Source: Elusimicrobiota bacterium | GTDB lineage: Bacteria; Elusimicrobiota; Elusimicrobia; FEN-1173 | Assembly (NCBI GenBank): GCA_041917295.1 | Contig: JAYRXX010000006.1 | Location: 16,876 to 80,875 of the forward strand | Length of the DNA: 64,000 nucleotides | Reading direction: 5' to 3' | Shown here: one piece after another, positions 1 to 64,000 of the stretch | Layout: each line of letters starts with the position of its first letter | How positions within the stretch are numbered: position 1 is the stretch's first letter | Notes under the pieces: model-generated | Told to the model about the DNA's origin: nothing | Seen by the model: the letters and a program-made list of their open reading frames with translations, nothing else | Database searches by the model: none | Program-made: the position numbers and the translations under genes

Positions 1-76
1 CGACCAACGCGGCCGCGGTAAACGCCGCGCCCACCACCGCGTCCCACCCCAACCGCTTGCGAAGGGAAGCGTCCAT
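1..76 (-). CDS. 5' part of a probable membrane protein running off the window (MDASLRKRLGWDAVVGAAFTAAALV...)
   Basis: ATG at 76-74, 4 nt after the stop of the cNMP-binding gene; basic N-terminus then a hydrophobic stretch; frame open to the window edge. Confidence 0.4.
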   Translation of the reverse strand, partial: MDASLRKRLGWDAVVGAAFTAAALV

Positions 77-80
77 TTCG

Positions 81-533
81 TTAGGCCGGGCGGGGTCCCG
101 CTCCGAACGCCTGGGCCTTCAGCCGTTTGCGTTCAGCAATTTTTTCCCGCAGGGACAGTTCCAGCCCCGGGTTTTCCCGCAAAAACCGTTTGAAGGTGTC
201 GTGGGGAAGCATCAACACTTCCGTGTCGTCGGCCGACGAGCGGATGGTCACATCGCAGGTGGTTGAATCCAACAGCGAAATTTCACCGAAGAAATCCCCC
301 GCCTTGAGATCCCCCAAACAGGCCTTACCCACGCCGGATTTGGCGAACACCTGGGCGCTCCCGCTTTTTAGAATGAAGAAGTTGTGGTTTATTTCCCCTT
401 GAAAAACGACCGTTTGGTCTTTTTTAAAGGTTTGGTGGGTCAGCTCCGACGTGATTTGGCGTATTTTGTCGTCGCTGAAATACGATAAGATATTAACGTT
501 TCTTTTGATGAACAGCGTGTCGTCGAACGGCAT
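81..533 (-). CDS. Stand-alone cyclic nucleotide-binding domain protein
   Basis: 150 aa with cNMP-binding pattern: VVFQGE...FFILKSGSAQV...LKAGDFFGEISLL...TIRS. Confidence 0.85.
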   Translation of the reverse strand: MPFDDTLFIKRNVNILSYFSDDKIRQITSELTHQTFKKDQTVVFQGEINHNFFILKSGSAQVFAKSGVGKACLGDLKAGDFFGEISLLDSTTCDVTIRSSADDTEVLMLPHDTFKRFLRENPGLELSLREKIAERKRLKAQAFGAGPRPA

Positions 534-567
534 ACCGCCCTCCCCTGTGGGGTCAGGCGGGGGGCGA

Positions 568-2268
568 TTATCCCCTTTTTTTCAAGAGGATCCCGGCCGC
601 CTGATCCAGTGCCACGTCCATGGATTCTTTGGCGTGGCGCGCTTTGATTTCAACCTGACCCAACGCCAATTTTTTTTCTCCAACAGTGATCCGCCAGGGA
701 ATCCCCAGCAAATCCGCGTCTTTAAATTTCACGCCGGCCCGCTGGTCCCGGTCGTCCATTAAGACGTCCAGCCCGGCGGCAACCAACTCTTTTTCCAACC
801 GCTCGGCCGCGGCCATAACCCCGGGCTCGGCGGTGTTCAAGGGCAAAATCAAGGCGTCAAACGGCGCCAGAGACGGCGGCCACACGATGCCCTCGGCATC
901 GCTCGACTGCTCAATCGCGGCCGCCACCACGCGGCTAACCCCGATGCCGTAACACCCCATGATGAAGGGAGACTTCGTCCCCTTTTCGTTCAAGAACCCC
1001 GCGTTCATGGATGTAGAATATTTGGTCCCCAACTTAAACGCGTGGCCCACTTCGATGCCCTTGAAGAAGCATAATGCAGATTTGCATTTTGGGCAAGGGT
1101 CTTTTTCAATGACCTGCCGCAAGTCTGCAATTTGGGCGGGAGTGAAGTCCCGGCCGGGATTGACGTTGCGCAAATGAAAATCCGTTTTGTTGGCGCCGGT
1201 CACGCCGTTTACGACGGACATAACGCTGTGATCGGCCAACACCGGGACGCTGAGCCCCACCGGTCCGGCAAACCCCGGCTCGCACGACGCGGTTTGACGG
1301 TACACGTCGTCGCCCGCTTTAAAGAGGAGTTTGGCTCCCAGCACCCGCTTCAGTTTGTGTTCGTTGAGTTCGTGATCGCCGCGCACCAGGGCCACCACCG
1401 GTTTTCCGTCAGCCACATAAAAAACGGTCTTGATAATTTTCGACGCGGACACGTTTAATAATCGCGACACGGCCTCCACCGCCCCAACCCCGGGCGTGGC
1501 CACGTCGTCCATCGGCAGGAGAGCAACGGTCGAAGGACCGTCGGTCGAATGTCCACATTCAGCCCGTTCGACGTTGGCGGCGTATCCGCAGGAAGAACAG
1601 GCCGCAATGGTTTCTTCTCCCGTGTCGGCCAGAACCATAAACTCGTGGGAAAAATTGCCGCCGATGGTGCCGGTGTCGGCCTCGACAGGACGGAATTTCA
1701 GTCCGCAACGCTGAAAAATCCGCGTGTAGGCGTCCAAGGCGTCACGGTAGGTGGCCTCGGCGCTGGCGTCATCGGCGTGAAAGGAATAGGCGTCTTTCAT
1801 ATAAAATTCACGAGCCCGCATCACCCCGAACCGAGGTCGAATTTCGTCTCGAAACTTGGTTCCGAACTGGTAGAGCAACAACGGCAATTCCCGGTAAGAC
1901 CGCACTTCCCGGCGAACCAAATCGGTGATCACTTCTTCCGCCGTGGGGGCCAAACAAAATTCGGTGTCCTTGCGGTCCCGCAGGCGAAGCATCTCTTTTC
2001 CATACTGCTGCCAACGGCCGGTTTCCTCCCACAGGTTTTTGGGTTGAACCACCGGCAACCACACTTCCTGGCCGCCGATGCGATCCATTTCTTCCCGCAC
2101 GATCCGTTCCACCCGACGCAGAACCCGCAACCCCACAGGCAACCATTCGTAGAGCCCGCTGGCCACTTTGCGGATCATTCCGGCCCTCAACATCAGGCGC
2201 GCCGAAACGGTATCGGCGTCGGAGGGCAAATCTTTCAGGGTGGGCAACAAAAATCGGGACAATCGCAT
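568..2268 (-). CDS. proS: Proline--tRNA ligase (bacterial type with editing insertion)
   Basis: MRLSRFLLPTLK start (ATG 2268; the ORF-track extension overlaps rseP); FCLAPTAEE, RDEIRPRFGVMRAREF, IEVGHAFKLGTKYS, MGCYGIGVSR motifs. Confidence 0.97.
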   Translation of the reverse strand: MRLSRFLLPTLKDLPSDADTVSARLMLRAGMIRKVASGLYEWLPVGLRVLRRVERIVREEMDRIGGQEVWLPVVQPKNLWEETGRWQQYGKEMLRLRDRKDTEFCLAPTAEEVITDLVRREVRSYRELPLLLYQFGTKFRDEIRPRFGVMRAREFYMKDAYSFHADDASAEATYRDALDAYTRIFQRCGLKFRPVEADTGTIGGNFSHEFMVLADTGEETIAACSSCGYAANVERAECGHSTDGPSTVALLPMDDVATPGVGAVEAVSRLLNVSASKIIKTVFYVADGKPVVALVRGDHELNEHKLKRVLGAKLLFKAGDDVYRQTASCEPGFAGPVGLSVPVLADHSVMSVVNGVTGANKTDFHLRNVNPGRDFTPAQIADLRQVIEKDPCPKCKSALCFFKGIEVGHAFKLGTKYSTSMNAGFLNEKGTKSPFIMGCYGIGVSRVVAAAIEQSSDAEGIVWPPSLAPFDALILPLNTAEPGVMAAAERLEKELVAAGLDVLMDDRDQRAGVKFKDADLLGIPWRITVGEKKLALGQVEIKARHAKESMDVALDQAAGILLKKRG

Positions 2269-2269
2269 T

Positions 2270-3349
2270 TTACTTGTCCTCCCCGACGGATTCGGCCGCC
2301 GGCTTGGTTCGCAACCGCTGAACATCGGATACCGTGGCGAACAACAAGATGCCCAGCAACACCGACAGTCCCGCCACATTGGCCACCTGGGCCGCCCGGC
2401 GGCTCACCGGACGACGGGTGATCCCCTCCCACAGGAAAAACATAAAATGCCCTCCGTCCAACATGGGAATCGGAAACAGATTAAACAACCCGATCCCCAA
2501 CGAAATAAGTGCAATAAGAAACAGGTAATCCTGAATGCCGCTACGGGTGGACTTGCTGATCACACTGGCGATCCCGATGGGACCGGCCAAATCGGGTTTT
2601 TCTCGATTAACCACCTTGTCTTTCAAATACGACAGCGTGTGGACCGTCCAGTAAACGGTCTGTTGGCCCCCCGCCTGGAGAGCCGCCCCCAACGGCAGGG
2701 GGGTTAAGAGGACGGACGGTGAAATGCCAATCAACCCTTGGTTTCCGGAACCCCGAACCGGCACCACCTCAAACGACCGTTCCTCTCCGCCGCGACGTAC
2801 AACCAAGGCAACAGGAGATTCGGGACTTTTGTGAATCCGTTCCGCCACATCGGTCCAAGCGGCCACTGGCTCGCCGTTGACGCTGAGAATCCGATCGCCG
2901 GAAAGGAGCCCCGCCGTTTTGGCTGGGTAAGAGTCCACCAGGTCCCCCACCACGGGCTCTGTGGACGGTTTCGGTTGCCCCCACAACAAGAAAACAAAAC
3001 TGAAAACAACGTAGGCCAAAACGTAGTTCATCGCGGGCCCCGCCAGCACGATGGGGATCCGTCGATACCAGGGTTTGGCGTAAAAATCCCGGGAATCTCG
3101 AACAGCCCCGGGGTCCGCACCGGGTTCCATTTCCCCGGCCATACGAACTTCGCCACCCAACGGGATCCAGGCGATGCAATAGCGTGTTTCCCCCCACTGA
3201 AACCCCCACAGTTCGGGCCCCAGCCCAAACGAAAACCGGTCCACGCGCACGCCGGTTTTTTTGGCCACAATAAAATGCCCAAACTCATGAACAAAAATCA
3301 CAATCCCAAACGCCACCACAACACCCAACGCCCCGAGCAAGAAACTCAT
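2270..3349 (-). CDS. rseP: RIP metalloprotease RseP (site-2 protease with PDZ domain)
   Basis: HEFGH zinc motif, NLFPIPMLDGGH motif, PDZ segment; usual dxr-rseP-proS synteny. Confidence 0.95.
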   Translation of the reverse strand: MSFLLGALGVVVAFGIVIFVHEFGHFIVAKKTGVRVDRFSFGLGPELWGFQWGETRYCIAWIPLGGEVRMAGEMEPGADPGAVRDSRDFYAKPWYRRIPIVLAGPAMNYVLAYVVFSFVFLLWGQPKPSTEPVVGDLVDSYPAKTAGLLSGDRILSVNGEPVAAWTDVAERIHKSPESPVALVVRRGGEERSFEVVPVRGSGNQGLIGISPSVLLTPLPLGAALQAGGQQTVYWTVHTLSYLKDKVVNREKPDLAGPIGIASVISKSTRSGIQDYLFLIALISLGIGLFNLFPIPMLDGGHFMFFLWEGITRRPVSRRAAQVANVAGLSVLLGILLFATVSDVQRLRTKPAAESVGEDK

Positions 3350-3433
3350 ATCAATTCCCCTTTAGTCCTTGAATCGACAAATAAATAAAACCGCTCCACC
3401 ATCGGGCTCGCCGTCCGATCCCATTCTATAATT

Positions 3434-6142
3434 TTAGCCTCTTTTAGTCCGGACCAAATACCGCTTGACCCCTTTTTCCACTTCCACCGCAAAGAACACA
3501 ACCGACGACAGCGCAAGGGTGAACGCCAACTCGTGAGCCGTCAACGCCTCGGTCCTAAAAATCGGTTGCACGAATGGCACGTAAATTGTCGCCATCTGCA
3601 ACGCAAAGGTCAAAAGAAACGCTCCCACGAGAGGCATGTTGGAGAAGACCCCTTGGGTGAAGATCGACTGTGTGTTGGACCGTATGGCCAAGACATGTCC
3701 CATCTGGCTCAAACAAAGGACCGTAAACGCCATGGTTTGCCAGTGGGCATGGCCCGTGTGTATGGACCAGGCCTGCGTGAAGATGGTCGAAAATCCCATG
3801 AGCAACCCAACCCACAGGGTGTGAGCGCCGAGACCCTGGGCGAAAATGCTTTCCTGGGGATGTCGGGGCGGCCTGTCCATGAGGCCTTTCTCGGCGGGTT
3901 CGGCCGATAGTGCCAGACCGGGAAGACCGTCCGTTACCAAATTGATCCACAAAATATGGATCGGCAGGAGTGGAATCGGCAGGCCCAGCAATGGCGCCAG
4001 AAATATCGCCCAAATTTCACCGGAATTTCCGGTCATCGCATACTTGATGAACTTACGGATGTTGTCAAAGATTCGCCGCCCTTCTTTGACGGATTTGACG
4101 ATGGTCGCAAAATTATCGTCCAGGAGGATCATGTGACCGGCCTCTTTTGAAACGTCCGTGCCGGTAATGCCCATCGCCACGCCGATGTCGGCCCGTCGCA
4201 AGGCCGGCGCATCGTTCACCCCGTCGCCGGTCATGGCCACGAAATGCCCCTTATCTTGGAGGGCTTTCACAATATCGAGTTTCTGGTCGGGGTCAACGCG
4301 CGCGTAGACCCGGATGTGTTCCACGCGATCCTCGAACTCCTCTGGGGTTAACTTTGCGAGTTCTCGACCCGTCATAACAGTCCCAGGATGGTTATCAATA
4401 ATACCCAACCGTTGGGCGATGGCCCCCGCGGTGATGGGGTGGTCGCCGGTGATCATGACCGGGGCAATGCCGGCGCTTTTGCAAAGGCGGATAGCCTCTT
4501 TCGCCTCTTCCCGGGGCGGGTCCATCATGCCAACCAACCCCACAAAGGTCAGGCCGGATTCCATAATTTCAGGCGAAAAATCCGTCGGTCGACCAGGCCA
4601 TCGACGCATGGCAACGGCCAAAACCCGCAACCCCCGCGACGCCATGGCCCCGTTGGCGTTAATAATTTCTTCGGTGTCCAAACCAACAACTCCATGGGAC
4701 CGCAGACAATCCTTGGATTTCGCCAAAAGCACATCCGGAGCGCCTTTGGTAAACGAGACATAACCGTCGCCGCCATCGGCGTTTTTGACCGGATGGAGGG
4801 TCGTCATGCATTTTCGATCGGAGTCGAAAGGGATTTCGCCCACCCGGGGGAAATCTTTCTCGAGCCGCGCCTTATCGAAACCGGCGTTCTTGGCCGCCAC
4901 ATAGGGGGCTGTCTCCGAGGGGTCCCCCAAGGGTTTGCCGGATGCATCCTCGCGCACATCATTGTTTAAGGCCAACGCCGTCATCAACAAGGCCGACGGG
5001 TGGCCCAACGATTCCAGAGGAGGCGGGGGCGTCATTTTTATCGACCACAGGGAGGGGCTCTGTGCGTCCACAAACAACTCTTCCACGGTCATTTTATTGA
5101 GGGTCAGGGTACCGGTTTTGTCGGAACAGATGTACGTGATCGATCCCAGGGTTTCCACCGCCGGCAACTTCCGAATAAGGGCATTTTGCCTGACCATTTT
5201 ACGCGCCCCCAACGCCAGAGAAATCGTCACCACCGCGGGAAGAGCCTCCGGTATCGCCGCCACGGCCAGGGAAATGGCCGTGAGAAGCATCGTTAAGGGG
5301 GGCTCTCCTTGGACCAAACCAACGGTAAAAACGACCGCGCAAATGGCCAACACCACCAGGGCCAGTTTGGTTCCAAACCGGGCCAGTCTTTTTTGGAGGG
5401 GTGTTTTTTCCTCTTCGCCTTCTTGCAACAGGGTGGCGATCCGACCCAATTCCGTTTCCATACCGGTGGAGACAACCACCCCGGCCCCGCGCCCGTAGGT
5501 AACGAACGTCCCCTTGAAAGCCATATTTTTCCTGTCGCCCAAGGAAGCCGTGGCGTCCGGGATCGGCGCGGTGTCTTTTTCAACGGGCACGGATTCCCCT
5601 GTCAAAGCGGATTCGTCGATCTTCAATCTCGCCGACTGGATAAGCCGCATATCGGCGGCGATAACATTTCCGGCATCCAGGAGAACGACATCGCCCGGCA
5701 CGATCGCGTGGGCAGAAATGGTCGAGGCGGTTCCGTTTCGGACAGCGATGGTGGAAGGCGCCGCCATTTTTTTGAGGGCGGCCATGGCCTTTTCCGCTCG
5801 ATATTCCTGGACAAACCCGATCAAGGCGTTGAGCACGACGATCACGGCGATGGCAATGGTGTCGGCCATTTCTCCGATAACACCCGCCACGATGGCCGAC
5901 GCGATGAGAACGAGGATCATGAAATCCTTAAATTGTTCAAGAAACATGACCAGGGGGATTTTTTTCTTCTTTTCTTGAAGGGCGTTGGGACCAAACTCCG
6001 CCAATCGGCTGGACGCCTGCTCGGCGGTAAGACCAACCGCCGTGTCGGTTCCCAACCGGCGGACGACCCCACCCATGTCGTCCACGTGCCAGGGACCGCC
6101 GGCGTGTTTCATCGAATAACCCTCATAGGATGAATCGGCCAT
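3434..6142 (-). CDS. Cation-transporting P-type ATPase, Ca2+-type (IIA-like)
   Basis: DKTGTLT phosphorylation site, TGES, IPEALP, MITGDH, GDGVNDAPAL, WINLVTDGLP; start set at MADSS (6142) because the longer ORF overlaps dxr. Confidence 0.93.
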   Translation of the reverse strand: MADSSYEGYSMKHAGGPWHVDDMGGVVRRLGTDTAVGLTAEQASSRLAEFGPNALQEKKKKIPLVMFLEQFKDFMILVLIASAIVAGVIGEMADTIAIAVIVVLNALIGFVQEYRAEKAMAALKKMAAPSTIAVRNGTASTISAHAIVPGDVVLLDAGNVIAADMRLIQSARLKIDESALTGESVPVEKDTAPIPDATASLGDRKNMAFKGTFVTYGRGAGVVVSTGMETELGRIATLLQEGEEEKTPLQKRLARFGTKLALVVLAICAVVFTVGLVQGEPPLTMLLTAISLAVAAIPEALPAVVTISLALGARKMVRQNALIRKLPAVETLGSITYICSDKTGTLTLNKMTVEELFVDAQSPSLWSIKMTPPPPLESLGHPSALLMTALALNNDVREDASGKPLGDPSETAPYVAAKNAGFDKARLEKDFPRVGEIPFDSDRKCMTTLHPVKNADGGDGYVSFTKGAPDVLLAKSKDCLRSHGVVGLDTEEIINANGAMASRGLRVLAVAMRRWPGRPTDFSPEIMESGLTFVGLVGMMDPPREEAKEAIRLCKSAGIAPVMITGDHPITAGAIAQRLGIIDNHPGTVMTGRELAKLTPEEFEDRVEHIRVYARVDPDQKLDIVKALQDKGHFVAMTGDGVNDAPALRRADIGVAMGITGTDVSKEAGHMILLDDNFATIVKSVKEGRRIFDNIRKFIKYAMTGNSGEIWAIFLAPLLGLPIPLLPIHILWINLVTDGLPGLALSAEPAEKGLMDRPPRHPQESIFAQGLGAHTLWVGLLMGFSTIFTQAWSIHTGHAHWQTMAFTVLCLSQMGHVLAIRSNTQSIFTQGVFSNMPLVGAFLLTFALQMATIYVPFVQPIFRTEALTAHELAFTLALSSVVFFAVEVEKGVKRYLVRTKRG

Positions 6143-6168
6143 GGGGACTCTCTTGAGAAAAAATAGGC

Positions 6169-7350
6169 CTACTTGAGGTGGGTCAACGCGTCGTGGGCGG
6201 CTCGACGCGCCCATTGGTCAGCGGCCAAAACATCGTCCAGGGACAACGGGTTCCCCTGGGCGCGATAACCGTCCATCACCCGCCGACAAATTTTGGGTAT
6301 GTCCATAAAACCCGCCTGGCCATGAATAAACGCTTTCACCGCCACTTCGTTGCCCGCGTTGAAAACCGCCGGCCACAAACCGCCCCGACGGCCCGCGTCC
6401 AACGCGATGGACAACGATGGAAACCGTTGAAACTGGGGTCGAAAAAATTCCAACGTTCGAATTTCCTCCAGTTCCAACGGCCGCACCGGCGTGGGCCGAC
6501 GATCGGGAAACGTGAGGGCGTATTGAATGGGCAATCGCATGTCCGGGTGGGACAGTTGGGCCAGCATGGACCCGTCGTCAAACTCCACCAACGAATGAAC
6601 GATGGATTGGGGATGAATCACAATATCGATGCGGTCCATGGGCACGCCAAACAAATGGTGGGCTTCAATGGCTTCCAAGCCTTTGTTGGTTAAGGTGGCG
6701 CAATCAACGGTTATTTTTTTGCCCATTTTCCAGGTGGGGTGGTTGAGGGCCTGCGCCACACCCACGCGCGCCAGGGACCCTTTATGCCGATAAAAGGCCC
6801 CGCCCGACGCCGTCAAAATGAGACGTCGAACCCCTGGCCCCGGCCCCGTGCGCCCGCCCAAGCATTGGAAGAGGGCAGAATGTTCACTGTCCACAGGGAT
6901 CACCCGGGCTCCGGACCGACGGGCGGTTTCCATCACCAGATCGCCGGCGACAATCAACGCTTCTTTGTTGGCCAACGCCACATTTTTTCCGGCCCGCAAC
7001 GCGGCCAACAAGGGCCGCAGACCCACCGCGCCGACGACAGCCGAAAGCACCAAATCAACCCGGGGAACAACGGCGGATTCCAACAATCCGTCCACCCCCG
7101 ACCCGACGCGGAGTCGAAGCTTATTCCCCCGCGCCCAACGGCTTAACGGGGCCACCGCCGCCGGATCGCCCACCACGGCCCGGGACGGTCGAAATTCGAC
7201 GATTTGTTTTTTAAGAAGGTCCACGTTGGAATGGGCCGACAACCCTTCCACACGAACAGCCCCCCCTGCCCGGTTCAACCGCCGAACCACGTCCAACGCG
7301 TTGACCCCAATGGAACCGGTGGACCCCCACACAGCCAAAACCCGTTTCAT
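6169..7350 (-). CDS. dxr: 1-deoxy-D-xylulose 5-phosphate reductoisomerase
   Basis: WGSTGSIG, LANKE, PVDSEHSA, HPTWKMGKKIT, HPQSIVHS motifs; ATG at 7350 overlaps the cdsA stop. Confidence 0.97.
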   Translation of the reverse strand: MKRVLAVWGSTGSIGVNALDVVRRLNRAGGAVRVEGLSAHSNVDLLKKQIVEFRPSRAVVGDPAAVAPLSRWARGNKLRLRVGSGVDGLLESAVVPRVDLVLSAVVGAVGLRPLLAALRAGKNVALANKEALIVAGDLVMETARRSGARVIPVDSEHSALFQCLGGRTGPGPGVRRLILTASGGAFYRHKGSLARVGVAQALNHPTWKMGKKITVDCATLTNKGLEAIEAHHLFGVPMDRIDIVIHPQSIVHSLVEFDDGSMLAQLSHPDMRLPIQYALTFPDRRPTPVRPLELEEIRTLEFFRPQFQRFPSLSIALDAGRRGGLWPAVFNAGNEVAVKAFIHGQAGFMDIPKICRRVMDGYRAQGNPLSLDDVLAADQWARRAAHDALTHLK

Positions 7351-8198
7351 CCCACTTTCCCTACAGAAATCATGTAAAAATACAAAAACGGAGCCGTAAG
7401 CAAAAAAGAGTCGAACCGGTCTAAAACGCCCCCGTGCCCGGGCAACAGGGCCGACGAATCTTTCACCCCGAAACACCGTTTCAATAACGATTCCATTAAA
7501 TCCGACATTTGGGCAAGAATCCCCAACACGGCCGCCAAAACCATTATTTCCCACCGCCCAAAAAGATCTTTCATGAACAGTTCACGCAACGCAAGGGAAA
7601 TCAAGATTCCCGCCACCCATCCGCCCGCCGCGCCTTCCCACGATTTTTTTGGGCTGATGGCGGGGGCCATTCGATGTTTGCCCAGGGCCAACCCCACCCC
7701 GTAGGCAGCCGAATCCTGGGTCCAGATCAACACCACCAAAAACAACGCCGCCCAGGCGCCACCGTTCATTAAAGCCGCGTTGGGCCCGCGCAAATCGCGC
7801 AGAAGGGCAAAATAGCCCAGGGGCCAAACGATGAGCAAAATGCCGGTCAGAGACATGGCCAGCCGAACAACCGCAAGACCTTTGTCTCTGCGAACCATTT
7901 CCCGTGCCACCAACACCGCCATCGCGCTCATGACAGTAAACGCGGGCGCTTGGGCCGCAAAGGGCACACCGGGCCGAACGCCCGGAATGACCATTGACAC
8001 GGCCACCGCCGCACCCGCGGCAATGCCCCACGCGCCTTGAGTGGCGTGGCCGCCTTCTTCCGCAATTTGGTGGAATTCCCAGAGAGCCAACAAAATCAGC
8101 AGGAACATAAATACAAAAAAAGGAAGGGACCCCAGATAGAGCACCCACAAAAACACGGGCGCCATCACCAACGCGGTCAAAACGCGAGGCAACAACAT
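7347..8198 (-). CDS. cdsA: Phosphatidate cytidylyltransferase
   Basis: Multi-TM; DSAAY.VG, ISPKKSWEG, DLMESLLKR..GVKDS..LLPGHGGVLDRFDS signature. Confidence 0.95.
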   Translation of the reverse strand: MLLPRVLTALVMAPVFLWVLYLGSLPFFVFMFLLILLALWEFHQIAEEGGHATQGAWGIAAGAAVAVSMVIPGVRPGVPFAAQAPAFTVMSAMAVLVAREMVRRDKGLAVVRLAMSLTGILLIVWPLGYFALLRDLRGPNAALMNGGAWAALFLVVLIWTQDSAAYGVGLALGKHRMAPAISPKKSWEGAAGGWVAGILISLALRELFMKDLFGRWEIMVLAAVLGILAQMSDLMESLLKRCFGVKDSSALLPGHGGVLDRFDSFLLTAPFLYFYMISVGKVG

Positions 8199-8199
8199 G

Positions 8200-8913
8200 T
8201 CACGCCTTTCCGAAGCGGCGTTGTCGCCGCTGGTAATCCTGCAAGGCGGCCAAGTAGGCCTCCCTCCGAAAGTCGGGCCAGTAGGTGGGGGTCACGTGAA
8301 TCTCCGTGTAGGCACACTGCCACAGCAGAAAGTTGGACAAACGATATTCTCCCGATGTTCGAATCAATAAATCCGGGTCGGGAAGCGGAGCGGTTTGCAT
8401 GTGCCCCGACAGGCTTTCTTCCGTTAATTCCTTGCCGGCTGAAACCACCGCTTTCGCGGCGTCCACAATTTCTTGGCGGCCCCCGTAATTCAGCGCCAGG
8501 GTTAACACCACGCCCCGATTGTCTTTAAGCCGATCCATGGTTTGGTGGAGTGATTTTTGAACCGAGGCGGGCAAAGCCTCAATACGCCCGATGGTGCGCA
8601 ACCGAACGCCGTTTTTGTCCAGTTCGTCCGCCTCCCGCCGCAACGTGCGCGCCAAAAGGGCCATCAGGCCGCGCACTTCATCAGTGGACCGGGCCCAATT
8701 TTCGGTTGAAAACGCAAACAACGTTAAGGCCTTTATCCCCCATTCACCTGACAACCGCACCGTTTCCCTCACGCTTTCCGCCCCGGCCCGATGGCCTAAT
8801 AATCGAGGCAACCCCCGCTGTTTCGCCCATCGACCGTTACCGTCCATAATGACGGCCACATGGTGGGGAATTTTGGACGGGTCCAGGCCCGCGGGAACAG
8901 ACGGGGACGTCAA
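8200..8913 (-). CDS. uppS: Undecaprenyl diphosphate synthase
   Basis: HVAVIMDGNGRWA, FSTENW, PDLLIRTSGEYRLSNFLLWQ; TTG start overlapping the frr stop. Confidence 0.96.
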   Translation of the reverse strand: MTSPSVPAGLDPSKIPHHVAVIMDGNGRWAKQRGLPRLLGHRAGAESVRETVRLSGEWGIKALTLFAFSTENWARSTDEVRGLMALLARTLRREADELDKNGVRLRTIGRIEALPASVQKSLHQTMDRLKDNRGVVLTLALNYGGRQEIVDAAKAVVSAGKELTEESLSGHMQTAPLPDPDLLIRTSGEYRLSNFLLWQCAYTEIHVTPTYWPDFRREAYLAALQDYQRRQRRFGKA

Positions 8914-9485
8914 ACCGTCAAAATCTCCTTTTCCTTGGCGGCCAAGGTGTCGTCCACCTTTTTGATGTAAAGATCGGTTACTCCCTGCAACGCGCCCTCG
9001 GCCGACTTGCGCTGGTCTTCGGTTAACACTTTGTCTTTTTCTGCTTTTTTGATTTTTTCCATGGCGTCCCGCCGATCGTTGCGGATGGCTACGCGGAAAT
9101 CCTCGGCCAATTTACGAACCACTTTGACCATCTCTTTGCGCCGCTCTTCCGTGAGCATGGGAATCACCAAACGAATCAGTTTGCCGTCGTTGTTGGGGGT
9201 TAATTTCAAGTCGGACAATTGAATGGCCTTTTCAATGGCTTGCAGAGCGCCGGCGTCCCAGGGCTTGATCTCGATGGTCCGGCCGTCGGGAACGCTCACG
9301 GCGGCCACTTGTTTCATGGGGGTCATCGTGCCGTAATATTCAACTTTGATGTGGTCCAGCAGGTTCCCCGTGGCCCGGCCCGATCGAATCGAGCTGAGTT
9401 CCTGGCCTAATTTTTCAAGGGATTTAACCATTTTGTCTTCGGCCTCTTTGAAAGCCGGTTGAAGAGCGGGAGGAATGTTTGACAT
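8910..9485 (-). CDS. frr: Ribosome recycling factor
   Basis: IRSGRA, VEYYG, PNNDGKLIRL.IP.LTEERRKE motifs. Confidence 0.97.
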   Translation of the reverse strand: MSNIPPALQPAFKEAEDKMVKSLEKLGQELSSIRSGRATGNLLDHIKVEYYGTMTPMKQVAAVSVPDGRTIEIKPWDAGALQAIEKAIQLSDLKLTPNNDGKLIRLVIPMLTEERRKEMVKVVRKLAEDFRVAIRNDRRDAMEKIKKAEKDKVLTEDQRKSAEGALQGVTDLYIKKVDDTLAAKEKEILTV

Positions 9486-9497
9486 GGGAGGAGTCCT

Positions 9498-10217
9498 TTA
9501 CGGAGTGACCAGCGTTCCGACGTTTTCGCCCGCAATGGCCCGACGAATGTTGCCGGGCCCTTTCAAGCTGAAAACGCGCACGGGAATTTTATTTTCCAAA
9601 CAAAGGGACAAGGCTGTCGCGTCCATGACACCCAACTGGTCGCGCAAGGCCTGCAACAACGTCAGCGTTGCGTATTTTTTGGCCGAGGGGTCCCGGTGCG
9701 GATCCGCGGTGTAAACGCCGTCGACCTGGGTGGCTTTCAACACCGCCGAGGCCTCGATTTCCGACGCCCGCAGGGCCGCGGCGGTATCCGTTGAGAAAAA
9801 CGGATTTCCGGTCCCCGCGGCGAACACCACGATCCGGCCCTTTTCCAAATGGCGAATGGCGCGACGACGGATGTAGGGTTCGGCCACTTTCGCCACTTCC
9901 ATAGCCGACATGACCCGCGTGGGTGCTCCCATTTTTTCCAGCGCATCCTGAAGCGCCAGGGCGTTGACCAACGTGGCCAACATGCCCATCTGGTCGGAAA
10001 TGACCCGGTCCAGTTCTTTGCCCTGGCCGCGGCCGCCCCGCCAAATGTTGCCGCCCCCCACCACCACGGCGATCTGATGTTGGGCTTTTCGGGCCGAACT
10101 CAGTTCCCGAGCAATCTCAAACAGGGCGTCCACATCAATGCCGCCCTGCCCCCGACCCAACAGGGCCTCCCCGGACAACTTTAAAACAACCCGTCTTACC
10201 CGCGGGGTTCGGGGCAC
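9498..10217 (-). CDS. pyrH: UMP kinase
   Basis: LKLSGEAL, VVGGGNIWRG, AGTGNPFFSTDTAAALRA motifs. Confidence 0.97.
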   Translation of the reverse strand: MPRTPRVRRVVLKLSGEALLGRGQGGIDVDALFEIARELSSARKAQHQIAVVVGGGNIWRGGRGQGKELDRVISDQMGMLATLVNALALQDALEKMGAPTRVMSAMEVAKVAEPYIRRRAIRHLEKGRIVVFAAGTGNPFFSTDTAAALRASEIEASAVLKATQVDGVYTADPHRDPSAKKYATLTLLQALRDQLGVMDATALSLCLENKIPVRVFSLKGPGNIRRAIAGENVGTLVTP

Positions 10218-10220
10218 GAT

Positions 10221-11111
10221 TTATTCCTCTTCTCCCACCTTCAACCTAATGAACCGACGGGGAATCAAGGTTGCACCCACTTTTTTGGACACCGACTCCA
10301 CCACCTGGGCAACCGTTGCCGTTTTACCGCCGTCCACGGGCTTAATAAACGGCTGTTCCATGAGACAAAATTGGCCGTAATACTGCTGAACCTTTCCGTT
10401 GACAATTTTGTCCCAGATTTTCTCGGGCTTGTTTTCCCGCCGGGCTTGTTCGCGAGCGATGTTGGACTCCTGCTCGATCACGTCCGGAGACACGTCTTCT
10501 TTGCGGACAAACTTCGGGCTGGCCGCCGCGATCTGCATGGCCAGGTCCCGGGCCAAGGTTTTGGACTCTTCTTTTTCGAGGGCGGCCGCGCCGTCACCGG
10601 CCACACCCAGTTCAACCAAAACGCCCACTTTGCCGATGTTGCCCGACGGATGGATATACACCGAGAAGATGCCCGGCGAAACCCGGTCAAACCGGGCGAA
10701 CCGGCCCTTGCGCAATTGAACGTTTTCTTTGAGCTTCGCGGCCATCTCTTGAATCCGGTCGGCCGGCGCGTCCGCAGCGGATTTCCAAGGCGGATTGGCG
10801 GTGGCCGCCAACCGCGTCAGTTCACCCAAGAAGCCCTGAAAATCGTCCGTGCGGGCCACGAAATCCGTTTCGCAGTTCAATTCGAGCAAAACAGCCGTTT
10901 TCCCCGACGGATCCACATACGACGTCACCAGCCCGTCTCCGGTCACGCGATCGGCCCGTTTGGCCGCCGACGCCGCTCCCTGCTCGCGCAACACCACCAC
11001 GGCTTTATCAAAATCCCCGCCGGTTTGAGTCAACGCGCGTTTGCAATCCATTAATCCGGCGCCTGTTTTGGCCCGGAGTTTTGCCACACTTTCGCTGGAA
11101 ATGTCCGCCAT
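10221..11111 (-). CDS. tsf: Elongation factor Ts
   Basis: LRAKTGAGLMDCKRAL, ELNCETDFVA motifs; follows rpsB. Confidence 0.97.
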   Translation of the reverse strand: MADISSESVAKLRAKTGAGLMDCKRALTQTGGDFDKAVVVLREQGAASAAKRADRVTGDGLVTSYVDPSGKTAVLLELNCETDFVARTDDFQGFLGELTRLAATANPPWKSAADAPADRIQEMAAKLKENVQLRKGRFARFDRVSPGIFSVYIHPSGNIGKVGVLVELGVAGDGAAALEKEESKTLARDLAMQIAAASPKFVRKEDVSPDVIEQESNIAREQARRENKPEKIWDKIVNGKVQQYYGQFCLMEQPFIKPVDGGKTATVAQVVESVSKKVGATLIPRRFIRLKVGEEE

Positions 11112-11130
11112 GGAAAAGGATCCTCCTCAA

Positions 11131-11919
11131 TTAGCGAGCGGCCGGGGCCGTTTGAGCCACCGATTCCGCTTCGTCCGTCAAATTGATTTCTTGGTCCGCC
11201 TGAACATCGGCCTCGGCCGGTTGAACAGCCGCCTTGGAGGCCGCGCGCCCCTCAATAATCGTGTCGGCAATGAGCTTGCAAAACAGCCGCACAGACCGAA
11301 TCGCGTCGTCGTTGCCGGGCATGGGGTAATCGATCAAGTCGGGATCGCAGTTGGTGTCGCAAATGGACACGATGGGAATTTCCATCCGCCGGGCTTCCGT
11401 CACGGCCGTCAGCTCCTGAACCGGATCCACCACGAAAAGGGCGTCGGGCAACCGGGTCATATTTTTAATGCCGTCCAAGGACTTCGCCAACCGCTTGATG
11501 TCTTTTTCCCGATACAGGGCTTCCTTCTTAGACAAAGAGCTGAACACACCACTCTGTTTCATGCGTTCTTGTTCCTGAAGCCGCTGAGCCGATTTACGAA
11601 CGGTCTCAAAGTTGGTCAACGTTCCGCCCAGCCAGCGATCGCGGACGAAGGGCATTTCACAGCGGGCCGCTTCTTGGGCAATGGCCTCCCGGGCTTGTTT
11701 TTTGGTGCCAACGAACATAAACACTTTCCCCTCGGAGGCGGCGTCCTTGACGTAGGTCAGGGCTTTTTTGAGTTCTTTCACGGTTTTTTGCAGGTCGATG
11801 ATGTGAATGTTATTGCGGCTCCCAAAAATGTATTTGGACATTTTCGGGTTCCAACGCCGGGTTTGGTGTCCGAAATGGACGCCGGCTTCCAACAGGGCCT
11901 TCATTGAGACAGTTGCCAT
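11131..11919 (-). CDS. rpsB: 30S ribosomal protein S2
   Basis: LLEAGVHFGHQTRRWNPKM, RWLGGTLTN, DTNCDPD.IDYPMPGNDDAIRS. Confidence 0.98.
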   Translation of the reverse strand: MATVSMKALLEAGVHFGHQTRRWNPKMSKYIFGSRNNIHIIDLQKTVKELKKALTYVKDAASEGKVFMFVGTKKQAREAIAQEAARCEMPFVRDRWLGGTLTNFETVRKSAQRLQEQERMKQSGVFSSLSKKEALYREKDIKRLAKSLDGIKNMTRLPDALFVVDPVQELTAVTEARRMEIPIVSICDTNCDPDLIDYPMPGNDDAIRSVRLFCKLIADTIIEGRAASKAAVQPAEADVQADQEINLTDEAESVAQTAPAAR

Positions 11920-11948
11920 GACTCCTCCTGAATGTCGCGCTTGTGCCG

Positions 11949-11978
11949 AAAAAAAAAGCGGTCCTTGTGAGGACCGCT
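11949..11978 (-). terminator. Intrinsic terminator-like hairpin inside the rpsB 5' leader
   Basis: Minus strand AGCGGTCCT-CACA-AGGACCGCT (9-bp stem) then a T run (A9 at 11949-11957 on plus), about 30 nt upstream of the rpsB ATG. Confidence 0.7.
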
Positions 11979-12029
11979 CTCTCGTTTAAGGCAAACAAGG
12001 GATTGAAACATTCCCGTTTCAATCAGCGC

Positions 12030-12126
12030 GCGGTTTTATCCGTCGATATCGACGGCCTCCATCCTCTTCGCTTCGCCCGCGGCCCTTTTTCAGGGACCCC
12101 GTCGGGCGATCCAAGGATGTGTGAAC
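12030..12126 (-). ncRNA. S2 ribosomal protein leader (t44/rpsB leader-like)
   Basis: Minus strand CACACATCC...GGATGGAGGC...ATAAAACC resembles the recalled t44 core (CACAC...GGAGGC ATAACC); lies upstream of rpsB-tsf. Confidence 0.65.
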
Positions 12127-12165
12127 GAGCGGCGCGGTGATCGGCGCCGCCCGCGTTAAACAAAT

Positions 12166-12562
<397 letters not shown>

Positions 12563-12598
12563 GGCGTTCGCGCCCGTCAGAAACAACGGGAAGGGGCT

Positions 12599-12775
12599 TT
12601 ACGCCTTCTTGTCTGTCGAGGAGCCGCCCGGCTCGTCGCCGTCTTTGAGCCCTTTCTTAAACCCGGTAATCGCCTTGCCCAAACTTTTGCCCAACTCCGG
12701 CAACTTGTGGGGCCCAAAAAACAACAACCCGATCAACAACACCAGAAACAGTTCCTGCCATCCCATTCCAAACAT
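12599..12775 (-). CDS. tatA: Twin-arginine translocase subunit TatA/E
   Basis: Absent from the ORF track; MFGMGWQELFLVLLIGLLFFGPHKLPELGKSLGKAITGFKKGLKDGDEPGGSSTDKKA* (58 aa) with the FG.xKLP signature. Confidence 0.93.
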   Translation of the reverse strand: MFGMGWQELFLVLLIGLLFFGPHKLPELGKSLGKAITGFKKGLKDGDEPGGSSTDKKA

Positions 12776-12777
12776 GG

Positions 12778-13776
12778 TTACACCTTCCTGTCCGACAACC
12801 GTCGGGACACTTCCGCCAGCAAACCACGGGCGGGCACATCGGGAAGCGTGGCCAAGGCGGCTTCCGCTTCCCTCAACAGGGTTCGAACCATCTCTTTTGA
12901 TTTATCGAGAACACCCGAACGGCGGAGGTCGGCGATAAAGGCGTCCACCCGGCCGTTGGGACTGCGAAGCAAATCCTGAAAAGCGGTCCGTTCTTTGTCC
13001 GACGACAATCCCGCCGCGTAATCGATCAGGGGCAACGTCATCTTGCCGTGAATCAGGTCGGTGTGCAGGGTTTTCCCGACAACAGCCTCGTCGCCTTCGA
13101 TATCCAAAATATCATCGACGATTTGAAATGCCACCCCCAACCGATCGCCGAACGTCTCCAACGCGCGAAGGGGGGCCGGCTCAAGCCCGCCCAAAAGCCC
13201 GCCCGCCCGGCACGCGGCCGCCATCAACGACGCGGTCTTTTTTTGGAGAAACGACACATAATCGGCCACGGATAAATCAAAGCGGTAACGACTTTCGTAC
13301 TGGCCTATTTCGCCCTCGCACATGGTCATGGTGCATCCGGCAAACATTGACATCAAGTCCGCCCGACCCAACGCGCTCAAGCGACGAAACGCCTCGGCGT
13401 ACACATAGTCGCCCAACAAAACGGCCGCACCCTCGCCAAATTTCACGCCCACCGTGGGCCGCTGGCGGCGGATGACCGCTTCGTCCACCAAATCGTCGTG
13501 GGCCAAGGTGGCGATGTGAATCATTTCCACGGCGAGGGCGGTTTGGGCTACCTCCGCCTTGTCGGCTTTCCCAAACTGAGACCCCAAAAACACCAAAGCG
13601 GGCCGAACCCGTTTCCCGGATCCCGTTAAAACATAATCGGCCAACCGCCCCAAAAATCCGGTTTTTTCACCGGCCGCTTGGGCCAAGGCTTTTTCGGTTT
13701 CCAACAGGAAATCCGTAAGAGGTTTGGACTCCCCCGCCCGAAGAACCGGTTCCAGTAAACGAAGAGCTAGGGCCAT
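12778..13776 (-). CDS. Polyprenyl diphosphate synthase (quinone side chain)
   Basis: GKRVRP, EMIHIATLAHDDLVD, FQIVDDILD, GKMTLP; start at MALAL (13776). Confidence 0.92.
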   Translation of the reverse strand: MALALRLLEPVLRAGESKPLTDFLLETEKALAQAAGEKTGFLGRLADYVLTGSGKRVRPALVFLGSQFGKADKAEVAQTALAVEMIHIATLAHDDLVDEAVIRRQRPTVGVKFGEGAAVLLGDYVYAEAFRRLSALGRADLMSMFAGCTMTMCEGEIGQYESRYRFDLSVADYVSFLQKKTASLMAAACRAGGLLGGLEPAPLRALETFGDRLGVAFQIVDDILDIEGDEAVVGKTLHTDLIHGKMTLPLIDYAAGLSSDKERTAFQDLLRSPNGRVDAFIADLRRSGVLDKSKEMVRTLLREAEAALATLPDVPARGLLAEVSRRLSDRKV

Positions 13777-15185
13777 ACCGAACGAACCGCCGTGACCAAC
13801 AGATTTGGAAACACCCCCACAATTAAAGTGAACGCGCCGGCCCCCGCCACCACGGTCCAAATCGGCGCCGTAAGGCGCGGTTTTCCGTCACGCGGGGGCG
13901 TTCCGAAAAACATGTTGCGCATGATGGAAAAATAATAAAACAGCGACACCACGCTGTTTAAAGCGCCCGCCACAGCCAGCCACAGAAGGCCCGGCGTTTG
14001 CAAAACAGCGGCAAACAAAGAAAATTTTCCGATAAAACCGGCCATTGGGGGCAATCCCGTTAAAGACAGGAGAAACACCGCCGTCACCAAAGCCAAGGGC
14101 AGAGACCGCGCCGCCGCCCCCGCAAAAGCCTCCACGTTTTCCGATTCGGCATCTTCTGTGAAAGCGATCACGCTGGCGAACGCGCCCAGATTCATTACCA
14201 TATAGACCACCAAATAAATTAATACCGCTTGGATTCCCGCGGCCTGCCCGGCCACCAGCCCCATCAACACGTATCCCATCTGAGCGATGGAAGAGTAGGC
14301 CAACAGCCGTTTCACATTGGTTTGGCGCAGGGCGCCCAAATTCCCGATGGTCATTGTGACCGCCGACAACAAAGCCACGATGGTTATGATCGTCGACCCT
14401 TCGGCCCCTTGAAAAAAGCGGATCATCATGCCGAAAGCGGCGGTTTTCGGCGCCACAGATAAAAAGGCCGTGATGGGAGTGGGAGCGCCTTCGTAAACGT
14501 CCGGGGCCCACAAATGAAACGGGGCCAGGGCCAGTTTAAATCCAAACCCAGCTAAAACAAAGAGGAGAGCCCCGGCCAACGGCATTGCCGGAAGAGCCGC
14601 TCCAGCGGGGCCGGCAAAAGAGCTCAACTGGGTGGACCCCGTCACTCCATACAAGAGAGACATTCCAAACACCATCAACCCTGTTGAGAAACCGCCCACC
14701 AAGAAATACTTAATGGCCGCCTCGCTGGCCCGCTTATCTTGGCGGCAATAACCGGTGAGGACGAACGAGGTCAAGCTGATCAATTCGATGGAAATAAGGA
14801 TGGTCAAAAAGTCGGATGCGGAGACGAGCAAAAAGAGCCCCACCGTGGACAACAAGAGCAGGCCCAAAAACGTTCCCCACGAAAACGGTTTTCCCCCCTC
14901 TCCCGATTGAAACACGCTAAACCCCGAGCAAAACCCCATCACAACCAAGACAGACAACACCGACAACGCTTTCAAGAACCGAGAGAGAGGATCCAACGTG
15001 AGAACGCCAAAAGCGGACGTGTCGGGAGAAGCCAACGTCAAGCCGAAAGCCGCGACCAACGAAACCAACGCGATGGCGAAGGCGGATTTTTTGTGTTCGC
15101 ACCGACCGGTGTCAACCAAAAACAACACAAGGGCCCCAACCGTCAGGGCCAGTTCGGGCAACAGAGAGAGTACAGACGACGTCAT
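13767..15185 (-). CDS. nuoN: NADH-quinone oxidoreductase subunit N
   Basis: Antiporter-like; EAAIKYF, FHLWAPDVYEGAP, KRLLAYSSI. Confidence 0.95.
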   Translation of the reverse strand: MTSSVLSLLPELALTVGALVLFLVDTGRCEHKKSAFAIALVSLVAAFGLTLASPDTSAFGVLTLDPLSRFLKALSVLSVLVVMGFCSGFSVFQSGEGGKPFSWGTFLGLLLLSTVGLFLLVSASDFLTILISIELISLTSFVLTGYCRQDKRASEAAIKYFLVGGFSTGLMVFGMSLLYGVTGSTQLSSFAGPAGAALPAMPLAGALLFVLAGFGFKLALAPFHLWAPDVYEGAPTPITAFLSVAPKTAAFGMMIRFFQGAEGSTIITIVALLSAVTMTIGNLGALRQTNVKRLLAYSSIAQMGYVLMGLVAGQAAGIQAVLIYLVVYMVMNLGAFASVIAFTEDAESENVEAFAGAAARSLPLALVTAVFLLSLTGLPPMAGFIGKFSLFAAVLQTPGLLWLAVAGALNSVVSLFYYFSIMRNMFFGTPPRDGKPRLTAPIWTVVAGAGAFTLIVGVFPNLLVTAVRSVWP

Positions 15186-16672
15186 TTTCCGACCACGTGT
15201 TCGATCAATTTTTCAATGGACGGGGTCATTTTGTTTAAGAGATAAGTGGGGTAAACCCCGATCCAAATCGTCAACACAACCAGGGGAACAACGGTAATCA
15301 ATTCCCGGCCGTTCATTTCCGACAATTTCCCGTCCCACTTCGTGTTAAAAGTTCCCAAAAAGACATCTTTGATTAGTTTTAAGAAAAAGGCCGCCGTAAC
15401 CACAATACCGATGACGGAAAGCCCAACCCACAGCAACATGCCTTTTTGGCCGAACCCGCCCAGGAAACAAAGGAACTCGCCCACAAAACCGGCCAATCCC
15501 GGCAAGCCCAGGGACGCCATGGCCTGAACCGTCATGATCCCGGCAAAAATGGGCAACCGCGCCCCCAACCCGCCGAATTCGTCGATGTTACGGGTATGAG
15601 CTTGGTCGTAGATAACACCCACCAACAAAAACAAGCTCCCCGTAATAATACCGTGGGTGACCATTTGCACCATCGCTCCGGAAAGTCCCGCGGCGGCGTT
15701 CGTGCCGGTGATGGCGGCCATGCCCAGCAAACAGTAACCCATGTGGTTAACAGACGAATAAGCCACCATCCGTTTCATGTCGCGCTGGTTCATGGCGCAA
15801 AAGGCGCCGTAAACAATGTTAACGAACGCGATAAACAACAAATAAGGGGCAAACCAGCGGGTGGCCTCGGGCAAGATGGAATACGAAACCCGCAATAAGC
15901 CGTAAGTGCCCATTTTCAGAAGAACGCCCGCCAGAATCACTGACACCGCGGTGGGCGCTTCCACGTGGGCCAGGGGCAACCAGGTGTGGAACGGAAACGC
16001 CGGAACCTTAACCGCAAATCCGACGAACAAGGCCAGAAACACCCAAATAAACCGCGTGCCCACAAAGGCGCTGGACTGTTTCGCCAACTCCACCATATCA
16101 AAGGTCCGCGGTTCGCTGGAAAAATAGAGCGCCAAAATACCCAACAGCATTAACACGCTTCCCGCCAAGGTGTAAAGGAAAAATTTAACCGCAGCGTATT
16201 CTCGTTTGGGGCCGCCCCACACGCCGATCAGGAAATACATCGGGACCAATGTGATTTCCCAAAACACGTAAAACAAAAACATATCCAAGGAAACGAACAC
16301 GCCCAACATCCCTGTTTCCAAAAGCAAGAACCAGAAAAAATATTCTTTCAAACGGTTTTCAATGCCAAACGAAGCGATCAAGGCGATCACGGTCAAAGCC
16401 GTGGTGAGCAAAATCAGAGGCATCGACAACCCATCCACGCCCACGAGGTATTGAACGTTAAAGGTCGGTATCCACGCCACCCGTTCCACCAACTGCATGG
16501 TGTCCCACCCGCCGGCGGCCCCGTCAAAACGGGCCCAAGCGATCAAAGACACAGCCAGCGAAGCAACAGCCGCGCCCACGGCGGTGGTCCGCAAAAGAAA
16601 TTTACTTTCTTTAGGAAGGGCCAAAATCAACAGGGCCCCCATCAACGGTAAAAAGGTTATTAAGCTCAACAT
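15182..16672 (-). CDS. nuoM: NADH-quinone oxidoreductase subunit M
   Basis: FYVFWE, FPFHTWLPLAHVEAPT, GLPGLAGFVGEF. Confidence 0.95.
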   Translation of the reverse strand: MLSLITFLPLMGALLILALPKESKFLLRTTAVGAAVASLAVSLIAWARFDGAAGGWDTMQLVERVAWIPTFNVQYLVGVDGLSMPLILLTTALTVIALIASFGIENRLKEYFFWFLLLETGMLGVFVSLDMFLFYVFWEITLVPMYFLIGVWGGPKREYAAVKFFLYTLAGSVLMLLGILALYFSSEPRTFDMVELAKQSSAFVGTRFIWVFLALFVGFAVKVPAFPFHTWLPLAHVEAPTAVSVILAGVLLKMGTYGLLRVSYSILPEATRWFAPYLLFIAFVNIVYGAFCAMNQRDMKRMVAYSSVNHMGYCLLGMAAITGTNAAAGLSGAMVQMVTHGIITGSLFLLVGVIYDQAHTRNIDEFGGLGARLPIFAGIMTVQAMASLGLPGLAGFVGEFLCFLGGFGQKGMLLWVGLSVIGIVVTAAFFLKLIKDVFLGTFNTKWDGKLSEMNGRELITVVPLVVLTIWIGVYPTYLLNKMTPSIEKLIEHVVGK

Positions 16673-16709
16673 GAACGATCACTCCTCGTTAATAATTTCG
16701 AAAAGAAAC

Positions 16710-18674
16710 TTATCCCAACACCCCGGCGATCCAAAGAAGCAACACCCCAACCCCCACAGCCGCGGCCAACAAATAATTCTGAACAAATCCAGACTGCACC
16801 GCCCGCACGCCCGCGCCCAACCGGCCGGCCAACCATCCCCAGCCGTTCACAAAAATCCCATCAACGATCACGTCGTCCACCCATTTGTGGATACGGCCCA
16901 AACCCCGCCCGACAGCGCCCACTCCGTCCACGCCCCCCTGGTCCAGGACGTTGTAATCAAAATCCGCCAAATAGCGCGCGGGCTTAAAACACAGGACGTC
17001 GGACAAATACAAATAGACCCGATCAAAGTAGCGCACCGTCACCAGCTGATACAAAACGGGAAACCGTCCGGCAACCCAAACCGGATCGGGCGTTTTGAAA
17101 ACGTACATGGCCACAGCCAATGCCAGCCCCGCCCCCAGCGCCAACAATGAGACCCCCAGTACGACCCCGTGAACATCGTGGGCCCCGTGATGAAGCGCAT
17201 GTATTTCCACCCACTTTTCAAACGGGAACACATAGTGTAAGAGGAACCCGGCCCCGATGGAAAAAACCGCCAAAATGGCCAAGGGGATGGCCATGGTCGG
17301 ACCGCTTTCATGGGCGTGGCCGAATCGGTCCCCATCCCGGGGCGTTCCCCAAAAGGTGAGAATCATCAAACGGGTCATGTAAAAAGTGGTTAAAAAAGCG
17401 GCGAAAGCCGCCACGGCAAATAGAGCCGGATGGTCAGCGCCCAAAACCGCCGCCAAGATGGCTTCTTTGCTGTAGAACCCGGATCCCACATAGGGGAACC
17501 CGATAATGGCCAGCCAGGCGCAAAACATGGCGATGGCGGTAATGGGAAGCTTTTTAGCCAGCCCGCCCATGAGCGGCATTTCGTTGGTGTGAACAGCATG
17601 GATCACGCTTCCGGCTCCCAAAAACAACAGCGCTTTGAAAAAGGCGTGGGTGGTCAAATGAAACATACCGGACTGGGGATCTCCCACTCCCATGGACATC
17701 ACCATGAAGCCCAACTGGCTGATGGTGGAATAGGCCAACACTTTTTTGATGTCCGTGGCGGTCAAGGCGCTTAGGGCGGCACCCAACGCGGTAATCCCGC
17801 CGGTCCAGGCAACGAGCGTTTGGGCGAACGGGGAAAGAGCGAACAAGAAATGAAACCGAGCCAGCAAAAACACACCCGCGGCCACCATGGTCGCCGCGTG
17901 AATCAACGCCGAAACAGGAGTGGGCCCTTCCATGGCGTCGGGCAACCACACATGCAGGGGAACCTGGGCCGATTTCCCCACCGCACCGGCAAACAACAAC
18001 AACGAAATCACCGTGGCCACGGCGGGGGTCAAATTTTTGTATTCGTTACCGATCAAACCAAAATTGAGCGTCCCCACAGACGTGAACAACAAAAGAAGGC
18101 CCAAATAAAACCCCACATCGCCGATACGCGTCGTAATAAAGGCTTTGCGGCTGGCGTAGGCCGCGGCAGGCCGTTCAAACTCAAAACCGATGAGCAGATA
18201 GGACGACAACCCCATTAATTCCCATCCCATAAAAAACTGAAGGAGATTGTTAGCCACAACCAACAGGAGCATGGCCGACGTGAAAAAAGAGAGATAAGCG
18301 TAATAGCGGGAAAAGCGAGGCTTGCCGTGTTGATACCCCAACGAATAAACCTGGACCAAAAGGGAAACCACGGTAACCACCACAAGCATCATGGCGGCCA
18401 TACCGTCGATCATAACGCCGGTTTCTACCCGAATTGGCCCGACAGTAAACCAATCCCACGTTCGCTCAAAAAACCGCCCCGACACCCCCTCCAACGGCAA
18501 CAGATCGGGGTTCAGATAAACCGAGGCCAAAATGCCGAACGATTGAACCACCCCCCACCCCGCGGCCAAAATCCCCAAAAAGGCGCCGCCCAAAGGCAAC
18601 TTTTTGCCAAAAAACAAAATCAGAACCGACGCGGCCAGGGGCAACAAGGGAATGAGGTAAGCGTGTTCGAGCAT
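16710..18674 (-). CDS. nuoL: NADH-quinone oxidoreductase subunit L
   Basis: GKSAQVPLHVWLPDAMEGPTPVSALIHAATMV, HLTTHAFFKALLFL. Confidence 0.96.
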   Translation of the reverse strand: MLEHAYLIPLLPLAASVLILFFGKKLPLGGAFLGILAAGWGVVQSFGILASVYLNPDLLPLEGVSGRFFERTWDWFTVGPIRVETGVMIDGMAAMMLVVVTVVSLLVQVYSLGYQHGKPRFSRYYAYLSFFTSAMLLLVVANNLLQFFMGWELMGLSSYLLIGFEFERPAAAYASRKAFITTRIGDVGFYLGLLLLFTSVGTLNFGLIGNEYKNLTPAVATVISLLLFAGAVGKSAQVPLHVWLPDAMEGPTPVSALIHAATMVAAGVFLLARFHFLFALSPFAQTLVAWTGGITALGAALSALTATDIKKVLAYSTISQLGFMVMSMGVGDPQSGMFHLTTHAFFKALLFLGAGSVIHAVHTNEMPLMGGLAKKLPITAIAMFCAWLAIIGFPYVGSGFYSKEAILAAVLGADHPALFAVAAFAAFLTTFYMTRLMILTFWGTPRDGDRFGHAHESGPTMAIPLAILAVFSIGAGFLLHYVFPFEKWVEIHALHHGAHDVHGVVLGVSLLALGAGLALAVAMYVFKTPDPVWVAGRFPVLYQLVTVRYFDRVYLYLSDVLCFKPARYLADFDYNVLDQGGVDGVGAVGRGLGRIHKWVDDVIVDGIFVNGWGWLAGRLGAGVRAVQSGFVQNYLLAAAVGVGVLLLWIAGVLG

Positions 18675-18675
18675 G

Positions 18676-18984
18676 TCAACCTTTTAACATCGTCAGATTT
18701 TCTGACAGAACGGTTTTGAAGTTGCGGTGGATGGCCAGCACCAGGGCCAATCCGACCACGGCCTCCGCGGCCGCGAGGGCGATAATGAAAAGGGCGAAAC
18801 CCTGTCCCCACGGTTGGCCCGGATGGAGATAGCGGTTAAACGCCACGAAATTAATGTTGGCGGCGTTAAACATGAGCTCAATACCAATCAAAATTCCGAG
18901 CACGTTTCGCCGGGCCAAAACCCCGAACATGCCGATCGAAAACAAGATCGACGAAACCAACAAATACCCGCCCAGCCCCATCAT
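18676..18984 (-). CDS. nuoK: NADH-quinone oxidoreductase subunit K
   Basis: IELMFNAANINFVAF, AAAEAVVGLAL. Confidence 0.95.
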   Translation of the reverse strand: MMGLGGYLLVSSILFSIGMFGVLARRNVLGILIGIELMFNAANINFVAFNRYLHPGQPWGQGFALFIIALAAAEAVVGLALVLAIHRNFKTVLSENLTMLKG

Positions 18985-19484
18985 ACCGATTTATCCTTTT
19001 TCGAAAAGTGAACCGCCCCGACCAAAGCCGCCAACAACACCAGAGAAATCGCTTCGAAAGGGAACACCCAATCGCGGATCAAAAGAAGCCCCAAAGATGC
19101 CGTGGTGGGCGCGGAAGGTCCGGTCTCGGCCGCCACCGGCAACTGATGAAAAAGAATAGACAACCCACCGACGAAAACGCCCACCAACGCCAAGCCCCAT
19201 CCCCACTGGGCGTTCACTTGTTTCACCATCCAATTTTTCGGACTACCCGACAAAAGAACAACGAACAACAGCAACACCGTGATCCCCCCCGCATACACCA
19301 AAATTTGGGCCACAAACAAAAAGTCGGCCCCCAACAGGGCAAACATCCCCCCCACGCCTGTTAAAGACACAACGAGCCACAGGGCACAATGGAAAATATT
19401 TTTCAAACCCACCGCCAAAATGGCGGGAACCAAAATAAGGACAGACAACAGCCCGAACACGGTTGATTCAATCACGCCATTCAT
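18981..19484 (-). CDS. nuoJ: NADH-quinone oxidoreductase subunit J
   Basis: AQILVYAGGITVLLLF, PFEAISLVLLAALVGA. Confidence 0.95.
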   Translation of the reverse strand: MNGVIESTVFGLLSVLILVPAILAVGLKNIFHCALWLVVSLTGVGGMFALLGADFLFVAQILVYAGGITVLLLFVVLLSGSPKNWMVKQVNAQWGWGLALVGVFVGGLSILFHQLPVAAETGPSAPTTASLGLLLIRDWVFPFEAISLVLLAALVGAVHFSKKDKSV

Positions 19485-20020
19485 TAGAACGCCACCGGAT
19501 CGGACGGGGTTGAAGACCCGTTGGATTTAATGTTAACTCCGGTTTTTTGCCCCTGCGCCATAAACCGCGCCCAAATTTGGCCGAAATCCGAACCCGCTGG
19601 TTGGGCCACATCCGGCCGCCAGTCCATGACAAAATCGTTACGGTTGGTAAAGGAAAGCTCGTATTCTTTTGTGTGGTGGACGGATTTGGGTTTCGTGGGG
19701 CAAACCTCTTCGCACAACCGGCAGTAATTGCATTTCCCGAAGTCGATTTTGTACCACGCCAAATCTTTTTTCTTTGTTTCTTCGTTGCGTTTGGATTCAA
19801 GGGAAATGCACGCCGACGGGCAGGCCCGAACGCACATTTCGCACGAAATACAAATTTCCGGATGAAACGCCAACGCGCCCCGGAACCGGTCTGACAAGGT
19901 CAGTTTTTCGTGGGGATATTGAACCGTGATGGACGGCATAAACAAATGGCGAAGAGTGACACCCAGGCCTGTGACTAATCCCTTGGCCCCGTTATAAACA
20001 GATTTGAAGTAGGCGAACAT
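19484..20020 (-). CDS. nuoI: NADH-quinone oxidoreductase subunit I
   Basis: TVQYPHE, CISCEMCVRACP and CNYCRLCEEVCP; start at MFAYF (20020) overlapping the nuoH stop. Confidence 0.95.
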   Translation of the reverse strand: MFAYFKSVYNGAKGLVTGLGVTLRHLFMPSITVQYPHEKLTLSDRFRGALAFHPEICISCEMCVRACPSACISLESKRNEETKKKDLAWYKIDFGKCNYCRLCEEVCPTKPKSVHHTKEYELSFTNRNDFVMDWRPDVAQPAGSDFGQIWARFMAQGQKTGVNIKSNGSSTPSDPVAF

Positions 20021-21243
20021 TAACGCATCCTCATCAAGAACAGAAATCCAGCCACAGCCACGTTGGCCAAGGACCATGGTAGAAGAAATTTCCAGCAAAA
20101 CTCCATCAGCCGGTCCACTCTCAGCCGAGGGTAGGTCCACCGAATCAAAATAAAGAGGAACGCCAAAAAGAACGTTTTGCCAAAGAACCACACGTAAGAG
20201 GGAACAAAATTCAAGGAAGGATAAAGAGGGTTTCCCCCTCCCAAAAACAACACCGCGCCCAGGGCGCAGGCCAAGAACATGTAAGCGTACTCAGCCATAA
20301 AGAACATGGCCCATTTCATTCCGGAATATTCCGTGTGGAATCCCGAGGTGAGTTCGGACTCCGCTTCAGCAATATCAAACGGTGTCCGGTTGGTTTCGGC
20401 GATAGACGAAATCAGATAAATGAGAAAGGAAATCTGACCCACAATGGGATAGAAAATAAACCATTTGGGCAGCACCCCAGCCCATGTGCCGGACTGTTTC
20501 ATCATGATTTCACCCAATTGCATCGATCCGGCCCACATTACAACAGGGAGTAAAGAGATGACCCGGGGAATTTCATACGACACCACCTGAGCCGCCGCCC
20601 GTAACCCGCCAAGCATGGAATATTTGTTGTTGGACCCCCACCCGGCCATAAGCAGTCCGATCACCGACAGGCCCGAAACACCCAGGACAAACAACAACCC
20701 CACATCCAACCCCACCGGCGCCAGCCCGGCGTGACCAAGCGGAATGGGCGCAAAACACACCAACGCCGGAGCCACCGCCACGACCGGCGCAACAAAATGA
20801 ACCCATCGGTCCGCTCCGGCGGGAACCAAATCCTCTTTCAAGAGCAACTTTATTCCGTCAGCAATGGTTTGAAGAACGCCGTGAAACCGCCCCACTCGCA
20901 TAGGTCCCAGACGCACTTGAATGTGGGCGGCGATTTTCATTTCCCACCACACTAAGAAAATGGGCAAAACTTGAATTAGGGTCAAAACCACCATGCAGGG
21001 CACCGCGATCAAGATTGCGGAACCGATCCAGGCCGGACCACCCCGTTCAGCGATCCATTGGGTCACGAACCCGTGAACCTGATGGAAGTATTTGTCCGGT
21101 TCCCCAACCAAAATGGTTAGGGCAAACAATGGCAAAAGAAACGCCGCCAAAACCAAAGCGGACACGATGTAGCGTCGCCGAATGGATTCGGCCGACTGAG
21201 CGGCCGTCCAGGGGCCAGTTACGGTCCAGGGACCACGAGCCAT
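20020..21243 (-). CDS. nuoH: NADH-quinone oxidoreductase subunit H (with N-terminal extension)
   Basis: RLGPMRVG, ADGIKLLLKE, AETNRTPFDIAEAESEL..GFHTEYSG. Confidence 0.95.
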   Translation of the reverse strand: MARGPWTVTGPWTAAQSAESIRRRYIVSALVLAAFLLPLFALTILVGEPDKYFHQVHGFVTQWIAERGGPAWIGSAILIAVPCMVVLTLIQVLPIFLVWWEMKIAAHIQVRLGPMRVGRFHGVLQTIADGIKLLLKEDLVPAGADRWVHFVAPVVAVAPALVCFAPIPLGHAGLAPVGLDVGLLFVLGVSGLSVIGLLMAGWGSNNKYSMLGGLRAAAQVVSYEIPRVISLLPVVMWAGSMQLGEIMMKQSGTWAGVLPKWFIFYPIVGQISFLIYLISSIAETNRTPFDIAEAESELTSGFHTEYSGMKWAMFFMAEYAYMFLACALGAVLFLGGGNPLYPSLNFVPSYVWFFGKTFFLAFLFILIRWTYPRLRVDRLMEFCWKFLLPWSLANVAVAGFLFLMRMR

Positions 21244-22430
21244 TAGCGGTCAACCTCGCCCAACACAATATCGATGGATCCCAAAATCGCGACCACGTCG
21301 GCCACTTTCCACCCTTTCAACATATCCTGAAGAACAGCCAGATTGATAAAAGATGGCGCGCGCAAATGCAACCGATAGGGGCTTAACCCCCCGTCCGACA
21401 CAATATAAACGCCCAGCAAACCCCGCGCCCCTTCCAACTGAGCGTATGATTCCCCCGCTGGCGGACGCAAATTGGCTTTCGGGACCTTGCCCATTATTTC
21501 GCCGGGCGCTAAACCATCCAAGGCCTGTTCAATAATGGAGCAGGACTCGGCGATTTCGTCGCGCCGAACCATATACCGGTCCCAGCAGTCCCCGTTTTCC
21601 CGAACAGCCACATTAAATTGAAACTTGGAGTAGATCCCATAAGGAGCGTCCTTGCGGAGGTCCATCGGAACACCGCTGGCGCGCAGGTTGGGCCCCGACA
21701 CGCCATAAGAGAGCGCCAACTCTTTTTTCAAAAGGCCAACCCCTTTGGTCCGATCCATAAAGATCGGGTTGTAACTCAACAAGTCATCGTATTCTTTTAA
21801 ACAATTTTTCATGTGGGCCACAAACTTCTTGGCTTTCTCCACCCATCCCTCTGGGACATCGTTGGAGACCCCGCCGATACGCACATAATTGTAAGTGATT
21901 CGGGCGCCGCACAATTGTTCAAACAGGTCCAAAATCATTTCCCGTTCCCGACCAAAAGCGTACAGGAACGGCGTAAACGCGCCGATGTCAATGCCGAAGG
22001 TTCCGATGAACAACAGGTGCGAGGCAATGCGGTTCAGTTCGCCAGTAATCACGCGCAAATATTCGGCCCGCTGGGGAATTTCCACCTTCAACAACTTTTC
22101 CACGGCCAACGCGTAGGACCAGTTATTGAGCATGGCGCACAAATAGTCGTCGCGATCGGTGAGGATGGTGAATTGGCCGTAGGTGCGGTTTTCCGCCAGC
22201 TTTTCCACGCCGCGGTGAAGGTAACCCAAATCCATGGCCGCGCCGGTCACCACTTCGCCGTCCAATTTGAGAACCACCCGCAACACCCCGTGGGTTGACG
22301 GATGTTGGGGACCCATGTTGAGCAACATTTCCGTTTCCGACACCCGCTCCATTTTCGTTTCAAAGGAAGGGCTCGCCAGCAACGAATCCGCCCGCTCGTT
22401 CACAGTGCCGACAGGAAGCGTATCGTTCAT
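21243..22430 (-). CDS. nuoD: NADH-quinone oxidoreductase subunit D
   Basis: NMGPQHPSTHGVLR, GYLHRGVEK, GSIDIVLGEVDR C-terminus. Confidence 0.96.
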   Translation of the reverse strand: MNDTLPVGTVNERADSLLASPSFETKMERVSETEMLLNMGPQHPSTHGVLRVVLKLDGEVVTGAAMDLGYLHRGVEKLAENRTYGQFTILTDRDDYLCAMLNNWSYALAVEKLLKVEIPQRAEYLRVITGELNRIASHLLFIGTFGIDIGAFTPFLYAFGREREMILDLFEQLCGARITYNYVRIGGVSNDVPEGWVEKAKKFVAHMKNCLKEYDDLLSYNPIFMDRTKGVGLLKKELALSYGVSGPNLRASGVPMDLRKDAPYGIYSKFQFNVAVRENGDCWDRYMVRRDEIAESCSIIEQALDGLAPGEIMGKVPKANLRPPAGESYAQLEGARGLLGVYIVSDGGLSPYRLHLRAPSFINLAVLQDMLKGWKVADVVAILGSIDIVLGEVDR

Positions 22431-22951
22431 TTTGTCACCCCGGCCTTGGGTGTCCCGACCTCACTGCCGTTATCGTATTTGTCGGCAGTGTGAACATAAT
22501 CTTTCCGCAACGGCCAACCAGGATACCCGTCCCACAACAAAATACGTTTGGGGTTCGGATGCCCGTCAAAACCAATGCCAAACAGGTCAAAGGTCTCCCG
22601 TTCTTGCCAATCGGCGGCGGAGTATAGCCCGGACAACGAAGGAAGCGTGGGCCCGCCGTCCCGGGGAAGATCGACTTTCAGAATCAGTTGCTGGGAAGGC
22701 TGAGCCGAGCGAAGAAAATGATAGACCACCTCGAACCGATTTTCTTTCACGTAGTCAACGGCGGTCAAAAAGTTCAAGAAATCAAACCCCAAATTCTGTC
22801 GCAAATGGTTCGCCAGCTCTTTTACCTGGGCGCCCGGGATCTTCACTTGAAGATCGTCAATGGCCCGAACAAACTTGGGATCCGCCGAAACGACCTCAGC
22901 CGCGTCGGAAAACCGTTCCTTAATTTTTTCGAAAAGGGCCGCTTTGTCCAT
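22427..22951 (-). CDS. nuoC: NADH-quinone oxidoreductase subunit C
   Basis: ADWQERETFDLFGI.FDGHP, GWPLRKDY. Confidence 0.95.
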   Translation of the reverse strand: MDKAALFEKIKERFSDAAEVVSADPKFVRAIDDLQVKIPGAQVKELANHLRQNLGFDFLNFLTAVDYVKENRFEVVYHFLRSAQPSQQLILKVDLPRDGGPTLPSLSGLYSAADWQERETFDLFGIGFDGHPNPKRILLWDGYPGWPLRKDYVHTADKYDNGSEVGTPKAGVTK

Positions 22952-23481
22952 TATCCCGCCTTCAATGCCAAAGCGCGTTTTTGGGCCGAAATTTTGTCGA
23001 TTTTATTTTGCAACGCCAAAATGGCATTCAGCAGGGCCTCGGGACGGGGCGGACAGCCGGGGATGTAAACATCCACAGGGATAATACGATCCACCCCTTT
23101 CACCACCGAATAAGAGTCGTAGTAAGGCCCCCCGCAGTTGGAACAAGCGCCCATGGAAATAACAAACCGGGGTTCGGGCATTTGATTGTAGAGTTTTTCA
23201 ATGGCGGGAGCCATTTTTTTTGTTACGGTTCCGGCAATGATCATCAAGTCGGCTTGGCGGGGAGACGGACGCGGAATCACGCCCAAGCGGTTCACATCAA
23301 AGCGAGTGGCATAGGCGGCCATCATTTCAATGGCGCAACAGGCCAATCCAAAAGTCAACGGCCAAATGCTGGACTTGCGCGCCCAATCAATGAAAAAGTC
23401 GACGGTGGTCATACTGATCTCGCCTAGGCCGCCGACCCTATACAAAGTCGAGGGAAGAACTTTGTCTTGAATCACTCCCAT
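22951..23481 (-). CDS. nuoB: NADH-quinone oxidoreductase subunit B
   Basis: [34 protein letters not shown]. Confidence 0.96.
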
Positions 23482-23825
23482 TTCAACGCTCCGTTACGCC
23501 ACGCGTAGATCAGTCCCACAAACAAGAGGCCCACGAACAACATCACGGCGATAAATCCCTCAACTCCCAAAGAATAAAACCGCACCGCCCAGGGAAAAAC
23601 GAACAACGCTTCGACGTCGAAAACAACGAACAAGAGGGCGAAAACATAAAACCGAATATTGGGTGAAACCCAAGCAACGCCAACAGGCTCCATCCCGCAT
23701 TCGTAAGCGGAGAGGTCCTTTTTAACGCCCCGTTCCCGAACCAAGGACGCGGCAATGAGCAACACGGGAAAGAAAACCGCCGCGATGCCGGCAAAGACAA
23801 GAATGTGAAAGTAGTCGAAGGCCAT
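23472..23825 (-). CDS. nuoA: NADH-quinone oxidoreductase subunit A
   Basis: [30 protein letters not shown]; start at MAFDY (23825). Confidence 0.95.
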
Positions 23826-24481
23826 TATTTGACACCTGTGAATAAAGAAACGATACCGCCCCAGAGAGGGCGACACTCAAACTTAGAAAACCCATTAGAA
23901 AGGAAGCAATTTCTTAACACTTCCGTATCCGGCAACGCGTTGATGGACCGTTGCAAATACGAACCCGGCCACTTGTTTCCAAAAAGGACACGCCCGATCA
24001 TAGGCAAAATTGTCCGCCCATAAATTTCATGTCCCCAGCGAAGGATGAAACGGGAAGGGCGGGTTAAATCCAAAAACATCAACCGCCCGCCGGGCTCCAA
24101 CACGCGGGAAAGTTCCAGAAGCCCACCGGTTAAAACACCGCCCATAACAAGATTTCTCAAAACAAAGGCCGACACAACCCAATCGAACGATCCATCTTTG
24201 AACGGAAGCCGATCCACACCGGCCTGAATCCGGGGAAAGGAAGGACCCTGACAACGCCCCGCCTCAATCAACATACCTAAACTGAGATCGACGCCAACCA
24301 CACGAACGTTGGGATAGCGAACCAGGATGTCACGGGCCAAGTCCCCCGTGCCGGTCCCCACATCCAGAACGCGCCGAACTGAAAACAGGCTCTTAACTAA
24401 CTCCGACCGCCAAGACTTGTCCAGTCCGAGACTCGATAGACAGTTAAACAGCCGATAGCGTCGTGCCAACCCCGAAAACAT
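23825..24481 (-). CDS. ubiE: UbiE/MenG-family quinone C-methyltransferase
   Basis: MFSGLARRY, VLDVGTGTGD SAM motif, LPFKDGSFD, LWGGIVSLFTG; adjoins nuoA; the start may lie a few codons upstream. Confidence 0.8.
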   Translation of the reverse strand: MFSGLARRYRLFNCLSSLGLDKSWRSELVKSLFSVRRVLDVGTGTGDLARDILVRYPNVRVVGVDLSLGMLIEAGRCQGPSFPRIQAGVDRLPFKDGSFDWVVSAFVLRNLVMGGVLTGGLLELSRVLEPGGRLMFLDLTRPSRFILRWGHEIYGRTILPMIGRVLFGNKWPGSYLQRSINALPDTEVLRNCFLSNGFSKFECRPLWGGIVSLFTGVK

Positions 24482-24509
24482 CGGCCCAATTGAATAGGCC
24501 GATTTATTT

Positions 24510-24689
24510 TTAGAGATCTTCCGCGCCCAGGGTTTTCTTTTTGCCCTCGGTGGTGACTTTCGAGATAGAGGCGTTCACCAAATCTTCGATTTTTTTTGAC
24601 AACGCGTCGATGTAATCGCCGCCGGTCCGCAGACCCTTGTCTTTCACCGCTTTTTTAATTTTGCTGACCACAACGTAGACTTCTGCCAT
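24510..24689 (-). CDS. Bacterial histone-fold protein (Bd0055-like singlet)
   Basis: MAEVYVVVSKIKKAVKDKGLRTGGDYIDALSKKIEDLVNASISKVTTEGKKKTLGAEDL (59 aa); three-helix pattern, very close to the recalled Bd0055 sequence; GAAGGGG RBS before ATG 24689. Confidence 0.85.
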   Translation of the reverse strand: MAEVYVVVSKIKKAVKDKGLRTGGDYIDALSKKIEDLVNASISKVTTEGKKKTLGAEDL

Positions 24690-24750
24690 AGTTGACCCCT
24701 TCGGTAATGTCAAGAAAGAAAGCGAATTAAACGAATTTCCGAATCCATTG

Positions 24751-25530
24751 TCAATGTGCTGACCGAATTTTTCGGATGGTCTGAGCCCGCCCATGAGGAC
24801 AGTCTTTGCGTCGACGAACGTCCCGTTCGTAGATCTTCATGTTTAAAAAGTCAAACGCCCACAACCGGCTGGCCAGGGATGTGCCTTTCCCCAACAAGAC
24901 CTTCAATCCTTCCGTGGCCATCAACGTTCCCACCGTCCCGGCCACGGACCCAAGGATTCCCGCGTTGGAACAAGATTGGGCCAAGGCCGGATCGGGAGGT
25001 TCCGGAAACAAGCACTCGTAACAGGCTGATTGGCCCGGCAAAACGGTCATAACCTGCCCCTCCCACCGAAGAACCGCGCCCCACACCAAGGGAACCCCCT
25101 GAGCTATGCACGCGGCGTTAACCGCGTAACGGGTCTCAAAATTATCGGACCCATCCAAAACCAAATCGCACCCCGCCAGCAACCGACCGGCGTTGGCCGG
25201 CGTAAAACGAGATTTCTTGGCTACAATTTTCACACCCGGATTGAGCGCCGCCAGCTTGTCGCGTGCCGACTGAACCTTCGCTTTCCCCACATCGGGCGAA
25301 AAATGAAGAATCTGGCGATGAAGGTTGGAGAGGTCCACATTGTCGTTATCCACCAAAACTAAAGTCCCAACCCCTGCCGCCGCCAAATAAAGCGCCGCCG
25401 GCGATCCCAGGCCCCCCGCTCCGACAAGAAGGACCCGCGCCTTCGCCAGTTTTTTTTGCCCCGCCCCCCCCACCTCCGGCAAAATTAACTGCCGCGCGTA
25501 TCGTTCAATGTCTTCTTTGTTTTTTCTCAA
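24751..25530 (-). CDS. moeB: MoeB/ThiF/HesA-family adenylyltransferase (no rhodanese domain)
   Basis: RYARQLILPEVG, VGAGGLGS, SNLHRQ, DGSDNF, CYECLFP, RRKDCP; TTG start. Confidence 0.88.
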   Translation of the reverse strand: MRKNKEDIERYARQLILPEVGGAGQKKLAKARVLLVGAGGLGSPAALYLAAAGVGTLVLVDNDNVDLSNLHRQILHFSPDVGKAKVQSARDKLAALNPGVKIVAKKSRFTPANAGRLLAGCDLVLDGSDNFETRYAVNAACIAQGVPLVWGAVLRWEGQVMTVLPGQSACYECLFPEPPDPALAQSCSNAGILGSVAGTVGTLMATEGLKVLLGKGTSLASRLWAFDFLNMKIYERDVRRRKDCPHGRAQTIRKIRSAH

Positions 25531-25576
25531 GAGAGTGTCATTGTTTTATGAATTTTTTAGTCAACAGTAGAATCTC

Positions 25577-25609
25577 ATTATACGAGGATTATACGAAGTC
25601 TACGTATAA
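25577..25609. repeat. Short repeats in the moeB/fic divergent intergenic region
   Basis: ATTATACGA at 25577 and 25588 (11-bp period) plus an inverted CGTATAA at 25603. Confidence 0.4.
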
Positions 25610-25713
25610 CCGCAATGGGCCCCCCCCCTCCCCGCGGGTCGTCGCGGCGACTCAGGGATCACTCACATATGCCATGTATTGAAAAAAACTTGGCGTTTGT
25701 ATAAAATAATCCC

Positions 25714-26946
25714 ATGTTTCCACACTCTCCCCCATGGCCCAAAGACCAGCTCATTGAACGGCGTTGGGCGCCCGAGAGAGGACGAAGCGATGGGCGCTCC
25801 CTCCGACCTTATCGATATCACGCTTTCCTGCCGCTCCCCATCGCAACAAAGGAATATCCGTTAACCGCGCCCTTGGCTCAGGCCGTGGTTGAAGCCGAAA
25901 GGGCTTGCCTGGAGCTGAACCAAAACCCTCCCATGGCGTCGAACTTGGAAGGGTTGGCACGACACCTCCTGAGAGCGGAATCGGTCGCTTCATCGCGAAT
26001 TGAGGGACTGATTTTGTCCCACCGACGTCTGGCCCGAGCCTTCCTTTCTGAAAAACATCGAGACTTAAACGCCCAGTCGGTGGTCGCCAATGTTTTGGCG
26101 ACAGAGAAAGCCATTGCCCTGGCCACCCAAAATGAGGATGTTTCCTTGGAAACCATTTTAACAATCCATCGGACCCTCCTTGAGGGGACCCGGGAGGAGC
26201 GATTTGCAGGGATCGTACGACAGGGACAAAACTGGATCGGTGGCCGTGCCGACGGCCCCCTGGGAGCGGACTTTGTCCCTCCGCCGGAGGACAAGCTCCC
26301 TGAAGCGCTCAAGGATTTATGCGCATTTATGAACCGCACAGACCTTCCGGCCAGTCTTCAGGCCGCTGTCGCGCACGCGCAATTCGAAACATTGCATCCT
26401 TTTATTGACGGCAATGGCCGTGTGGGCCGAGCGCTGATCCATTTGGTCCTTCGCCGCCGCAGGCTCGCCGCTCGCTATGTTCCACCGGTTTCTTTGGCGC
26501 TGGCCGGGCGGGCAGATCGTTACGTTCATGGTCTCACAGCTTATCGATTGGGCCACGAAGAATCCTGGTTTCTTCTTTTTTGCGACGCCCTCTCATCCTC
26601 CGCTGGGCGGTCACGAACTTTTGCCGACGACATTCTCCATCTCCAACAGACGTGGAGCGAAAAGGCGGGCCATCCAAGGCCCCACTCCGCCCCAAAAAAA
26701 TTGATCGACCGGCTTCCCGCTTATCCGGTCATAGATATCCAGACCGCTCAATCGGTGACAGGACTCGAACGGGAAGCATGCCGGTTGGCGGTTCTCCGCC
26801 TAGAAAAAGCGAACATCCTGCGGGAAATCACCCTTTCTCGACGAAATCGCGCGTGGGAAACCGTCGGCCTTTTTGACCTTTTGGACCGCTTTGAGCGCAC
26901 CCTGGGCCCGCACTCCCGCACGCCCCCGCCCACACGGCATGAGTGA
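25714..26946 (+). CDS. Fic family protein (class II-like, N-terminal inhibitory helix)
   Basis: Canonical HPFIDGNGRVGR; SSRIEG fits the (S/T)xxxE(G/N) inhibitory motif; C-terminal HTH-like region. Confidence 0.92.
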   Translation: MFPHSPPWPKDQLIERRWAPERGRSDGRSLRPYRYHAFLPLPIATKEYPLTAPLAQAVVEAERACLELNQNPPMASNLEGLARHLLRAESVASSRIEGLILSHRRLARAFLSEKHRDLNAQSVVANVLATEKAIALATQNEDVSLETILTIHRTLLEGTREERFAGIVRQGQNWIGGRADGPLGADFVPPPEDKLPEALKDLCAFMNRTDLPASLQAAVAHAQFETLHPFIDGNGRVGRALIHLVLRRRRLAARYVPPVSLALAGRADRYVHGLTAYRLGHEESWFLLFCDALSSSAGRSRTFADDILHLQQTWSEKAGHPRPHSAPKKLIDRLPAYPVIDIQTAQSVTGLEREACRLAVLRLEKANILREITLSRRNRAWETVGLFDLLDRFERTLGPHSRTPPPTRHE

Positions 26947-26987
26947 ACCGAACAGTTGTGCAAAAAGGGTGATTTTAAGAACCCTCT

Positions 26988-29900
26988 TTAAGCATTTGAT
27001 GCCAGATGTCTAAGAAAACGCAGGAAGGTTTCCACAACCTCCGTCAAAGTCAGCGCGTTCATTAATGCCGTTCGGAGTTTGGAATCAGGGTTGAGCGCCT
27101 CCACGGCCGTTCGGTTTATGCCCACATTCTCCCCCACCGTGGCCACAATGCCGTTGGCTTTCGCCAAGAAGGGGGCCATTTTATTGTCCAGATCCACGAG
27201 GACTTCCTTCGACCACCCATGATCCTGAATATCCACCGAGAAAACCGCCCCCCCCCGCGCCTCAAACATATCGATCATGGTTTTAAATTTGATTCTTTGA
27301 CTTTCCGAAACCACAAGAGCAACAGAGAACCCGCTCGATGTTTTCCCCTCCCGTTCGATCAAACCTTGAAGGGTTTGAAGTTCCTGTTCCTGGGAATTCC
27401 CCAAAATGTGCACATGCGCGATCGGTTGTCCCGTGGCGGCCATGACCAGCGCTGAAAGTAAATTCAAGGATGACCCGGAAACATTTTCTTGAGCGATGGC
27501 CGTTTGAACAACACCCAAAAATCCCATACGAAATTCTTTGTCCGTTTTTAATCGAGACAGGGTTTTTGTCAGCCACTCGGGCAATGAGTTCCCGTTCCCA
27601 ACAATCTCCTCCGTATGCCCATTGTGAATCCCCGGCATCACCACCTCAAAAGCGCCCTGAACATGGGACAATTGTTTGATCAATTTCCAAGCCGCTTCTT
27701 GCCCCTCCTTTCGCAGATTTTCTTTGTCAAAGGAATGGTGTAAAAGCCCCGCTAACGCCCAAACCGCGCCCCCAGCCAGAACACCAAATTCCGGAATGCC
27801 CAACAACGGAACCGCCCCCAACAAATATGGCGTCACCGAAATTAAAACCCCATAAATCACGCCCATTAACAACGCCTGCACCACCCCCACCTTCACTTTC
27901 GTCACCGGCGCCAAGGATTCAGGAATAAAGTGGGACCCGAAAAACAATATCCCATAAACCAACCCCGCCACCGGAGCCATCAACCATCCAAACGCAGTCC
28001 CCGCGAAAGCGAGGGTCCCCATAAAACCCCAGAAAGCGACCTTAGCACTAAAACTCCACTCGATCAACGCCGCAAACCGCTTGTAAGCCGCCCCAAACCG
28101 CTCGCTTCCCTGTTTAGGATCCACCTTTGACCCCATCCACTCTGCGAATTTAAGTCCCCAAAGGCTTGTTCCGCGCCCGGATTCTGGATCGAGCGGTTTT
28201 TTAATGTTGGCACCCTTTAAGAAAATTTCACGGAGGCTGTCATTAACCTCGTAAAGCGGAGAAAAAAAATCATCGCTTTTTGCGTAAACCCCTTTTAAGG
28301 TTTCAACCGCATTATACTTCAGGCCGGCCACAAATCTAAAACGGTGAAACAATGTTATTTCGAACTCGGTTGGCCGGTGACTACGCATAACAAGCCTCGG
28401 AATATCCCTTTCAACAAGAGTTTTTGTCCTTTCAACAAACAATTTTTTTACACGATCCACATCAGCTGGCGTGATACTGGGGTCACGAACAAGAACAGAT
28501 GGGCCTTGGGGCTTTCCGAGCGGTTTTTCCACGGGACTCGTTTCGTTAGCAACGCTTATTCCCATGTTCGCCAAATCCGTCGTTGGTTCCAGATAAGCTT
28601 TCGCACTACTTTGTGCCACAATAACAGATGTTCCCGGTTTCGCCGAATCTGTCACCGGTTTAGACCCATTTGTATTTCTTATCGTTGCCACAATAACAAG
28701 GGGTTGCTTATTCGCTTCTGTTGCACCGTCACGCTTTGCTCTATATTCGTAACGAAACTCAATGTTATTTACAAACTCCGAAAGATACCCTAATTGGTTC
28801 AATACGGCATCCTTTGGATTAGGCACATATGTTAAACGTTCCTGATGATTGTGTATCATCCACTGGATAACCGTTGCTATCCGCAGTTCATTAGGATCCG
28901 CAAATCCCAAGTCCCTCTGGACAGGAAGCGACTTAAAGCTTTCATAAAAAGACGCCAACCTTTCACCGGCTCGATGAACTTCGATGTCGCCATCAATATC
29001 TTTATAATTGGTTGCAAGTCTATCTATTCTGTAATCCTGTTTATAATAACGAGCCCTGTATTTTTGGCCCTCAGTAAAGACAAGAACTTGTTCAGTGTCA
29101 AAAGATAGGTCTCCGATATGCCTCACATATTGGTATTGCGGAATAGGAATTAAAATAAGCAATCCCACAATAAATGACAGAATGATGGCAATTGAGCCAT
29201 ATAATGCGAGTTTCATTATATTGTTTAATTTGATCCGCGCGTCTGGGAATGCGGGAACAAATTTCACAGATCTAAGATTGATTAGTAACTTTGCGAAAGA
29301 CTTTGAAATCACATTTCCAAAATACCGTTCAAATAAATAATTAAACCTGGAATAGAAAAACCCAAAAATAAATGGAAGCAGGGAAAAAATCAATCCTTGT
29401 TGAGGGAATAAAAAACACAAGTGTACCCAAAGTGATAAAAGGAATGAAATCCGCAACCAGTTAATTGATACTGTTTCAAAAACATCATTAAACACCGGTT
29501 TATTAAAATCTACGCCTAAATAAGAACTCAATCTTTTTTTTACGTCGGCTAATTCTTCTCGCTTATTCATTTCCTGTGGATACAACAAACAGACTCGAAT
29601 TAATTCGGCATAATGTTCCATAGAATGTGTTAACGAATATGCACTAACAAACATTCCGGATTTGTTTTGTTGAGGTGTGTGCAGATATCCTGGTATCAAT
29701 TTTGACAATATTTCGTCAATTATTGTTGGATTATCCTTAATCTCCCATGCTAAATCCTCAATATAATGTAGAGAGTCAGGATTACTATGATGAAGTGCGT
29801 GCCCAATCTCATGGGCAAAAACGTTTCTAAAACGTCCACGCCAGGGAGAAACTCGAACAATCAAATGACCATCGTAACTGAAACTACCCCCGAAACGAAA

Positions 29901-32627
29901 TGACATGAACCAGGGGAGATGGCTTAAAGTAATCACTTTCAAACTTGAAATGCGTTCAGGCGGAATTCTCTGCAAAATAGACTGAATATCTTCTAGGTAT
30001 TGGAACGGAGTAGTTTCCCAACCTTTTACTTCCAAGCCAGGGAAATGCGCTTGAATTTCATTTACCTTATCCATCTTTTTTCCCATCAGCTTTATTTTCC
30101 AATTAATAAAATGAGGAATGTTAACCAAATCAAAAACCAAGTGGACCGTTGGAACGACGAGCACAATATGGGCCAAATAAATGTCCTGCACAAGAATTGC
30201 CAGTTCGAAAATGGAGTTAAACCCAACAAACGGAAATAACAGGTACAGCATTAAAACAATTCGCCGGATTCTTAAATTGGGAGGGTTTTTGTCATCGATT
30301 TGTGACTCGAGGAAGTCGTGAAAGTAAGAAAATAACAGCAAAAACGGTGTACTCACCCAAAAGGGGGTGCTAACAGAAATCACCACCAAAATTGGGATTT
30401 CAATCACCAGCCCGACAATTCCAATCAAGTCCGCATGTTTGGTCAATGCCTGACCATATTTGTTTTTCATTCGCTGGCCAAAAAATAACGATAAACTCCT
30501 AAACACCGCGGCGGGATTAGAAACAAACATAGGTTTGTCGGGATCAATGTTCCCTGCTTGGGGGCGGGAAAATTTGGATCTTATGAATTCCAAGGCCGAG
30601 TGCCACTTTGACGACTGGATGGAACTCTGGGTCGCTTGAGCGATAACGCCCCCTTCCGTTTTAACATCAAGTTCCGTGGCACTGTTGCCATTCTGGATTC
30701 GGACGGTGGCGCGGGTTTGAGAAATTTTCAAAAGAGACAAGGTTCCCAGCCCGCCCAAAGAAGCGTAAATGACGGGAACAGTGGATTCAGAGTCGCCCAC
30801 GGCGAGCCCCAGGAGGGCGGCAACAACAGCCACGAGGGCGGGCAAAAACGTGCGCGTCAATGTCAGTGGGGCGGGATGCTGTGACAGGAATAATTTCTCC
30901 CCCTCAAACAACCGCTCCAGAGGTGTTCTCTCCTGGGTGAAGACGGAGAGGTAGGTCGAACCTTGAACGGAATCTATCTTTTCAATTTTTGGAACATACG
31001 AAATAACCGTGGCCCCCGTTTGGGTCAACAGATCGGCCATGCCTTCGGCGTGGAAACCGCCGGTGACCAACAGGCCGATAGGTGGAGAGAATGTGGCGGA
31101 TTTTGGATCTAGGTCCAGGGCCGCCAAAAGATTTTGGGCCATGGCCGTGTCTCGGGCTTCGGCTTCCCGGTAAAACGATTCGAAAGAGGCGAGCACCCCG
31201 TCGTTTGCGAGCGGAGAGAAAAAAACTTCCAGGTTTCCTTTCCCCCCTTCATATTCCTTCCATTCCGGCGGGGTTAAACTGAAATCCACCAGTTTGGATG
31301 TCAGCCAGGCTTGGCGCGACTGGGCAGCCAGGGCTTTCTCTTCCGAAGTGGGCGCCAGTGCGTCGTAGGCGGCTTTTTCCAGAGAGGACATTTCGTTCAA
31401 TAATTTTTCCGCGTCGATCCCGTCGCAGAGAAGAACATATCGAACATACTCGTCCATGGCGGGGTAATCCGACAGGCGGATCCCTTTTTTCGCGCAGGTT
31501 TCTCTGAGTTGTCCGTAGAAGTCCCCGTACCGCAGTTCGCCCGTTCGATAGGCTACGCTTTGGGCCATCAGCTCGTTGATCTCTTGTGTGCTGAGAAAGT
31601 TCGTCAGCTTTTCAATCAGCCGGGATCGTTCGGCTTCCACCTGTTTAAAGTCGAGGGATCGCTCCGTGTTTAAAGCCTGCGTCAATTTGTCGACGTTCCG
31701 TAACGAAGAAGACTGGATTCCGGCTAACCCCATGCCGGAATGACGGGAGTAGTTGTTCTCCTTCCTTGAAACGATTTCCACCAGCACGCCCACATAGTCG
31801 CCCAAGGACACGCTGTCGGCTCGATATCCCGACACGGTCTCGTCAAGGGCCAAAAGGGCAGGTGAAAAAACCGATTTCTTCTGCTCGTCAATTTTCAATT
31901 GGTGGGCTTTGATCAGTCGGCGGGTTTCGTCCAGTTTCGGGGCGGAATCTTTGTAGGCCTGGACGTTGGCGGCGTAATGGACGGGATCGTCGATGCCCAG
32001 GATGCGGGGCAGTTTGCCCGATGCCGTCAAGGCCGCGTGGATGGGGCCGGAAATCTTGTTTTCCCTCAACAGATAATCCGCTGTCAGTTCAACGGCTTTC
32101 CTGTTGGGGAAATCCACAAAGGGCTGGAGGGCAATGTCTTCGGTGGATCCCTCCAGGGCCACAAGGCCCACCTTTCCGGAATTCAACAAAGTCGCCACCG
32201 TCTCCCGGATATTTTTCTGGGCTTCGGCGTTCATGTGAACGTCTTGGATGTGGATCACCACCGGCCCACGTGCACCGGCGTTTTTCCCAAGGGAGACCTT
32301 TCGCACGCTCCCGTGGACGGGAGAGAGCGCGGTCAAAAGATCGGCGTGACTTTTTAAAAAGGATTTAGGGAGTGACCGAACAACCGATGGGGTGAGCGAC
32401 GAACGAACCATTTGCGGCGAAGGAAATTGCGCCGCCAGGTTGTCCCCCGCTCGGTGTCCAAGCGGAAGAGAAGCCAATACACTGGGAGACGTTCGCCGAG
32501 CCACCTGGCGCCGTTGGTCCCAAAAACTCTTTTCCGGCTGATACGCAAACAGGCTCTGGGTGGCCAGGAGGGCCCCAGAAATCACAAAACCCGCGACTTT
32601 CTTTGCATCGAGCGTGGGACGTTTCAC
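26988..32627 (-). CDS. Giant A: 1879-aa exported modular protein (signal peptide, TIKI/TraB-like module, TM bundles, HExxH peptidase-like domain)
   Basis: Uninterrupted ORF from GTG 32627; signal-like N-terminus ending SLFA; QDVH/EG/RD..M/GGFH motifs; HEIGH at 29799-29813; several hydrophobic bundles. Confidence 0.85.
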   Translation of the reverse strand: MKRPTLDAKKVAGFVISGALLATQSLFAYQPEKSFWDQRRQVARRTSPSVLASLPLGHRAGDNLAAQFPSPQMVRSSLTPSVVRSLPKSFLKSHADLLTALSPVHGSVRKVSLGKNAGARGPVVIHIQDVHMNAEAQKNIRETVATLLNSGKVGLVALEGSTEDIALQPFVDFPNRKAVELTADYLLRENKISGPIHAALTASGKLPRILGIDDPVHYAANVQAYKDSAPKLDETRRLIKAHQLKIDEQKKSVFSPALLALDETVSGYRADSVSLGDYVGVLVEIVSRKENNYSRHSGMGLAGIQSSSLRNVDKLTQALNTERSLDFKQVEAERSRLIEKLTNFLSTQEINELMAQSVAYRTGELRYGDFYGQLRETCAKKGIRLSDYPAMDEYVRYVLLCDGIDAEKLLNEMSSLEKAAYDALAPTSEEKALAAQSRQAWLTSKLVDFSLTPPEWKEYEGGKGNLEVFFSPLANDGVLASFESFYREAEARDTAMAQNLLAALDLDPKSATFSPPIGLLVTGGFHAEGMADLLTQTGATVISYVPKIEKIDSVQGSTYLSVFTQERTPLERLFEGEKLFLSQHPAPLTLTRTFLPALVAVVAALLGLAVGDSESTVPVIYASLGGLGTLSLLKISQTRATVRIQNGNSATELDVKTEGGVIAQATQSSIQSSKWHSALEFIRSKFSRPQAGNIDPDKPMFVSNPAAVFRSLSLFFGQRMKNKYGQALTKHADLIGIVGLVIEIPILVVISVSTPFWVSTPFLLLFSYFHDFLESQIDDKNPPNLRIRRIVLMLYLLFPFVGFNSIFELAILVQDIYLAHIVLVVPTVHLVFDLVNIPHFINWKIKLMGKKMDKVNEIQAHFPGLEVKGWETTPFQYLEDIQSILQRIPPERISSLKVITLSHLPWFMSFRFGGSFSYDGHLIVRVSPWRGRFRNVFAHEIGHALHHSNPDSLHYIEDLAWEIKDNPTIIDEILSKLIPGYLHTPQQNKSGMFVSAYSLTHSMEHYAELIRVCLLYPQEMNKREELADVKKRLSSYLGVDFNKPVFNDVFETVSINWLRISFLLSLWVHLCFLFPQQGLIFSLLPFIFGFFYSRFNYLFERYFGNVISKSFAKLLINLRSVKFVPAFPDARIKLNNIMKLALYGSIAIILSFIVGLLILIPIPQYQYVRHIGDLSFDTEQVLVFTEGQKYRARYYKQDYRIDRLATNYKDIDGDIEVHRAGERLASFYESFKSLPVQRDLGFADPNELRIATVIQWMIHNHQERLTYVPNPKDAVLNQLGYLSEFVNNIEFRYEYRAKRDGATEANKQPLVIVATIRNTNGSKPVTDSAKPGTSVIVAQSSAKAYLEPTTDLANMGISVANETSPVEKPLGKPQGPSVLVRDPSITPADVDRVKKLFVERTKTLVERDIPRLVMRSHRPTEFEITLFHRFRFVAGLKYNAVETLKGVYAKSDDFFSPLYEVNDSLREIFLKGANIKKPLDPESGRGTSLWGLKFAEWMGSKVDPKQGSERFGAAYKRFAALIEWSFSAKVAFWGFMGTLAFAGTAFGWLMAPVAGLVYGILFFGSHFIPESLAPVTKVKVGVVQALLMGVIYGVLISVTPYLLGAVPLLGIPEFGVLAGGAVWALAGLLHHSFDKENLRKEGQEAAWKLIKQLSHVQGAFEVVMPGIHNGHTEEIVGNGNSLPEWLTKTLSRLKTDKEFRMGFLGVVQTAIAQENVSGSSLNLLSALVMAATGQPIAHVHILGNSQEQELQTLQGLIEREGKTSSGFSVALVVSESQRIKFKTMIDMFEARGGAVFSVDIQDHGWSKEVLVDLDNKMAPFLAKANGIVATVGENVGINRTAVEALNPDSKLRTALMNALTLTEVVETFLRFLRHLASNA

Positions 32628-32660
32628 ACCCCGATTCTACCACGCCCGCCCAGAAGATCC

Positions 32661-32689
32661 CCTTAAGAACTTGTAACAAAACAGTAAAC
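32661..32689 (-). promoter_or_regulatory. Conserved upstream element of giant A: TTTACT-N5-GTTACA-N4-CTTAAGG
   Basis: Same three blocks and spacing as 47451-47478; ends 33 nt upstream of the start codon. Confidence 0.7.
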
Positions 32690-32792
32690 GCGGGGCCCCC
32701 GGGGAGTTCCCCATTTCACCGAGAGTAAAAGGATGCAAACGGTATAGGCCATACCGCCCGAAAAGATTGTTTCCGTTAAATCGCGGTTTTGA

Positions 32793-33071
32793 TCAACATG
32801 TCCCTTTAAAGGCGGGGATACTTGTAAATTTCGGCAAGAACAATGGGCGGTTTTTTGTTCTCCCCAACAGGAGCCCGCTTCCAAAAAAAGGAGGGATCCG
32901 CAACAAGGCCTTCTGATCTTCCCAAATATCCCAATTGAAATACCCCCCGGGGGATGAGGGCAAAAGACTCTTCGCCAACGTGATTTTCCCTACCTGCCGC
33001 GGATCGGCGATAAACGCCATTTTCTTTTCTTCCGCCAACAATCGTTTCATTTCCGAGGTCAGATAGCGCAC
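32793..33071 (-). pseudogene. Degraded AAA_14-type ATP-binding protein fragment
   Basis: KMAFIADPRQVGKIT (decayed GPRQVGKTT) and YFNWD; a Walker-B-like remnant IVLAEIYKYPRL lies in another frame after a T run and is followed by a stop. Confidence 0.7.
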
Positions 33072-33085
33072 AGCTATACTCTATA

Positions 33086-33123
33086 TAGCCCTATAAAAAA
33101 GTCTCGACTTTTTAATAGGGCTA
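33086..33123. terminator. AT-rich near-perfect palindrome just downstream of the sulfite reductase gene
   Basis: TAGCCCTATAAAAAAGTC-TC-GACTTTTTAATAGGGCTA: 18-bp arms, one mismatch, 2-nt loop. Confidence 0.5.
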
Positions 33124-33131
33124 GAGAGAGT

Positions 33132-35363
33132 TTACGCGGCGCATTCGCCCACGCCGATGTCGGGTTTGAAGTCGGTGGTTTCGCCCCAATCGAAATACAG
33201 AGTTGGATTTTCCGCATAGGGGGGCAACGTGGTGAATTCCTGAACCAAATCTTTTACCCGTGTTTTTCCCACCCGGTCGAACCAATCATTAAACGTCTCC
33301 CCGGATTTTTTTTCTACTTTAAATGCTCCGATCACTTTTTTGACCGCGTCGGGCACACGCCGGGCCGGGAGAGCCCCGATCACTTGACCAAAGCGCGCTT
33401 CTCCTTCTTTGGTGAACCCGCCGGCCAGCATCATGTAATGGGGCACGGGCCGATCGTTGATCTTTCGGTAGGTCCCATAAAAACCGAGACTGCCAATGTG
33501 GTGTTGTCCGCAACTGTTGGTGCATCCGGAAATTTTAATGTGAACGCCTTCCATGTCCACGTCGGCCGACAACCCGTCGGTAAACAACCCGCCGATGGCT
33601 TTGGCCAGTTCCCGCGATTTGGTCACGGCAATTTGGCAGGTGTCCGCGCCAGGGCAACGGGTGATGTCGGATAACCGGTTCCCCCCCGCGGTGGCCAACC
33701 CGGCTTTCACCAAGGCGTTGTAAACCGTCGGCAAATGCTCGTTTCGAATCCATCGCAACAAGAAGTTTTGTTCCACCGTCGTGCGCAACCGCCCGCCGTT
33801 CAACCGCCGCGACAGATCCGCCAACGCGCGCATTTGGCCCACCGTGATGTCGCCCAAAGGAAGAACCACCGTGGCCCAACTGTAACCCGCTTGACGTTGC
33901 GCGGCCACGTTCGTGGCCTTCCAACGGTCAAACCCCGGCGCGGGGGGTTCCACGGCGACGGATCCCGCCGCCAAAGCCGGCGCGGTTTCTTCCGTCACAG
34001 GAACCGTCCAATCGATGGATCCGGCCCGGGTGGTTAAGACGGCACGCCGTTCGGCTTGAAACTTCTTGCGAAATTCATCGGCCCCCCACTTCTTAACCAA
34101 AAACTTAATCCGGGCGTGGAGCTTGTCGGTTCGGTCGCCGAACCGATCGAACATCCGCACCACGGTTTCGATCGTCGGCATTAAAAGGTCCGCGGGGGTG
34201 AACTCTTCCAACCGAATCGCCACCTGGGGCGTCGCACCCAAACCGCCGCCCACGTAGGTGCGAAACCCGCGCACGCCGTTGCGGATTTCCGCCACAAACG
34301 CCATGTCGTGGATGGGCGTCAGGGCATAATCCGTGGGGGTGCTTTCAAACGCAATTTTGAATTTGCGGGGCAAGTTTTGGCTCAGCGGGTTGCGAAGAAA
34401 AAACTTAAACGCCGCGTCGGCGTACGGGGCCACGTCAAACACATCGTCCGGATGAACCCCCGAGTATGGGTTGGCCGTGATGTTTCGAACCGTGTTGCCG
34501 CACCCTTCCCGCGGCGTCAAACCGGACTCGGCCAAACGGCGAATGACCTTCGGCGTGTCTTCCAAAGGAACCATGTGAATCTGCAAATTCTGACGGGTGG
34601 TGAAATGACCGATCTTGGATGGGGCAAATGTTTCGGTCACGTCAGCCATGGCTTCCAGCTGATCGGGCGTGAGTTTTCCGAAAGGGACCTTGATGCGAAT
34701 CATTTGTTTGTCCACTTGGTTGCGGATGCCGTAAATGCCGTTGTTGAGGCGAAACCGCCGAAAGTCGTCCATTTCCATTTTGCCGGCTTTCAAGGCGCGG
34801 ATGTTTTCCTCGGCTTGCCGGATTTCATTTTCAACCGATTCGGGTAGGGCGTAAGGCATGGACGACTCCTTGATTAACTCAATGGGTTCCTCAATAAACG
34901 GCGCCGATTCCTCGTCGCGAAACCAGGAACGGGCCTCATCAAACCGGCCTTTTTTTACCGACACGATTACGTTGGACCAACCGGCCAACAACGGTTGGGC
35001 CGCGTCGGTGGCGCTGGGCCGCGCCGGGTGGTCGGGATGGGTGTGCAGAACCCCCACCAAATCCAACCCGTCCTTTTCGGCTTCCAAAACCGCCCGGTTA
35101 AACGCCGCCGGGTCCATCACAAATTCGAACTCACCCTCTGTATCGGCCCGCGCTCCCAACGTGTCCCGGGCCGTATCCAATACACTGGGCCGCGCGGATG
35201 TTTTTTCGCGCAAAAGGTTCGCCAGCGGGACAAACCGTTCCACACGCCGGACCCCTCCCGGCATAAACCGTCCCACCAAAACGCCGCACCCTTCGTAAGG
35301 GTAACAGGACTGGGACCACTCCCGAAGAAATTCCCGAACCGACGAACTCCACACCAAACTCAT
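33132..35363 (-). CDS. Mec/JAB (MPN+) metallopeptidase fused in frame to a ferredoxin-dependent siroheme sulfite/nitrite reductase
   Basis: N-terminal YPYEGCG and HTHPDHPARPSATD (JAMM HxHx7Sx2D); from M169: FTTRQNLQIH, GCGNTVRN, LPRKFK, CPGADTC and SGCTNSCGQH cluster/siroheme ligands. Confidence 0.88.
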   Translation of the reverse strand: MSLVWSSSVREFLREWSQSCYPYEGCGVLVGRFMPGGVRRVERFVPLANLLREKTSARPSVLDTARDTLGARADTEGEFEFVMDPAAFNRAVLEAEKDGLDLVGVLHTHPDHPARPSATDAAQPLLAGWSNVIVSVKKGRFDEARSWFRDEESAPFIEEPIELIKESSMPYALPESVENEIRQAEENIRALKAGKMEMDDFRRFRLNNGIYGIRNQVDKQMIRIKVPFGKLTPDQLEAMADVTETFAPSKIGHFTTRQNLQIHMVPLEDTPKVIRRLAESGLTPREGCGNTVRNITANPYSGVHPDDVFDVAPYADAAFKFFLRNPLSQNLPRKFKIAFESTPTDYALTPIHDMAFVAEIRNGVRGFRTYVGGGLGATPQVAIRLEEFTPADLLMPTIETVVRMFDRFGDRTDKLHARIKFLVKKWGADEFRKKFQAERRAVLTTRAGSIDWTVPVTEETAPALAAGSVAVEPPAPGFDRWKATNVAAQRQAGYSWATVVLPLGDITVGQMRALADLSRRLNGGRLRTTVEQNFLLRWIRNEHLPTVYNALVKAGLATAGGNRLSDITRCPGADTCQIAVTKSRELAKAIGGLFTDGLSADVDMEGVHIKISGCTNSCGQHHIGSLGFYGTYRKINDRPVPHYMMLAGGFTKEGEARFGQVIGALPARRVPDAVKKVIGAFKVEKKSGETFNDWFDRVGKTRVKDLVQEFTTLPPYAENPTLYFDWGETTDFKPDIGVGECAA

Positions 35364-36310
35364 AAATCGTGCCCTTTCATGTAATCCTCAAAGTTGTCCA
35401 ACAAGTCCCCCCAGTAGCGCGTGTGAAGATAGCGTTCCCCCGAGTCGGGAAGAACCGTCACGATCACGCCTTCCTTGAGCCCATGAGCCACTTCAAACAC
35501 ACCGTGGACCGCGGCGCCGCACGAATAGCCCACCAAAATGCCTTCTTCCCGGGCCATGCGACAACACATTTCGTAGGCGTCTTCCGTGAACACAGACACC
35601 TTGCGATCGTGCACCCGAGGATCGTAGATACCCGGCACAATCGACGTTTCCATGTGTTTCAAACCCTCCAACCCGTGCAACGGCGTGGCGGGCTCAACAG
35701 CGATAATCTGGATGGCCGGGTTTAATTCTTTCAACCGCCGGCCGGTTCCCATCAGTGTGCCGCTGGTGCCGATCCCCGCCACAAAATGGGTGATGCGCCC
35801 TTCGGTTTGACGCCAAATTTCTTCGGCGGTGGTTTTGTAATGGGCCCTCCAGTTATTGGGATTGTTATACTGGTCGGGCATGTAGTAACGACCGGGATGG
35901 GCCTCGTAAATTCGGTGGGATTCCAGTTGGGCGCCGTCGGTGCCTTCCATCGGGTCGGTAAAAGTCACCTTCGCGCCGAAGGCTTCGATCAACCGGCTTT
36001 TTTCCGAGGCGTTTTGGGGCATCACCAACTGAACCCGAATCCCCAACGCGGCGCCAATCATGGCGTAGGCGATTCCTGTGTTGCCCGACGTGGAATCCAA
36101 CAAAATTTTATCTTTCGTCAGCTCCCCAGAGGCGATGGCTTCCAACATCATGTTTTTGGCGGCGCGGTCTTTCACCGACCCGCCGGGGTTCATGAACTCC
36201 GCTTTCGCAAAAACCGACACGCCCTCCGGAACCCACCGGGACAACCGATCCAATCGCAGAAGAGGGGTGTTCCCAATCCGTTCCAGCAACCCCACGCCCA
36301 GGGTGGTCAT
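35360..36310 (-). CDS. cysM: PLP-dependent cysteine synthase family protein (CysM-like)
   Basis: IGNTPL, NPGGSVKDR (PLP lysine), TSGNTG, GIGTSGT, LPDSGERY. Confidence 0.88.
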   Translation of the reverse strand: MTTLGVGLLERIGNTPLLRLDRLSRWVPEGVSVFAKAEFMNPGGSVKDRAAKNMMLEAIASGELTKDKILLDSTSGNTGIAYAMIGAALGIRVQLVMPQNASEKSRLIEAFGAKVTFTDPMEGTDGAQLESHRIYEAHPGRYYMPDQYNNPNNWRAHYKTTAEEIWRQTEGRITHFVAGIGTSGTLMGTGRRLKELNPAIQIIAVEPATPLHGLEGLKHMETSIVPGIYDPRVHDRKVSVFTEDAYEMCCRMAREEGILVGYSCGAAVHGVFEVAHGLKEGVIVTVLPDSGERYLHTRYWGDLLDNFEDYMKGHDL

Positions 36311-37299
36311 GGGATCCCCAACGACTTGGAAATCTCGTCGGCCTCGCGATTTTTGGCCAACCCCCGCCGGTAAAGATGCGTCACCGCCGGTTGAGTGATC
36401 CCCAACAAGTCGGCCACATCAATTTTGCGCATGCCGCACCGCTCCGACAACAAATACGATGCCATCGATCGCGCCTCCGCCCCGATCCGGGTTGATTTTC
36501 CCCGCCTCGACAACGTCTTTTCCGGCAGGCCAAAATAAGTTTCGATCCCCCGAATAAAACGGTCGGCCAAAACCGGATCCGGGGCCTTGTTCCGAACCGC
36601 TGAGGCTGAAGGCAAAACGCTTTCAACGAACGCGCGTCCCCCCAACACCCGGGAGTCGAACGATCCCGCCGCGTTCCGGCCCACAACCACATCCATCCCC
36701 CGGGCACTGCGGACCAACCCGCCACCAGACAAATCCGGCTGGGATTTTTTCCTTTCGGCCACGTGCGCGGCGTAGTTTTTAATACCCGTCGGACCACGCC
36801 CCCCAAACGCCTCCCACACCGCGTCCACCGCCTGCCAGGAGGCCTTTTCCAGCCCCAACAGGGCCCGATGGCCGCTCCACGGATAGGATTCCAAAGCGTC
36901 CAAGGAGCCCACCGTGTTTTCTTTCAAAGGAATCAAATGAACGTAAGCCACCAAATCTTTAAAAAAGACCGAGCGGTCGCATACGGTGGACTTGTAGCGG
37001 TTTTTGAACAAGCGCCCGGAACGATTGTGTTGCCGGTTAAAATACCCCGCGTATCGTGTGGACAGACGGTTCATCAATTCCGACAATGGCCGGGACCCCG
37101 TTTCGAGCAGAACGTGAAAATGCGTGGGCAAAAGCGCCCAGGCGTAACAGGTAAACCCGCCCTCTTTAATTAACTCCGCCAACGCGTCTCGAAACACAGC
37201 GTAGTCGGACCGGTCAATAAATAATTTCTGCCGATCGTTGCCCCGGTTGATCACATGATGCAACAGCCCCGGCGCGTCCAAACGGGCTTGGCGGGGCAC
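36307..37299 (-). mobile_element. Y1/HUH transposase-like gene (RAYT/IS200-related) with C-terminal DnaA-C-like HTH
   Basis: HHVINRGNDRQKLF, LLPTHFHVL (HUH), GRLFKNRYKS, YVHL.P, YPWSG; no IS ends visible; stop overlaps the cysM ATG. Confidence 0.8.
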
Positions 37300-37307
37300 A
37301 GGAGATC

Positions 37308-38465
37308 TCAGTATTGAGGGACAGACGGGTCGATCTCTTCTGACCAGGCGCGGATCCCGCCTTTGACGTTCGAGAGTTTTTTAAACCCCATCTGTTTGAG
37401 GATGTGAATGGCTTTGGCACTGCGCACCCCCGACCGGCAATGAACGACGATATCGTCGGCGGTGTCCAGCTCGTTGGCGCGAACCGCTACGTCGGCCAGC
37501 GGAATCAAACGTGCACCGGGCAAACGAGCGATGTCGTATTCGCTGGGTTCGCGCACATCCAACAGCGTGAACTTGTCTTTGCGGTCCATGCGGGCTTTCA
37601 GTTCTTTTACGGTAATTTCGACCAAGGAATCCCCCTGCGTTGCGGACGGTTCGGAACCCCGACCGACGCCGCAAAACTGGTCGTAATCGACCAACTCGGT
37701 GATGGTCGGCCGATCCCCGCACACCGGGCAATGGGGGTTCCGTCTAATTTTAAGTTCATCAAACGACATGTCCAGCGCGTTAAACAGCAACAACCGCCCC
37801 ACCAACGGACGGCCTTTACCTATAATTAGTTTAATGGTTTCGGTGGCTTGAATCAGGCCCACCAGCCCCGGCAAAATTCCCAGCACGCCGCCTTCCGCGC
37901 ACGAGGGCACTTCGCCCGGTGGAGGGGGTTCCGGATACAAGCACCGGTAGCAGGGGCTCTCCGGGTCCCCCGGCTTAAACACCGTGGCTTGGCCGTCGAA
38001 CCGAAAAATCGACGCGTAAACATTGGGCTTCTTTAAAAACACGCAGGAATCGTTGGTGAGGTAGCGGGTTTGAAAATTGTCGGTTCCGTCGACCACGATG
38101 TCGTAGTTTTTAACAATATCCAAGGCCACATCGCGGCGAAACGGGATGTTGTATGTTTTGACGTTCACGTTGGGGTTGATGTCGCGGATGGTTTCCCGGG
38201 CGCTTTCCACTTTAAGTTTGCCCACGTCGTCGGTGCCGTGAATCACCTGCCGGTGAAGGTTGGTGTGGTCCACCACATCAAAATCCACCAGTCCCAATGT
38301 TCCCACCCCGGCCGCTGACAAATACAACGCGTTGGGGGACCCCAACCCGCCGGATCCGATCAAAAGGACTTTCGCATCCATCAATTTTTCTTGGCCTTCC
38401 ACGCCCACCTCGGGCATAATCAAATGCCGCGAGTAACGCAAAACCTGTTCCTGGTTCAATTTCAC
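37308..38465 (-). CDS. moeZ: MoeZ-type adenylyltransferase/sulfurtransferase (ThiF plus rhodanese)
   Basis: RYSRHLIMPEVG, GSGGLGSP, CYRCLYPEPP, CPVCG; C-terminal rhodanese DVREPSE...HCRSGVRS; GTG start overlapping the gph stop. Confidence 0.93.
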   Translation of the reverse strand: MKLNQEQVLRYSRHLIMPEVGVEGQEKLMDAKVLLIGSGGLGSPNALYLSAAGVGTLGLVDFDVVDHTNLHRQVIHGTDDVGKLKVESARETIRDINPNVNVKTYNIPFRRDVALDIVKNYDIVVDGTDNFQTRYLTNDSCVFLKKPNVYASIFRFDGQATVFKPGDPESPCYRCLYPEPPPPGEVPSCAEGGVLGILPGLVGLIQATETIKLIIGKGRPLVGRLLLFNALDMSFDELKIRRNPHCPVCGDRPTITELVDYDQFCGVGRGSEPSATQGDSLVEITVKELKARMDRKDKFTLLDVREPSEYDIARLPGARLIPLADVAVRANELDTADDIVVHCRSGVRSAKAIHILKQMGFKKLSNVKGGIRAWSEEIDPSVPQY

Positions 38466-39100
38466 GACAGCACCTCCCGCAGTTCGGCTAACGAACCGAT
38501 CAAATAGTCTGGTGATAACGCCGCCAAATCCGGACCGGGCCGAAACCCGTATGTCACCGCGGCCGCCCGCACGCCCGCCGACCGGGCCGCGCGAATGTCC
38601 AAGGGGCTGTCGCCCACCATCACCGATGTTTCCCGGGGCGCCCCCAACCGGCGAAGGGCTTCCCACAGGGGTTCGGGATCCGGCTTGCGGGTGGGCAGTG
38701 TATCCCCCGCGATCACCACCGTAAAAAACCCGTCCAGACCCGTGGCTCGCAAGGTTTTTTCCGTGTGCGCCATTGGTTTATTGGTGACCACCGCCATCGC
38801 ACGCCCGCTTAACGCCCTCAACGTTTCAATCACGCCGGGATACAACGCGGTTGTATCGGTGCAATGGTCCAGGTAATAGGGCAAAAACAGGTCCAATGCC
38901 CGTTTCATTGACGCGTCGTCCAGGGGCCCGGCGGCCCGAATCAACAACTGACGAACCCCATCGCCTACCATCCGAGCAACACTGTCCACGGACAACGTGG
39001 GACGTCCCAATCGTTCCAACGTAAAATTAACCCCTTCGGCGATATCCCGACGGCTGTCCACCAGGGTTCCGTCCAAATCGAACAACAACGCTCCCGACAT
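38462..39100 (-). CDS. gph: HAD-family phosphoglycolate phosphatase-like hydrolase
   Basis: FDLDGTLVDS, VVTNKP, KPDPEP, MVGDSPLD. Confidence 0.85.
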   Translation of the reverse strand: MSGALLFDLDGTLVDSRRDIAEGVNFTLERLGRPTLSVDSVARMVGDGVRQLLIRAAGPLDDASMKRALDLFLPYYLDHCTDTTALYPGVIETLRALSGRAMAVVTNKPMAHTEKTLRATGLDGFFTVVIAGDTLPTRKPDPEPLWEALRRLGAPRETSVMVGDSPLDIRAARSAGVRAAAVTYGFRPGPDLAALSPDYLIGSLAELREVLS

Positions 39101-39699
39101 TATTTAGGGTGAATCAACGCCAAAAATTCGTCCCGGGTCCGGCCATCGGTGCGAAACAGCCCCTGCATGGCGCTGGTCACGGTGGGGCTGTTTATGCTTT
39201 CGGCGCCCCGCATTTCCATGCACATGTGGCGTGCCGACATGACCACCCCGACCCCCAGGGGCGTCACTTTCCGCATAATAATGTCGGCAATCTCGTTGGT
39301 CAACCGTTCTTGCACCTGCAGACGACGGGAAAAGGCCTTGACCAGTTTGGGGATTTTGGACAACCCGATGATTTTTCCGTTGGGGACGTACGCCACATGG
39401 CACACGCCAAAAAAGGGAAGCAGGTGATGCTCGCACAATGAATAAAAGCTTATGTCGCGTACCACCACCATCTCGCTGTAAGGCTCGTCGAACAAAGCAC
39501 GATTAATAAGTTGGTCCACATCCACCCGGTAACCCGACGTGAGCTCTTCCCAGGCCTTCGCCACCCGATGGGGGGTGCGTTGCAACCCTTGGCGCTGGGG
39601 ATCTTCCCCCAACGTCACCAACAGCTCTTCGGCCAAATGGGTCAAGGCCCGGGCCGGGGGGGCCACAATGGCTTGCCGTCGTGCGAGGGATTGTTTCAT
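39100..39699 (-). CDS. folE: GTP cyclohydrolase I FolE
   Basis: [42 protein letters not shown]; start at MKQSL. Confidence 0.95.
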
Positions 39700-39706
39700 G
39701 GGATTT

Positions 39707-40117
39707 TTAGGAGTGTTTTCGAAGCGAGAAAACGGACAAATCCAAAGTCTTACGGGAGGCAAATCCTTCCGACCGCCGATGCCAAAACGACACCTTTTCT
39801 TCCCCCCACCGCCAGCAAAGGTAAACATACCCTTCGCCCGGAATCCATCCAGGAAAATCCAAAAGACCCCGATCAATGTCTTTGACCAAAACGCCCATAC
39901 CGTGAATCAAATCAATGCGGCGACGGGTTTCCAATAACAAAAACTCCACCTGGCCGCGCGCCATGGCTAAGTCCACAGGATTCTCGGTCCCTTTTTCTTT
40001 CCAGTAAACGATCTTGGCGTCGGCCCGACTTTTCAGTTCCCGCGCTTCGCCCAACAGCTCTTTCAAACGAGGAAGGGCTTTTTGGGCTTCATCCAGTGTG
40101 AAATAATCGTTCGGCAT
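39707..40117 (-). CDS. DUF2203-family protein
   Basis: [11 protein letters not shown]...[12 protein letters not shown]...YLCWRWGEE...WH...GFASRK pattern. Confidence 0.8.
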
Positions 40118-40148
40118 GGGAATATATTACTTTAATTGGAGCCTTTCG

Positions 40149-40601
40149 TCAAAGAGCCGCCAGCACGTCGGCCGGATGATTCGCGGGTTTCACTTTGGGA
40201 TAGACGGCCGCCACCTTTCCATCCGGTCCAATGACATACGTGATCCTCAAGATTCCCATGTATATTTTGCCGTAAAGTGATTTTTCGCCCCAGGCCCCGT
40301 AGGCTTTTACGATGGCGCCGGACTCATCGGCCAGAAGAGGAAAAGTCAACCCCTGTTTATCCGCAAACTTTTTGTGGGTAGCCGCGGTGTCTTTGCTGAC
40401 GCCAATCACCACGGCGCCCTTTTTTTTAAGAGACGCCAGGTTTTCTTGAAATCCGCAGGCTTCCACGGTGCATCCCGGGGTCAAATCCCGCGGATAAAAG
40501 TACAAAATGACGGTTTTTCCCTTAAAGTCCGATAGGGACACCATTTTTCCCGATTGATCCACCGCCGCAAAAGTAGGTGCTTTGTCCCCAATTTTCAACA
40601 T
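40149..40601 (-). CDS. bcp: Thioredoxin-dependent peroxiredoxin Bcp
   Basis: YFYPRDLTPGCTVEACGF signature. Confidence 0.93.
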   Translation of the reverse strand: MLKIGDKAPTFAAVDQSGKMVSLSDFKGKTVILYFYPRDLTPGCTVEACGFQENLASLKKKGAVVIGVSKDTAATHKKFADKQGLTFPLLADESGAIVKAYGAWGEKSLYGKIYMGILRITYVIGPDGKVAAVYPKVKPANHPADVLAAL

Positions 40602-40642
40602 GGACTCCTCCTTTTCTTCTGAAAGAGGATTATATCATTTCG

Positions 40643-40762
40643 GGTAACTACCCAGGTCCCTCATCCGCTCCTTCGGAGCACCTTCCCCCAAGAGGGGAAG
40701 GAAAACAAAGATTTTCCCTCTCCTCTTGGGAGAGGGCAGGGTGAGGGACCTGAGCAGTTACC
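40643..40762. repeat. 120-bp palindromic REP/MITE-like element
   Basis: 24-bp imperfect terminal inverted repeats (GGTAACTACCCAGGTCCCTCATCC vs GGTAACTGCTCAGGTCCCTCACCC, 21/24) around internal hairpins such as CCCTCTCC-TCTTG-GGAGAGGG. Confidence 0.7.
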
Positions 40763-40793
40763 ATTTTGGGTAAAAACGAAGAGGGAAACGGGG

Positions 40794-41876
40794 CTATTCA
40801 GCGGGATTTTTTTGGTTCAGGCACCGTAGAAGTGCGCGGGCCGCATCGTGGGCTTCCAAATGATTTTGAAACCCCCCGAACGCCGCCCAGGGGCGAAATC
40901 CGCCCGCCCGATCAATACGTACGCCGTAGCGGTTCGGTCCGCCGGAAAACACCACCCGAATTCCCACCACTGTTGATCGTGGGAAAGACCGGCTCCGGCG
41001 AATGGGGCCCAAACACCGACGAACCGTAACGTTAACCGGGTCCACCCACACTTCTTCACGGCCAAACCATTGGGCAACCAAGACCAGCGCGGCCGCCACA
41101 TTAAGCAAAGCCCCTCCCACCATGACCCACAGGGGCGCCTTCAGTCGGACCATCACCATAAAAAAGGCCGTTAACGTCAAAGCCCAGATCACAAGAGGGT
41201 TGGGGCCGGGAAAAACAAAAGGAGACCGCAAAGAAAACCGCCTCTGGTCCCCAACTGTATTAACGGTCAAGGGACGAGGGGGCCCGCCTTTAAGAGAGGC
41301 CGCGGCGGGAAGCGGGACAGGAAGAAGTTTTGAAGCCGGACCCATGTTGGGTGAAACCACCAGGGCCCATTCACCCTCAAAACGACCGGGCGTATTTGAT
41401 TGGGCCCGCATTCGCCAGAACACGTTACCATCCGGCGATAGGCCCGATGGCGGCGCTTCGACCGGAAGAGAAAAATGAAACGGCCACGCGCCGTCCGACG
41501 ATGGGGTGGGGGAATCGGCTTCGGCGGACCACAACAACCATTCCCCCCCGCCGCCCCGTTCAAAACAGTCCAAAAATAATTTCATCCCCCCGGCCAGGGG
41601 TTCCTGGTCCCCCGTGTGGACGACCCCCACCATCATTTCGCCCGGCCGACCCGCTGACCAGAGAGTCACTTTGGACCGTTGACTTTTTTTCCAATGGCGA
41701 AATCCCGCCGTGACCAACACCGCCAATCCGACGGATCCCACGACGACGCCCGCTAAGCCCAACAGCAACGGGCCCCCAAAATTCCAACCGGTCGCCTGTC
41801 CCAAACACGCCAACGCCGCCCCCGACCACAAAACAGTTAACGCCAGGGGCCCGCCCCACACCCATTTATTTTTCAT
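40794..41876 (-). CDS. Hypothetical membrane protein
   Basis: 360 aa with two hydrophobic hairpins and beta-rich soluble regions; in operon with flanking genes; no family recognised. Confidence 0.65.
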   Translation of the reverse strand: MKNKWVWGGPLALTVLWSGAALACLGQATGWNFGGPLLLGLAGVVVGSVGLAVLVTAGFRHWKKSQRSKVTLWSAGRPGEMMVGVVHTGDQEPLAGGMKLFLDCFERGGGGEWLLWSAEADSPTPSSDGAWPFHFSLPVEAPPSGLSPDGNVFWRMRAQSNTPGRFEGEWALVVSPNMGPASKLLPVPLPAAASLKGGPPRPLTVNTVGDQRRFSLRSPFVFPGPNPLVIWALTLTAFFMVMVRLKAPLWVMVGGALLNVAAALVLVAQWFGREEVWVDPVNVTVRRCLGPIRRSRSFPRSTVVGIRVVFSGGPNRYGVRIDRAGGFRPWAAFGGFQNHLEAHDAARALLRCLNQKNPAE

Positions 41877-42285
41877 GGGAAGAGACCATCCCGGACAAAC
41901 CCATCAAAATTTTTTCTTGGGAGCCCGTCAAAGGGGCCACGGACAAGCGGGGAATCCGAACAAAGTCCATGGCAGACAAAACGGGGTGAGTGCGCAATTC
42001 GGATAAAGGCACGGGGGTTTTGAGCCACCGGTCAAACGCCACGTCCACCGCCAACCAGCGTTCATCGGCTGGGTCGGGGTAGGCGGTCCCCGCCGCCCGG
42101 GCCCAACAAACCAACGCTTTTTCAGGGCTCGAATGGTATCCCCACACGCGGTCCCCGGCAGAGAGAAGCCGAAGGTTTTTGCGTGCCAGGGGACCCCGAA
42201 CGCCGTCCCACCGGGCATGGCCATCCCGTTCGACCTGGGTCCAAGGAAACACGTCAGGCTCGGTGGAAAAAATCCAGGCGGTCAC
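41866..42285 (-). CDS. EVE domain protein
   Basis: WIFSTEPDVFPW, WDGVR...ARKNLR...GDRVWGYHS, FVRIPRLSV; GTG start overlapping the moaE stop. Confidence 0.88.
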   Translation of the reverse strand: MTAWIFSTEPDVFPWTQVERDGHARWDGVRGPLARKNLRLLSAGDRVWGYHSSPEKALVCWARAAGTAYPDPADERWLAVDVAFDRWLKTPVPLSELRTHPVLSAMDFVRIPRLSVAPLTGSQEKILMGLSGMVSSHEK

Positions 42286-42752
42286 GAGGGCGGATAGGTT
42301 AAAACGCTGTCGGAGATCAGCATCGTTTCCCGGTGATGGTCCGACCACCGGGACGTTCCATCCGAAAAAATATCTTTTTTACGCAGGGGAACGCGGCATT
42401 TCATTTGTTCCAAGGCGTAATGGCAGGCCAAAAACGCCGCGGCCCGCTGGGGCGAACTGACCACCAAAAACATGCTGGTTTCCCCCACGGGGATTCGCCC
42501 CACACGGGTTTGCCACAAAACCTGGGTCCCGGGCCACTTTTCCGCCACTTCCGTTGTGATCTTTGACACTTCGGCCTCGGCGGCCGCGTCGGCGCTTTCG
42601 AACTCCAAAGCCACCACATTGCCTATATCCGTTCGGTCTGGTCGAACCACGCCTTGAAACGACACCACCGCGCCGGTTTCCGATTCCCGAGCCCGTTCCT
42701 CCAACCCATCAAACGCAATGGGCCCGTCCGTAAAAAAAGGGACCGACTCCAT
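42282..42752 (-). CDS. moaE: Molybdopterin synthase catalytic subunit MoaE-like
   Basis: GAVVSFQGVVR, RVGRIPVGE, VSSPQRAAAF.AC.YALEQMK.RVP..KK. Confidence 0.8.
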   Translation of the reverse strand: MESVPFFTDGPIAFDGLEERARESETGAVVSFQGVVRPDRTDIGNVVALEFESADAAAEAEVSKITTEVAEKWPGTQVLWQTRVGRIPVGETSMFLVVSSPQRAAAFLACHYALEQMKCRVPLRKKDIFSDGTSRWSDHHRETMLISDSVLTYPPS

Positions 42753-43675
42753 TACAGCGCCACCATACGATCAATGGCCCTACGGGCTTTGGCGGCCACG
42801 TCGGGGGGCACGGTGATGCGGTGCTTGAGGTTTTGCAAGGACCACAAAACATTTTCCACGGTGATTTTTTTCATGAACTCGCATTGGGCCGCCCGAGCCA
42901 CGGGCAAAAAGGTTTTGGCGGGATTCTGTTTTTGCAGGGTGTGCAAAATGCCGGTTTCCGTGGCCACCAAAAATTCGGTCCGGGGCGATTCTTTGGCGTG
43001 GCGCACCATCCCGCTGGTGGAAGCGATATAATCGGCGTGTTTCAATGCCGACGACAAACAACCGCATTCCGGGTGGACCATCAATTCGGCGTTGGGGTGG
43101 GCTTTTTTTTGTGTTTCGATGTCCACGTCAGTAATGGCGTAATGCACGTGGCACGATCCGGGCCACAAATGGATTTTTCGTCCGGTTTTTTCCCTCACGT
43201 ATTGGCCCAAATACATGTCGGGCAAAAACAAAATTTCCTGTTCTTTGGGAAACGATTCAACCACCTTGACGGCGTTCGAGGAGGTGCAACAGGCATCGGC
43301 CTCGGCTTTCACCTCGGCCGTGGTGTTGACATAGGCCACGACGGCCGCCTGGGGATGGCGGGCTTTCCACGCCCGAACTTGAACCGCGTCGGCCGTGGCC
43401 GCCAACGAACACCCCGCTTCCAGGTCCGGCAATAAAACCATTTTGTGGGGAGCCAACACAGCGGCGGTTTCGGCCATAAAATGGACCCCGCAAAAAACGA
43501 TCACGTCCGCCGAAGATTTGGCCGCCGCCTGAGACAACGCCAACGAGTCGCCCACCACGTCGGCGAGATCTTGCACCTCGCCCCGCTGGTAATTGTGGGC
43601 CAAAATCACCGCGTTGCGTTGTTTGGCCAAACGCTTTATTTCAGCGACGATGTCGGTGGGCGGGGCCGTGGCCAT
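42752..43675 (-). CDS. nadA: Quinolinate synthase
   Basis: ILAHNYQ, FCGVHFMAETA, AGCSLA, CHVH, HPEC, CEFMK. Confidence 0.96.
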   Translation of the reverse strand: MATAPPTDIVAEIKRLAKQRNAVILAHNYQRGEVQDLADVVGDSLALSQAAAKSSADVIVFCGVHFMAETAAVLAPHKMVLLPDLEAGCSLAATADAVQVRAWKARHPQAAVVAYVNTTAEVKAEADACCTSSNAVKVVESFPKEQEILFLPDMYLGQYVREKTGRKIHLWPGSCHVHYAITDVDIETQKKAHPNAELMVHPECGCLSSALKHADYIASTSGMVRHAKESPRTEFLVATETGILHTLQKQNPAKTFLPVARAAQCEFMKKITVENVLWSLQNLKHRITVPPDVAAKARRAIDRMVAL

Positions 43676-43676
43676 A

Positions 43677-44054
43677 TCAAAAAGTGAGGATGGGCCCTCC
43701 TTGGGCCTGGGACAAAAAGGCGTTTAATCCGACCACAGCGTCCAACCGTTGCGCCAACAGACGCGGGGACAAATTCAACATCCGCGCCCAGGCGGAACAC
43801 GCATACACCCGCACGCCGCCGGCTTGCCGCAGATCGTCCAAAAACGCGGCGGGAGACCGATGTTGAAAATGGAGGTGTTGAGCCGTGGCCGCGTTGGCGA
43901 CGGGCCAGTGATTTTCCACAAATGCTTTTAACGCGGGTCCGCGAAAAAAGAGGATCACGGTTTCTCCCCGAGCCCGGGCGGCGGCGCCGAACGATACGGC
44001 TTCGTACAACCGATCCATTTCCGCTCCATAGACCACAACCGAAAAAACAGCCAC
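43677..44054 (-). CDS. DsrE/DsrF-like protein
   Basis: LYEAVSFGAAARARGETVILFF..PAL...GVRVYACSAWARM pattern; GTG start at 44054 inferred. Confidence 0.65.
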   Translation of the reverse strand: MAVFSVVVYGAEMDRLYEAVSFGAAARARGETVILFFRGPALKAFVENHWPVANAATAQHLHFQHRSPAAFLDDLRQAGGVRVYACSAWARMLNLSPRLLAQRLDAVVGLNAFLSQAQGGPILTF

Positions 44055-44077
44055 AGAGGAAGAGGGATAAGGTGTCC

Positions 44078-44392
44078 CTATCGCGCTTTCGTCCGGGCGG
44101 GAGCGGGCTTTGCGGCGGGTTTGGTGTCGGGCTTGACCTCGACGGCCGGGGCCGGTTTTTCGGCCAAGCGGGCTTTCAACGCTTCCAAACTCTCGCGGTT
44201 TTGGGCTTGGATTTTGGCAATCCGCCGGGCCGCCAGCCACTGGCGCAAACTGGTATCAACCACATAAAAAACGCCCAGGGCCATTAAAAAACCCGAAAGA
44301 CTTATCCCGATTAAGAACCTCTTCTTGGAGGGGATCAGCAAAGAAACAATGACCCCGATGATGCCCAAACTTAAGATTGCCAACCCAAACAT
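44078..44392 (-). CDS. Small membrane protein with Pro/Ala/Lys-rich tail
   Basis: Two TM segments, a short coiled coil and a low-complexity tail; start at MFGLA. Confidence 0.6.
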   Translation of the reverse strand: MFGLAILSLGIIGVIVSLLIPSKKRFLIGISLSGFLMALGVFYVVDTSLRQWLAARRIAKIQAQNRESLEALKARLAEKPAPAVEVKPDTKPAAKPAPARTKAR

Positions 44393-44519
44393 GTTGCTCG
44401 TTAATATGAACACAAGTCCCCCCTGGTTAAGCCCCAGACCCCGGAGCCGATGTGGCACCCATTTATATTAACAGACAAACCGCTCCGCGACAAGGCAAAT
44501 TTTGTTACACTGAAACACC

Positions 44520-45962
44520 GTGAAACAGATCAGTCTGCGGACAAAATTGGTGGCGCACTCGACCCTGCTGGTGTTGGCGGCGGGGACCGGGGTGGGCGTG
44601 TCCCTTTATTTCGCCGAGCGGCAGTATCTGGTCCGCCGGTTCGACCAAACCCAGGAAGACAATGTCACCAGCCTCGTCCAAATCCGCCGCGAGTCGGTGA
44701 CCTCCAACAACGAACAACTGTTGCTCAGCTACCTGTCGTTGCTTCGTCGATCGCGGGCCCTCAGTTACGCCATGATCCAAGACACGACGGGCCGCGTGCT
44801 GTCGCACACAAACCCGGCGTTCGTGGGGCAACGCCTTTCCGACCCGCTGACGCTGGGGGCGCTGGAAACCGCCTCGTTGTTGCGCCAACGGGGCGGCTCC
44901 ACCGATGACGTGATCGACTTGGCGTTGCCCATCGTCCACGGCACCAAACGTTTGGGCGTTGCCCGGGTGGGATATTCCCGCGCCACCATGGCCCAGTTGG
45001 TGGACCAAACGTTGCAGGCGGCCCGACATCGAATTTTGATTGCCACCTTTTTGGCCATGGGGTTCGGCGTGGCGCTGGCGGTGGGATTGTCGTTGTTGTT
45101 TACGAAACCCATCGAGCTCTTGCGCGCGGGGGCCCGAATCATCGGGGAGGGCAACCTCACCCACCGCATTCAGATCACCACCCGCGACGAGTTGGGCGAC
45201 CTGGCCAAAGAGTTCAACGTGATGGCCGCCAAACTTCAAGAACTGGACCAACTGAAACAGGATTTCGTCTCCAACGTCACCCACGAACTGCGGTCGCCGT
45301 TGACGTCTCTGCGCGGGTATGTGGAACTGCTGTTGCGCGAAGGCGCCGGACCGATCAATGAAGAACAACGGGAATTTTTAATCGTCATTAAAAACAATTC
45401 CGTCCGATTGGCGCGGTTCATCGACAACCTGCTGGACGTGGCCAAAATCGAAGCGGGGAAAATCGAATTGCATCCCGAATTCATTCGACTTCAAGATTTG
45501 GCCTTGGAAATGTCGGTGGTTTTTCGGCCCATGGCCCAGGAAAAACGCATCGATTACCGGGTGGAAATGGACCCGCGCCTACGCCCGGTGCGGGCCGACG
45601 CCGACAAAATGCTGGAAGTGCTGACCAACTTGTTAAGCAACGCCTTCAAATTCACTCCCCCAGACGGAAAAGTCACGCTTTCGGCTGTTCCCGAAAACGC
45701 CCACGTTCACATAACGGTATCCGACACGGGCATTGGCATCCCAGCGGAATCCCAGTCCAGCGTGTTCAACAAATTCGAACAGGTGAAACCCACCCAAGGC
45801 CTGGCGCGGAAAACAAAAGGGTCCGGTTTGGGATTGACCATCGTCAAAGGCATTGTGGAAGCCCACGGCGGCCAGGTTTGGATCGAAAGCCAACCGGAAA
45901 AGGGAACCACCGTGCATGTGGTTTTGCCCCATTCCAGTGAGGAGGAGCCGGAGGAGGGATGA
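44520..45962 (+). CDS. Sensor histidine kinase (two TM, HAMP, HisKA, HATPase_c)
   Basis: DELGDLAKEFN (HAMP), THELRSPLT (H-box), NLLSNAFKF, DTGIGIP, GSGLGL. Confidence 0.95.
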   Translation: MKQISLRTKLVAHSTLLVLAAGTGVGVSLYFAERQYLVRRFDQTQEDNVTSLVQIRRESVTSNNEQLLLSYLSLLRRSRALSYAMIQDTTGRVLSHTNPAFVGQRLSDPLTLGALETASLLRQRGGSTDDVIDLALPIVHGTKRLGVARVGYSRATMAQLVDQTLQAARHRILIATFLAMGFGVALAVGLSLLFTKPIELLRAGARIIGEGNLTHRIQITTRDELGDLAKEFNVMAAKLQELDQLKQDFVSNVTHELRSPLTSLRGYVELLLREGAGPINEEQREFLIVIKNNSVRLARFIDNLLDVAKIEAGKIELHPEFIRLQDLALEMSVVFRPMAQEKRIDYRVEMDPRLRPVRADADKMLEVLTNLLSNAFKFTPPDGKVTLSAVPENAHVHITVSDTGIGIPAESQSSVFNKFEQVKPTQGLARKTKGSGLGLTIVKGIVEAHGGQVWIESQPEKGTTVHVVLPHSSEEEPEEG

Positions 45963-46065
45963 ATCATTGCGTCTCCCCATTTTTTTATTCTACGATTGTT
46001 TTGATTTTTTGCGGACTTCGGCAGGGCCACAGAGCGGAATTGGGAATCCATCGCGGAGGACACGT

Positions 46066-46746
46066 ATGCTAAAAAAACGGATCATGGTGGTCGACGACGA
46101 TCGAGACATTCGCCGTCTGGTGGAAAGCATTTTGGCCAAAGAAGGCTTTGTGACCATCGGCGCCGACAGCGGGGCGGACGCGCTCAAAAAAGTGGAAAAC
46201 TCCAAACCCGACTTGATCATATTGGACTTGCAACTGCCGGACAAAGACGGTTTTGAAGTCTGCAAAATTTTACGGTCCGACCCGACCACAAAAACGATTC
46301 CCGTGGTGTTTTTGACGGTGCAAAATTTGGATTCGTATAAAATCGCGGGGTTGGAAATGGGCGCCGACGATTACATCACCAAACCGTTCAACCAAACCGA
46401 ACTGGTGGCGCGGGTGAAAGCGGTTCTGCGCCGAGCCGAATGGCGCGACACCAAAGATTCGCCGGTCAAGGAAGGCCCCTTGAGCGTGGACATGGAAAAA
46501 CACACCGTGATCATGGACGGAAAATCCCTTAACCTGGCGCCCAAAGAGTTTGATTTGTTGCTGACGTTGATGCGCAACCAAGGCAAAGTGTTGACTCGGC
46601 CGGAACTTTCCGAATCGGTGTGGGGCCAAGAGTATTCCAACACCACCCGAACCGTGGATGTCCACGTGGGCCGACTGCGGCGCAAACTGGGAAAACACGG
46701 AGACCGGGTCCGAACCGTCGAACGGATCGGTTACCGCTTCGAGTAA
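46066..46746 (+). CDS. OmpR/PhoB-family response regulator
   Basis: MVVDDD, IILDLQLP, GADDYITKPF; winged helix with RTVDVHVGRLRRKL and TVERIGYRF; GGAGGA RBS before ATG 46066. Confidence 0.95.
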   Translation: MLKKRIMVVDDDRDIRRLVESILAKEGFVTIGADSGADALKKVENSKPDLIILDLQLPDKDGFEVCKILRSDPTTKTIPVVFLTVQNLDSYKIAGLEMGADDYITKPFNQTELVARVKAVLRRAEWRDTKDSPVKEGPLSVDMEKHTVIMDGKSLNLAPKEFDLLLTLMRNQGKVLTRPELSESVWGQEYSNTTRTVDVHVGRLRRKLGKHGDRVRTVERIGYRFE

Positions 46747-46847
46747 CCCCCGCTTTCCCCCCATCGTTTAACGCTCTTTGGCCGTCCTTGTGGCGCGTTT
46801 TAGGCCGAAATCCTCCCGTATTTTTTACCCCAAAGCAAAACCCGACA

Positions 46848-46879
46848 CGTCACTATTTGCGTTGACGCAAATAGTGACG
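46848..46879. repeat. Perfect 15-bp inverted repeat with 2-nt loop between convergent genes
   Basis: CGTCACTATTTGCGT-TG-ACGCAAATAGTGACG. Confidence 0.75.
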
Positions 46880-46914
46880 CCGCCATGTGGAACGTGTTCC
46901 CCCACGGACACGAA

Positions 46915-47295
46915 TCAAATCGGCCGTGTGTGGATGATGTTGTGAATGCTCTGCGCGAATGAAGAATAGCGGACGGGTTTGGCCATGGCGGCTTGGACAT
47001 CGATGGTTTGGAGTTTGCGTTCGTCGGCCCAGCCGGTGACGATCACCACGGGCGTGCCGTTGGTGGCCGGATGGCCGCGAAGTTGTTTTAAAACGTCATA
47101 CCCGTTGACAAAGGGCATTTCCAAATCCAAGGTGATCAAGTGGGGACGAAAATCGATGGCCGCGCGCAAGGCGTCCCGGGGGTCGGTGACACACCGCACT
47201 TCATATCCCATGGACTCGCAAAAGTCCCCCAACAAGTCGGCCATTCCGATATCGTCTTCAATCACCAAAATCCGGCGTGGATCGAGCATGATCAT
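46915..47295 (-). CDS. Single-domain response regulator (CheY-like receiver)
   Basis: ILVIEDD, LITLDLEMP, VVIVTG, MAKPV. Confidence 0.9.
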   Translation of the reverse strand: MIMLDPRRILVIEDDIGMADLLGDFCESMGYEVRCVTDPRDALRAAIDFRPHLITLDLEMPFVNGYDVLKQLRGHPATNGTPVVIVTGWADERKLQTIDVQAAMAKPVRYSSFAQSIHNIIHTRPI

Positions 47296-47352
47296 CCCCC
47301 CTCACGCTAAAATTACCACTTGCCCAATCCTACACCCGATTTGATTTTCTCG

Positions 47353-47370
47353 CCTTAAGAAGTTGTAACA
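47353..47370 (-). promoter_or_regulatory. Inverted partial copy of the giant-gene element (GTTACA-N4-CTTAAGG) upstream of the receiver gene
   Basis: Plus strand CCTTAAGAAGTTGTAACA, differing at 1 of 18 positions from CCTTAAGAACTTGTAACA at 32661. Confidence 0.6.
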
Positions 47371-47450
47371 GCGTCTTTCGCCCCTTGCGAACCAATGAAG
47401 CACGATTCCCCCCCCCCCACATTAATTTAATTAACTATGTCCCATGCGAT

Positions 47451-47478
47451 TTTACAATTCCGTTACAAACTCTTAAGG
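47451..47478 (+). promoter_or_regulatory. Conserved upstream element of giant B: TTTACA-N5-GTTACA-N4-CTTAAGG
   Basis: Matches the giant A element; ends 36 nt upstream of ATG 47515. Confidence 0.7.
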
Positions 47479-47514
47479 GAATCTTTAGATTGGTTTGATA
47501 AAATTCCCGTCATT

Positions 47515-50500
47515 ATGAAGCTTTTCTTGCGGATGGTACGGCCTGGCCTTGGGGGGATGATATCGTTTTCTCTTCTGCTTACAGGCCCCCTCGCCCCCCT
47601 GGCCCAGGCCCGAACAGAAGAAAACAAAGCCAATTATTGGACAGCAAGGAAAAGCGTTGCCCGACAACGTTCTCTCCCCACCCAGCCAGTGAAGGCGCCC
47701 TTTCCAAATTCCCCGCACTTAAGAGGTTCCGAGCCGGTAAAGGAAACAAGCAAAAATTGGTTTGAAGTGGCCAGTTACACGCCCGTGTTCGGTCCAAGAT
47801 CCTGGAAGCGGGGCAACGTGCTGGTCCCGTTCGTGACGATCATCCAAGACGCCCACGATAATTACGAAGCCCAACTGGCTCTTAGCCGCACCCTGGCCGA
47901 ACTGGCCGACAAGGAAAAAGACGGCCCCCTCCTGGTGTGCGTCGAAGGCGCCTGGGGGCCCCTTTCCACCGAAATTTTCAAACCACTGGATCCAGAATTA
48001 CGCAAACAGAAAGCCGACCAATTACTTAAGCGTCACATTATCACCGGGGAAGAATTTTTATCAATAGTTCATCCAGGTTTAATTCAACTGGTGGGGGTAG
48101 ACGATCCCGATCTTCATAAAAAGAACACCGTGGCGCGGGAACTGGTGGAAACGCATCGATGGTCCACGACCGAACGAATGAAGATCCTCCAAATCAATAT
48201 GGAGCGATTAAAAAAGGCCGTTTACCCCCCCCGTATGCGATCGATTGATGAAATCAGACTGAAATACCAAACGGGGATATTGAACTCCCAAGAGTTTGCT
48301 AAAAAAATAGTCCCTTATGCCTCAAAAGAGTGGTGGCTAAAAAATTTCCCCCTTTTGTATCAACTCTCATCCCTCGACGCAGATGGTCTGGAAAAATCAC
48401 CAACCCGGGCGGAAATTGAAGAATGGGTGACAACCCTTTCAAACACCGATCTACAAAACAAGATTGATTGGTTGCTTCATCAAAAAAAAATAGACCTACC
48501 CGTCTTGGCCAATGAAATGGAAAAAGCACCGGACCAACTTTTACGGATGGACAAACGGTTTCAACTGTTGGTTGAACTTGATCAATGGATTTCCCTGGCT
48601 GACCGTCTTATTTCCCTCAAAATGACTCCGGAGGATTTGAACCAATTCGATCGGATCGAACCCAGTCAATCCATTGAAGACGTCGCAAACAAAATAAACA
48701 TTATCTCCCGAAAAAACAATGTTCGTGTTTTACCCCTCCCTCAAGCCCGTCGGCCCAATGAAGAAACGACGTGGCAAGCGGCCAAATCATTTTATCGGAT
48801 CGCCAAAAAGCGCGACAACGCCATGGCCACCAACACTCTGCGTCAAGCCAGAAAACATGACAAAAGGAAAGTCGTCCTTATTGCGGGAGGATTCCACACT
48901 CCTGGGATCTCGAGACTCTTTCGTCTCCAACAAAATTTCAACCATTCTCTGTGTCCGAAATTTTCATCGAGCGTAACAAAAGCCCCGCGGCCAACGCTCC
49001 GAAAAAAAAGTCTTTTTCAAAAGAGCATCCCTGAAAACAAACGCAAATTCCGTTTATCCCCAACCCTCACCCCGTTTTTCCGATTTATAGTCTTCATGTC
49101 GATCAGCTCCTTGGCCCTCGCGGCGGGCGGTGGGACCGGATCAGATTGGATTGAATATCTCGTTTTGGCATCCACCATCAGCGACCCCTTTTTAAGGCGT
49201 TTAATATCCCGAAAACCCATAGCCACACCTCCGGAAGAAATATTAATAAACAGTGACGCCGCTGTCGGCAAACTCAAAAATGACTTTTTGGCAATATACC
49301 GCTCTCAAAAGATCCCCGAAGCGATTAAGTTGCTGGACGAAGTTTCTTCTTACAGCGATTTAAGAGCCTATTTTTTATTATCTCTGTTAGAAAAAACTGA
49401 ACAACAAGCACTATTGGAATCAATGCCCCCAGCCTTGAAAAGAAGGGTTTTGAACGGTCTCCCGGACTACGAATATCACGCTTACATCAGAGGGATTGAA
49501 AAAACAATTCAGTGTATTTCTTCCCTTAAAGAAATGGATGATTTGTGGAAAAAGATAATCAGTGACGTGCGAGAGGGTAGTCCAAACAATAAAACTGTTT
49601 TAAGCTACTTAAATGCAATTACAGAAGCAAAAGAACGGGTGAGTATTATTCTTAACAAACTCGAATCACAAGTGGCCTCTCTTAAATCCATTGCAAGTGA
49701 CCCCGGTTCAATTCCCAAATTAATCCCTCCACAAGAAACAACCGATTTTATTTTAACCAGAGTAAATCCAGCGCTTAATACGAGAACCATTGCCCATGGG
49801 CATCTTTATTCAATCTTTTCTCATTTGGAGTACGCAGAAAAATGGTTGGGAACCAAATTGAGTCCGTTCGGAGGGATGGCCGCCTTTGGATTGGGTAGTT
49901 CGGGATATATTAACCGAACGCCACCCGCTCCAACGGCGCTGGAGTCTTCCGTTGCATCTTTACACCTTGCCAACGGAGCGAAAGAACGGTTAAGAGACGA
50001 ACTCTACTTTCTGAGGCACCCCGAAGCCACCTACCGGACTGTCCATCAAGACTGGGTGGAAACGATATCCAACGCAACCCGTCAAACAAAAATTAAGGAT
50101 TTAAAGGCACTTTCTCCCCGATCCAGAGATGATGATGAGATGGAAAGCGAGCGCTTAAAAAAAATTGAGTCCTTTTCCCACCGGATGGGAAATGGAGTCG
50201 AGGATCTTTCATTAAAGGCTCAAGCCTTTCTCGAAACGATTGAGGGGCCGCCTTGGAGTTTAACGCAATCCCATTATTTGGCTGAACTGGAGAGAGTCAG
50301 CGGCTATTTTGAGGGACCGGTTCTCGACCGACGAGCAACGGTTGTCCTTCCCAACCCATCCGACATTCAACTTTTTGCTTCGGATTTGGCGGTCCTCTAT
50401 CGTCATCAAGGCAAGGCAAAAAAACTCGTGATATTGGACATTGGTCGCATCCAAACAAGCCATCACGACCAATCCTCGATTGAAAATTTTTTGACCGCCT

Positions 50501-53500
50501 TACTGGCTGAAGCTAAGGAACGCGGGAATGTCATGATCCTTGTGGATATGGAGGGGGTCCAGGGGGAAGGGAATCGAACCTATTTGCACCTGATGGAACG
50601 ATGGAGGGTGGAAAATGATCAATCCCTGGCTCCGGACTTGATAATTTTGTCAAGCGAGCGAACATTCACATTTCACCTACAACAAGATGCACTCAAAAAG
50701 GCGGCTCCCACCTTCACCGTAACGATGAAGGATCCCGCCCGCTTAACCACGCGACGTTTGGACGCTTTTCAGGAACGGATTTCGGCTCAACTTGGGATTG
50801 TATTGGAACACCCGCTTGTTGAAGCCTGCGTCACACGATTATCAAGCTCCGACCGATTTGGAGTTGTAGACAGATCCATTAAGCTTTTAACAGACCTCGC
50901 TTTGAGGGTACAAAATGAGCGCCAGCCTGTGACCTCCCCCTCGCTCGAGGACTTATCAGGATCAGCCGACCTCTTTTCTGAGGAAACGGGTGAACTACCA
51001 CTTGAATTAAGAGCTGTCGCCAGATTGGATGTCATGCCCCCGGATTCCCAGATAACAGTGAAAAAAAAACTCGCCGAGCTCAGCAACCTACGAATAACAG
51101 ACCCAAACAGCGAACGGATAGCCGATATTGAACGTCTGATCGATACGATAATCAGTATTCCTTGGATTGAAATGGCCCCGCCCATTGTTTCCCGCGATGC
51201 CCCGAGGGAAATTCAAGACCAGCAAATAGAAGAACTTTACAACCGATTTGAAGAAAAATTGCGTCAAAGCCACACCGGTCTCGAAGAAAATGTCGTTCAG
51301 GCTCTGAAAGATTTACTTGGCTTAGTTATTCTTAGTGACATCGGCAGGGTCCCCCCCACCACCAATATTCCGACATTGGTGGGCCCTCCCGGGGTGGGCA
51401 AAACCGCGCTCATGCAACTGCTTGGGGAAGTTACAGGCCGCCCAGTGTATCGCATCTCAATGAATACGATACAAGATCCCATGAATCTTAAAGGCAGTTC
51501 TCCCACTTTTCTTCACGCGAAAGAAGGGCGCTTGGTCGCAGAGTTAATTGGGGGAGAACCACGGGTCGGGAATCCCATTTACTTCCTCGATGAGCTGGAC
51601 AAAACACCTCCAGCGGTACAAACAGTTTTTCTTGATGTCGGCCAAAGTTACTTGCGTGACAATTACGCCGGGATGGTCTTTGTTGGGAACAGTCTCTTTG
51701 TTGCCACAGCCAATCATCTCGAAAATGTAATTGCTCCGCTTAGAAACCGCATGGACATTATCCCCATGCCCGGATATACACTGAGGGGAAAAACGAACAT
51801 TGCAACTCGAAACACCCTTCCCCGGGCCTTGGCAAAAAACTTTTTAAGCGATGACCCCGGAAACGGACATCAAGAAGTCGCGTTCAATAATCGGCCGGCC
51901 GTCCTTCAATTCCTAGCTCAAGGCTACGCCCGAGAAGAAGGGATGCGACACATGATCAGACTCATCGACAATATCCTGATCGAAGCCTACGCTCTTTACA
52001 TTAAAACGGGCAGACCCACTCTCATTGATGAAAAATTCGTCCGATCTATTCTAGGGGCGCCGATCGAATTTCTGAGAATACCCAAACAAGACCCAGTCGG
52101 GAGAGCGTATTTTCCCCATCCTTCTGGGAATCTCATTGACACACACGCAATCCCAAAATCCACTATATCGCCTTTGGCGGGACGGTCGGCTTTTCTTGAA
52201 ATGACATTACCCGTTGAACTGTTGCTCAACGAACACGGCCCCGACTGGACAAAGAATATCTGTGCTCTATTTGATGGTAAGAGAGATTCAATCGCTCCGA
52301 TTTCCAATCTTCAAATTGACGTTCCGCGCGTGGTCCAGGAAGATGCGGCGGCACAACTGGCCATGGCGATCGCAACCCTTTCCAAGGCAACGGGGATTCC
52401 TGTAAAACGGGAAATGGCGTTTATCGGGGAAATGGACAACCGAGCCCGCGTTGTTGCCGCAACGAAACTTCGCCAACGAATCTTGGTTGCCTACGACGCC
52501 GGCGCACGTTGGCTGGCCATCCCTCACGGAAATAAGAACGAACTGATGACCAGCCTGTTTCCTGCGATGGAGGCCATCCGAGGTCCTATTTTGGAACCTC
52601 CCGTCAACGATGGCGAAGAATGGACAGTTTACAGGCCTCGGCAGGGGAATATCCCTTTTGTTGCCGATAAGGGGCCTCTTGAATCTGTTTTGGCGTTGGC
52701 GGAAGGAGAAATTTCAATGGCACCCTCGGAATGTATCTATGTATTAGTTCGTACCGTTGAAGACGGTTTTTCCTTGGCGTTTGCCAAACTGGGTCGGCAG
52801 TCTTTCAAGGAGAATCCCCCTTCACCAATTGACATTATCCCACCCCAGGAAAAAACAAAACCAGCGGTAAGTGAACTTACCCGTCCCTTTGAGAAATTTC
52901 CGGAGCTTCCCACCCGGGTTTTGGAGTGGAACATCAACGTTAATGGCCAGTTGGTTGACCTTCGTAATCTTTTTAGAAATGGCCTAACAGAGGAAGCTCT
53001 CTCGCTCATCCAAAATATTACTCAAACAATCGCATCAACGGGTTCACTGGATTCAATCGCACAACTTGAAGCCTGCGCGCGTTTTTCCATTGCCCAGAAC
53101 GACGGTGCCGCCTTTGTCGATTTCTTGTTAGGTCTTGACCCCACGACACGATGCCGTATCATCTCGGTTTTTTCCCCAGAAACCCTGGGGACTCTTGTCC
53201 ACCTCAAAGGGGCGTCAGGTTACCTAACAGAAACCGCGCGATGGGAAGCGAATTTAATAAAAATTCAGTCCACCCTGGCATCGATAAAAAATAATTCCGT
53301 TCAGCGGAAAGACGTTATCGAAATTCAAGATATGTTAAGCGTGCCGGGCGCTTTCCCCCCCTTGTTTAGAGAAGGCGGCAGTTATTATACGATCGTAGGC
53401 CTAAGAGCGGCGATCGATAATTATCTTTATCGGGAAGGTGGAATAGACGATATGAAGGCCCATATGGAGGAATGCTTAGAAATAGGAATTTCTTGCCTCA

Positions 53501-56500
53501 ATAAATACAGAACAGTCCTGTCATACAATGCAAACCCGACAGGCCTTCTTGCTGTAAAAAATGCCATGGACCAAGCCTTGACCGAACTAGCTGTTTTTCG
53601 ACCACTGTTTTTAAGCCCCGATGAACTTGGGGGTCAAGATCCGGAAGGAAGTTGGCAAGTATACATGGCCAACGAACACCTGCGCCAAGAAACACTGAGA
53701 GGATCTTGCCGGTTTATCCCCTTAGAAGATCTTCCAGCCAGCGCAGGAATAGATTCCCCTGAAAGCAACGTCTGGCATGCCCTTTTCGGGGTCCCATTTG
53801 AACGATTTGTTGAAGTATCAAACCGGGATAATCATAAGGTGATGGTATTGACAGGTTGCCCCCCGCTCCTTCGAAACGCTTGGGCTTCCTATTTGAATCG
53901 GAACCTTTGGAAAGTGGGATTGCCTCAGCGAATAATAAAAATTGACGTTTCAAAATTATTGGAGAGCAATTATCGATCAGGAGAATCGACCGAATCAAAG
54001 TGGCCGCGATTGAAAAAAACTCTTGAGGCCGCGCGAGATTCGGGAAATATGGTGGTATGGATCGACTTGGACTTTCTTCCTCCCTCCGCCCCGCCGTTTC
54101 TTATTTCGCGGATTATGCGGTTATTCAATCAAGGTTCTGGGCAAGCGTCTGTCATTTTTACCGGAGAAGAATTCGTGCACCAAAACCTTGTCAATTCCTC
54201 ACCCGTGTACGCCGGGGGGGTGACCCACCTATCAATCGGTGAAGAAAACCGGGAAAACCTTCTTCGATTGGAAATAATTGAGCGGGAAAAAATAACGAAA
54301 GTCCAATACCCCGCTCCCGTCGTAGAGCATCTCTGCGAAAAAGTGCGATCCGGATCCGTTAGTCTCTCTCTTGCGCGAAGAATTCTAGACCGAGCCCACT
54401 CTCCTTCGGGCGAACCCCTAACTCCGGCTCTCATTGATTCAACACAAAAGGGGATCGATCTGGAAAATGATCAAATGCTTCAGTGGGCAACTTTGTGGGA
54501 ACAGTTTGAGTTCATATCTGGAAAGATGCCTAAATCAGCTCGCAAGCGGGCAATGACCCTCTTTGGCCAATTCCGAAAAGCGTCAGGGGACGAAGCGGCG
54601 GCCCTTGAGAATCAAATTAGAATTATTATCGAATTCCCCTGGGAAAAAAGAGCTCCCTCACCTATTCCCCGCCTGCCGCCAAATCCCCAACCTGAGGATT
54701 ATAAAAATCTTGAATCGATCATTGCGGGACAGATCAACACTGTAAGAGAGGAACTTGATCGATCCCATCATGGAATGGATCGGGTTAAAGAGCTGATCAT
54801 CAATTACGTACTGAGGGATTCGCTTGCACGCGCGCACACTGGGAAAGGAGTTGGGAAACCTCTCTTGGTCGTGTCCCACCCAGGACAGGGGAAAACCACC
54901 CTTGCTGAGTCTGTTGCCCGGGCATTAGGGCGACCATTCATATTCATTCCCCTGGGTGCGGTAAAACACACCGAAGAGCTCACAGGGTTCGCTTCCCAGT
55001 ACGTCAATTCTGACGCCGGGTTGCTGATAAAAGGAATGATAAGAGCAGGCGCATTGAACCCGGTCATGCTATTAGACGAAATTGACAAAATGGGTGGGGG
55101 CGAAACGAGTCCAATAGATTCGATTCTTTCCCTCACTGATCCCGAACAAAATGAAAAATTTCGGGACGAATATCCCCAAGTCGATTTTCCAATGGACGAA
55201 CCATTGTATTTTGCAACCGCGAACGATATTGAAAAATTACCTGGACCCGTCAGAGACCGATTTGAGATTATAGTTCTTCCCCCTTACACGCAACAGGAGA
55301 AATCAGCCATCCTGGTTGATAAAGCCCTGCCTGAACTCATGGAAAAATGGGAAACCAACGATCGCGTGACAGTGACGAATGCCTTCCCCATCGCGCAAAT
55401 CATCCTATCGATCGTCCAGGAACACGGGGTGCGACTTGCCAAGGCAAAGATGTCCACGCTGATTTTGAGATCGCTCATAGAATCCCACTTAACGCGCACC
55501 CCCATCGAAATAACGGAAGCTGTCGCTCGAAGACTATTAAGGATATCGGAACCCCCACCATCCGCCGAAATCGTCTCCGCCCGTGTTGGAGAAATTAACG
55601 GCCTTGTCTACAACGAGGCCACCGGGGAGGGCGCGGTACTGGGAATTCATGCCAACTTACACAATTTGGGGGGAGACGAACCCTTCCGATACGTGGGAAT
55701 TGGACGCCTCGGCCCATCAATGAAAGCAAGCCTTGATCGCGCGGTCGCCCTTGCCCAAGTCCGTGCTCAAACGATGATCCCTTCCCTCAACCTCAATGGA
55801 AAAGTTCTGACCGTTTTGGTCACCAAACAAGACGTTCAAAAGGACGGAGACTCAGCCGGTGTGGGCTTTTATTTCGTGGCGCTCTCCGCATTGACGGGAG
55901 TTCCGGTAAGCCAAGACATTGCCCTTACGGGAGCGATCTCCCCATCGGAAGGAGCGATGCAAGTTGGCGCCATCGAGGCAAAAGTATCTGCGGCAATTAA
56001 CGCAGGAGTGAAATACATTTTCATTCCAACCGAAAACAGGGATGTGGTTGACGGAATCGTTCGCAGCAATGGGACAAACATAACGCTCGTTGAAGACCTG
56101 ACCGAAACTAGCTTCCCCTTCACCCTGCGCATTCCCAGACTGTTGTGGAGTCCAGGCCTTGAACTCCGCGCACAGGCGAATCTTGAATCTTCGGTTGAAC
56201 AGGTGGGAATGGCCAAGAATCAGATTTCGTTTGAAAAAGGAGTGGCTGTCATCCGATGTTCCGCTAGTCAATTGAAAGATTTCTCTAAATCGAACAAACA
56301 CTATTCAGAACCACCCACATTGGTCCTCTATCCTGATGCAAATTTAATCGAAGACCGCGTGCTTACCAAAAACAGTCCCAGGGGGACTGACATCAACATG
56401 CGGGATCTTCGAAATGGGTTTATCACGCCCCAGTTCTCCATCCTTCTATTCTTCTTCACTGCCCTGGCCATCGGGCTCCCGATTGGGTTCGAAATCAGCC

Positions 56501-56991
56501 ACTTTATACATTGGGCAAGCACCCACATTTGGTACGTCATCTCGGCCGTCCCTGTTCTAATATTGTCATTTTTCACCCCCATAATCATTTCGCGAATCAT
56601 TAGTCGAAGAATCCCCCCCGCTTCAGGCCCATTAATAGAGGCAAACGGAACCATCCGATTTACGGATATTACAGCGTGGGAAGTAATGGTTGATTTAAAC
56701 AGCCTGGCGAGAAAAAAAGCAGACAATGAGATCCTACGAGTTATTGAAACAGCCATCTCCCAAATTGAGGCCACTCGTTTACTCAACACAAAGGACCCGA
56801 TTTGGAATAAATTATACCCGCATTTAAAACATGGGCCTGCGTCTTATTCCAGGCGCAACCTCATCGCCCTGCTGGAGCAAGCAAACCCCGAACTTAGTCA
56901 AATCGAGATTATTCCACCAAACACAGATCACGTTCAAAGTGTGATCTCACAATTTCTTAACACACAACACGCCAGATTGATTCAAACATAA
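47515..56991 (+). CDS. Giant B: about 3158-aa membrane-anchored protein with a TIKI/TraB-like N-module and two tandem (Clp-like pseudo-AAA + Lon AAA+ + Lon protease) units
   Basis: Signal-like MKLFLRM...LAPLAQA; Walker A GPPGVGKT (51382) and SHPGQGKT (54874); Walker B FLDELDK and LLDEIDK; KDGDSAG (Ser 55852) and GAIEAK (Lys 55981); start moved from 47437 to 47515 on signal-peptide and upstream-element evidence. Confidence 0.9.
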   Translation: MKLFLRMVRPGLGGMISFSLLLTGPLAPLAQARTEENKANYWTARKSVARQRSLPTQPVKAPFPNSPHLRGSEPVKETSKNWFEVASYTPVFGPRSWKRGNVLVPFVTIIQDAHDNYEAQLALSRTLAELADKEKDGPLLVCVEGAWGPLSTEIFKPLDPELRKQKADQLLKRHIITGEEFLSIVHPGLIQLVGVDDPDLHKKNTVARELVETHRWSTTERMKILQINMERLKKAVYPPRMRSIDEIRLKYQTGILNSQEFAKKIVPYASKEWWLKNFPLLYQLSSLDADGLEKSPTRAEIEEWVTTLSNTDLQNKIDWLLHQKKIDLPVLANEMEKAPDQLLRMDKRFQLLVELDQWISLADRLISLKMTPEDLNQFDRIEPSQSIEDVANKINIISRKNNVRVLPLPQARRPNEETTWQAAKSFYRIAKKRDNAMATNTLRQARKHDKRKVVLIAGGFHTPGISRLFRLQQNFNHSLCPKFSSSVTKAPRPTLRKKSLFQKSIPENKRKFRLSPTLTPFFRFIVFMSISSLALAAGGGTGSDWIEYLVLASTISDPFLRRLISRKPIATPPEEILINSDAAVGKLKNDFLAIYRSQKIPEAIKLLDEVSSYSDLRAYFLLSLLEKTEQQALLESMPPALKRRVLNGLPDYEYHAYIRGIEKTIQCISSLKEMDDLWKKIISDVREGSPNNKTVLSYLNAITEAKERVSIILNKLESQVASLKSIASDPGSIPKLIPPQETTDFILTRVNPALNTRTIAHGHLYSIFSHLEYAEKWLGTKLSPFGGMAAFGLGSSGYINRTPPAPTALESSVASLHLANGAKERLRDELYFLRHPEATYRTVHQDWVETISNATRQTKIKDLKALSPRSRDDDEMESERLKKIESFSHRMGNGVEDLSLKAQAFLETIEGPPWSLTQSHYLAELERVSGYFEGPVLDRRATVVLPNPSDIQLFASDLAVLYRHQGKAKKLVILDIGRIQTSHHDQSSIENFLTALLAEAKERGNVMILVDMEGVQGEGNRTYLHLMERWRVENDQSLAPDLIILSSERTFTFHLQQDALKKAAPTFTVTMKDPARLTTRRLDAFQERISAQLGIVLEHPLVEACVTRLSSSDRFGVVDRSIKLLTDLALRVQNERQPVTSPSLEDLSGSADLFSEETGELPLELRAVARLDVMPPDSQITVKKKLAELSNLRITDPNSERIADIERLIDTIISIPWIEMAPPIVSRDAPREIQDQQIEELYNRFEEKLRQSHTGLEENVVQALKDLLGLVILSDIGRVPPTTNIPTLVGPPGVGKTALMQLLGEVTGRPVYRISMNTIQDPMNLKGSSPTFLHAKEGRLVAELIGGEPRVGNPIYFLDELDKTPPAVQTVFLDVGQSYLRDNYAGMVFVGNSLFVATANHLENVIAPLRNRMDIIPMPGYTLRGKTNIATRNTLPRALAKNFLSDDPGNGHQEVAFNNRPAVLQFLAQGYAREEGMRHMIRLIDNILIEAYALYIKTGRPTLIDEKFVRSILGAPIEFLRIPKQDPVGRAYFPHPSGNLIDTHAIPKSTISPLAGRSAFLEMTLPVELLLNEHGPDWTKNICALFDGKRDSIAPISNLQIDVPRVVQEDAAAQLAMAIATLSKATGIPVKREMAFIGEMDNRARVVAATKLRQRILVAYDAGARWLAIPHGNKNELMTSLFPAMEAIRGPILEPPVNDGEEWTVYRPRQGNIPFVADKGPLESVLALAEGEISMAPSECIYVLVRTVEDGFSLAFAKLGRQSFKENPPSPIDIIPPQEKTKPAVSELTRPFEKFPELPTRVLEWNINVNGQLVDLRNLFRNGLTEEALSLIQNITQTIASTGSLDSIAQLEACARFSIAQNDGAAFVDFLLGLDPTTRCRIISVFSPETLGTLVHLKGASGYLTETARWEANLIKIQSTLASIKNNSVQRKDVIEIQDMLSVPGAFPPLFREGGSYYTIVGLRAAIDNYLYREGGIDDMKAHMEECLEIGISCLNKYRTVLSYNANPTGLLAVKNAMDQALTELAVFRPLFLSPDELGGQDPEGSWQVYMANEHLRQETLRGSCRFIPLEDLPASAGIDSPESNVWHALFGVPFERFVEVSNRDNHKVMVLTGCPPLLRNAWASYLNRNLWKVGLPQRIIKIDVSKLLESNYRSGESTESKWPRLKKTLEAARDSGNMVVWIDLDFLPPSAPPFLISRIMRLFNQGSGQASVIFTGEEFVHQNLVNSSPVYAGGVTHLSIGEENRENLLRLEIIEREKITKVQYPAPVVEHLCEKVRSGSVSLSLARRILDRAHSPSGEPLTPALIDSTQKGIDLENDQMLQWATLWEQFEFISGKMPKSARKRAMTLFGQFRKASGDEAAALENQIRIIIEFPWEKRAPSPIPRLPPNPQPEDYKNLESIIAGQINTVREELDRSHHGMDRVKELIINYVLRDSLARAHTGKGVGKPLLVVSHPGQGKTTLAESVARALGRPFIFIPLGAVKHTEELTGFASQYVNSDAGLLIKGMIRAGALNPVMLLDEIDKMGGGETSPIDSILSLTDPEQNEKFRDEYPQVDFPMDEPLYFATANDIEKLPGPVRDRFEIIVLPPYTQQEKSAILVDKALPELMEKWETNDRVTVTNAFPIAQIILSIVQEHGVRLAKAKMSTLILRSLIESHLTRTPIEITEAVARRLLRISEPPPSAEIVSARVGEINGLVYNEATGEGAVLGIHANLHNLGGDEPFRYVGIGRLGPSMKASLDRAVALAQVRAQTMIPSLNLNGKVLTVLVTKQDVQKDGDSAGVGFYFVALSALTGVPVSQDIALTGAISPSEGAMQVGAIEAKVSAAINAGVKYIFIPTENRDVVDGIVRSNGTNITLVEDLTETSFPFTLRIPRLLWSPGLELRAQANLESSVEQVGMAKNQISFEKGVAVIRCSASQLKDFSKSNKHYSEPPTLVLYPDANLIEDRVLTKNSPRGTDINMRDLRNGFITPQFSILLFFFTALAIGLPIGFEISHFIHWASTHIWYVISAVPVLILSFFTPIIISRIISRRIPPASGPLIEANGTIRFTDITAWEVMVDLNSLARKKADNEILRVIETAISQIEATRLLNTKDPIWNKLYPHLKHGPASYSRRNLIALLEQANPELSQIEIIPPNTDHVQSVISQFLNTQHARLIQT

Positions 56992-57012
56992 AGATAATCT
57001 TGGGTTCTGATC

Positions 57013-60000
57013 TTAGGCATCCGATCCGATCCGTTTCATGGCTTTCAGGTGATTGTGGATCTCTTCAATCGGCAAGCGCAGGCCCAGGGTGAGCACGTCT
57101 TTGCCCAGTTTTTCCCACGTGGCTTTGTCTTGCAACACCGTCGTGTCCGCCGGGGTCGCGCCGATCATCTCCGGGATCAACGACGTCAACACATTGAACC
57201 GAATCACCCCGCCTTTCACCGCCCCGCGGCGATCCAACAGATCTTTCTCACCGAACACAATGGACCCATTGGCCGCGCCTTTGGCCAACGCCCCGCGAAC
57301 CTTTAGCATATCGTCTACCGACAAACCGTTGTTCACCACCAGAATCTTCAATGTTGATAACTGAGCGTCGTCCAACCGGGACGCCGCAAGAGCCCTCAGT
57401 TTCTGGACCGCATCCTCGTCCACCCGACCAGTGGAGATCAGGTCCGTCGCCGCCACCAGCACCAGCGACGTCTGCGACTGTCGAATCGCTTCATTCATCA
57501 GCGCCTTTTCCATTCGGCCCTGGTAGAGCTGGCCCATCCAGTATTCGCTGTTCGTCAACCGCGCATACCGTTCCCCCATCACCGTCACAATCGAATAGCT
57601 CAACCACGCCCGCCGCGCCATCGCCGGCGTCAGTTCCTCAATTTCTCGCAACAGCCCCAACAAGCTCAGATCCGCCAATTCGTTCGGCATCGAAGAACTG
57701 ATTCGGTATTGAACCACCATCTCAGACGCACCGCCCGTCACTCCGTACCGAGCCAAAGTGGGGATATGTCCCACTTCGTGCACCAACCGGGCCATCACAT
57801 CTCCCGCTTCCCCGTTGCGCACGTGGACCACATACCCCTCTTCGTTCGCCACCACAAACGCGTTCGTGTGCGACTCCGTGTTCCTGTGCCCCTCGGCCGC
57901 CAAAATCCGCTCAAAACTTACAGAATTTTCATGCAACACCACCCTCACCGGCGGCATACCCAAGGGAGACATTTTCAATTTCTTTTCTGATTCCAGCATC
58001 TTTTTCAACATCCCTTCCGCCGCCTCTTGCGCCTGAGCCTGTGTTAACCGCGCCCCAACAGCACCGGTCACTCCCAGAAGGCGATACACCCGTTCCGGCA
58101 ACACACCCGTCTCTTTCTCCAGCTCAGCAATCCGTTTCTCCAGGCTCGCCAACAATTCTCCTTCACGCGTCGGCACACCCATCTGCTCAAGATACCGCGC
58201 CAGCCGCGCCTCCGCCAGAATCTCCATTAACATCGGGTCCATCGCCTGTAGTTCCGGCGCCAACTGATGCATAAACTCCACCGTTCGTTGACGCAGTTGC
58301 CCCTCCCAACTCAACCGGCTTGCGCGCCCACTTCGAACCGCCCGGTTTGCCGCCTCTATCATTTCGTTCATCTGCTTCACGGTCAACCCCAACGTCTTCC
58401 AGTCCGCGTCCTCCGGCAACACAGCCGACAACGCCAACGCGTTGGCCACCGACGTGTTCAAGATCGGGTTCCCTTCCGCTTCCATCCCAAGGAACCCTTC
58501 CATGTCACGTCCTTGTTCAACCGCCTCCCGCACAATTTCCCCCACCGTCCTCGTCGCGATCAGTTTCAACCCATCCCGCGTCACCTGCGCTTCTTGAACT
58601 AACCCGTTGGGCATGACTCGAAACGCCACAACCCTCTTCCCCGACGCGTCCGAAATAAGCTGGAATTCAGGATCCCCCATCGCTCCAGGAACACGCTGTT
58701 GTCTATTAATGAACTGGATAAACGCCGCCATGTCCGCAACCGAACTATTCACTCGGTTTCCATCCAATTCCAAGTTCTCATGAATGTGCAACGTCGGGCC
58801 GGTAACAGCAGGAACCTGAACACCCCCGCTGACCGTCACCTGCCCAGCCACAACCGCAGGCTGACCATTCTCTCCAAACACCGCCACCTGGTTCGATCCC
58901 AATTGGCTCGCGAATCCTGGGTTCGCCGCAATCCACGCCGCGGCCGCCACTGCCCGCGCTGCCGCACGACCGGGCACTCTTGAACCCAATGTCGTTATCC
59001 CCGATTGTTCACCGATTTCCTTATTTAATACCACAGCACGAACCAACTCTTGCCCAACCATTTTGCCTGTTTCCACAAACCATCCTTTCGGCAAACTCCC
59101 CATGTTATAAACCATGTGGGCCACAGTCGTCACGATTGTCCCCACCACAGGCCCCGCCACCACGGAGGAAGCCAAAATCAATCCAACTCCAGCCCCAAAC
59201 AACCCAAACCGCTTGCCGAACTCTTGCGCGTCTTGAACCAATGCCCCCCGATCGAAAACGGCCGACCACCCGCCTCGACCTCGATCCGGGTTCAATTGCC
59301 CGTATCGCCCATGCCATTCCGCGAAAGTATGGGCCAGAGCAAAACCCAATCCCACCAAAACCCCCACCTCCCCCAACCCGGCCAAACTCGACAGGTCACC
59401 TGCAAACACCATTTCCTTTGCTCCCCACAACCACGTTTCCAAGAACATCAGCCCTTCAACGATCGGGCTCACAACCGCAACAACCCCCAAATATCCCAAC
59501 CGTTGCCCAAGGGAACCCTCTTTCCAATCCCGCAAATAAGCTTCAAACACAGACGCGACCGATCTCGCTCCGCTCGCCGTCGCACCCGCGTTTCGCTCGC
59601 TGGCTTCGGGACCCTTGGGTTCATCTGGTGATCTAGGATTTGATACTTCTCCTGTCCCGGAGTTCGGTGGAGCCTCCCCCTTTGCCAGCCTCTGAATCAT
59701 ATTCCAAATAGAATTGGTAGCTCCTGGTCCTTCCTGACGCAACAGATTATCAATCTCTTTAGGATAACCGGCATTATCGGTCAAATCAAACATGCTCCCA
59801 GTCAGCCTATATGGCGGATCCCCAAAGACACCGCCCCTCTTCTGGTAATTAAATGGAACTTGGTCATTATTGCCAAAAGAAACATTGATCCCCGGCCTTT
59901 TTTCTCCCTGGGTCAGGCCTGCGCCGGAGAAACTCCACCCATCACCAGCTCGATCGTGCCATCCCCATCCCTCTTCCGGCCTTTCCGTTCCTCCACTCAA

Positions 60001-63000
60001 CTCCACTTCCCGAACCGGTAGATTAACCCTTTCAATCGTCGGTACGGACAAGACGGCTTCCACTCCTCCATCAGGCTCTTGCCAATTCCTTGATTCAGCT
60101 TCTCCTTGTTGGGCAATTTCTTTCGCGTTTGCTTTTTCTCTTTGCGCTGATAACGCCTCATTTCGCTCCGCGGGTATCGACTTCGCGAAAGCCAACATGG
60201 AATCCAGCTCTCGAACTTTCGCTTGAAGAGTTGCCTTTGTTTCCTTCAATTTATCGATTGCGGCTTTGGCTTCCCTTAATTCGTAAACTGGCTGTCCAGG
60301 CGTATCCAATTGAGCAGTCCCTGATGGCATCGCTCGAATCTGCTCTTCCAATTTGCTCACATAAGTTTCATTTTGATTAATCCCAACATCAATTCGGGAA
60401 ATACGTTCCCCAAGACCTTTGATGCCTACTTGTAATTTGGCCTTATAGGCCCGAAGCTCACTGGGGTTCATTTTTGACACCCGGTCTACCTGATCGAGTT
60501 TAGCCACCGCACTCAACTGGTTAAGGGCATTTCCATATTTTTGATTTAAATTGTCCACACCATTACCGGGACCATCAGCCGATTGAGCGCTGGACAGTGA
60601 AGCCAACTCTTTTTGACCCATAGCTTTTATTCTTGATCCCGCCAAAGATTCAACTTGGGCTCGATGAGCAAAGGAACCCTGAGTTTGAGCCGACTCCCCT
60701 CGCCAAAGCGTTTCGGCCAATGCATTCGCCTCGCTTTGAACATTTCCATCCATCGGAAGGGCATTCAAAATTACGGATCTGACCCCATCCGCACCGAGAA
60801 ATTCCCCATACTCCAACACGCTGGCCCCATAAAATGTCAGGAACTCTTCTAGGCTGGCACTCGCCAATGGCGTCGTTCGTTCATTCATCTCCCGGATCAA
60901 CTCAAACTGAGCTCGCACTACTTCGGGCTGTTGCAAAACCTGGGTGACGTTCATCTGCCCCTTCTCGGTCTCGGTCGAATCGTCATACAAGATCTTTGCC
61001 TCTCTCGTATCGGTCACGCCCCGCGCGGTGGCCGCAAGTTCCATAACCGTTTCCCAACTGACGCCCGTGGACGCACTTACCTCATTGAGGTCAGCGAGAG
61101 TCCAATCGCCCTTCGCCTCCAACTTAGTCCATTCGCTAGCGGCTTTCCGGTCAGAATCCCAACTCTTGCTTTGAACCATCGCACGAGCTTGACCCACAAC
61201 CGCCGTCACCACAGGAGCGACAATCATTCCCGCCACACTCCCAATCGCCATAAAACCCGACACAGCATATGTCGCAATAGCCCCAACAGCGGGTCCGCCA
61301 TAACTCATCATAAATCCTTTGTCCGAAAACACAGCCCCCCATCCTTCCGTCCTCTTTTTCTGAGCCATATTCCTAAAAATGTCCACCGGGGATTTGGCTC
61401 CTGGGGCAAACGCGTTAAAGGCGCCCGCTAAGGCCATAACCGGGATCGCCATTGCGGATCCGCTTAGTAACAACACCCCTCCTAAAACCGTTCCAGCCAT
61501 GCCCGCCCCCTGGAACCACTTGCCGTAAATGCCGTTTGTTATTTCGTCCACCTTGGCGGAAAAAGCTTTGGGATCATTCCCCTGCAAGGAAACAAGCGTT
61601 TGGAGGTCACGCATCTTGGCCCCTCCAACGAACCGCGACGATTGACTACCCAAGTTTTCCGTCAATCGGGTTACCAGATCCCGCGCAGGGGAGAATGAAC
61701 TCGCTTCCAGGACTTGACCCTGGACATTCACACGGTCGGAGGCGACAATGTTTGGTAACTCATCGCTAAGTGGTATCCCTTGATCTGTCACTATTTGGGC
61801 CGCGACGTCTGCTAATACGTGGGCCGCTTGTTGAGCGACGTTTGACAGCCCACCGGTTTTTCCGCTCGAATTAGGGACATTACTGGCGACCTGGGCAACA
61901 GACCTCACGCCTTCGACCAAGGGCGTAACCTGCCGGGCCAATGTTTCGGTCATCGTCATTGGGCCAGAATAGGCCTCCGGATGCGCGTCCAAATCCGCCG
62001 CTTCAGAGAAAGCACCTTCCAACCCTCGATTAACGACTCCCGCGTCCAAACGGTCAGCCATCCGACCCAACATCTCACCCAACCCCATTTGGTCACTGGA
62101 TCGATCTTTTTGAGCAATCCCTTGGCTAATCTGAACGAGCCACGGGCTTGCTGAAATCATCCCTCCAAACAAGGAAGAGGACAGATCCGCCCATCGGTAC
62201 CGGGCTTCCTTTGCAAATCCTTCCAGGGCATGCACGAATCCAGTCGCCCCTTGGGATTTCTGGGCCGAAGAAGGAACGGAGGTCACCGCAGAGGCGAGAT
62301 GGGTAATAACGCGCGCTTCTAAGGCCGTTTGGGCTCGAACGTCCAAATCCATATCCTTAAACCCTGTCAGCAGGTCCGCCATGTTCCCAAGGACGCCCCA
62401 GTTGGCGGCGTTGTCCGCATTAGGACTTGCGTCCCATCGGGGGGTCCAGCCGGTCAGAGCGCCAACCATCTGATGAACCTGGTCCATATTCCCTTCGGCT
62501 CCCAAAGCCGAGAACGCCTCTCGGGCGAACAGGGCCACCTCAGCTCCAAACCCGTTGGCCACCAGGTTTTCCGATTGGCGTCCAATGGATTCAACCATGG
62601 ACTCGCCCTCAAAGAAGTTCACACTCGAATCCCTCATTAATCTCGCCGCGGTCCACAACGTATCCGCCACGGCACCGATATCGCCATCCATCCCGTCGCT
62701 CAGCTGGTTGGCAAGATCAAACAAAGCGTTTTCCACCCATGGGATATTCAACATCGGTGCGTTATTTATGTTCACCTGCGCCATGACCTGATTGACAATG
62801 GCCACATTCACCATTTTCTCGGCATTGTTTCCGGCTCGCGCTTGCAACTGCGATGAGGCACCAGAATATTTTGTCACAGTTACAAATTCCCCTCGCCCAA
62901 TCGCTCCCGACACAAATCGTTCTGCCGCTTCCATGAATCCCAAATTGCTGTCTTTAGTCGTAAACCGATCCGTTCCAGATGCCGCACTTAGGCGGGACTT

Positions 63001-64000
63001 ACCCATCCGATCACCCATTTCTTGAAGCACTTCGGACGCCTCATGGGGCAGAAATGCTGCCATCAACTCAATGGGTTTTTCTTGGAACGCCTCTTCTTTT
63101 ATGAACGCTTCCCATCGGCCCACATGTCCTTTGGCCCACATTCCGCCAAGGAAATGATCGAATTGGTTGATATACTTCACAAAAGACCCAAGTATCGGCA
63201 CATTCTGGATCAGTGGAGCCACAACAGGCCGGAACAACCCAACCATTCCACCAAACAGCCACATTTGAGGATCAGCGGCCGTTTGTTTAATTGTCGCCGC
63301 GAATCCCGCGAAGGCCGATTCAAAGCCTTCCTTAAACGCCGGTATATTGACCAACCCGCCAAACAAGACAATATCCTGGGCATCCTCGCCATACACGGCG
63401 GTATTAATTGCCCCACCTAATCCATAAGCCACCGCGTTGAATTTTGTGACATCCCGCACCGTTCTCTCCATCCCAGAAATTCCCGTGACTAACCCTCGCC
63501 CGATATCTCGACCCAACTGCATCGCCACATACCCAGGCCCTTTCACAGATAGATTTGTCATCAAACGACCAATGTTACCCCCAATCTCACGAAGGCCCGT
63601 CACTTCAAGAACACCAACTCCAACCTGTTTTGCCGCCGTTATAATCCCACTTGTTTTGTAGCTTGTAGAGACGGCCGAAAATTGGGATCGAACCACACCC
63701 ACCCTATCCAATACGGTTTCTTTTGAGAATAACACCTTTCCCCCACCAGCCCCGGGGGCCATCCCCGCAGCCAAGAAAGGCGCGAATATTAATACCACAC
63801 GAACGGCATCCAACATCCCGGGATCGATGGTAACACCCATCTTCGATAACGCCCAGGGAGCCAGCCCTTCAACCTGAGCCCAATCTGGGCCAATTCCTGG
63901 ATTTCCAACAATCAATGCATTAATTATTACCTTAGGCAATGTAAACAGCCCCATTACTTTGCTGGCTCCTTCAAGCCCTGCCTTCGACGTTTGGAAAATG
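57013..64000 (-). CDS. Giant C: 5'-truncated giant membrane protein (more than 2300 aa visible) with Gly-rich hydrophobic segments, coiled coil, CPBP-like bundle and HExxH motif
   Basis: Frame stays open to the window edge (...IFQTSKAGLEGASKV-MGLF); HEVGH at 57766-57780; stop 21 nt from the convergent stop of giant B. Confidence 0.85.
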   Translation of the reverse strand, partial: IFQTSKAGLEGASKVMGLFTLPKVIINALIVGNPGIGPDWAQVEGLAPWALSKMGVTIDPGMLDAVRVVLIFAPFLAAGMAPGAGGGKVLFSKETVLDRVGVVRSQFSAVSTSYKTSGIITAAKQVGVGVLEVTGLREIGGNIGRLMTNLSVKGPGYVAMQLGRDIGRGLVTGISGMERTVRDVTKFNAVAYGLGGAINTAVYGEDAQDIVLFGGLVNIPAFKEGFESAFAGFAATIKQTAADPQMWLFGGMVGLFRPVVAPLIQNVPILGSFVKYINQFDHFLGGMWAKGHVGRWEAFIKEEAFQEKPIELMAAFLPHEASEVLQEMGDRMGKSRLSAASGTDRFTTKDSNLGFMEAAERFVSGAIGRGEFVTVTKYSGASSQLQARAGNNAEKMVNVAIVNQVMAQVNINNAPMLNIPWVENALFDLANQLSDGMDGDIGAVADTLWTAARLMRDSSVNFFEGESMVESIGRQSENLVANGFGAEVALFAREAFSALGAEGNMDQVHQMVGALTGWTPRWDASPNADNAANWGVLGNMADLLTGFKDMDLDVRAQTALEARVITHLASAVTSVPSSAQKSQGATGFVHALEGFAKEARYRWADLSSSLFGGMISASPWLVQISQGIAQKDRSSDQMGLGEMLGRMADRLDAGVVNRGLEGAFSEAADLDAHPEAYSGPMTMTETLARQVTPLVEGVRSVAQVASNVPNSSGKTGGLSNVAQQAAHVLADVAAQIVTDQGIPLSDELPNIVASDRVNVQGQVLEASSFSPARDLVTRLTENLGSQSSRFVGGAKMRDLQTLVSLQGNDPKAFSAKVDEITNGIYGKWFQGAGMAGTVLGGVLLLSGSAMAIPVMALAGAFNAFAPGAKSPVDIFRNMAQKKRTEGWGAVFSDKGFMMSYGGPAVGAIATYAVSGFMAIGSVAGMIVAPVVTAVVGQARAMVQSKSWDSDRKAASEWTKLEAKGDWTLADLNEVSASTGVSWETVMELAATARGVTDTREAKILYDDSTETEKGQMNVTQVLQQPEVVRAQFELIREMNERTTPLASASLEEFLTFYGASVLEYGEFLGADGVRSVILNALPMDGNVQSEANALAETLWRGESAQTQGSFAHRAQVESLAGSRIKAMGQKELASLSSAQSADGPGNGVDNLNQKYGNALNQLSAVAKLDQVDRVSKMNPSELRAYKAKLQVGIKGLGERISRIDVGINQNETYVSKLEEQIRAMPSGTAQLDTPGQPVYELREAKAAIDKLKETKATLQAKVRELDSMLAFAKSIPAERNEALSAQREKANAKEIAQQGEAESRNWQEPDGGVEAVLSVPTIERVNLPVREVELSGGTERPEEGWGWHDRAGDGWSFSGAGLTQGEKRPGINVSFGNNDQVPFNYQKRGGVFGDPPYRLTGSMFDLTDNAGYPKEIDNLLRQEGPGATNSIWNMIQRLAKGEAPPNSGTGEVSNPRSPDEPKGPEASERNAGATASGARSVASVFEAYLRDWKEGSLGQRLGYLGVVAVVSPIVEGLMFLETWLWGAKEMVFAGDLSSLAGLGEVGVLVGLGFALAHTFAEWHGRYGQLNPDRGRGGWSAVFDRGALVQDAQEFGKRFGLFGAGVGLILASSVVAGPVVGTIVTTVAHMVYNMGSLPKGWFVETGKMVGQELVRAVVLNKEIGEQSGITTLGSRVPGRAAARAVAAAAWIAANPGFASQLGSNQVAVFGENGQPAVVAGQVTVSGGVQVPAVTGPTLHIHENLELDGNRVNSSVADMAAFIQFINRQQRVPGAMGDPEFQLISDASGKRVVAFRVMPNGLVQEAQVTRDGLKLIATRTVGEIVREAVEQGRDMEGFLGMEAEGNPILNTSVANALALSAVLPEDADWKTLGLTVKQMNEMIEAANRAVRSGRASRLSWEGQLRQRTVEFMHQLAPELQAMDPMLMEILAEARLARYLEQMGVPTREGELLASLEKRIAELEKETGVLPERVYRLLGVTGAVGARLTQAQAQEAAEGMLKKMLESEKKLKMSPLGMPPVRVVLHENSVSFERILAAEGHRNTESHTNAFVVANEEGYVVHVRNGEAGDVMARLVHEVGHIPTLARYGVTGGASEMVVQYRISSSMPNELADLSLLGLLREIEELTPAMARRAWLSYSIVTVMGERYARLTNSEYWMGQLYQGRMEKALMNEAIRQSQTSLVLVAATDLISTGRVDEDAVQKLRALAASRLDDAQLSTLKILVVNNGLSVDDMLKVRGALAKGAANGSIVFGEKDLLDRRGAVKGGVIRFNVLTSLIPEMIGATPADTTVLQDKATWEKLGKDVLTLGLRLPIEEIHNHLKAMKRIGSDA

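What the first reader, a model, noticed from the sequence alone, without database searches (positions are those of the whole stretch)
32661..47478. A conserved element sits 33-36 nt upstream of giants A and B: a giant-gene regulon signature
Seen: minus strand 32689-32661 reads ...TTTACT gtttt GTTACA agtt CTTAAGG, and plus strand 47451-47478 reads TTTACA attcc GTTACA aact CTTAAGG: the same three blocks, spacing and distance to the start. An inverted GTTACA-N4-CTTAAGG at 47353-47370 faces the divergent receiver gene, and a lone TGTTACA precedes the histidine kinase gene. Known: OmpR-family regulators bind half-sites repeated every 10-11 bp, and TTTACT-N-GTTACA resembles the recalled E. coli OmpR F1 site. 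Inference: the nearby HK/OmpR pair (44520-46746), or an alternative sigma factor, co-regulates the giant genes. The element also supports ATG 47515 as the true start of giant B.
Basis: partly seen in the sequence, partly recalled or inferred. Interest (0 to 1): 0.75.

Follow-up and report, generated by a model that had tools for sequence, protein, structure and literature searches.

The report
Shared operator-promoter upstream of giant genes
A ~40-bp array of four evenly spaced short repeats sits at a fixed distance from a -10 box in front of two giant secreted-protein genes and a small receiver gene. It recurs in front of their relatives in other Elusimicrobia genomes and looks like the docking site of an OmpR/PhoB-type response regulator that switches these mostly leaderless genes on together.

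Summary
The 15-specified-base core GTTACAA-NN-TCTTAAGG occurs exactly three times in 64 kb: before giant A, before giant B and, inverted, before the divergent receiver gene. There are no near-matches. A/B similarity is 80% inside the element and 33-39% outside it, and the two proteins share only 25% identity, so it is not duplication debris.

The element is four phased half-sites, (T/G)TTACA-N5-GTTACA-N4-CTTAAG-N5-CTTAAG, with period 11/10/11. A TAnnnT -10 box follows 20-21 nt after block 3, and no -35 box is present. In most giant-family genes the start codon lies 6-10 nt after the -10, which implies leaderless mRNA.

The same module precedes 8 of 10 homologues fetched by protein similarity from other Elusimicrobia MAGs, and also a few non-giant genes. 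The histidine kinase (HK)-response regulator (RR)-receiver-giant B gene order, with divergent elements, is conserved in three genomes. GTTACA is also the published E. coli OmpR half-site.

Best reading: an activator-dependent promoter bound by tandem OmpR/PhoB-type regulator dimers, possibly the adjacent one. The binder is untested. The "lone TGTTACA" before the kinase gene is an extended -10, not a site. This is an ordinary kind of regulation newly seen in an uncultured phylum.

The parts
32683..32688 (-). Giant A promoter, block 1 (TTTACT), centred about -58 from the inferred start site
32661..32677 (-). Giant A promoter, core: block 2 GTTACAA (32677-32671), 2 nt, then block 3 TCTTAAGG (32668-32661)
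32654..32658 (-). Giant A promoter, block 4 (ATCTT; CTTCTG in place of CTTAAG)
32634..32639 (-). Giant A -10 box TAGAAT, preceded by TGg. It lies 21 nt after block 3 and 6 nt before GTG 32627, so the start is inferred to be leaderless.
26988..32627 (-). Giant A (1879 aa): signal peptide, then an N-terminal domain shared with giant B (weak ChaN/Tiki-like Pfam hit)
47451..47456 (+). Giant B promoter, block 1 (TTTACA)
47462..47478 (+). Giant B promoter, core: GTTACAA (47462-47468), 2 nt, then TCTTAAGG (47471-47478)
47481..47488 (+). Giant B promoter, block 4 (ATCTTTAG; ATCTTAAG in relatives)
47499..47504 (+). Giant B -10 box TAAAAT, preceded by TGa. It lies 20 nt after block 3 and 10 nt before ATG 47515.
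47515..56991 (+). Giant B (3158 aa from ATG 47515): signal peptide, shared N-terminal domain, then two AAA+ / Lon_C units
47353..47369 (-). Receiver-gene promoter, core only (GTTACAA ct TCTTAAGG); blocks 1 and 4 are absent
47327..47332 (-). Receiver-gene -10 box TAGGAT, 20 nt after block 3. A leader of about 31 nt with a GAGGGGGG Shine-Dalgarno sequence precedes ATG 47295.
46915..47295 (-). Stand-alone receiver (CheY-like, 126 aa) transcribed from the element. It is the proposed feedback or phosphate-sink partner (inference).
46066..46746 (+). OmpR/PhoB-family response regulator (226 aa), the candidate binder. Its recognition helix NTRTVDVHVGRLRRKLGK is conserved (RRK/RKK) in five orthologues.
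44520..45962 (+). Sensor histidine kinase (sCache_3_2, HAMP, HisKA, HATPase_c). Its own promoter is the extended -10 TGTTACACT at 44503-44511, with no element.

Best explanation
The element is the operator part of an activator-dependent sigma-70-type promoter.

Four same-orientation half-sites, nTTA(C/A)(A/G), start 11, 10 and 11 bp apart, so all lie on one face of the helix. The two upstream ones read TTACAA and the two downstream ones CTTAAG. They occupy about -60 to -23 relative to the transcription start.

A TAnnnT -10 box, often preceded by TGn, follows 20-21 bp after the third half-site. No TTGACA-like -35 box is present. The third half-site takes up the region just upstream of the -35 position and runs into it.

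The proposed mechanism is that a phosphorylated OmpR/PhoB-family response regulator binds head-to-tail as one dimer (receiver promoter, blocks 2+3) or two dimers (giant-gene promoters, blocks 1-4). It would substitute for the -35 contact and recruit RNA polymerase. The most economical candidate is the conserved regulator encoded next door at 46066-46746, with its Cache/HAMP kinase.

Transcription would then start at or a few nt before the start codon, giving leaderless mRNAs for most giant-family genes. The stand-alone receiver, driven by the same element, would feed back on the phosphorelay.

Shown: the sequence anatomy, its statistics, its conservation and the conserved gene order. Inferred: the identity of the binder, activation rather than repression, the start sites, and the role of the receiver.
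For: 1. Specificity. There are three exact cores in 64 kb and nothing else above background. All three are intergenic and point at the gene they precede.

2. Selection rather than shared descent. A versus B is 28/35 identical inside the element and 33-43% in the flanks. The A and B proteins are 25% identical over about 290 aa. Unrelated genes also carry the element: receivers, an SBBP/Por_Secre_tail protein and a MiaB-like radical-SAM gene.

3. Conservation. A genome scan returned 9 hits, about the number I estimated for chance, yet 4 of them were Elusimicrobia with the full extra blocks. Eight of 10 family 5' ends fetched by protein homology carry the element with variant cores: L014, L015, L016, L017 G1 and G2, L018, L019 and L020.

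4. Geometry. TAnnnT starts 19-21 nt after the core in 17 of 21 instances, against about 0-1 at other offsets. Among instances not selected for a -10, the count is 10 of 14, and the rest have nAnnnT or TnnnnT at the same place. The start codon lies 6-10 nt after the -10 in 11 of 13 family genes.

5. No canonical -35/-10 pair at these sites. The Fic gene in the same window has a textbook TTGAAA-N17-TAAAAT followed by 6 nt and ATG. The organism therefore uses normal -35 boxes where no activator is needed.

6. Half-site phasing and counts. The E. coli OmpR ChIP-exo motif is GTTACATTTTGTTACAT (PMC5438342). PHO boxes are 6 conserved plus 5 variable nt in arrays of 2-8 units (PMC2275107). Tandem PhoP dimers displace the -35/sigma region 4 contact (PMC11825685).

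7. HK-RR-receiver-giant B gene order with divergent elements is found in the window, L010 and L022. The RR is 87% identical between the window and L010, while giant B is 37% identical.

8. There is no RNA alternative. Rfam is empty and fold z-scores are +0.6, +0.1 and -0.1.
Against: - No binding or expression data exist, so the regulator assignment rests on site architecture and proximity.
- Blocks 3 and 4 (CTTAAG, itself a palindrome) differ from blocks 1 and 2 (TTACAA) and are the most conserved part. Two different proteins could therefore read the element.
- The kinase-regulator operon has no element of its own, so there is no sign of autoregulation.
- RR orthologues with an identical recognition helix sit in loci without a recognisable element: L023 at 72% and L024 at 60% identity.
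- The RR scores below NCBIfam cut-offs for every named regulator, so its specificity cannot be read from homology.
- Core invariance in the motif-based hits is partly ascertainment, because exact patterns were searched.
- One family paralogue (L017 G3) uses a different, canonical-looking promoter.
Confidence: 0.55

Rival explanations
1. The promoter-operator architecture is the same, but the binder is a different transcription factor. It could be another OmpR/PhoB-family regulator encoded elsewhere. Alternatively there could be two proteins, one reading the TTACAA direct repeats and one reading the CTTAAG palindromes.
For: Blocks 3 and 4 have a different sequence and are palindromic. ATCTTAAGAT is a perfect 10-bp palindrome in L002 and L010 (L007 has ATCTTAAG followed by GG). 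The receiver promoters keep only blocks 2 and 3. RR orthologues in L023 and L024 have no nearby element despite an identical recognition helix. There is no element at the RR's own operon.
Against: The HK-RR-receiver-giant B gene order is kept in three genomes with the elements. All four blocks share the TTA core and helical phasing. In L019 the block at the core's GTTACAA (block-2) position reads TTTACA and the next block reads TTTAGG 11 nt on, so all its blocks look like one repeat family.
Confidence: 0.27
2. The element is the upstream recognition element of an alternative sigma factor, with TCTTAAGG or GTTACAA acting as a '-35', rather than an activator site.
For: The block sequences are very strongly conserved, more so than is typical for transcription-factor sites. 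The distance to the -10-like hexamer is fixed. The regulated genes are envelope or secreted proteins, a typical ECF theme. ECF-type sigma genes occur in two related loci.
Against: The spacer from TCTTAAGG to the -10 hexamer is 20-21 nt, and from GTTACAA about 30 nt, which is outside the 16-18 nt range used by the sigma-70 consensus scan. The -10 hexamers are ordinary TAnnnT, often with a TGn extension. That is the housekeeping type, as at the Fic and kinase promoters. No GAAC/CGT-type ECF pattern is seen. No sigma gene is conserved next to the element. The repeats run with helical periodicity over about 40 bp, which suits an oligomeric DNA binder.
Confidence: 0.08
3. The element is a repressor operator: a protein bound from about -60 to -23 blocks RNA polymerase on an extended -10 promoter.
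For: About half of the promoters have a TGn extended -10, which can work without a -35. Block 4 lies between the -35 and -10 positions. OmpR/PhoB-family proteins can also repress (PMC11825685).
Against: Half of the promoters have neither a -35 nor a TGn, so they should be nearly silent without an activator. The upstream phased sites at -58 and -47 are typical of activation. Most characterised PhoP/PhoB targets are activated (PMC2275107).
Confidence: 0.08
4. The similarity is non-functional: a leftover of the duplication that produced the giant paralogues, a mobile repeat, or an RNA element in the 5' UTR.
For: Giants A and B are distant paralogues. Inverted copies flank the receiver/giant B intergenic region.
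Against: Similarity stops at the element borders. Non-homologous genes carry the element. It is kept across genomes whose proteins are 35-65% identical. Orientation and distance to the -10 and the start codon are fixed. There are no extra copies elsewhere in 64 kb. Rfam gives no hit and there is no fold signal.
Confidence: 0.02

Closest known systems
E. coli OmpR operators at ompF/ompC (tandem GTTACA-type half-sites)
   Same: The half-site is the same. The published OmpR repeat is GTTACATTTTGTTACAT (PMC5438342), against GTTACAAAAATGTTACAAG in L003 and TTTACTGTTTTGTTACAAG at giant A. Both have several same-orientation sites in helical phase upstream of, and reaching, the -35 region. Both are controlled by a two-component system.
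   Different: The period is 11 bp between blocks 1 and 2 rather than 10. The promoter-proximal half-sites are CTTAAG, not GTTACA-like. The local regulator is not an OmpR orthologue: it scores 161 bits against a cut-off of 331, and its best hit is PhoB at 225 bits against 296. The targets are giant secreted proteins, not porins.
PHO boxes of PhoB/PhoP (E. coli, B. subtilis, Streptomyces, M. tuberculosis)
   Same: Direct-repeat units of 11 nt (6 conserved plus 5 variable) occur in arrays of 2 to 8. Binding is cooperative and tandem, and the proximal dimer replaces the -35/sigma region 4 contact (PMC2275107 and PMC11825685). The local RR's best family match is PhoB, and its recognition helix RTVDVHVGRLR is PhoB-like (PhoB sequence recalled from memory). 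From memory, the B. subtilis PhoP consensus TT(A/T/C)ACA-N5 fits blocks 1 and 2.
   Different: The RR is below the PhoB equivalog cut-off. The kinase has a periplasmic Cache sensor rather than a PhoR-type input. There are no pst/phoU or phosphatase genes among the targets or neighbours seen. Blocks 3 and 4 do not fit any PHO consensus.
Leaderless promoters (common in Actinobacteria, Deinococcus-Thermus and archaea; knowledge from memory)
   Same: A -10 hexamer lies 6-10 nt before an ATG or GTG start codon, with no Shine-Dalgarno sequence. This is also seen at the Fic and kinase genes of the window.
   Different: Here the leaderless start is coupled to an upstream activator array and to genes of 1,900-3,200 codons. 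No start-site data exist for this phylum.
MerR-type promoters with over-long spacers
   Same: There is an unusually long distance (20-21 bp) between a conserved upstream block and the -10, with a palindrome in between in some copies.
   Different: MerR promoters have real -35 boxes with 19-20 bp spacers and a single dyad operator between the boxes. Here the conserved blocks are direct repeats extending to -60, and the palindrome is not conserved in A, L003, L013 or the receiver promoters.

Membership tests
OmpR/PhoB-family response-regulator operator (tandem direct repeats) | Two or more same-orientation hexamer half-sites spaced 10-11 bp centre to centre | tested here: met
   TTA cores fall at alignment columns 3, 14, 24 and 35, giving spacings of 11, 10 and 11, in 18 aligned instances. 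The arrangement is visible in every instance.
OmpR/PhoB-family response-regulator operator (tandem direct repeats) | The promoter-proximal site overlaps or replaces the -35 box of an otherwise weak promoter | tested here: met
   Block 3 ends 20-21 nt before the -10. There is no TTGACA-like hexamer at 16-18 nt. The control promoter (Fic) has TTGAAA-N17-TAAAAT.
OmpR/PhoB-family response-regulator operator (tandem direct repeats) | The half-site resembles an experimentally defined site of the family | tested here: met
   GTTACA equals the E. coli OmpR ChIP-exo/MEME motif KWWGTTACAT and the repeat GTTACATTTTGTTACAT (PMC5438342). Blocks 3 and 4 (CTTAAG) have no documented counterpart.
OmpR/PhoB-family response-regulator operator (tandem direct repeats) | A cognate winged-helix regulator is encoded in the genome, ideally linked | tested here: met
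   Response_reg plus Trans_reg_C protein at 46066-46746. Linkage to the element is kept in L010 and L022, but not in L023 or L024.
OmpR/PhoB-family response-regulator operator (tandem direct repeats) | Demonstrated binding of the phosphorylated regulator and regulator-dependent transcription | not testable with these tools
   Needs EMSA, footprinting or DAP-seq, plus reporters.
Pho regulon (PhoB/PhoR) | The regulator is a PhoB equivalog and the targets include pst/pho genes | tested here: not met
   TIGR02154 scores 225 bits against a cut-off of 296.2. The kinase has sCache_3_2 plus HAMP. The targets are giant secreted proteins, a receiver, a T9SS-tail protein and a MiaB-like gene.
Canonical sigma-70 promoter | TTGACA-like -35, a 16-18 nt spacer, and a TATAAT-like -10 | tested here: not met
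   The -10 is present (TAGAAT, TAAAAT, TAGGAT) but no -35 partner is found. The scan gives 0 sites at A and only off-register sites at B.
Leaderless mRNA gene | A -10 box 5-10 nt upstream of the start codon, with no Shine-Dalgarno sequence | tested here: met
   The spacing is A 6 nt (GTG), B 10 nt, L003 7, L013 6, L014 7, L016 6, L017 6 (GTG), L018 6, L019 6, L020 6 (GTG) and L010 10. The exceptions are L007 (about 55 nt with AAGGAG) and L015 (23 nt).
Leaderless mRNA gene | The mapped 5' end coincides with the start codon | not testable with these tools
   No transcript data are available.
ECF or other alternative-sigma promoter | A family-specific -35 (e.g. GAAC) and -10 (e.g. CGT) with a 16-17 nt spacer, and a linked sigma/anti-sigma pair | tested here: not met
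   The spacings are 20-21 or about 30 nt and the -10 hexamers are of housekeeping type. No sigma gene is conserved next to the element.
Known RNA family or structured 5' UTR | An Rfam match, or a fold more stable than shuffles | tested here: not met
   Rfam gives 0 hits in the window and in L002, L011 and L012. The z-scores are 0.61, 0.07 and -0.06.
Dispersed repeat or MITE | Many copies irrespective of gene starts, with terminal inverted repeats bounding a unit | tested here: not met
   There are only 3 copies in 64 kb, all at promoters. The distance between the inverted copies varies, 92 nt in the window against 19 nt in L010.

The most novel reading that the evidence does not exclude
A conserved Elusimicrobia two-component system (Cache-HAMP kinase, PhoB-like regulator and a receiver 'sink') uses this four-repeat operator to switch on, in concert, a fast-evolving multi-paralogue family of giant secreted proteins that are translated from leaderless mRNAs. 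This would be a dedicated giant-gene regulon. As far as my literature searches show, it would be the first cis-regulatory logic described for bacterial giant genes, and an entry point to when and why such proteins are made. A more radical variant is that the invariant CTTAAG blocks are read by a second, unknown factor or by an unusual polymerase contact with a 20-21 bp spacer.
Probability: 0.3. Interest if true: 0.6.

Novelty: new member of a known kind. Interest (0 to 1): 0.42.

Why it matters
Giant genes in uncultured bacteria are usually catalogued only by size and domain content. The one giant-gene paper I checked (bioRxiv 10.1101/2023.11.21.568195) does not use the word promoter. How and when giant genes are expressed therefore looks largely unexplored.

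This element gives four practical things:
- A concrete, testable regulatory handle: a defined operator, a candidate regulator, and predicted start sites.
- Correct start codons for badly annotated giant genes. Examples are ATG 47515 for giant B, and in L017 a GTG 6 nt after the -10 where the database call starts about 200 nt too late.
- A motif with which whole Elusimicrobia genomes can be scanned to define the co-regulated set.
- An indication that leaderless initiation is common in this lineage.

Mechanistically it is a conventional kind of bacterial regulation, so the surprise is moderate.

Tried and rejected
1. Source genome. A look-up of the receiver protein found only a 1.1-kb contig (L001) that stops before the intergenic region.

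2. Collection scans. The genome scan with core plus -10 gave 9 hits, of which 5 are chance (archaea, Dyadobacter, Lachnospirales, Virgibacillus). The metagenome scan gave 3 hits. L011 (AT-rich, no -10, no block 4) is left as uncertain or chance.

3. Giant C. Its 5' end lies beyond the window. It has no Pfam domains, no homologue in any fetched locus, and no database homologue of its N-proximal 700 aa (one search was a frame error).

4. L021. This is the closest relative (88-92% nt). I hoped to use it for fine footprinting, but there the promoter and the first ~60 nt of giant A are replaced by unrelated DNA.

5. Autoregulation of the kinase-regulator operon. No element is present, and the TGTTACA there is an extended -10.

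6. RNA explanations. Rfam and folding were both negative.

7. Reading the reverse strand as an ECF TGTAAC -35. I rejected this because it would point away from the genes at A, L003 and L013.

8. Reading block 1 (TACAAT in B) as a -10. The T at position 6 is not conserved in other copies.

9. Assigning the regulator by homology. The best PDB matches are RegX3, MtrA, PrrA and PhoP, and all NCBIfam hits are below cut-off (two searches were frame errors).

10. Function of the shared N-terminal domain. There are only sub-threshold PF04187 (ChaN/Tiki) hits and no PDB sequence match.

11. Literature. An exact-string search for the ompF F1 site found nothing (one search was a syntax error). The B. subtilis PhoP consensus could not be confirmed in the held library and is quoted from memory.

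Full report
**1. The observation**

- On the minus strand, TTTACT-gtttt-GTTACAA-gt-TCTTAAGG occupies 32688-32661 and ends 33 nt before GTG 32627 of giant A.
- On the plus strand, TTTACA-attcc-GTTACAA-ac-TCTTAAGG occupies 47451-47478 and ends 36 nt before ATG 47515 of giant B.
- A third, inverted core (47369-47353, minus strand) faces the stand-alone receiver gene (46915-47295).

A search for GTTACAANNTCTTAAGG that allowed up to three mismatches returned just these three sites, all exact. Shuffles gave a mean of 0.78 hits at that tolerance. The three-block pattern gave 2 hits against 0.04 expected. A 41-column weight matrix built later scores the three sites 52, 50 and 22 bits. The next best position in 64 kb scores 4.4 bits, and shuffled windows reach at most 12.7.

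**2. Not a duplication remnant**

Giants A and B are distant paralogues, with 25% amino-acid identity over about 290 N-terminal residues. Aligning 220 nt around the two starts gives 28/35 identical positions inside the element, but only 33% upstream, 43% between the element and the -10, and 39% downstream. The receiver gene is unrelated to the giants and carries the same core.

**3. Anatomy**

Aligning 18-21 instances gives the consensus tnTTACAAnantGTTACAAcTTCTTAAGGggATCTTaag. It contains four blocks with a shared TTA core starting 11, 10 and 11 bp apart, which is one helical turn. Blocks 1 and 2 read (T/G)TTACA(A). Blocks 3 and 4 read CTTAAG(G), and block 4 is looser (CTTAAG, CTTTAG, CTTCTG or CTTAAT). 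Receiver promoters have only blocks 2 and 3.

A TAnnnT hexamer starts 19-21 nt after block 3 in 17 of 21 instances, against about 0-1 at any other offset. Among the 14 instances whose retrieval did not require a -10, the count is 10. The other four have CAGAAT, CACACT, TCAAAT or TCATTT at that place. About half are preceded by TGn.

In the window the hexamers are:
- TAGAAT at 32639-32634;
- TAAAAT at 47499-47504;
- TAGGAT at 47332-47327.

At the position where a -35 box should lie, the sequences are GGGGAT, GGGAAT and GCGAGA. The consensus scan finds no -35/-10 pair in register. The Fic gene of the same window has TTGAAA-N17-TAAAAT. The organism therefore uses ordinary -35 boxes, and these promoters lack one.

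**4. Leaderless starts**

The start codon lies 6-10 nt after the -10 hexamer in 11 of 13 giant-family genes:

| Gene | nt after -10 | Start codon |
|---|---|---|
| A | 6 | GTG |
| B | 10 | ATG |
| L010 | 10 | ATG |
| L003 | 7 | ATG |
| L013 | 6 | ATG |
| L014 | 7 | ATG |
| L016 | 6 | ATG |
| L017 G2 | 6 | GTG |
| L018 | 6 | ATG |
| L019 | 6 | ATG |
| L020 | 6 | GTG |

None of these has a Shine-Dalgarno sequence. The exceptions, L007 and L015, and the non-family targets have leaders with Shine-Dalgarno sequences. This fixed geometry independently supports the -10 assignment. It implies transcription starting at or next to the start codon, and it confirms ATG 47515 rather than the upstream in-frame ATG 47437, which lies 14 nt upstream of block 1, as the start of giant B. 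The kinase gene (TGTTACACT, 8 nt, GTG) and the Fic gene (6 nt) show the same habit.

**5. Relatives**

*Genome scan.* A scan of GTDB representative genomes for core plus N20-21 plus TANNAT gave 9 hits, which is about the number I estimated for chance. Four of them are Elusimicrobia: L002, L003, L010, and L007, 'Ca. Obscuribacterium magneticum' (taken to be Elusimicrobiota from memory). These four also carry the unrequired blocks 1 and 4.

L010 reproduces the whole window arrangement: kinase, regulator, receiver on the opposite strand, an inverted core, a direct full element, and a giant B homologue.

*Metagenome scan.* This added L013 (a family gene), L012 (before a MiaB-like radical-SAM gene) and the doubtful L011.

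*Family search.* The shared N-terminal domain defines a family of 54 proteins, and every named member is from Elusimicrobia. I fetched members by protein identity, without reference to the motif. The element turned up with variant cores before each of these:

| Locus | Core |
|---|---|
| L014 | ...TCTTAATC |
| L015 | TTTACAA..TCTTAAGA |
| L016 | ...CCTTAAGG |
| L017 G1 | ...TCTTAATA |
| L017 G2 | exact |
| L018 | GTTGCTAGAACTTAAGG |
| L019 | TTTACAA-N4-TTTAGGA, one base longer |
| L020 | ...AATTAAGG |

Two of the ten 5' ends lack it. L017 G3 has a TTGATT-N18-TATGAT promoter and a ~55-nt leader. L021 is a close relative of the window in which the promoter and the first ~60 nt of giant A have been replaced and the gene is broken.

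A further copy precedes a 552-aa SBBP/Por_Secre_tail protein followed by a PorV-like gene (L003:2268).

The signature is therefore strongly but not exclusively associated with the giant family.

**6. The candidate regulator**

The 226-aa protein at 46066-46746 is a Response_reg plus Trans_reg_C regulator.
- Its closest solved relatives are RegX3, MtrA, PrrA and PhoP.
- Its best NCBIfam model is PhoB, at 225 bits against a cut-off of 296.
- It is far better conserved than its neighbours: 87% identity with L010, where giant B is 37%.
- More than 50 clusters at 70% identity or above exist in Elusimicrobia.
- Its recognition helix NTRTVDVHVGRLR(R/K)KLGK is unchanged down to 59% overall identity.

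In L022 (77% identity) the kinase-regulator-receiver-giant B order is kept. Both divergent promoters carry recognisable, degenerate elements with the same 20-nt distance to the -10. In L023 (72%) the neighbourhood is rearranged. In L024 (60%) the kinase-regulator-receiver trio is kept, but no element is recognisable. Linkage therefore supports the adjacent regulator but does not prove it.

**7. Comparison with known systems**

- E. coli OmpR's genome-wide motif is KWWGTTACAT, and its known repeat is GTTACATTTTGTTACAT (PMC5438342). That is the same half-site as blocks 1-2, with a 10-bp rather than an 11-bp period.
- PHO boxes of PhoB/PhoP are 11-nt units (6 conserved plus 5 variable), need at least two units, occur in arrays of up to six to eight, and are bound cooperatively (PMC2275107).
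- Cryo-EM of M. tuberculosis PhoP complexes shows tandem dimers, tetramers or hexamers. Their promoter-proximal dimer overlaps the -35 element and displaces the sigma region 4 contact (PMC11825685).

The element fits this class in repeat length, orientation, phasing, number and position. It is not a Pho regulon by the tests available: the regulator is below the equivalog cut-off, the kinase has a Cache sensor, and no pst or pho genes are among the targets. The CTTAAG blocks have no documented counterpart.

**8. Alternatives**

- *Alternative sigma factor.* Unlikely. The -10 boxes are of housekeeping type, the distance from the conserved blocks to the -10 (20-21 or about 30 nt) fits no known -35 spacing, and no sigma gene is linked.
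- *Repressor.* Possible for the TGn-extended promoters, but half of the promoters have neither a -35 nor a TGn.
- *Second protein reading the CTTAAG palindromes.* This cannot be excluded.

**9. Verdict**

The main inference, a shared functional regulatory signature of OmpR type in front of the giant genes, is supported by comparative evidence. The identity of the regulator remains an inference, the kinase 'half-site' is misread, and the regulon is not limited to giant genes.

This is a new instance of a well-known regulatory design in an uncultured phylum. Its useful by-products are corrected starts, predicted leaderless transcripts, and a scannable motif for giant-gene expression studies.

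Noticed in passing
window 44503-44522; L010 216-234: The kinase gene has an extended -10 (TGTTACACT) 8 nt before its GTG start. In L010 the same motif lies 7 nt before a TTG. The gene therefore looks leaderless too, and the ORF listing start in L010 (TTG 194) is probably too far upstream.
   Followed up: partly
window 25682-25716: The Fic/DOC gene has a textbook TTGAAA-N17-TAAAAT promoter with the ATG 6 nt after the -10. Leaderless initiation seems common at transcription-unit starts in this organism: Fic, giant A, the kinase and giant B, and possibly 42752.
   Followed up: partly
window 47408-47418: A run of 11 C lies between the divergent receiver and giant B promoters, about 33 nt upstream of block 1. 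A similar C-run lies upstream of the Fic gene (about 25617-25627). It is not conserved in L010 or L022. It could be a slippage-prone tract. Unexplained.
   Followed up: no
L021 8951-9603 vs window 32568-33132: In a close relative (88-92% nt identity in the flanking housekeeping genes), the giant A promoter and the first ~60 nt of the gene are replaced by 650 nt encoding an ATPase fragment. The gene is split into 112-aa and 1170-aa calls, so it is probably a pseudogene. Giant A itself is only 74-82% identical and is therefore evolving fast.
   Followed up: partly
window 28001-30000 and 48001-50000: GC content drops to 0.41-0.44 inside giants A and B, against 0.55-0.59 in the surrounding genes.
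   Followed up: no
window 47515-56991: Giant B combines a signal peptide, the family N-terminal domain (sub-threshold ChaN/Tiki PF04187 hit) and two AAA+ / Lon_C protease-like units. This is an unusual architecture for an exported protein.
   Followed up: partly
window 57013-64000 (-): Giant C is more than 2,329 aa and its 5' end lies outside the window. It has no Pfam domain, no similarity to A or B, no homologue in any fetched locus, and no database hit for its N-proximal 700 aa.
   Followed up: partly
L002 1-697 (-): A full, high-scoring element with a perfect TATAAT is followed by at least 640 nt with no ORF of 100 aa or more. Only a 16-codon ORF abuts the -10, and there is no Rfam hit. 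This may be a non-coding transcript or a long leader.
   Followed up: partly
L017 106-14517: Three family paralogues lie in tandem. G1 is split into five ORF calls, probably through long-read frameshifts. G1 and G2 carry the element, while G3 has a canonical-looking promoter instead. The database start of G2 (6001) is about 200 nt downstream of the likely GTG.
   Followed up: partly
L014 7764-8213; L020 6738-8246: DDE transposase genes sit next to or inside family genes. In L020 the gene is interrupted.
   Followed up: no
L012 2316-2392 (-): A full element (blocks 1-4) lies between an rsmE-like gene and a MiaB-like radical-SAM gene in a dnaK-dnaJ ... dnaG cluster. It has a weaker CACACT at the -10 position and a Shine-Dalgarno leader, so it appears to be a housekeeping-type target of the same signature.
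   Followed up: partly
L024 9380-16693 (-): Next to a 60%-identical kinase-regulator-receiver trio lie a PorV/UPF0164-TPR gene and a gene of more than 3,974 aa rich in fn3-like repeats. No recognisable element is present. The link between this two-component system and giant or surface genes may be older than the motif.
   Followed up: no

Follow-up and report, generated by a model that had tools for sequence, protein, structure and literature searches.

A membrane-anchored giant protein of an Elusimicrobiota-like lineage with two tandem Lon modules, one of them a predicted pseudoprotease

Introduction

Giant B, encoded on the forward strand of the window (the whole stretch of 64,000 nucleotides that was analysed), is a genuine gene that is conserved in an Elusimicrobiota-like lineage, and its product is a predicted inner-membrane protein of approximately 3,160 residues that carries two full LonA-type cores within one chain, each composed of a helical bundle, an AAA+ ATPase and an S16 protease domain. 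The order along the chain is that of a signal peptide, an Ere/ChaN-like domain, a hydrophobic helix, the duplicated units, a two-helix hairpin, and a 128-aa tail. The reading favored here, to which we assign a probability of roughly 0.55, is that of an ATP-dependent protease that faces the cytoplasm and is anchored in the membrane by both its ends, with the two units cooperating in one ring. A preliminary description of this DNA had called the architecture unreported; indeed, Pfam, NCBIfam and the searchable literature contain no description of a natural tandem Lon, which suggests that the single-chain design is apparently undescribed.

The gene and its start

The Giant B open reading frame spans positions 47437..56991 (+), or 3,184 codons plus stop, in an uninterrupted frame. 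Its true start is probably Met27 (nt 47515), which would yield a protein of 3,158 aa, since the first 26 codons read as a non-coding element that is probably translated only in the open reading frame track. This conserved 5' element (47451..47514, +), which comprises TTTACnnnTnnGTTACAnnnnCTTAAGGnnAnCTT... and then a TGnTAAAAT -10-like box, corresponds to codons 5-26 of the track; its DNA sequence is conserved in five loci, the called start comes after it in L002, L003 and L004, and a second copy lies upstream of another giant gene of the window, Giant A.

The two Lon units

Lon unit 1 (51049..52566, +; aa ~1205-1710) and Lon unit 2 (54604..56106, +; aa 2390-2890) are recognizable both by family profiles and by their motifs. 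Pfam AAA and Lon_C each match two stretches of Giant B (E 8e-28 and 9e-28, respectively), while the NCBIfam model TIGR00763 'lon' matches three, at E 2e-112 and with 377 bits against a cutoff of 608. The E. coli and Yersinia Lon structures align with unit 1 at E 1e-33, spanning helical bundle, AAA and protease, and Lon structures align with unit 2 at E 1e-60. In unit 1, the motifs SIPWIE (1240), SHTGLE (1278), GPPGVGKT (1316), NPIYFLDELDK (1379), LFVATAN (1420) and PLRNRMDII (1434) follow one another; unit 2 displays EFPWEK (2399), SHHGMDRVKELI (2443), SHPGQGKT (2480), NPVMLLDEIDK (2541), YFATAN (2591), PVRDRFEII (2604), KDGDSAG (2802) and GAIEAK (2844). Every motif string quoted in the preliminary description for two Lon modules in one chain is thus in its place, with Pfam, NCBIfam and structure matches in agreement. 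Both units keep Walker A and B, sensor-1, the Arg finger, the sensor-2 Arg and the pore-loop aromatic, which is Phe in unit 1. The substrate-binding domain found at the N-terminus of LonA, PF02190, is absent from Giant B in the Pfam scan.

The two protease domains have diverged in their catalytic residues. The dyad of unit 2 is intact, with Ser2806 (nt 55852-55854) and Lys2849 (nt 55981-55983) lying 43 residues apart, as had been noted previously. In unit 1, the positions of E. coli Lon Ser679 and Lys722 are occupied by Ala1638 (nt 52348-52350) and Arg1681 (nt 52477-52479). Because Ala and Arg stand in place of the Ser-Lys dyad, unit 1 is, as judged from its residues, a pseudoprotease whose protease domain is predicted to be catalytically dead in this clade; the initial notion of two Lon proteases therefore holds with regard to homology, but not with regard to activity in unit 1.

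D1-like domains and the extent of the duplication

The preliminary description correctly recognized a Lon core in each module, but overlooked an additional, degenerate AAA+ domain that resembles Clp D1 and precedes each core. In unit 1 this pseudo-AAA+ domain (50332..50922, +; aa ~966-1162) has a Clp D1 fold without P-loop, carrying LPNPSDIQLFA where GxxGxGKT would be expected and retaining the Walker-B Asp (VDM). Its profile matches ClpC D1 in the PDB (E 4e-4), and its AF2 model (pLDDT 79.5) recovers the D1 domains of ClpC, ClpA and ClpB in Foldseek with probability 1.00 and E 3e-6, among 117 matches at E<=1e-3; alignment A1, which served for the profile, AF2 and Foldseek runs, took in the unit 2 segment. 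The counterpart in unit 2 (53842..54456, +; aa ~2136-2340) bears LTGCPPLLRNAW in place of the P-loop and WIDLD at Walker B, and aligns with the unit 1 segment in hhalign with a probability of 73% (E 3e-5, 222 columns). Since the P-loop is lost, the D1-like domains are predicted to be unable to act as ATPases.

The repeated unit begins ~240 aa upstream of each Lon core and, given that a P-loop-less D1-like domain precedes each of them, the duplicated part amounts to at least 740 aa, encompassing D1-like domain, LonA helical bundle, Lon AAA+ ATPase and S16 protease. Over 520 aa, units 1 and 2 share 26% identity (E 3e-24), and a neighbor-joining tree splits a unit-1 clade from a unit-2 clade, which indicates that the internal duplication is, by this phylogeny, ancient. 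Each copy is preceded by a further ~400 aa, namely X1 (49132..50301, +; aa 566-955), ahead of unit 1, and X2 (52567..53841, +; aa 1711-2135), the 425 aa between the units. Neither has a Pfam or PDB sequence match, and their mutual hhalign probability of 3.6% is non-significant.

N-terminal domain and membrane segments

Kyte-Doolittle hydropathy reveals four hydrophobic segments in Giant B, at aa 38-57, 544-565, 2998-3021 and 3031-3056. The first belongs to a predicted Sec-type signal peptide (47515..47610, +; MKLFLRMVRP / GLGGMISFSLLLTG / PLAPLAQA), with cleavage predicted after Ala58. The call is based on hydropathy and on the alignment of a conserved motif: in P0001-P0005 and P0008 the h-region is followed by GP[LI]AP[LF]A[QE]A. 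The N-terminal domain that comes next (47794..48966, +; aa ~120-510) is predicted to be periplasmic and combines an alpha/beta core with a sizeable helical insertion; IQDAH (135-140), EG (170-171) and GGFH (484-487) are invariant among 14 aligned members. Its AF2 model has a mean pLDDT of 82.6. The best Foldseek match is EreC (6xcs), with probability 0.87 and E 0.023 at a TM score of only 0.22, and Pfam PF04187 matches weakly and below cutoff (E 0.0018), such that a resemblance of the modeled domain to erythromycin esterase, ChaN and Tiki is a weak fold assignment. Domains of this HIQDAH...GGFH type form the N-terminus of at least 63 giants that carry other enzymes as cargo, Giant A among them, and every one of the 63 scanned contains GG[FYW]H.

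TM1 (49066..49131, +; aa 544-565; Kyte-Doolittle 1.69), a predicted stop-transfer helix, is followed by a weakly hydrophobic stretch (aa 571-587). Its orientation is uncertain because the flanking charges contradict the positive-inside rule, the presumed periplasmic flank having a net charge of +4 and the cytoplasmic flank one of -2; were TM1 a hairpin, the signal peptide and cytoplasmic Lon units would be mutually exclusive. On a crude hydropathy scale, several relatives in the wider superfamily of the N-terminal domain have no TM besides the signal peptide. The C-terminal transmembrane hairpin (56428..56604, +) consists of TM2 (aa 2998-3021), a 9-residue loop and TM3 (aa 3031-3056), with Kyte-Doolittle values of 2.2-2.3. 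Arg residues border it on either outer side, and the short loop is free of them; the hairpin precedes a C-terminal tail (56605..56988, +; aa 3057-3184) of 128 aa that is predicted to be cytoplasmic and has no family match in Pfam or NCBIfam. The hairpin is kept in the same six aligned members as the signal peptide motif. None of the TM segments falls within an AAA module: they precede unit 1 by ~650 aa and follow unit 2 by ~110 aa, so that the original proposal of hydrophobic segments bracketing both units behind a signal peptide is borne out by hydropathy and conservation.

Relatives and gene neighborhood

A search for homologs with the same tandem architecture yielded ~12 proteins of 2.6-3.9 kaa and ~25-62% identity, drawn from independent assemblies (JGI, Logan, ENA and NCBI); all those with a source name come from Elusimicrobiota MAGs. 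Each clearly aligned member has one intact dyad; P0009 unit 2 and P0012 unit 2, which have diverged most, can be aligned only with uncertainty. In P0001-P0008, P0064 and P0073, unit 1 is dead by a Lys to Arg change, the Arg at the dyad position being conserved, and unit 2 is live; P0010 is reversed, with a live unit 1 and a dead unit 2. In P0011, unit 1 has the ATPase motifs and no dyad, and unit 2 has the dyad (KEGPSAG, Lys) without P-loop, Walker-B Glu or sensor-2 Arg. As ATPase and protease thus reside in different units of P0011, a working ATP-dependent protease needs both in one assembly.

Upstream of Giant B, positions 44520..46746 (+) encode a two-component system, with an sCache_3_2-HAMP-HisKA-HATPase kinase and an OmpR-type response regulator. 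Such a pair lies near the tandem-Lon gene in four loci, namely the window and, upstream of the gene, L001, L002 and L003. A single-domain CheY-like receiver (46915..47295, -) is divergent from Giant B, and the same 124-aa receiver gene adjoins the homologs in L001 and L004. Convergent with Giant B is Giant C (57013..63954, -; 2,313 aa), which has no family match; it accompanies the tandem-Lon gene in other loci as well, homologous giants being found downstream in L001 (66-78% identity) and in L004 (46%), where the gene encodes 12,587 aa.

Comparison with known systems

Each Giant B unit aligns with LonA (MEROPS S16; E. coli Lon, PDB 6u5z) from the C-terminal portion of the helical HI(CC) region through the AAA+ module and the protease, with pore-loop aromatic, Arg finger and sensors conserved and with the same 43-residue dyad spacing in unit 2. 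Unlike LonA, Giant B has two cores per chain, a protease-dead unit 1, a D1-like domain before each core, a signal peptide and membrane anchors, and no detected PF02190. The D1 fold is that of the class I Clp/Hsp100 proteins ClpA, ClpB and ClpC, and a LonA-ClpB relationship has been proposed (Rotanova et al. 2019, PMC6722904); the Giant B domains differ from Clp/Hsp100 D1 in lacking a P-loop, and neither an M-domain nor a ClpP-docking loop was identified. Among non-giant relatives, unit 2 scores highest (280-376 bits, versus ~200 for ordinary LonA) with 'multi-AAA Lon-like' proteins of 0.9-1.4 kaa, such as P0065 (MFC1854773.1, Candidatus Dependentiae), in which Lon-type AAA+ modules are also repeated, but which have two or three AAA modules with a single protease domain and are devoid of the giant family's N-terminal domain.

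Giant membrane proteins have been described in Omnitrophota and neighboring phyla (West-Roberts et al. 2023, 10.1101/2023.11.21.568195; Nielsen & Lui 2026, 10.64898/2026.06.07.730766). These are very long, bear TM segments or signal peptides, and contain enzymes that usually reside in the cytoplasm (PGM/PMM, SecA, and others); the domain that begins Giant B also heads many multi-enzyme giants. The giants in both reports are of at least 10 kaa and no Lon domains are mentioned, whereas Giant B has 3.2 kaa, a protease cargo and an Elusimicrobiota-like origin.

Alternative readings

The conservation of its architecture in independent assemblies shows that Giant B was not created by joining separate lon genes; an assembly or gene-calling artefact is thus barely credible. 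The source is metagenomic, and one relative (L003, JADKCG010000005.1) is broken into four ORFs, which looks like an indel error in a long-read assembly, but the same two-unit order recurs across different samples and sources, the divergence between the units rules out repeat collapse, the frame is uninterrupted, and P0002 aligns over 100% of the length at 62% identity. An export of most of the protein, with the Lon modules acting outside the producer or in a partner or prey cell, is very improbable. Such a route would accord with the conserved signal peptide, the weakness and inverted charge bias of TM1, the single N-terminal hydrophobic segment of related giants with enzyme cargoes, and the link of Omnitrophota giants, whose enzyme domains are predicted to be extracellular, to predation (10.1101/2023.11.21.568195). 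Lon ATPases, however, need ATP, which is absent outside the cell, and the very hydrophobic hairpin, with Arg on its outer flanks, fits a cytoplasmic preceding region; moreover, Pfam and NCBIfam detect no secretion-system or toxin-delivery domain in Giant B. The earlier suggestion that modules are released or delivered into another cell hence finds no support.

A self-processing polyprotein, whose modules would be freed through cleavage of the chain by the live S16 domain or by the hydrolase-like domain at the N-terminus, is improbable. Birnavirus VP4, a Lon-like Ser-Lys protease that cuts its own polyprotein, offers a parallel, and the modules are set apart by the long spacers X1 and X2; embedded peptidase domains have also been proposed to process Omnitrophota giant proteins (10.1101/2023.11.21.568195). 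Cleavage in cis would, however, not require that both units be complete AAA+ motors with conserved pore loops, and the conserved anchors at both ends, along with the dead/live pairing, argue for an intact chain. An assembly of six chains in which units 1 and 2 build separate homohexameric rings, coaxially stacked or placed next to each other beneath the membrane, is unlikely; unit 1 would then supply an unfoldase or gate without protease activity, and unit 2 the chamber for degradation. Canonical Lon rings are homohexamers, including PDB hexamers among the structure matches, X2 and the D1-like domain provide ample linker length, and pore loops and ATPase motifs are present in both units of most members. 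In P0011, however, each ring would be incomplete, and with stacked rings the substrate would have to cross both a protease chamber and an AAA ring that are dead; the swapped dead unit of P0010 is likewise awkward for a fixed top/bottom order.

Proposed mechanism

In the favored reading of a tethered protease with cooperating units, the N-terminal domain would reside in the periplasm, and the ~2,430 residues from TM1 to the hairpin would be cytoplasmic and held to the membrane at both ends. The placement of both modules in the producer's cytoplasm is deduced from the Arg pattern of the hairpin and from the requirement for ATP. The two units would share one ring-shaped, ATP-driven unfoldase-protease; in its simplest form, three chains would build a pseudo-hexamer around which live protease domains alternate with dead ones, the inactive D1-like domains forming a further tier as a cap. 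Such a pseudo-hexamer is plausible and indirectly supported, because the units degenerate in a complementary manner in relatives, notably P0011; the mixed ring is preferred on parsimony only.

Rings of mixed subunits are familiar among AAA proteases, as in mitochondrial m-AAA Yta10/Yta12, cyanobacterial and chloroplast FtsH types A and B, and Ycf2-FtsHi, and engineered single-chain ClpX pseudo-hexamers attest that covalently linked AAA+ units are compatible with function. As proposed for Giant B, heteromeric AAA proteases combine two related subunit kinds, some of them inert, in one ring; these systems employ separate genes or, for ClpX, artificial linkage, whereas Giant B is a natural fusion with a Lon-type protease. 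The working analogy is with archaeal, membrane-bound LonB and FtsH, ATP-dependent proteases of the cytoplasmic membrane face; LonB carries its TM helices inside the AAA module, in contrast to Giant B, and FtsH is a Zn metalloprotease with N-terminal TMs. The adjacent two-component system probably controls Giant B expression, and the machine would degrade or process proteins at the cytoplasmic face of the membrane, as FtsH or LonB do.

Two Lon homologues in a single chain

Giant B is encoded on the + strand by 3,184 codons without interruption (47437-56991), and the preliminary description had proposed that this membrane-anchored protein carries two tandem Lon modules. The observation holds: every peptide string quoted in its support lies at the position claimed, Pfam recognizes two AAA and two Lon_C stretches, and TIGR00763, the NCBIfam model of LonA, matches the protein in three stretches (E 2e-112). 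Against PDB sequences, the first Lon core (unit 1, residues ~1205-1705) aligns with residues ~266 to ~744 of E. coli/Yersinia Lon (E 1e-33), and the second (unit 2, residues ~2430-2890), searched separately, aligns with Lon at E 1e-60; compared directly, the units share 26% identity across 520 residues (E 3e-24).

The two units differ in their catalytic residues. In unit 2, the motifs KDGDSAG and GAIEAK place Ser2806 and Lys2849 in register with the Lon Ser-Lys dyad (S679/K722 in E. coli), 43 residues apart as had been claimed. When unit 1 is aligned to wild-type Yersinia Lon, QEDAAAQ lies opposite KDGPSAG and TKLRQR opposite GGLKEK, with Ala1638 at the position of the nucleophile Ser679 and Arg1681 at that of the general base Lys722. 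Both units are thus Lon homologues, as proposed, but the protease dyad is found in unit 2 only; since its dyad is replaced, unit 1 is homologous to Lon without being a Lon protease. The motor elements are kept in both units, namely Walker A and B (GPPGVGKT/DELDK in unit 1, SHPGQGKT/DEIDK in unit 2), the sensor-1 Asn (TAN), the Arg finger (RNRMD and RDRFE, respectively), the sensor-2 Arg and the aromatic residue of pore loop 1 (a Phe in the first unit and a Tyr in the second). The retention of these elements in duplicate, together with one dyad, points to a chain with two apparently competent Lon motors and a single live protease site.

Relation to known Lon families

On sequence grounds, both units belong with the LonA type of Lon homologue. 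As in LonA (MEROPS S16), an AAA+ module with Walker A/B, sensor-1 and Arg finger lies N-terminal to the protease domain in each unit, while the LonA dyad is present in unit 2 and not in unit 1. Giant B as a whole departs from LonA in its N-domain and equivalog score, from LonB in its TM placement and from LonC in its ATPase motifs. The LonA N-terminal substrate-binding domain (PF02190) has no match at E<=1 along the whole of Giant B, which scores below the curated equivalog cutoffs of TIGR00763 (377 vs 608 bits) and PRK10787 (315 vs 891). LonB, which lacks the LonA N-domain, has TM helices within its AAA+ module, whereas the TM segments of Giant B (544-565 and 2998-3056) lie outside the AAA modules, neither of which contains a hydrophobic segment by hydropathy; the LonB model TIGR00764 reaches only 74 of the 517 bits of its cutoff. 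LonC carries an AAA-like domain without ATPase motifs, unlike the intact Walker A/B of both Giant B modules, and LonC structures (4fw9 and relatives) match only ~60 residues of the protease domain. A reading as an anti-phage Lon-like protein (BrxL, CARF-Lon) was dropped, PADLOC matches being domain-level only, over ~70 residues (BrxL, 33 bits); no BREX or CRISPR neighbours were found within the window. The architecture had been put forward as undescribed, and indeed no Pfam or NCBIfam model corresponds to it and literature searches on tandem or duplicated Lon found no paper; searches on Lon and giant proteins in Elusimicrobia gave nothing relevant.

An inactive D1-like domain ahead of each Lon core

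A profile-profile comparison of the ~650-aa stretches ahead of each Lon core, built on six homologues, revealed that the last ~240 residues ahead of unit 1 and unit 2 are homologous (hhalign probability 73%, E 3e-5), and the repeat therefore extends beyond the Lon core. A profile of this segment matched the D1 domains of ClpC, ClpB and ClpE in the PDB (best E 4e-4, ClpC D1), and its AlphaFold2 model (mean pLDDT 79.5) retrieved ClpC/ClpA/ClpB D1 in Foldseek with a probability of 1.00 (E 3e-6; 117 matches at E<=1e-3). Giant B hence resembles the class I Clp/Hsp100 proteins in that a predicted D1 AAA+ fold precedes a second AAA+ module, but it lacks the functional D1 Walker A of that class: the P-loop GxxGxGK[ST] is absent from both D1-like domains, its place being occupied by LPNPSDIQLFA and LTGCPPLLRNAW, and only the Walker-B Asp is invariant. 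Each unit is thus laid out as ~400 residues without a match, an inactive D1-like AAA+ domain, and the Lon helical bundle, Lon AAA+ and S16 domains. The leading stretches, X1 (566-955) and X2 (1711-2135), matched nothing in Pfam and PDB sequence searches, and their mutual similarity is non-significant (hhalign probability 3.6%). Searched against a collection of 5.8 billion proteins, the D1-like profile returned nothing at E<=1e-3 and missed known members too, presumably through saturation of the candidate list, so that the search is no guide to single-unit proteins combining such a domain with Lon.

A family of tandem-Lon giants

Homologues with tandem Lon, whose search had been suggested at the outset, were found. 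Among 5.8 billion proteins, a whole-protein search identified full-length relatives at 62, 47, 39 and 34% identity (P0002-P0005) and remoter ones of 3.3-3.9 kaa (P0008-P0012), all carrying two Lon modules in identical order. A filter-free unit 2 scan of 1.84 billion representatives added P0064, which has 2.6 kaa and no N-terminal domain, and P0073 (3.3 kaa); among its best 150 matches, complete tandem Lon cores are confined to the tandem-Lon giants. Outside the window stands a sizeable uncharacterised group of proteins of 0.9-1.4 kaa (P0065-P0123, one from Candidatus Dependentiae), in which two or three Lon-type AAA+ modules precede a single Lon protease domain and which scores nearer to unit 2 than ordinary LonA does. 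The family members with a named source all come from Elusimicrobiota MAGs and are annotated only as 'AAA family ATPase' or 'ATP-dependent Lon protease'. The sole GTDB genome matched with a five-sequence D1-like alignment is that of Elusimicrobia bacterium JADKCG010000005.1 (locus L003), whose tandem-Lon gene (3953-14000) is split into four consecutive same-strand ORFs of 2265, 565, 219 and 215 aa, probably through long-read indel error rather than as a pseudogene.

In a crude NJ tree of the core-family units, unit-1 and unit-2 sequences form separate clades, and the duplication is therefore older than the divergence of the core members. A dead unit 1, with Arg conserved at the Lys position, accompanies a live unit 2 in P0001-P0008, P0064 and P0073, while in P0010 the dead and live roles are swapped. 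P0011 divides the functions further: its unit 1 keeps GKT and DEIDK and has no dyad, and its unit 2 keeps KEGPSAG and the Lys, lacks the P-loop and sensor-2 Arg, and reads HNIDK at Walker B. With ATPase and dyad in different units, this protein could act as an ATP-dependent protease only with both units in one assembly.

Translation start and membrane topology

A five-locus DNA alignment places a ~60-nt element (TTTACnnnTnnGTTACAnnnnCTTAAGGnnAnCTT...) directly 5' of the signal-peptide codons; it lies outside the called gene in loci L002, L003 and L004, and is read as codons 5-26 in the window and L001. For this reason, translation of Giant B very probably begins at Met27 (ATG 47515). From this residue the protein bears a predicted textbook Sec signal, in agreement with the signal peptide first proposed: MKLFLRMVRP, a 14-residue hydrophobic core and PLAPLAQA, the motif GPLAPxA[QE]A being kept among homologues. 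Hydropathy located segments at residues 38-57, 544-565, 2998-3021 and 3031-3056, the last three of which bear out the hydrophobic segments said to bracket the two units.

The C-terminal helix pair is conserved and markedly hydrophobic (Kyte-Doolittle 2.2-2.3), with Arg on both outer flanks and none within its 9-residue loop; this charge pattern, combined with the ATP requirement, would put both the tail and the Lon unit before it on the cytoplasmic side. Most economically, the chain would run from a periplasmic N-terminal domain through TM1 to ~2,430 cytoplasmic residues, the hairpin and a cytoplasmic tail. The weak point of this topology is TM1, which is only moderately hydrophobic and has an inverted charge bias.

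The N-terminal domain and a superfamily of giants

Giant B shares a recurrent layout, namely an N-terminal hydrophobic signal, a ~400-aa domain with the motifs IQDxH, EG and GG[FYW]H, and variable cargo. The three motifs, invariant in alignments of the domain, occur in Giant B as IIQDAH (135), EG (170) and GGFH (484), and GG[FYW]H is present in 63/63 proteins returned by the whole-protein search as well as in Giant A. An N-terminus matching residues ~130-520 is found in some 50 further giants of 1.8-4.9 kaa, which come from MAGs of Omnitrophota, Elusimicrobiota and others and whose cargo, by precomputed Pfam, includes phosphomannomutase (PMM), enolase, PGK, SecA, CsrA, glycogen synthase and PGI, among others. 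The confident AlphaFold2 model of the domain (pLDDT 82.6) gave as top Foldseek match the erythromycin esterase EreC (6xcs), weakly (probability 0.87, E 0.023, TM 0.22); PF04187 (ChaN/Tiki) scores 18.7 bits, below its 27.7 cutoff, and a profile search of PDB sequences yielded sub-threshold EF-hand noise only. An erythromycin esterase/ChaN/Tiki (TraB)-like fold, in that superfamily an alpha/beta one with conserved His/Glu/His at the active site, may be taken as a lead.

Giant A (26988-32627, - strand) is a 1,879-aa ORF with no Pfam match that shares the signal peptide and HIQDAH...GGFH domain of Giant B, followed by many hydrophobic segments; it stands closest to giants that bear PMM and lactonase, P0053 (E 7e-78) among them. 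Outside the window, many PMM-type members (P0017-P0045) have only the N-terminal hydrophobic segment in a Kyte-Doolittle scan, which at face value would mean the export of ATP- and sugar-phosphate-dependent enzymes; the same localisation puzzle has been raised for Omnitrophota giants (10.1101/2023.11.21.568195). Two preprints on the latter describe embedded PGM/PMM and SecA domains and discuss localisation, and neither mentions Lon (10.1101/2023.11.21.568195; 10.64898/2026.06.07.730766).

The 5' element and genomic context

The conserved non-coding element ahead of Giant B (47451-47514, +) also lies upstream of the tandem-Lon homologues in L001-L004. It carries a direct repeat, TTACAA-N5-TTACAA, spaced one helical turn apart, a geometry typical of OmpR-family sites; next comes a TGnTA[AG]AAT box whose distance from the start codon, 6-10 nt, suggests near-leaderless transcripts. 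Giant A has a copy upstream as well (32658-32688, -). Scanning metagenomes turned up just two more, one of them ahead of a MiaB/RimO-like housekeeping gene (L005 2348-2382, -). The element is therefore not specific to Giant B; a role in regulating giant genes specifically was rejected on account of the MiaB/RimO-like copy, and a lineage-typical promoter or operator is more likely.

Upstream in the window, L001, L002 and L003 are genes for an sCache-HAMP histidine kinase and for an OmpR-type regulator, and a single-domain receiver gene is divergent from the tandem-Lon gene in the window, L001 and L004. Between these two genes, L001, the locus of the closest relative, contains an AbiEii/AbiEi toxin-antitoxin pair (8147-9828) absent from the window. 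A run of eleven C (47408-47418) lies in the 140 bp that separate Giant B from the divergent CheY-like gene and is missing from the equivalent L001 region; such tracts can cause slipped-strand variation. Convergent with Giant B lies Giant C (57013-63954, -), a 2,313-aa ORF with no family match. Homologues occupy the same position beside the tandem-Lon gene at two loci: identity is 66-78% in L001, and 46% in L004, where the homologue lies within a gene of 12,587 aa. The two proteins may be functionally linked, with Giant C as a substrate for instance. The giant genes have a GC content of 0.41-0.51 (28001-30000, 48001-56000) against 0.55-0.59 in flanking housekeeping genes. Elsewhere in the window, a sulfur-carrier-type cysteine/sulfite cluster (33132-38666, -) encodes a 743-aa JAB-domain/sulfite-reductase (NIR_SIR) fusion, a CysM-like PLP-dependent enzyme and a ThiF-rhodanese protein, with an IS200-like Y1 transposase ORF (36307-37299) among its genes.

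A proposed mixed ring and its implications

Lon is among the best-studied AAA+ proteases, and is taken as a homohexamer with one module per chain. Domain order, catalytic status, conservation and duplication are established by the analysis. Beyond them, we infer that Giant B is an ATP-dependent protease tethered to the membrane and facing the cytoplasm, whose unit 1 and unit 2 would share one ring, with FtsH and LonB as functional analogues. At its simplest, three tandems would associate, dead protease domains alternating with live ones beneath a collar of inactive D1-like domains. Mixed rings have precedents in m-AAA, FtsH type A/B, Ycf2-FtsHi and engineered linked ClpX.

Other explanations bear on the same data. 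That the tandem is an artefact, the misassembly of separate lon genes raised in the preliminary description, was rejected, since the two-module order recurs in relatives drawn from JGI, Logan, ENA and NCBI, at identities down to 34% over the full length. Export as an effector would suit the Sec signal, and the ATP requirement and the charge of the hairpin flanks favour a cytoplasmic location of the Lon units. Against a self-cleaving polyprotein stands the conserved pairing of a dead with a live unit. Separate homomeric rings of unit 1 and unit 2 would accommodate two competent motors, and it is here that the split of P0011 provides the strongest, though indirect, argument for cooperating units vs independent enzymes. 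The mixed ring may be carried one step further: three single-chain 'half-rings' would form a three-tier pseudo-hexamer (inactive D1, Lon ATPase, protease) from protease-dead and protease-live units and, in some relatives, ATPase-only and protease-only ones, and the family would moreover represent a living intermediate linking two-tier Clp/Hsp100 with LonA, since each Lon core still bears a whole D1-like module. We consider this full reading tentative, with a probability of about 0.3.

If it is correct, the intact but inactive D1-like domain would inform the evolutionary link between LonA and Clp/Hsp100, and would be direct evidence for the proposal by Rotanova et al. that LonA has lost a first AAA+ module, of which its helical HI(CC) region is what remains (PMC6722904). 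Two diverged Lon units, one of them a pseudoprotease, fused by nature and conserved as such, would also constitute an evolutionary experiment in subunit asymmetry. It bears on the number of active ATPase and protease sites that a ring requires, and on whether the inactive ones serve a structural or allosteric function; the Arg kept invariant in place of Lys722 in unit 1 hints that some function has been retained. Until now, such asymmetry has mostly been studied in ClpX rings engineered from linked subunits. The interest of Giant B lies in its natural covalent asymmetry, its D1 link and its membership of an unexplained giant-protein superfamily. A double membrane tether, along with a periplasmic hydrolase-like head that dozens of 'enzyme-cargo' giants share, would suggest that Elusimicrobiota and Omnitrophota have a common, still unexplained mode of anchoring cytoplasmic enzymes to the membrane, and the tandem-Lon family would offer a tractable 3-kaa entry into giant bacterial protein biology.

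What the first reader, a model, noticed from the sequence alone, without database searches (positions are those of the whole stretch)
50310..54400. Degenerate ClpA/B NBD1-like domains replace the Lon N-domain in both repeats (Clp-Lon chimera)
Seen: before each Lon core is a segment resembling Hsp100 NBD1. Unit 1 (about 50310-50910): KLVILDIGRI...LLAEAKERGNVMILVDME...GIVLEHPLVEAC...DRSIKLLTDLA. Unit 2 (about 53830-54400): RIIKIDVSKLL...TLEAARDSGNMVVWIDLD...VQYPAPVVEHLC...ARRILDRA. Compare the recalled ClpB pattern RVLALDMGAL...QEGNVILFIDE...VQITDPAIVAA...DKAIDLIDEA. Walker A and the Walker B glutamate are missing. Inference: an inactive AAA+ fold recruited as a substrate-binding or ring-stacking tier.
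Basis: inference. Interest (0 to 1): 0.65.

Follow-up and report, generated by a model that had tools for sequence, protein, structure and literature searches.

The report
Dead Clp-type ATPase domains fronting Lon
A giant membrane protein from an Elusimicrobia-like bacterium carries two tandem Lon proteases, each preceded by a catalytically dead copy of the first ATPase domain of Clp/Hsp100 chaperones; this layout is not annotated in the source databases and bears on how Lon and Clp machines are related.

Summary
Window 47437-56991 (+) is one 3184-aa ORF with two LonA-type cores. Before each core lies a ~210-aa segment (aa 945-1158 and 2112-2322) carrying the quoted motifs. Single-sequence searches were not significant. 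An exhaustive search found four relatives, and all of them have both segments. A 10-sequence profile of the segments hits only the first AAA+ module (D1) of ClpC, ClpC1, ClpB, ClpE and Hsp104 in the PDB (best E 7e-8). The profiles do not match ClpB D2, E. coli Lon AAA+ or the protein's own Lon AAA+ modules. AlphaFold models (pLDDT 73-77) show five strands alternating with helices plus a helical lid, and the Foldseek top hits are ClpA, ClpB and ClpC1. The Walker A glycines, Lys and Thr, the Walker B Glu, the Arg finger (in unit 2) and the pore-loop Tyr are lost, so these are pseudo-ATPase domains. The helices that follow match the C-terminal part of the LonA HI(CC) region (E 9e-5). The whole ~1150-aa unit is tandemly duplicated (hhalign E 1e-52). 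Unit 1 has a dead protease dyad in all five members. The proposed function, a non-catalytic tier for stacking, assembly or docking, is inferred. "Replaces the Lon N-domain" is only partly shown. This is a new variant of LonA, relevant to the Rotanova LonA-ClpB hypothesis.

The parts
47437..56991 (+). Giant ORF, 3184 aa. Architecture: signal/TM, ChaN/Tiki-like domain, TM, unit 1, unit 2, two TMs, C-terminal tail.
   Evidence: ORF list. The same protein was called on a Logan contig. Four full-architecture relatives exist.
47734..48936 (+). N-terminal domain (aa ~100-500), probably extracytoplasmic, with weak ChaN/Tiki-superfamily similarity (GGFH motif at aa ~484-487).
   Evidence: PF04187, E 1.8e-4, 22 bits, below the 27.7-bit cut-off. 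Conserved in relatives. Flanked by hydrophobic segments.
49066..49131 (+). Predicted transmembrane helix (aa 544-565).
   Evidence: Kyte-Doolittle scan. An equivalent segment is present in P0002, P0003 and P0005.
49162..50268 (+). Unit 1 upstream region (aa 576-944), fold unknown.
   Evidence: No Pfam hit of note. Aligns only weakly with the unit 2 upstream region within the whole-unit hhalign.
50269..50910 (+). Unit 1 D1* (aa 945-1158): degenerate Hsp100 D1-like AAA+ domain. P-loop position reads VVLPNPSDIQ. The Walker B position reads ILVDME (Asp kept, Glu lost). Lid ends ...DRSIKLLTDLALRV.
   Evidence: Profile A2 hits ClpC/ClpC1/ClpB D1, E 4e-5 to 5e-3. hhalign against ClpB D1 gives P 3.8e-6. 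Homologous to unit 2 D1*, E 4.5e-8.
50911..51222 (+). Unit 1 LonA-type helical linker (aa 1159-1262), with VMPPDSQ...SIPW.
   Evidence: Profile A6 hits LonA residues ~190-309, E 9e-5 to 2.7e-4.
51223..52026 (+). Unit 1 Lon AAA+ module (aa 1263-1530). Walker A GPPGVGKT and Walker B YFLDELDK are intact.
   Evidence: Pfam AAA/AAA_5/AAA_2 and NCBIfam lon/ClpA hits. Alignment A4.
52027..52611 (+). Unit 1 Lon protease-like domain (aa 1531-1725). Catalytic Ser is replaced by Ala (QEDAAAQ) and Lys by Arg, so it is predicted inactive.
   Evidence: Weak ChlI, Lon_C, BrxL and RadA hits. Alignment A4 shows the dyad lost in all five members.
52834..53769 (+). Unit 2 upstream region (aa 1800-2111), fold unknown.
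   Evidence: Conserved in relatives. No Pfam hit and no significant PDB profile hit (best E 0.12).
53770..54402 (+). Unit 2 D1* (aa 2112-2322): degenerate Hsp100 D1-like AAA+ domain. P-loop position reads LTGCPPLLRN. The Walker B position reads VWIDLD (Asp kept, Glu replaced by Leu). Lid ends ...LARRILDRAHS.
   Evidence: Profile A1 hits ClpE/ClpC D1, E 3e-4. Merged profile A5 gives E 7e-8. AF2 models show beta1 to beta5 plus lid. Foldseek top hits are ClpA, ClpB and ClpC1.
54403..54690 (+). Unit 2 LonA-type helical linker (aa 2323-2418), with KMPKSAR...EFPW.
   Evidence: Profile A6 hits LonA. hhalign of A1 against E. coli Lon 191-307 gives P 0.002.
54691..55536 (+). Unit 2 Lon AAA+ module (aa 2419-2700). 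Walker A SHPGQGKT, Walker B MLLDEIDK.
   Evidence: PF00004 E 8e-28 and TIGR00763 E 2e-112. Foldseek to LonA, E 1e-34.
55537..56106 (+). Unit 2 Lon protease domain (aa 2701-2890). The Ser-Lys dyad is intact (KDGDSAG, GAIEAKV).
   Evidence: PF05362 E 9e-28. Alignment A4.
56422..56592 (+). Two predicted C-terminal transmembrane helices (aa 2996-3052).
   Evidence: Kyte-Doolittle scan. Also present in P0002; P0004 has one.

Best explanation
Each of the two flagged segments is a catalytically dead (pseudo-ATPase) copy of the first AAA+ module (D1/NBD1: alpha/beta subdomain plus helical lid) of class-I Hsp100 proteins of the ClpB/ClpC type.

Each D1* joins, through helices homologous to the C-terminal part of the LonA HI(CC) region (MP...PW motif), to a LonA-type AAA+-protease core. 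The resulting ~1150-aa unit is: upstream region, D1*, linker, Lon AAA+, Lon protease. It has been duplicated in tandem inside a giant membrane-anchored protein. The family is rare: five clusters in the 1.84 billion cluster representatives of about 15 billion proteins. One member comes from an Elusimicrobia MAG.

Unit 1 keeps its Lon ATPase motifs but has lost the protease Ser-Lys dyad. Unit 2 keeps both.

Shown here: the homology, the fold, the loss of ATPase motifs, the duplication and the conservation.

Inferred: D1* cannot hydrolyse ATP and probably cannot bind it. It likely works as a non-catalytic upper tier on the Lon ring, positioned as D1 is over D2 in ClpA/B/C. In that role it would help oligomer assembly and form an entry vestibule or docking surface for substrates or adaptors, while the Lon AAA+ module does the translocation.
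For: - Specific D1 homology. Independent 5-sequence profiles of unit 2 and unit 1 each put Hsp100 D1 on top (ClpE/ClpC E 3e-4; ClpC E 4e-5). The merged 10-sequence profile gives ClpC E 7e-8. About 30 consecutive top hits are all ClpC, ClpC1, ClpB, ClpE or Hsp104, aligned to D1 residues ~186-279.
- Specificity controls by hhalign. Against ClpB D1, P is 1.7e-4 and 3.8e-6. Against ClpB D2 it is 0.2 and 0.35, against E. coli Lon AAA+ 0.31 and 0.73, and against the family's own Lon AAA+ modules 0.13-0.38.
- Fold. AF2 models have pLDDT 73.5 and 77.3, with five strands alternating with helices (beta1 to beta5) followed by a three-helix lid. Foldseek gives 232 PDB hits at E<=1e-3. Everything listed is AAA+, and the top hit is ClpA at 4e-7.
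- Motif loss in all ten copies. The only invariant positions in the D1*-only alignment A5 are the Walker A Pro, the Walker B Asp and a lid Arg (R208), plus a near-invariant Gly of the GN motif.
- The linker is homologous to LonA 190-309 (E 9e-5 and 2.7e-4).
- Unit 1 and unit 2 are homologous end to end (E 1.1e-52, 952 columns).
- D1* is the part of the pre-Lon region that stays detectable in the most distant relatives, P0004 and P0005.
Against: - No single-sequence or Pfam evidence exists.
- Profile significance rests on only five proteins, giving ten domain copies.
- Confident sequence alignment to Hsp100 D1 covers only helix alpha0 through the Walker B strand. The rest (beta4, beta5, lid) is supported by collinear low-confidence alignment and by the AF2 fold.
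- Models are of medium confidence. I could not inspect coordinates, so stacking of D1* on the Lon ring was not tested.
- A conserved Lys or Arg sits at the Walker A lysine position in all unit 2 copies, so residual phosphate or nucleotide binding cannot be excluded.
- The function is argued by analogy only.
Confidence: 0.72

Rival explanations
1. The D1* domains arose by internal duplication and decay of the protein's own Lon AAA+ module. They would then have no relation to Hsp100 D1.
For: Weak alignments of A1 and A2 to the family's own Lon AAA+ modules are roughly in register (A1 35-119 against 49-133). All AAA+ domains share a common fold.
Against: hhalign P is only 0.13-0.38 to the family's own Lon AAA+ modules and 0.31-0.73 to E. 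coli Lon AAA+. Against ClpB D1 it is 1.7e-4 and 3.8e-6. No Lon, D2, FtsH or ClpX chain appears among the PDB profile hits, whereas about 30 Hsp100 D1 chains do.
Confidence: 0.05
2. D1* is still a nucleotide- or phosphate-binding regulatory module, acting as an allosteric sensor that binds but does not hydrolyse, rather than an inert scaffold.
For: The Walker A Pro and the Walker B Asp are invariant in all ten copies. A basic residue occupies the Walker A Lys position in all five unit 2 copies (R/K/K/K/R). A Thr or Ser is often kept near the sensor-1 position.
Against: The glycine-rich P-loop (GxxxxGK[ST]) is replaced by Pro/Leu-rich sequence in unit 2. In unit 1 it is acidic or polar, with no conserved basic residue. 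The Arg finger is absent in unit 2.
Confidence: 0.15
3. The resemblance is a chance match or a generic Rossmann-like alpha/beta region, not a real AAA+ domain.
For: Pfam finds nothing. Single-sequence E-values are about 1. Unit 1 against unit 2 by Smith-Waterman is only marginally above shuffles.
Against: Two independent profiles converge on the same D1 register. The merged profile gives E 7e-8. The units match each other at E 4.5e-8. The AF2 topology and Foldseek hits are exclusively AAA+.
Confidence: 0.03

Closest known systems
Class-I Hsp100/Clp unfoldases, D1 (NBD1) module of ClpB, ClpC, ClpC1, ClpE, Hsp104 and ClpA
   Same: The profile match is specific to D1, from helix alpha0 through the Walker B strand. 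It includes D1-typical features: the Pro of GEPGVGKT, the 'EGLP' segment before beta2 (unit 2 copies), and 'GN-hhh-ID'. The predicted alpha/beta-plus-lid fold has ClpA, ClpB and ClpC1 as best structural matches. D1* sits N-terminal to a second AAA+ module, as D1 sits before D2.
   Different: The Walker A glycines, Lys and Thr, the Walker B Glu and the pore-loop Tyr are lost in all copies; the Arg finger is absent in unit 2 and not conserved in unit 1. No Clp_N domain was detected. The second tier is a LonA AAA+-protease rather than an Hsp100 D2 working with a separate ClpP.
LonA proteases (E. coli Lon, Y. pestis Lon, T. thermophilus Lon, human LONP1)
   Same: The AAA+ and S16 protease core matches: TIGR00763 E 2e-112 and Foldseek E 1e-34 at 24-29% identity. 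The pre-AAA+ helices match the C-terminal part of LonA HI(CC), with the MP...PW motif (E 9e-5).
   Different: The TIGR00763 score of 377 bits is below the 608-bit equivalog cut-off. No LonA N-domain (PF02190) is detected. A full, dead AAA+ alpha/beta domain precedes the HI(CC)-like helices. Two units sit in one 3184-aa membrane-anchored chain, and unit 1 has a dead protease dyad.
Rotanova et al. 2019 hypothesis (PMC6722904): the LonA HI(CC) domain is a remnant of the H1(M) lid of a ClpB-like D1 module
   Same: This family has exactly the predicted 'missing' piece. A D1-type alpha/beta domain and lid lie immediately upstream of HI(CC)-like helices and a LonA core. The lid-plus-linker profile touches both LonA 190-308 (E 2.7e-4) and a ClpC fragment, 6emw_D (E 0.024, identity of the fragment not checked).
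   Different: The paper argues from structural resemblance in canonical LonA and describes no protein with a D1 alpha/beta domain. Here the domain is present but dead. Whether it is ancestral or a later fusion is unresolved.
Catalytically inactive AAA+ tiers and subunits known elsewhere (Pex1/Pex6 D1 ring, NSF D2, clamp-loader delta and delta') - from general knowledge
   Same: These are AAA+ folds that have lost hydrolysis motifs and are retained as structural or assembly elements. Clamp-loader chains are among the Foldseek hits (1jr3_D, 3glh_A).
   Different: They belong to different AAA+ clades and different machines. No homology beyond the superfamily is claimed.

Membership tests
AAA+ superfamily (fold level) | alpha/beta nucleotide-binding subdomain with five parallel strands, followed by a helical lid | tested here: met
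   AF2 secondary structure shows five strands alternating with helices (beta1 to beta5) followed by three lid helices, in two independent models (pLDDT 73.5 and 77.3). Foldseek gives 232 hits at E<=1e-3, and all listed hits are AAA+.
Hsp100/Clp class-I D1 module | Sequence-profile homology specific to D1 rather than to D2 or other AAA+ clades | tested here: met
   Profile A5 against the PDB: ClpC E 7e-8, and about 30 top hits are all Hsp100 D1. hhalign against ClpB D1 gives P 1.7e-4 and 3.8e-6, against D2 0.2 and 0.35, and against Lon AAA+ >=0.13.
Hsp100/Clp class-I D1 module | Walker A GxxxxGK[ST] | tested here: not met
   ClpB GEPGVGKT aligns to GCPPLLRN, GCPPPLKN, GCPNTLKN, SLPNRLKP and SCPDDLRP in unit 2, and to LPNPSDIQ and similar in unit 1. 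Only the Pro is invariant.
Hsp100/Clp class-I D1 module | Walker B hhhhDE with catalytic Glu | tested here: not met
   The Asp is invariant in 10 of 10 copies. The next residue is Leu in all unit 2 copies and Met, Ile or Leu in unit 1.
Hsp100/Clp class-I D1 module | Arg finger (ClpB R331/R332) and sensor 1 | tested here: inconclusive
   A low-confidence collinear alignment, read with the AF2 strand positions, places no Arg at the finger position in unit 2 and variable basic residues there in unit 1. A Thr or Ser often lies near sensor 1. The alignment confidence in this region is too low to be sure.
Hsp100/Clp class-I D1 module | Pore-loop-1 aromatic residue (KYRG) | tested here: not met
   The window copy has NYRSGE, but the Tyr is not conserved in P0002 to P0005 or in any unit 1 copy. 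This loop has pLDDT below 50.
Hsp100/Clp class-I proteins (whole protein) | Clp_N N-domain and a D2 module with ClpB_D2-small | tested here: not met
   There is no Clp_N and no ClpB_D2-small Pfam hit. The second AAA+ module is LonA-type.
LonA protease | AAA+ module fused to an S16 protease domain with a Ser-Lys dyad | tested here: met
   Unit 2 has PF00004 E 8e-28, PF05362 E 9e-28 and the KDGDSAG/EAK motifs. Foldseek to LonA gives E 1e-34. In unit 1 the ATPase motifs are met, but the dyad is not (Ser to Ala, Lys to Arg).
LonA protease | HI(CC)-type helical region before the AAA+ module | tested here: met
   Profile A6 against LonA 216-309 and 190-308 gives E 9e-5 and 2.7e-4. The confident part is the MP...PW three-helix segment, and the long coiled-coil helix appears shortened.
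LonA protease | N-terminal LON substrate-binding (PUA-like) domain, PF02190 | tested here: not met
   There is no PF02190 hit on the whole protein at E<=1, or on the upstream segments at E<=10. A PDB profile search of the unit 2 upstream region finds nothing. The fold of the upstream regions was not predicted.
LonA protease | NCBIfam equivalog score for endopeptidase La (TIGR00763 cut-off 608 bits) | tested here: not met
   The score is 377 bits.

The most novel reading that the evidence does not exclude
This family may preserve, in decayed form, the two-tier ancestor of LonA: D1, a lid with coiled coil, D2-like AAA+, then protease. Canonical LonA would have lost the D1 alpha/beta subdomain and kept only its lid as HI(CC). 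If so, this family is the first sequence-level bridge between class-I Hsp100 unfoldases and LonA, and direct support for the Rotanova hypothesis. The tandem active/dead units might also assemble as a trimer that forms a pseudo-hexameric Lon ring with alternating live and dead protease sites.
Probability: 0.25. Interest if true: 0.78.

Novelty: new variant of a known kind. Interest (0 to 1): 0.6.

Why it matters
Lon and the Clp/Hsp100 machines are the two main AAA+ protein-degradation systems in bacteria. [quoted passage not shown]

This family shows a recognisable D1-type domain physically joined to LonA-type HI(CC) helices and a LonA core. It gives a concrete protein in which to test whether the two systems share a two-tier ancestry.

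It also offers a natural case of a pseudo-ATPase tier and a pseudo-protease unit inside a single chain. That is useful for asking what non-catalytic AAA+ tiers contribute to assembly and substrate entry.

Source databases label these proteins only as 'ATP-dependent Lon protease' or 'AAA family ATPase'. The domain is therefore currently invisible to annotation.

Tried and rejected
- Pfam and NCBIfam on the isolated segments found no AAA, AAA_lid_9 or Clp hit at E<=10 (one search failed because of a frame error).
- Single-sequence phmmer against the PDB was not significant.
- The search for homologous proteins was run with the unit 2 segment and with the 10-sequence profile. Both returned nothing, not even the protein itself, so that index appears not to hold this family.
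The metagenome scan found no relative. The genome scan found one Elusimicrobia MAG.
- Internal duplication of the Lon AAA+ module as the origin of D1* was rejected on the hhalign controls.
- I looked for a Lon N-domain or Clp_N in the ~300-aa regions upstream of each D1* and found none by Pfam or by PDB profile search.
- The whole-unit AF2 model was meant to show whether D1* stacks on the Lon AAA+ module. The tool returns no coordinates or PAE, and Foldseek simply matched the LonA core, so stacking remains untested.
- Literature searches found no description of a D1-Lon fusion or a tandem Lon giant protein. The library is limited to open-access papers.

Full report
**What is at the locus**

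The finding lies inside one uninterrupted ORF, window 47437-56991 on the + strand, encoding 3184 aa. The identical protein is called on a 40.9-kb Logan contig.

Pfam and NCBIfam see two Lon-type cores:
- Unit 2 (aa ~2432-2888) matches AAA (E 8e-28), Lon_C (E 9e-28) and endopeptidase La TIGR00763 (E 2e-112). The TIGR00763 score is 377 bits, below the 608-bit equivalog cut-off.
- Unit 1 (aa ~1258-1705) gives weaker AAA_5, AAA_2, ClpA-D2-like and ChlI/Lon_C-like hits.

**Checking the observation**

Every quoted peptide is present where stated.

On single sequences the resemblance to Hsp100 NBD1 is not significant:
- Pfam gives no hit on the isolated segments at E<=10.
- phmmer against the PDB gives nothing for unit 1. 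For unit 2 it gives only ClpC D1 at E 0.7-1.5, though in the right register from the P-loop strand to the Walker B strand.
- The two segments align to each other with a Smith-Waterman score of 47, against 34+-5 for shuffles. Twelve of 300 shuffles reach that score.

**Relatives**

- A word-indexed search found nothing.
- An exhaustive phmmer scan of 1.84 billion representatives, using aa 1800-2440 as query, found four relatives: P0002 (3162 aa, 45% identity), P0003 (2265 aa), P0004 (3535 aa) and P0005 (3261 aa).
- For the two distant relatives, the matched part of the query is exactly the flagged segment plus the linker (query 327-624 and 337-604).
- All four relatives carry both segments.
- P0003 is MBK8574904.1 from an Elusimicrobia MAG, where the gene is interrupted.
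- Source databases call these proteins 'ATP-dependent Lon protease' or 'AAA family ATPase'.

**Homology to Hsp100 D1**

- A 5-sequence profile of the unit 2 segments (A1) puts ClpE and ClpC on top of the PDB (E 3e-4 to 6e-3). The alignment covers ClpC 174-279.
- An independent 5-sequence profile of the unit 1 segments (A2) puts ClpC, ClpC1 and ClpB on top (E 4e-5 to 5e-3), with a weak second stretch over the D1 lid.
- The two profiles match each other over 248 columns (hhalign E 4.5e-8, probability 94.9%).
- Merged into a 10-sequence profile (A5), the best hit is ClpC at E 7e-8. About 30 consecutive hits are all class-I Hsp100 proteins (ClpC, ClpC1, ClpB, ClpE, Hsp104), aligned to D1 residues ~186-279. 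No Lon, D2, FtsH, ClpX or p97 chain appears.

Controls with hhalign:

| Target | P for A1 (unit 2) | P for A2 (unit 1) |
|---|---|---|
| E. coli ClpB D1 | 1.7e-4 | 3.8e-6 |
| E. coli ClpB D2 | 0.2 | 0.35 |
| E. coli Lon AAA+ | 0.31 | 0.73 |
| The family's own Lon AAA+ modules | 0.13-0.24 | 0.15-0.38 |

The domains are therefore D1-type. They are not decayed copies of the adjacent Lon ATPase.

**Fold**

- AlphaFold2 on A1 (aa 2100-2440; pLDDT 73.5) gives five strands alternating with helices, then a three-helix lid, then longer helices.
- A second model of the whole unit 2 from a 10-sequence alignment (aa 2112-2895; pLDDT 77.3) gives the same topology, with pLDDT about 75-85 over the domain.
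ClpA is on top (7uiv_F, 4e-7), followed by ClpB, ClpC1 and Hsp104, and by other AAA+ proteins including clamp-loader and RFC chains, CbbX, RuvB and ORC.

**Catalytic motifs**

- Walker A. ClpB GEPGVGKT aligns to GCPPLLRN, GCPPPLKN, GCPNTLKN, SLPNRLKP and SCPDDLRP in unit 2, and to LPNPSDIQ-like sequence in unit 1. Only the Pro is invariant in all ten copies. Unit 2 copies keep a Lys or Arg at the lysine position.
- Walker B. The Asp is invariant. The catalytic Glu is Leu in unit 2 and Met, Ile or Leu in unit 1.
- Pore loop. The pore-loop Tyr is not conserved, and the loop is low-confidence in the models.
- Arg finger and sensor 1. A low-confidence collinear alignment places no Arg at the finger position in unit 2. 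Sensor 1 is uncertain.

The domains are best described as pseudo-ATPases.

**What follows and what surrounds the domains**

- A profile of the lid plus the following helices (A6) hits T. thermophilus LonA 216-309 (E 9e-5) and E. coli LonA 190-308 (E 2.7e-4). The confident part is the MP...PW three-helix segment.
- The same profile touches a ClpC fragment (6emw_D, identity of the fragment not checked) at E 0.024, which is suggestive only.
- The Lon core is LonA-type by structure (Foldseek E 1e-34).
- Whole unit 2 aligns to whole unit 1 over 952 columns (E 1.1e-52), so the entire unit was duplicated.
- In all five members unit 1 keeps Walker A and B of the Lon ATPase but has Ser to Ala (or Asp) and Lys to Arg at the protease dyad. 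Unit 2 keeps the dyad.
- No LonA N-domain and no Clp_N are detected.
- The ~300-aa regions upstream of each D1* have no recognisable relatives.
- Hydrophobicity suggests a signal or TM segment, an outside ChaN/Tiki-like domain, a TM at aa 544-565, the two units in the cytoplasm, then two TMs near aa 3000-3050.

**How it most likely works**

Shown: a D1-type AAA+ fold without hydrolysis motifs, conserved in every family member and in both units, fixed immediately upstream of LonA HI(CC)-type helices and a LonA motor.

Inferred, from established knowledge of ClpA/B/C, where D1 stacks on D2 and contributes strongly to hexamer assembly, and from other inactive AAA+ tiers such as Pex1/6 D1 and NSF D2:
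- D1* forms a non-catalytic upper tier on the Lon ring.
- That tier supports assembly and provides an entry or docking surface.
- The Lon AAA+ module alone drives translocation.

I give the identity of the domain about 0.9 and the proposed role about 0.5. The main rival for function is a nucleotide-sensing regulatory role, based on the conserved basic residue and the Asp in unit 2. The rival for origin, internal Lon AAA+ duplication, is disfavoured.

**Relation to what is known**

Rotanova et al. (PMC6722904) proposed, from structural resemblance, that the LonA HI(CC) domain is a remnant of the H1(M) lid of a ClpB-like D1 module. The present family contains the piece that canonical LonA lacks, a D1-type alpha/beta subdomain, directly joined to HI(CC)-like helices.

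This fits the hypothesis. It cannot by itself separate an ancestral relic from a later recombination at the homologous lid and coiled-coil region. 'Clp-Lon chimera' is therefore one of two open readings.

I found no description of this architecture in the searchable literature. The family is very rare: five clusters in the 1.84 billion cluster representatives of about 15 billion proteins.

**Verdict**

- This is a new variant of LonA with a dead Hsp100 D1-type tier, tandemly duplicated with a dead-protease first unit.
- Interest is moderate to high for AAA+ protease specialists. Mechanistic claims await structures and biochemistry.

Noticed in passing
window 52336-52356 (aa 1634-1640) and aa ~1677-1682, compared with 55840-55860 and 55966-55986: The unit 1 Lon protease domain has lost the catalytic dyad (KDGPSAG-type Ser to Ala in QEDAAAQ; Lys to Arg) in all five family members, while its ATPase motifs are intact. 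Unit 2 keeps KDGDSAG and the Lys. This is a conserved pairing of one pseudo-protease and one live protease in a single chain.
   Followed up: partly
window 47734-48936 (aa ~100-500): The N-terminal domain between the signal/TM segment and the TM at aa 544-565 has a weak ChaN/Tiki-superfamily hit (PF04187, E 1.8e-4, below cut-off; GGFH motif). It is conserved in all relatives and is possibly an extracytoplasmic protease-like or binding domain.
   Followed up: partly
window 57013-63954 (-), running off the window end: The convergent neighbour is part of an 8211-aa ORF on the Logan contig and has no Pfam hit. Its C-terminal part is syntenic in the Elusimicrobia MAG (44-61% identity; L005 13364-15891). 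The two giant genes are therefore conserved neighbours.
   Followed up: partly
window 44520-47295 compared with L005 704-3387: The histidine kinase and the two response regulators upstream are 76%, 87% and 69% identical to those of the Elusimicrobia MAG. The adjacent giant Lon protein is only 39% identical. Gene order is the same, but the giant protein diverges much faster than its neighbours.
   Followed up: partly
L005 10813-10919: In the Elusimicrobia MAG the orthologous gene is interrupted within the unit 2 linker (ORF 4016-10813, then 10919-12616), although tblastn reads through. This is either an assembly error in a long-read contig or a pseudogene.
   Followed up: no
window 26988-32627 (-), especially 28001-30000: Another large ORF (1879 aa) has no Pfam hit. 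It spans a marked GC dip: 0.41 against about 0.55 for the rest of the window.
   Followed up: no
window 53854-53883 (aa 2140-2149) and equivalents in the relatives: All five unit 2 D1* copies keep a Lys or Arg at the position of the Walker A lysine, even though the glycine-rich loop is gone. Unit 1 copies do not. This may be a residual phosphate contact or a new interaction site.
   Followed up: no
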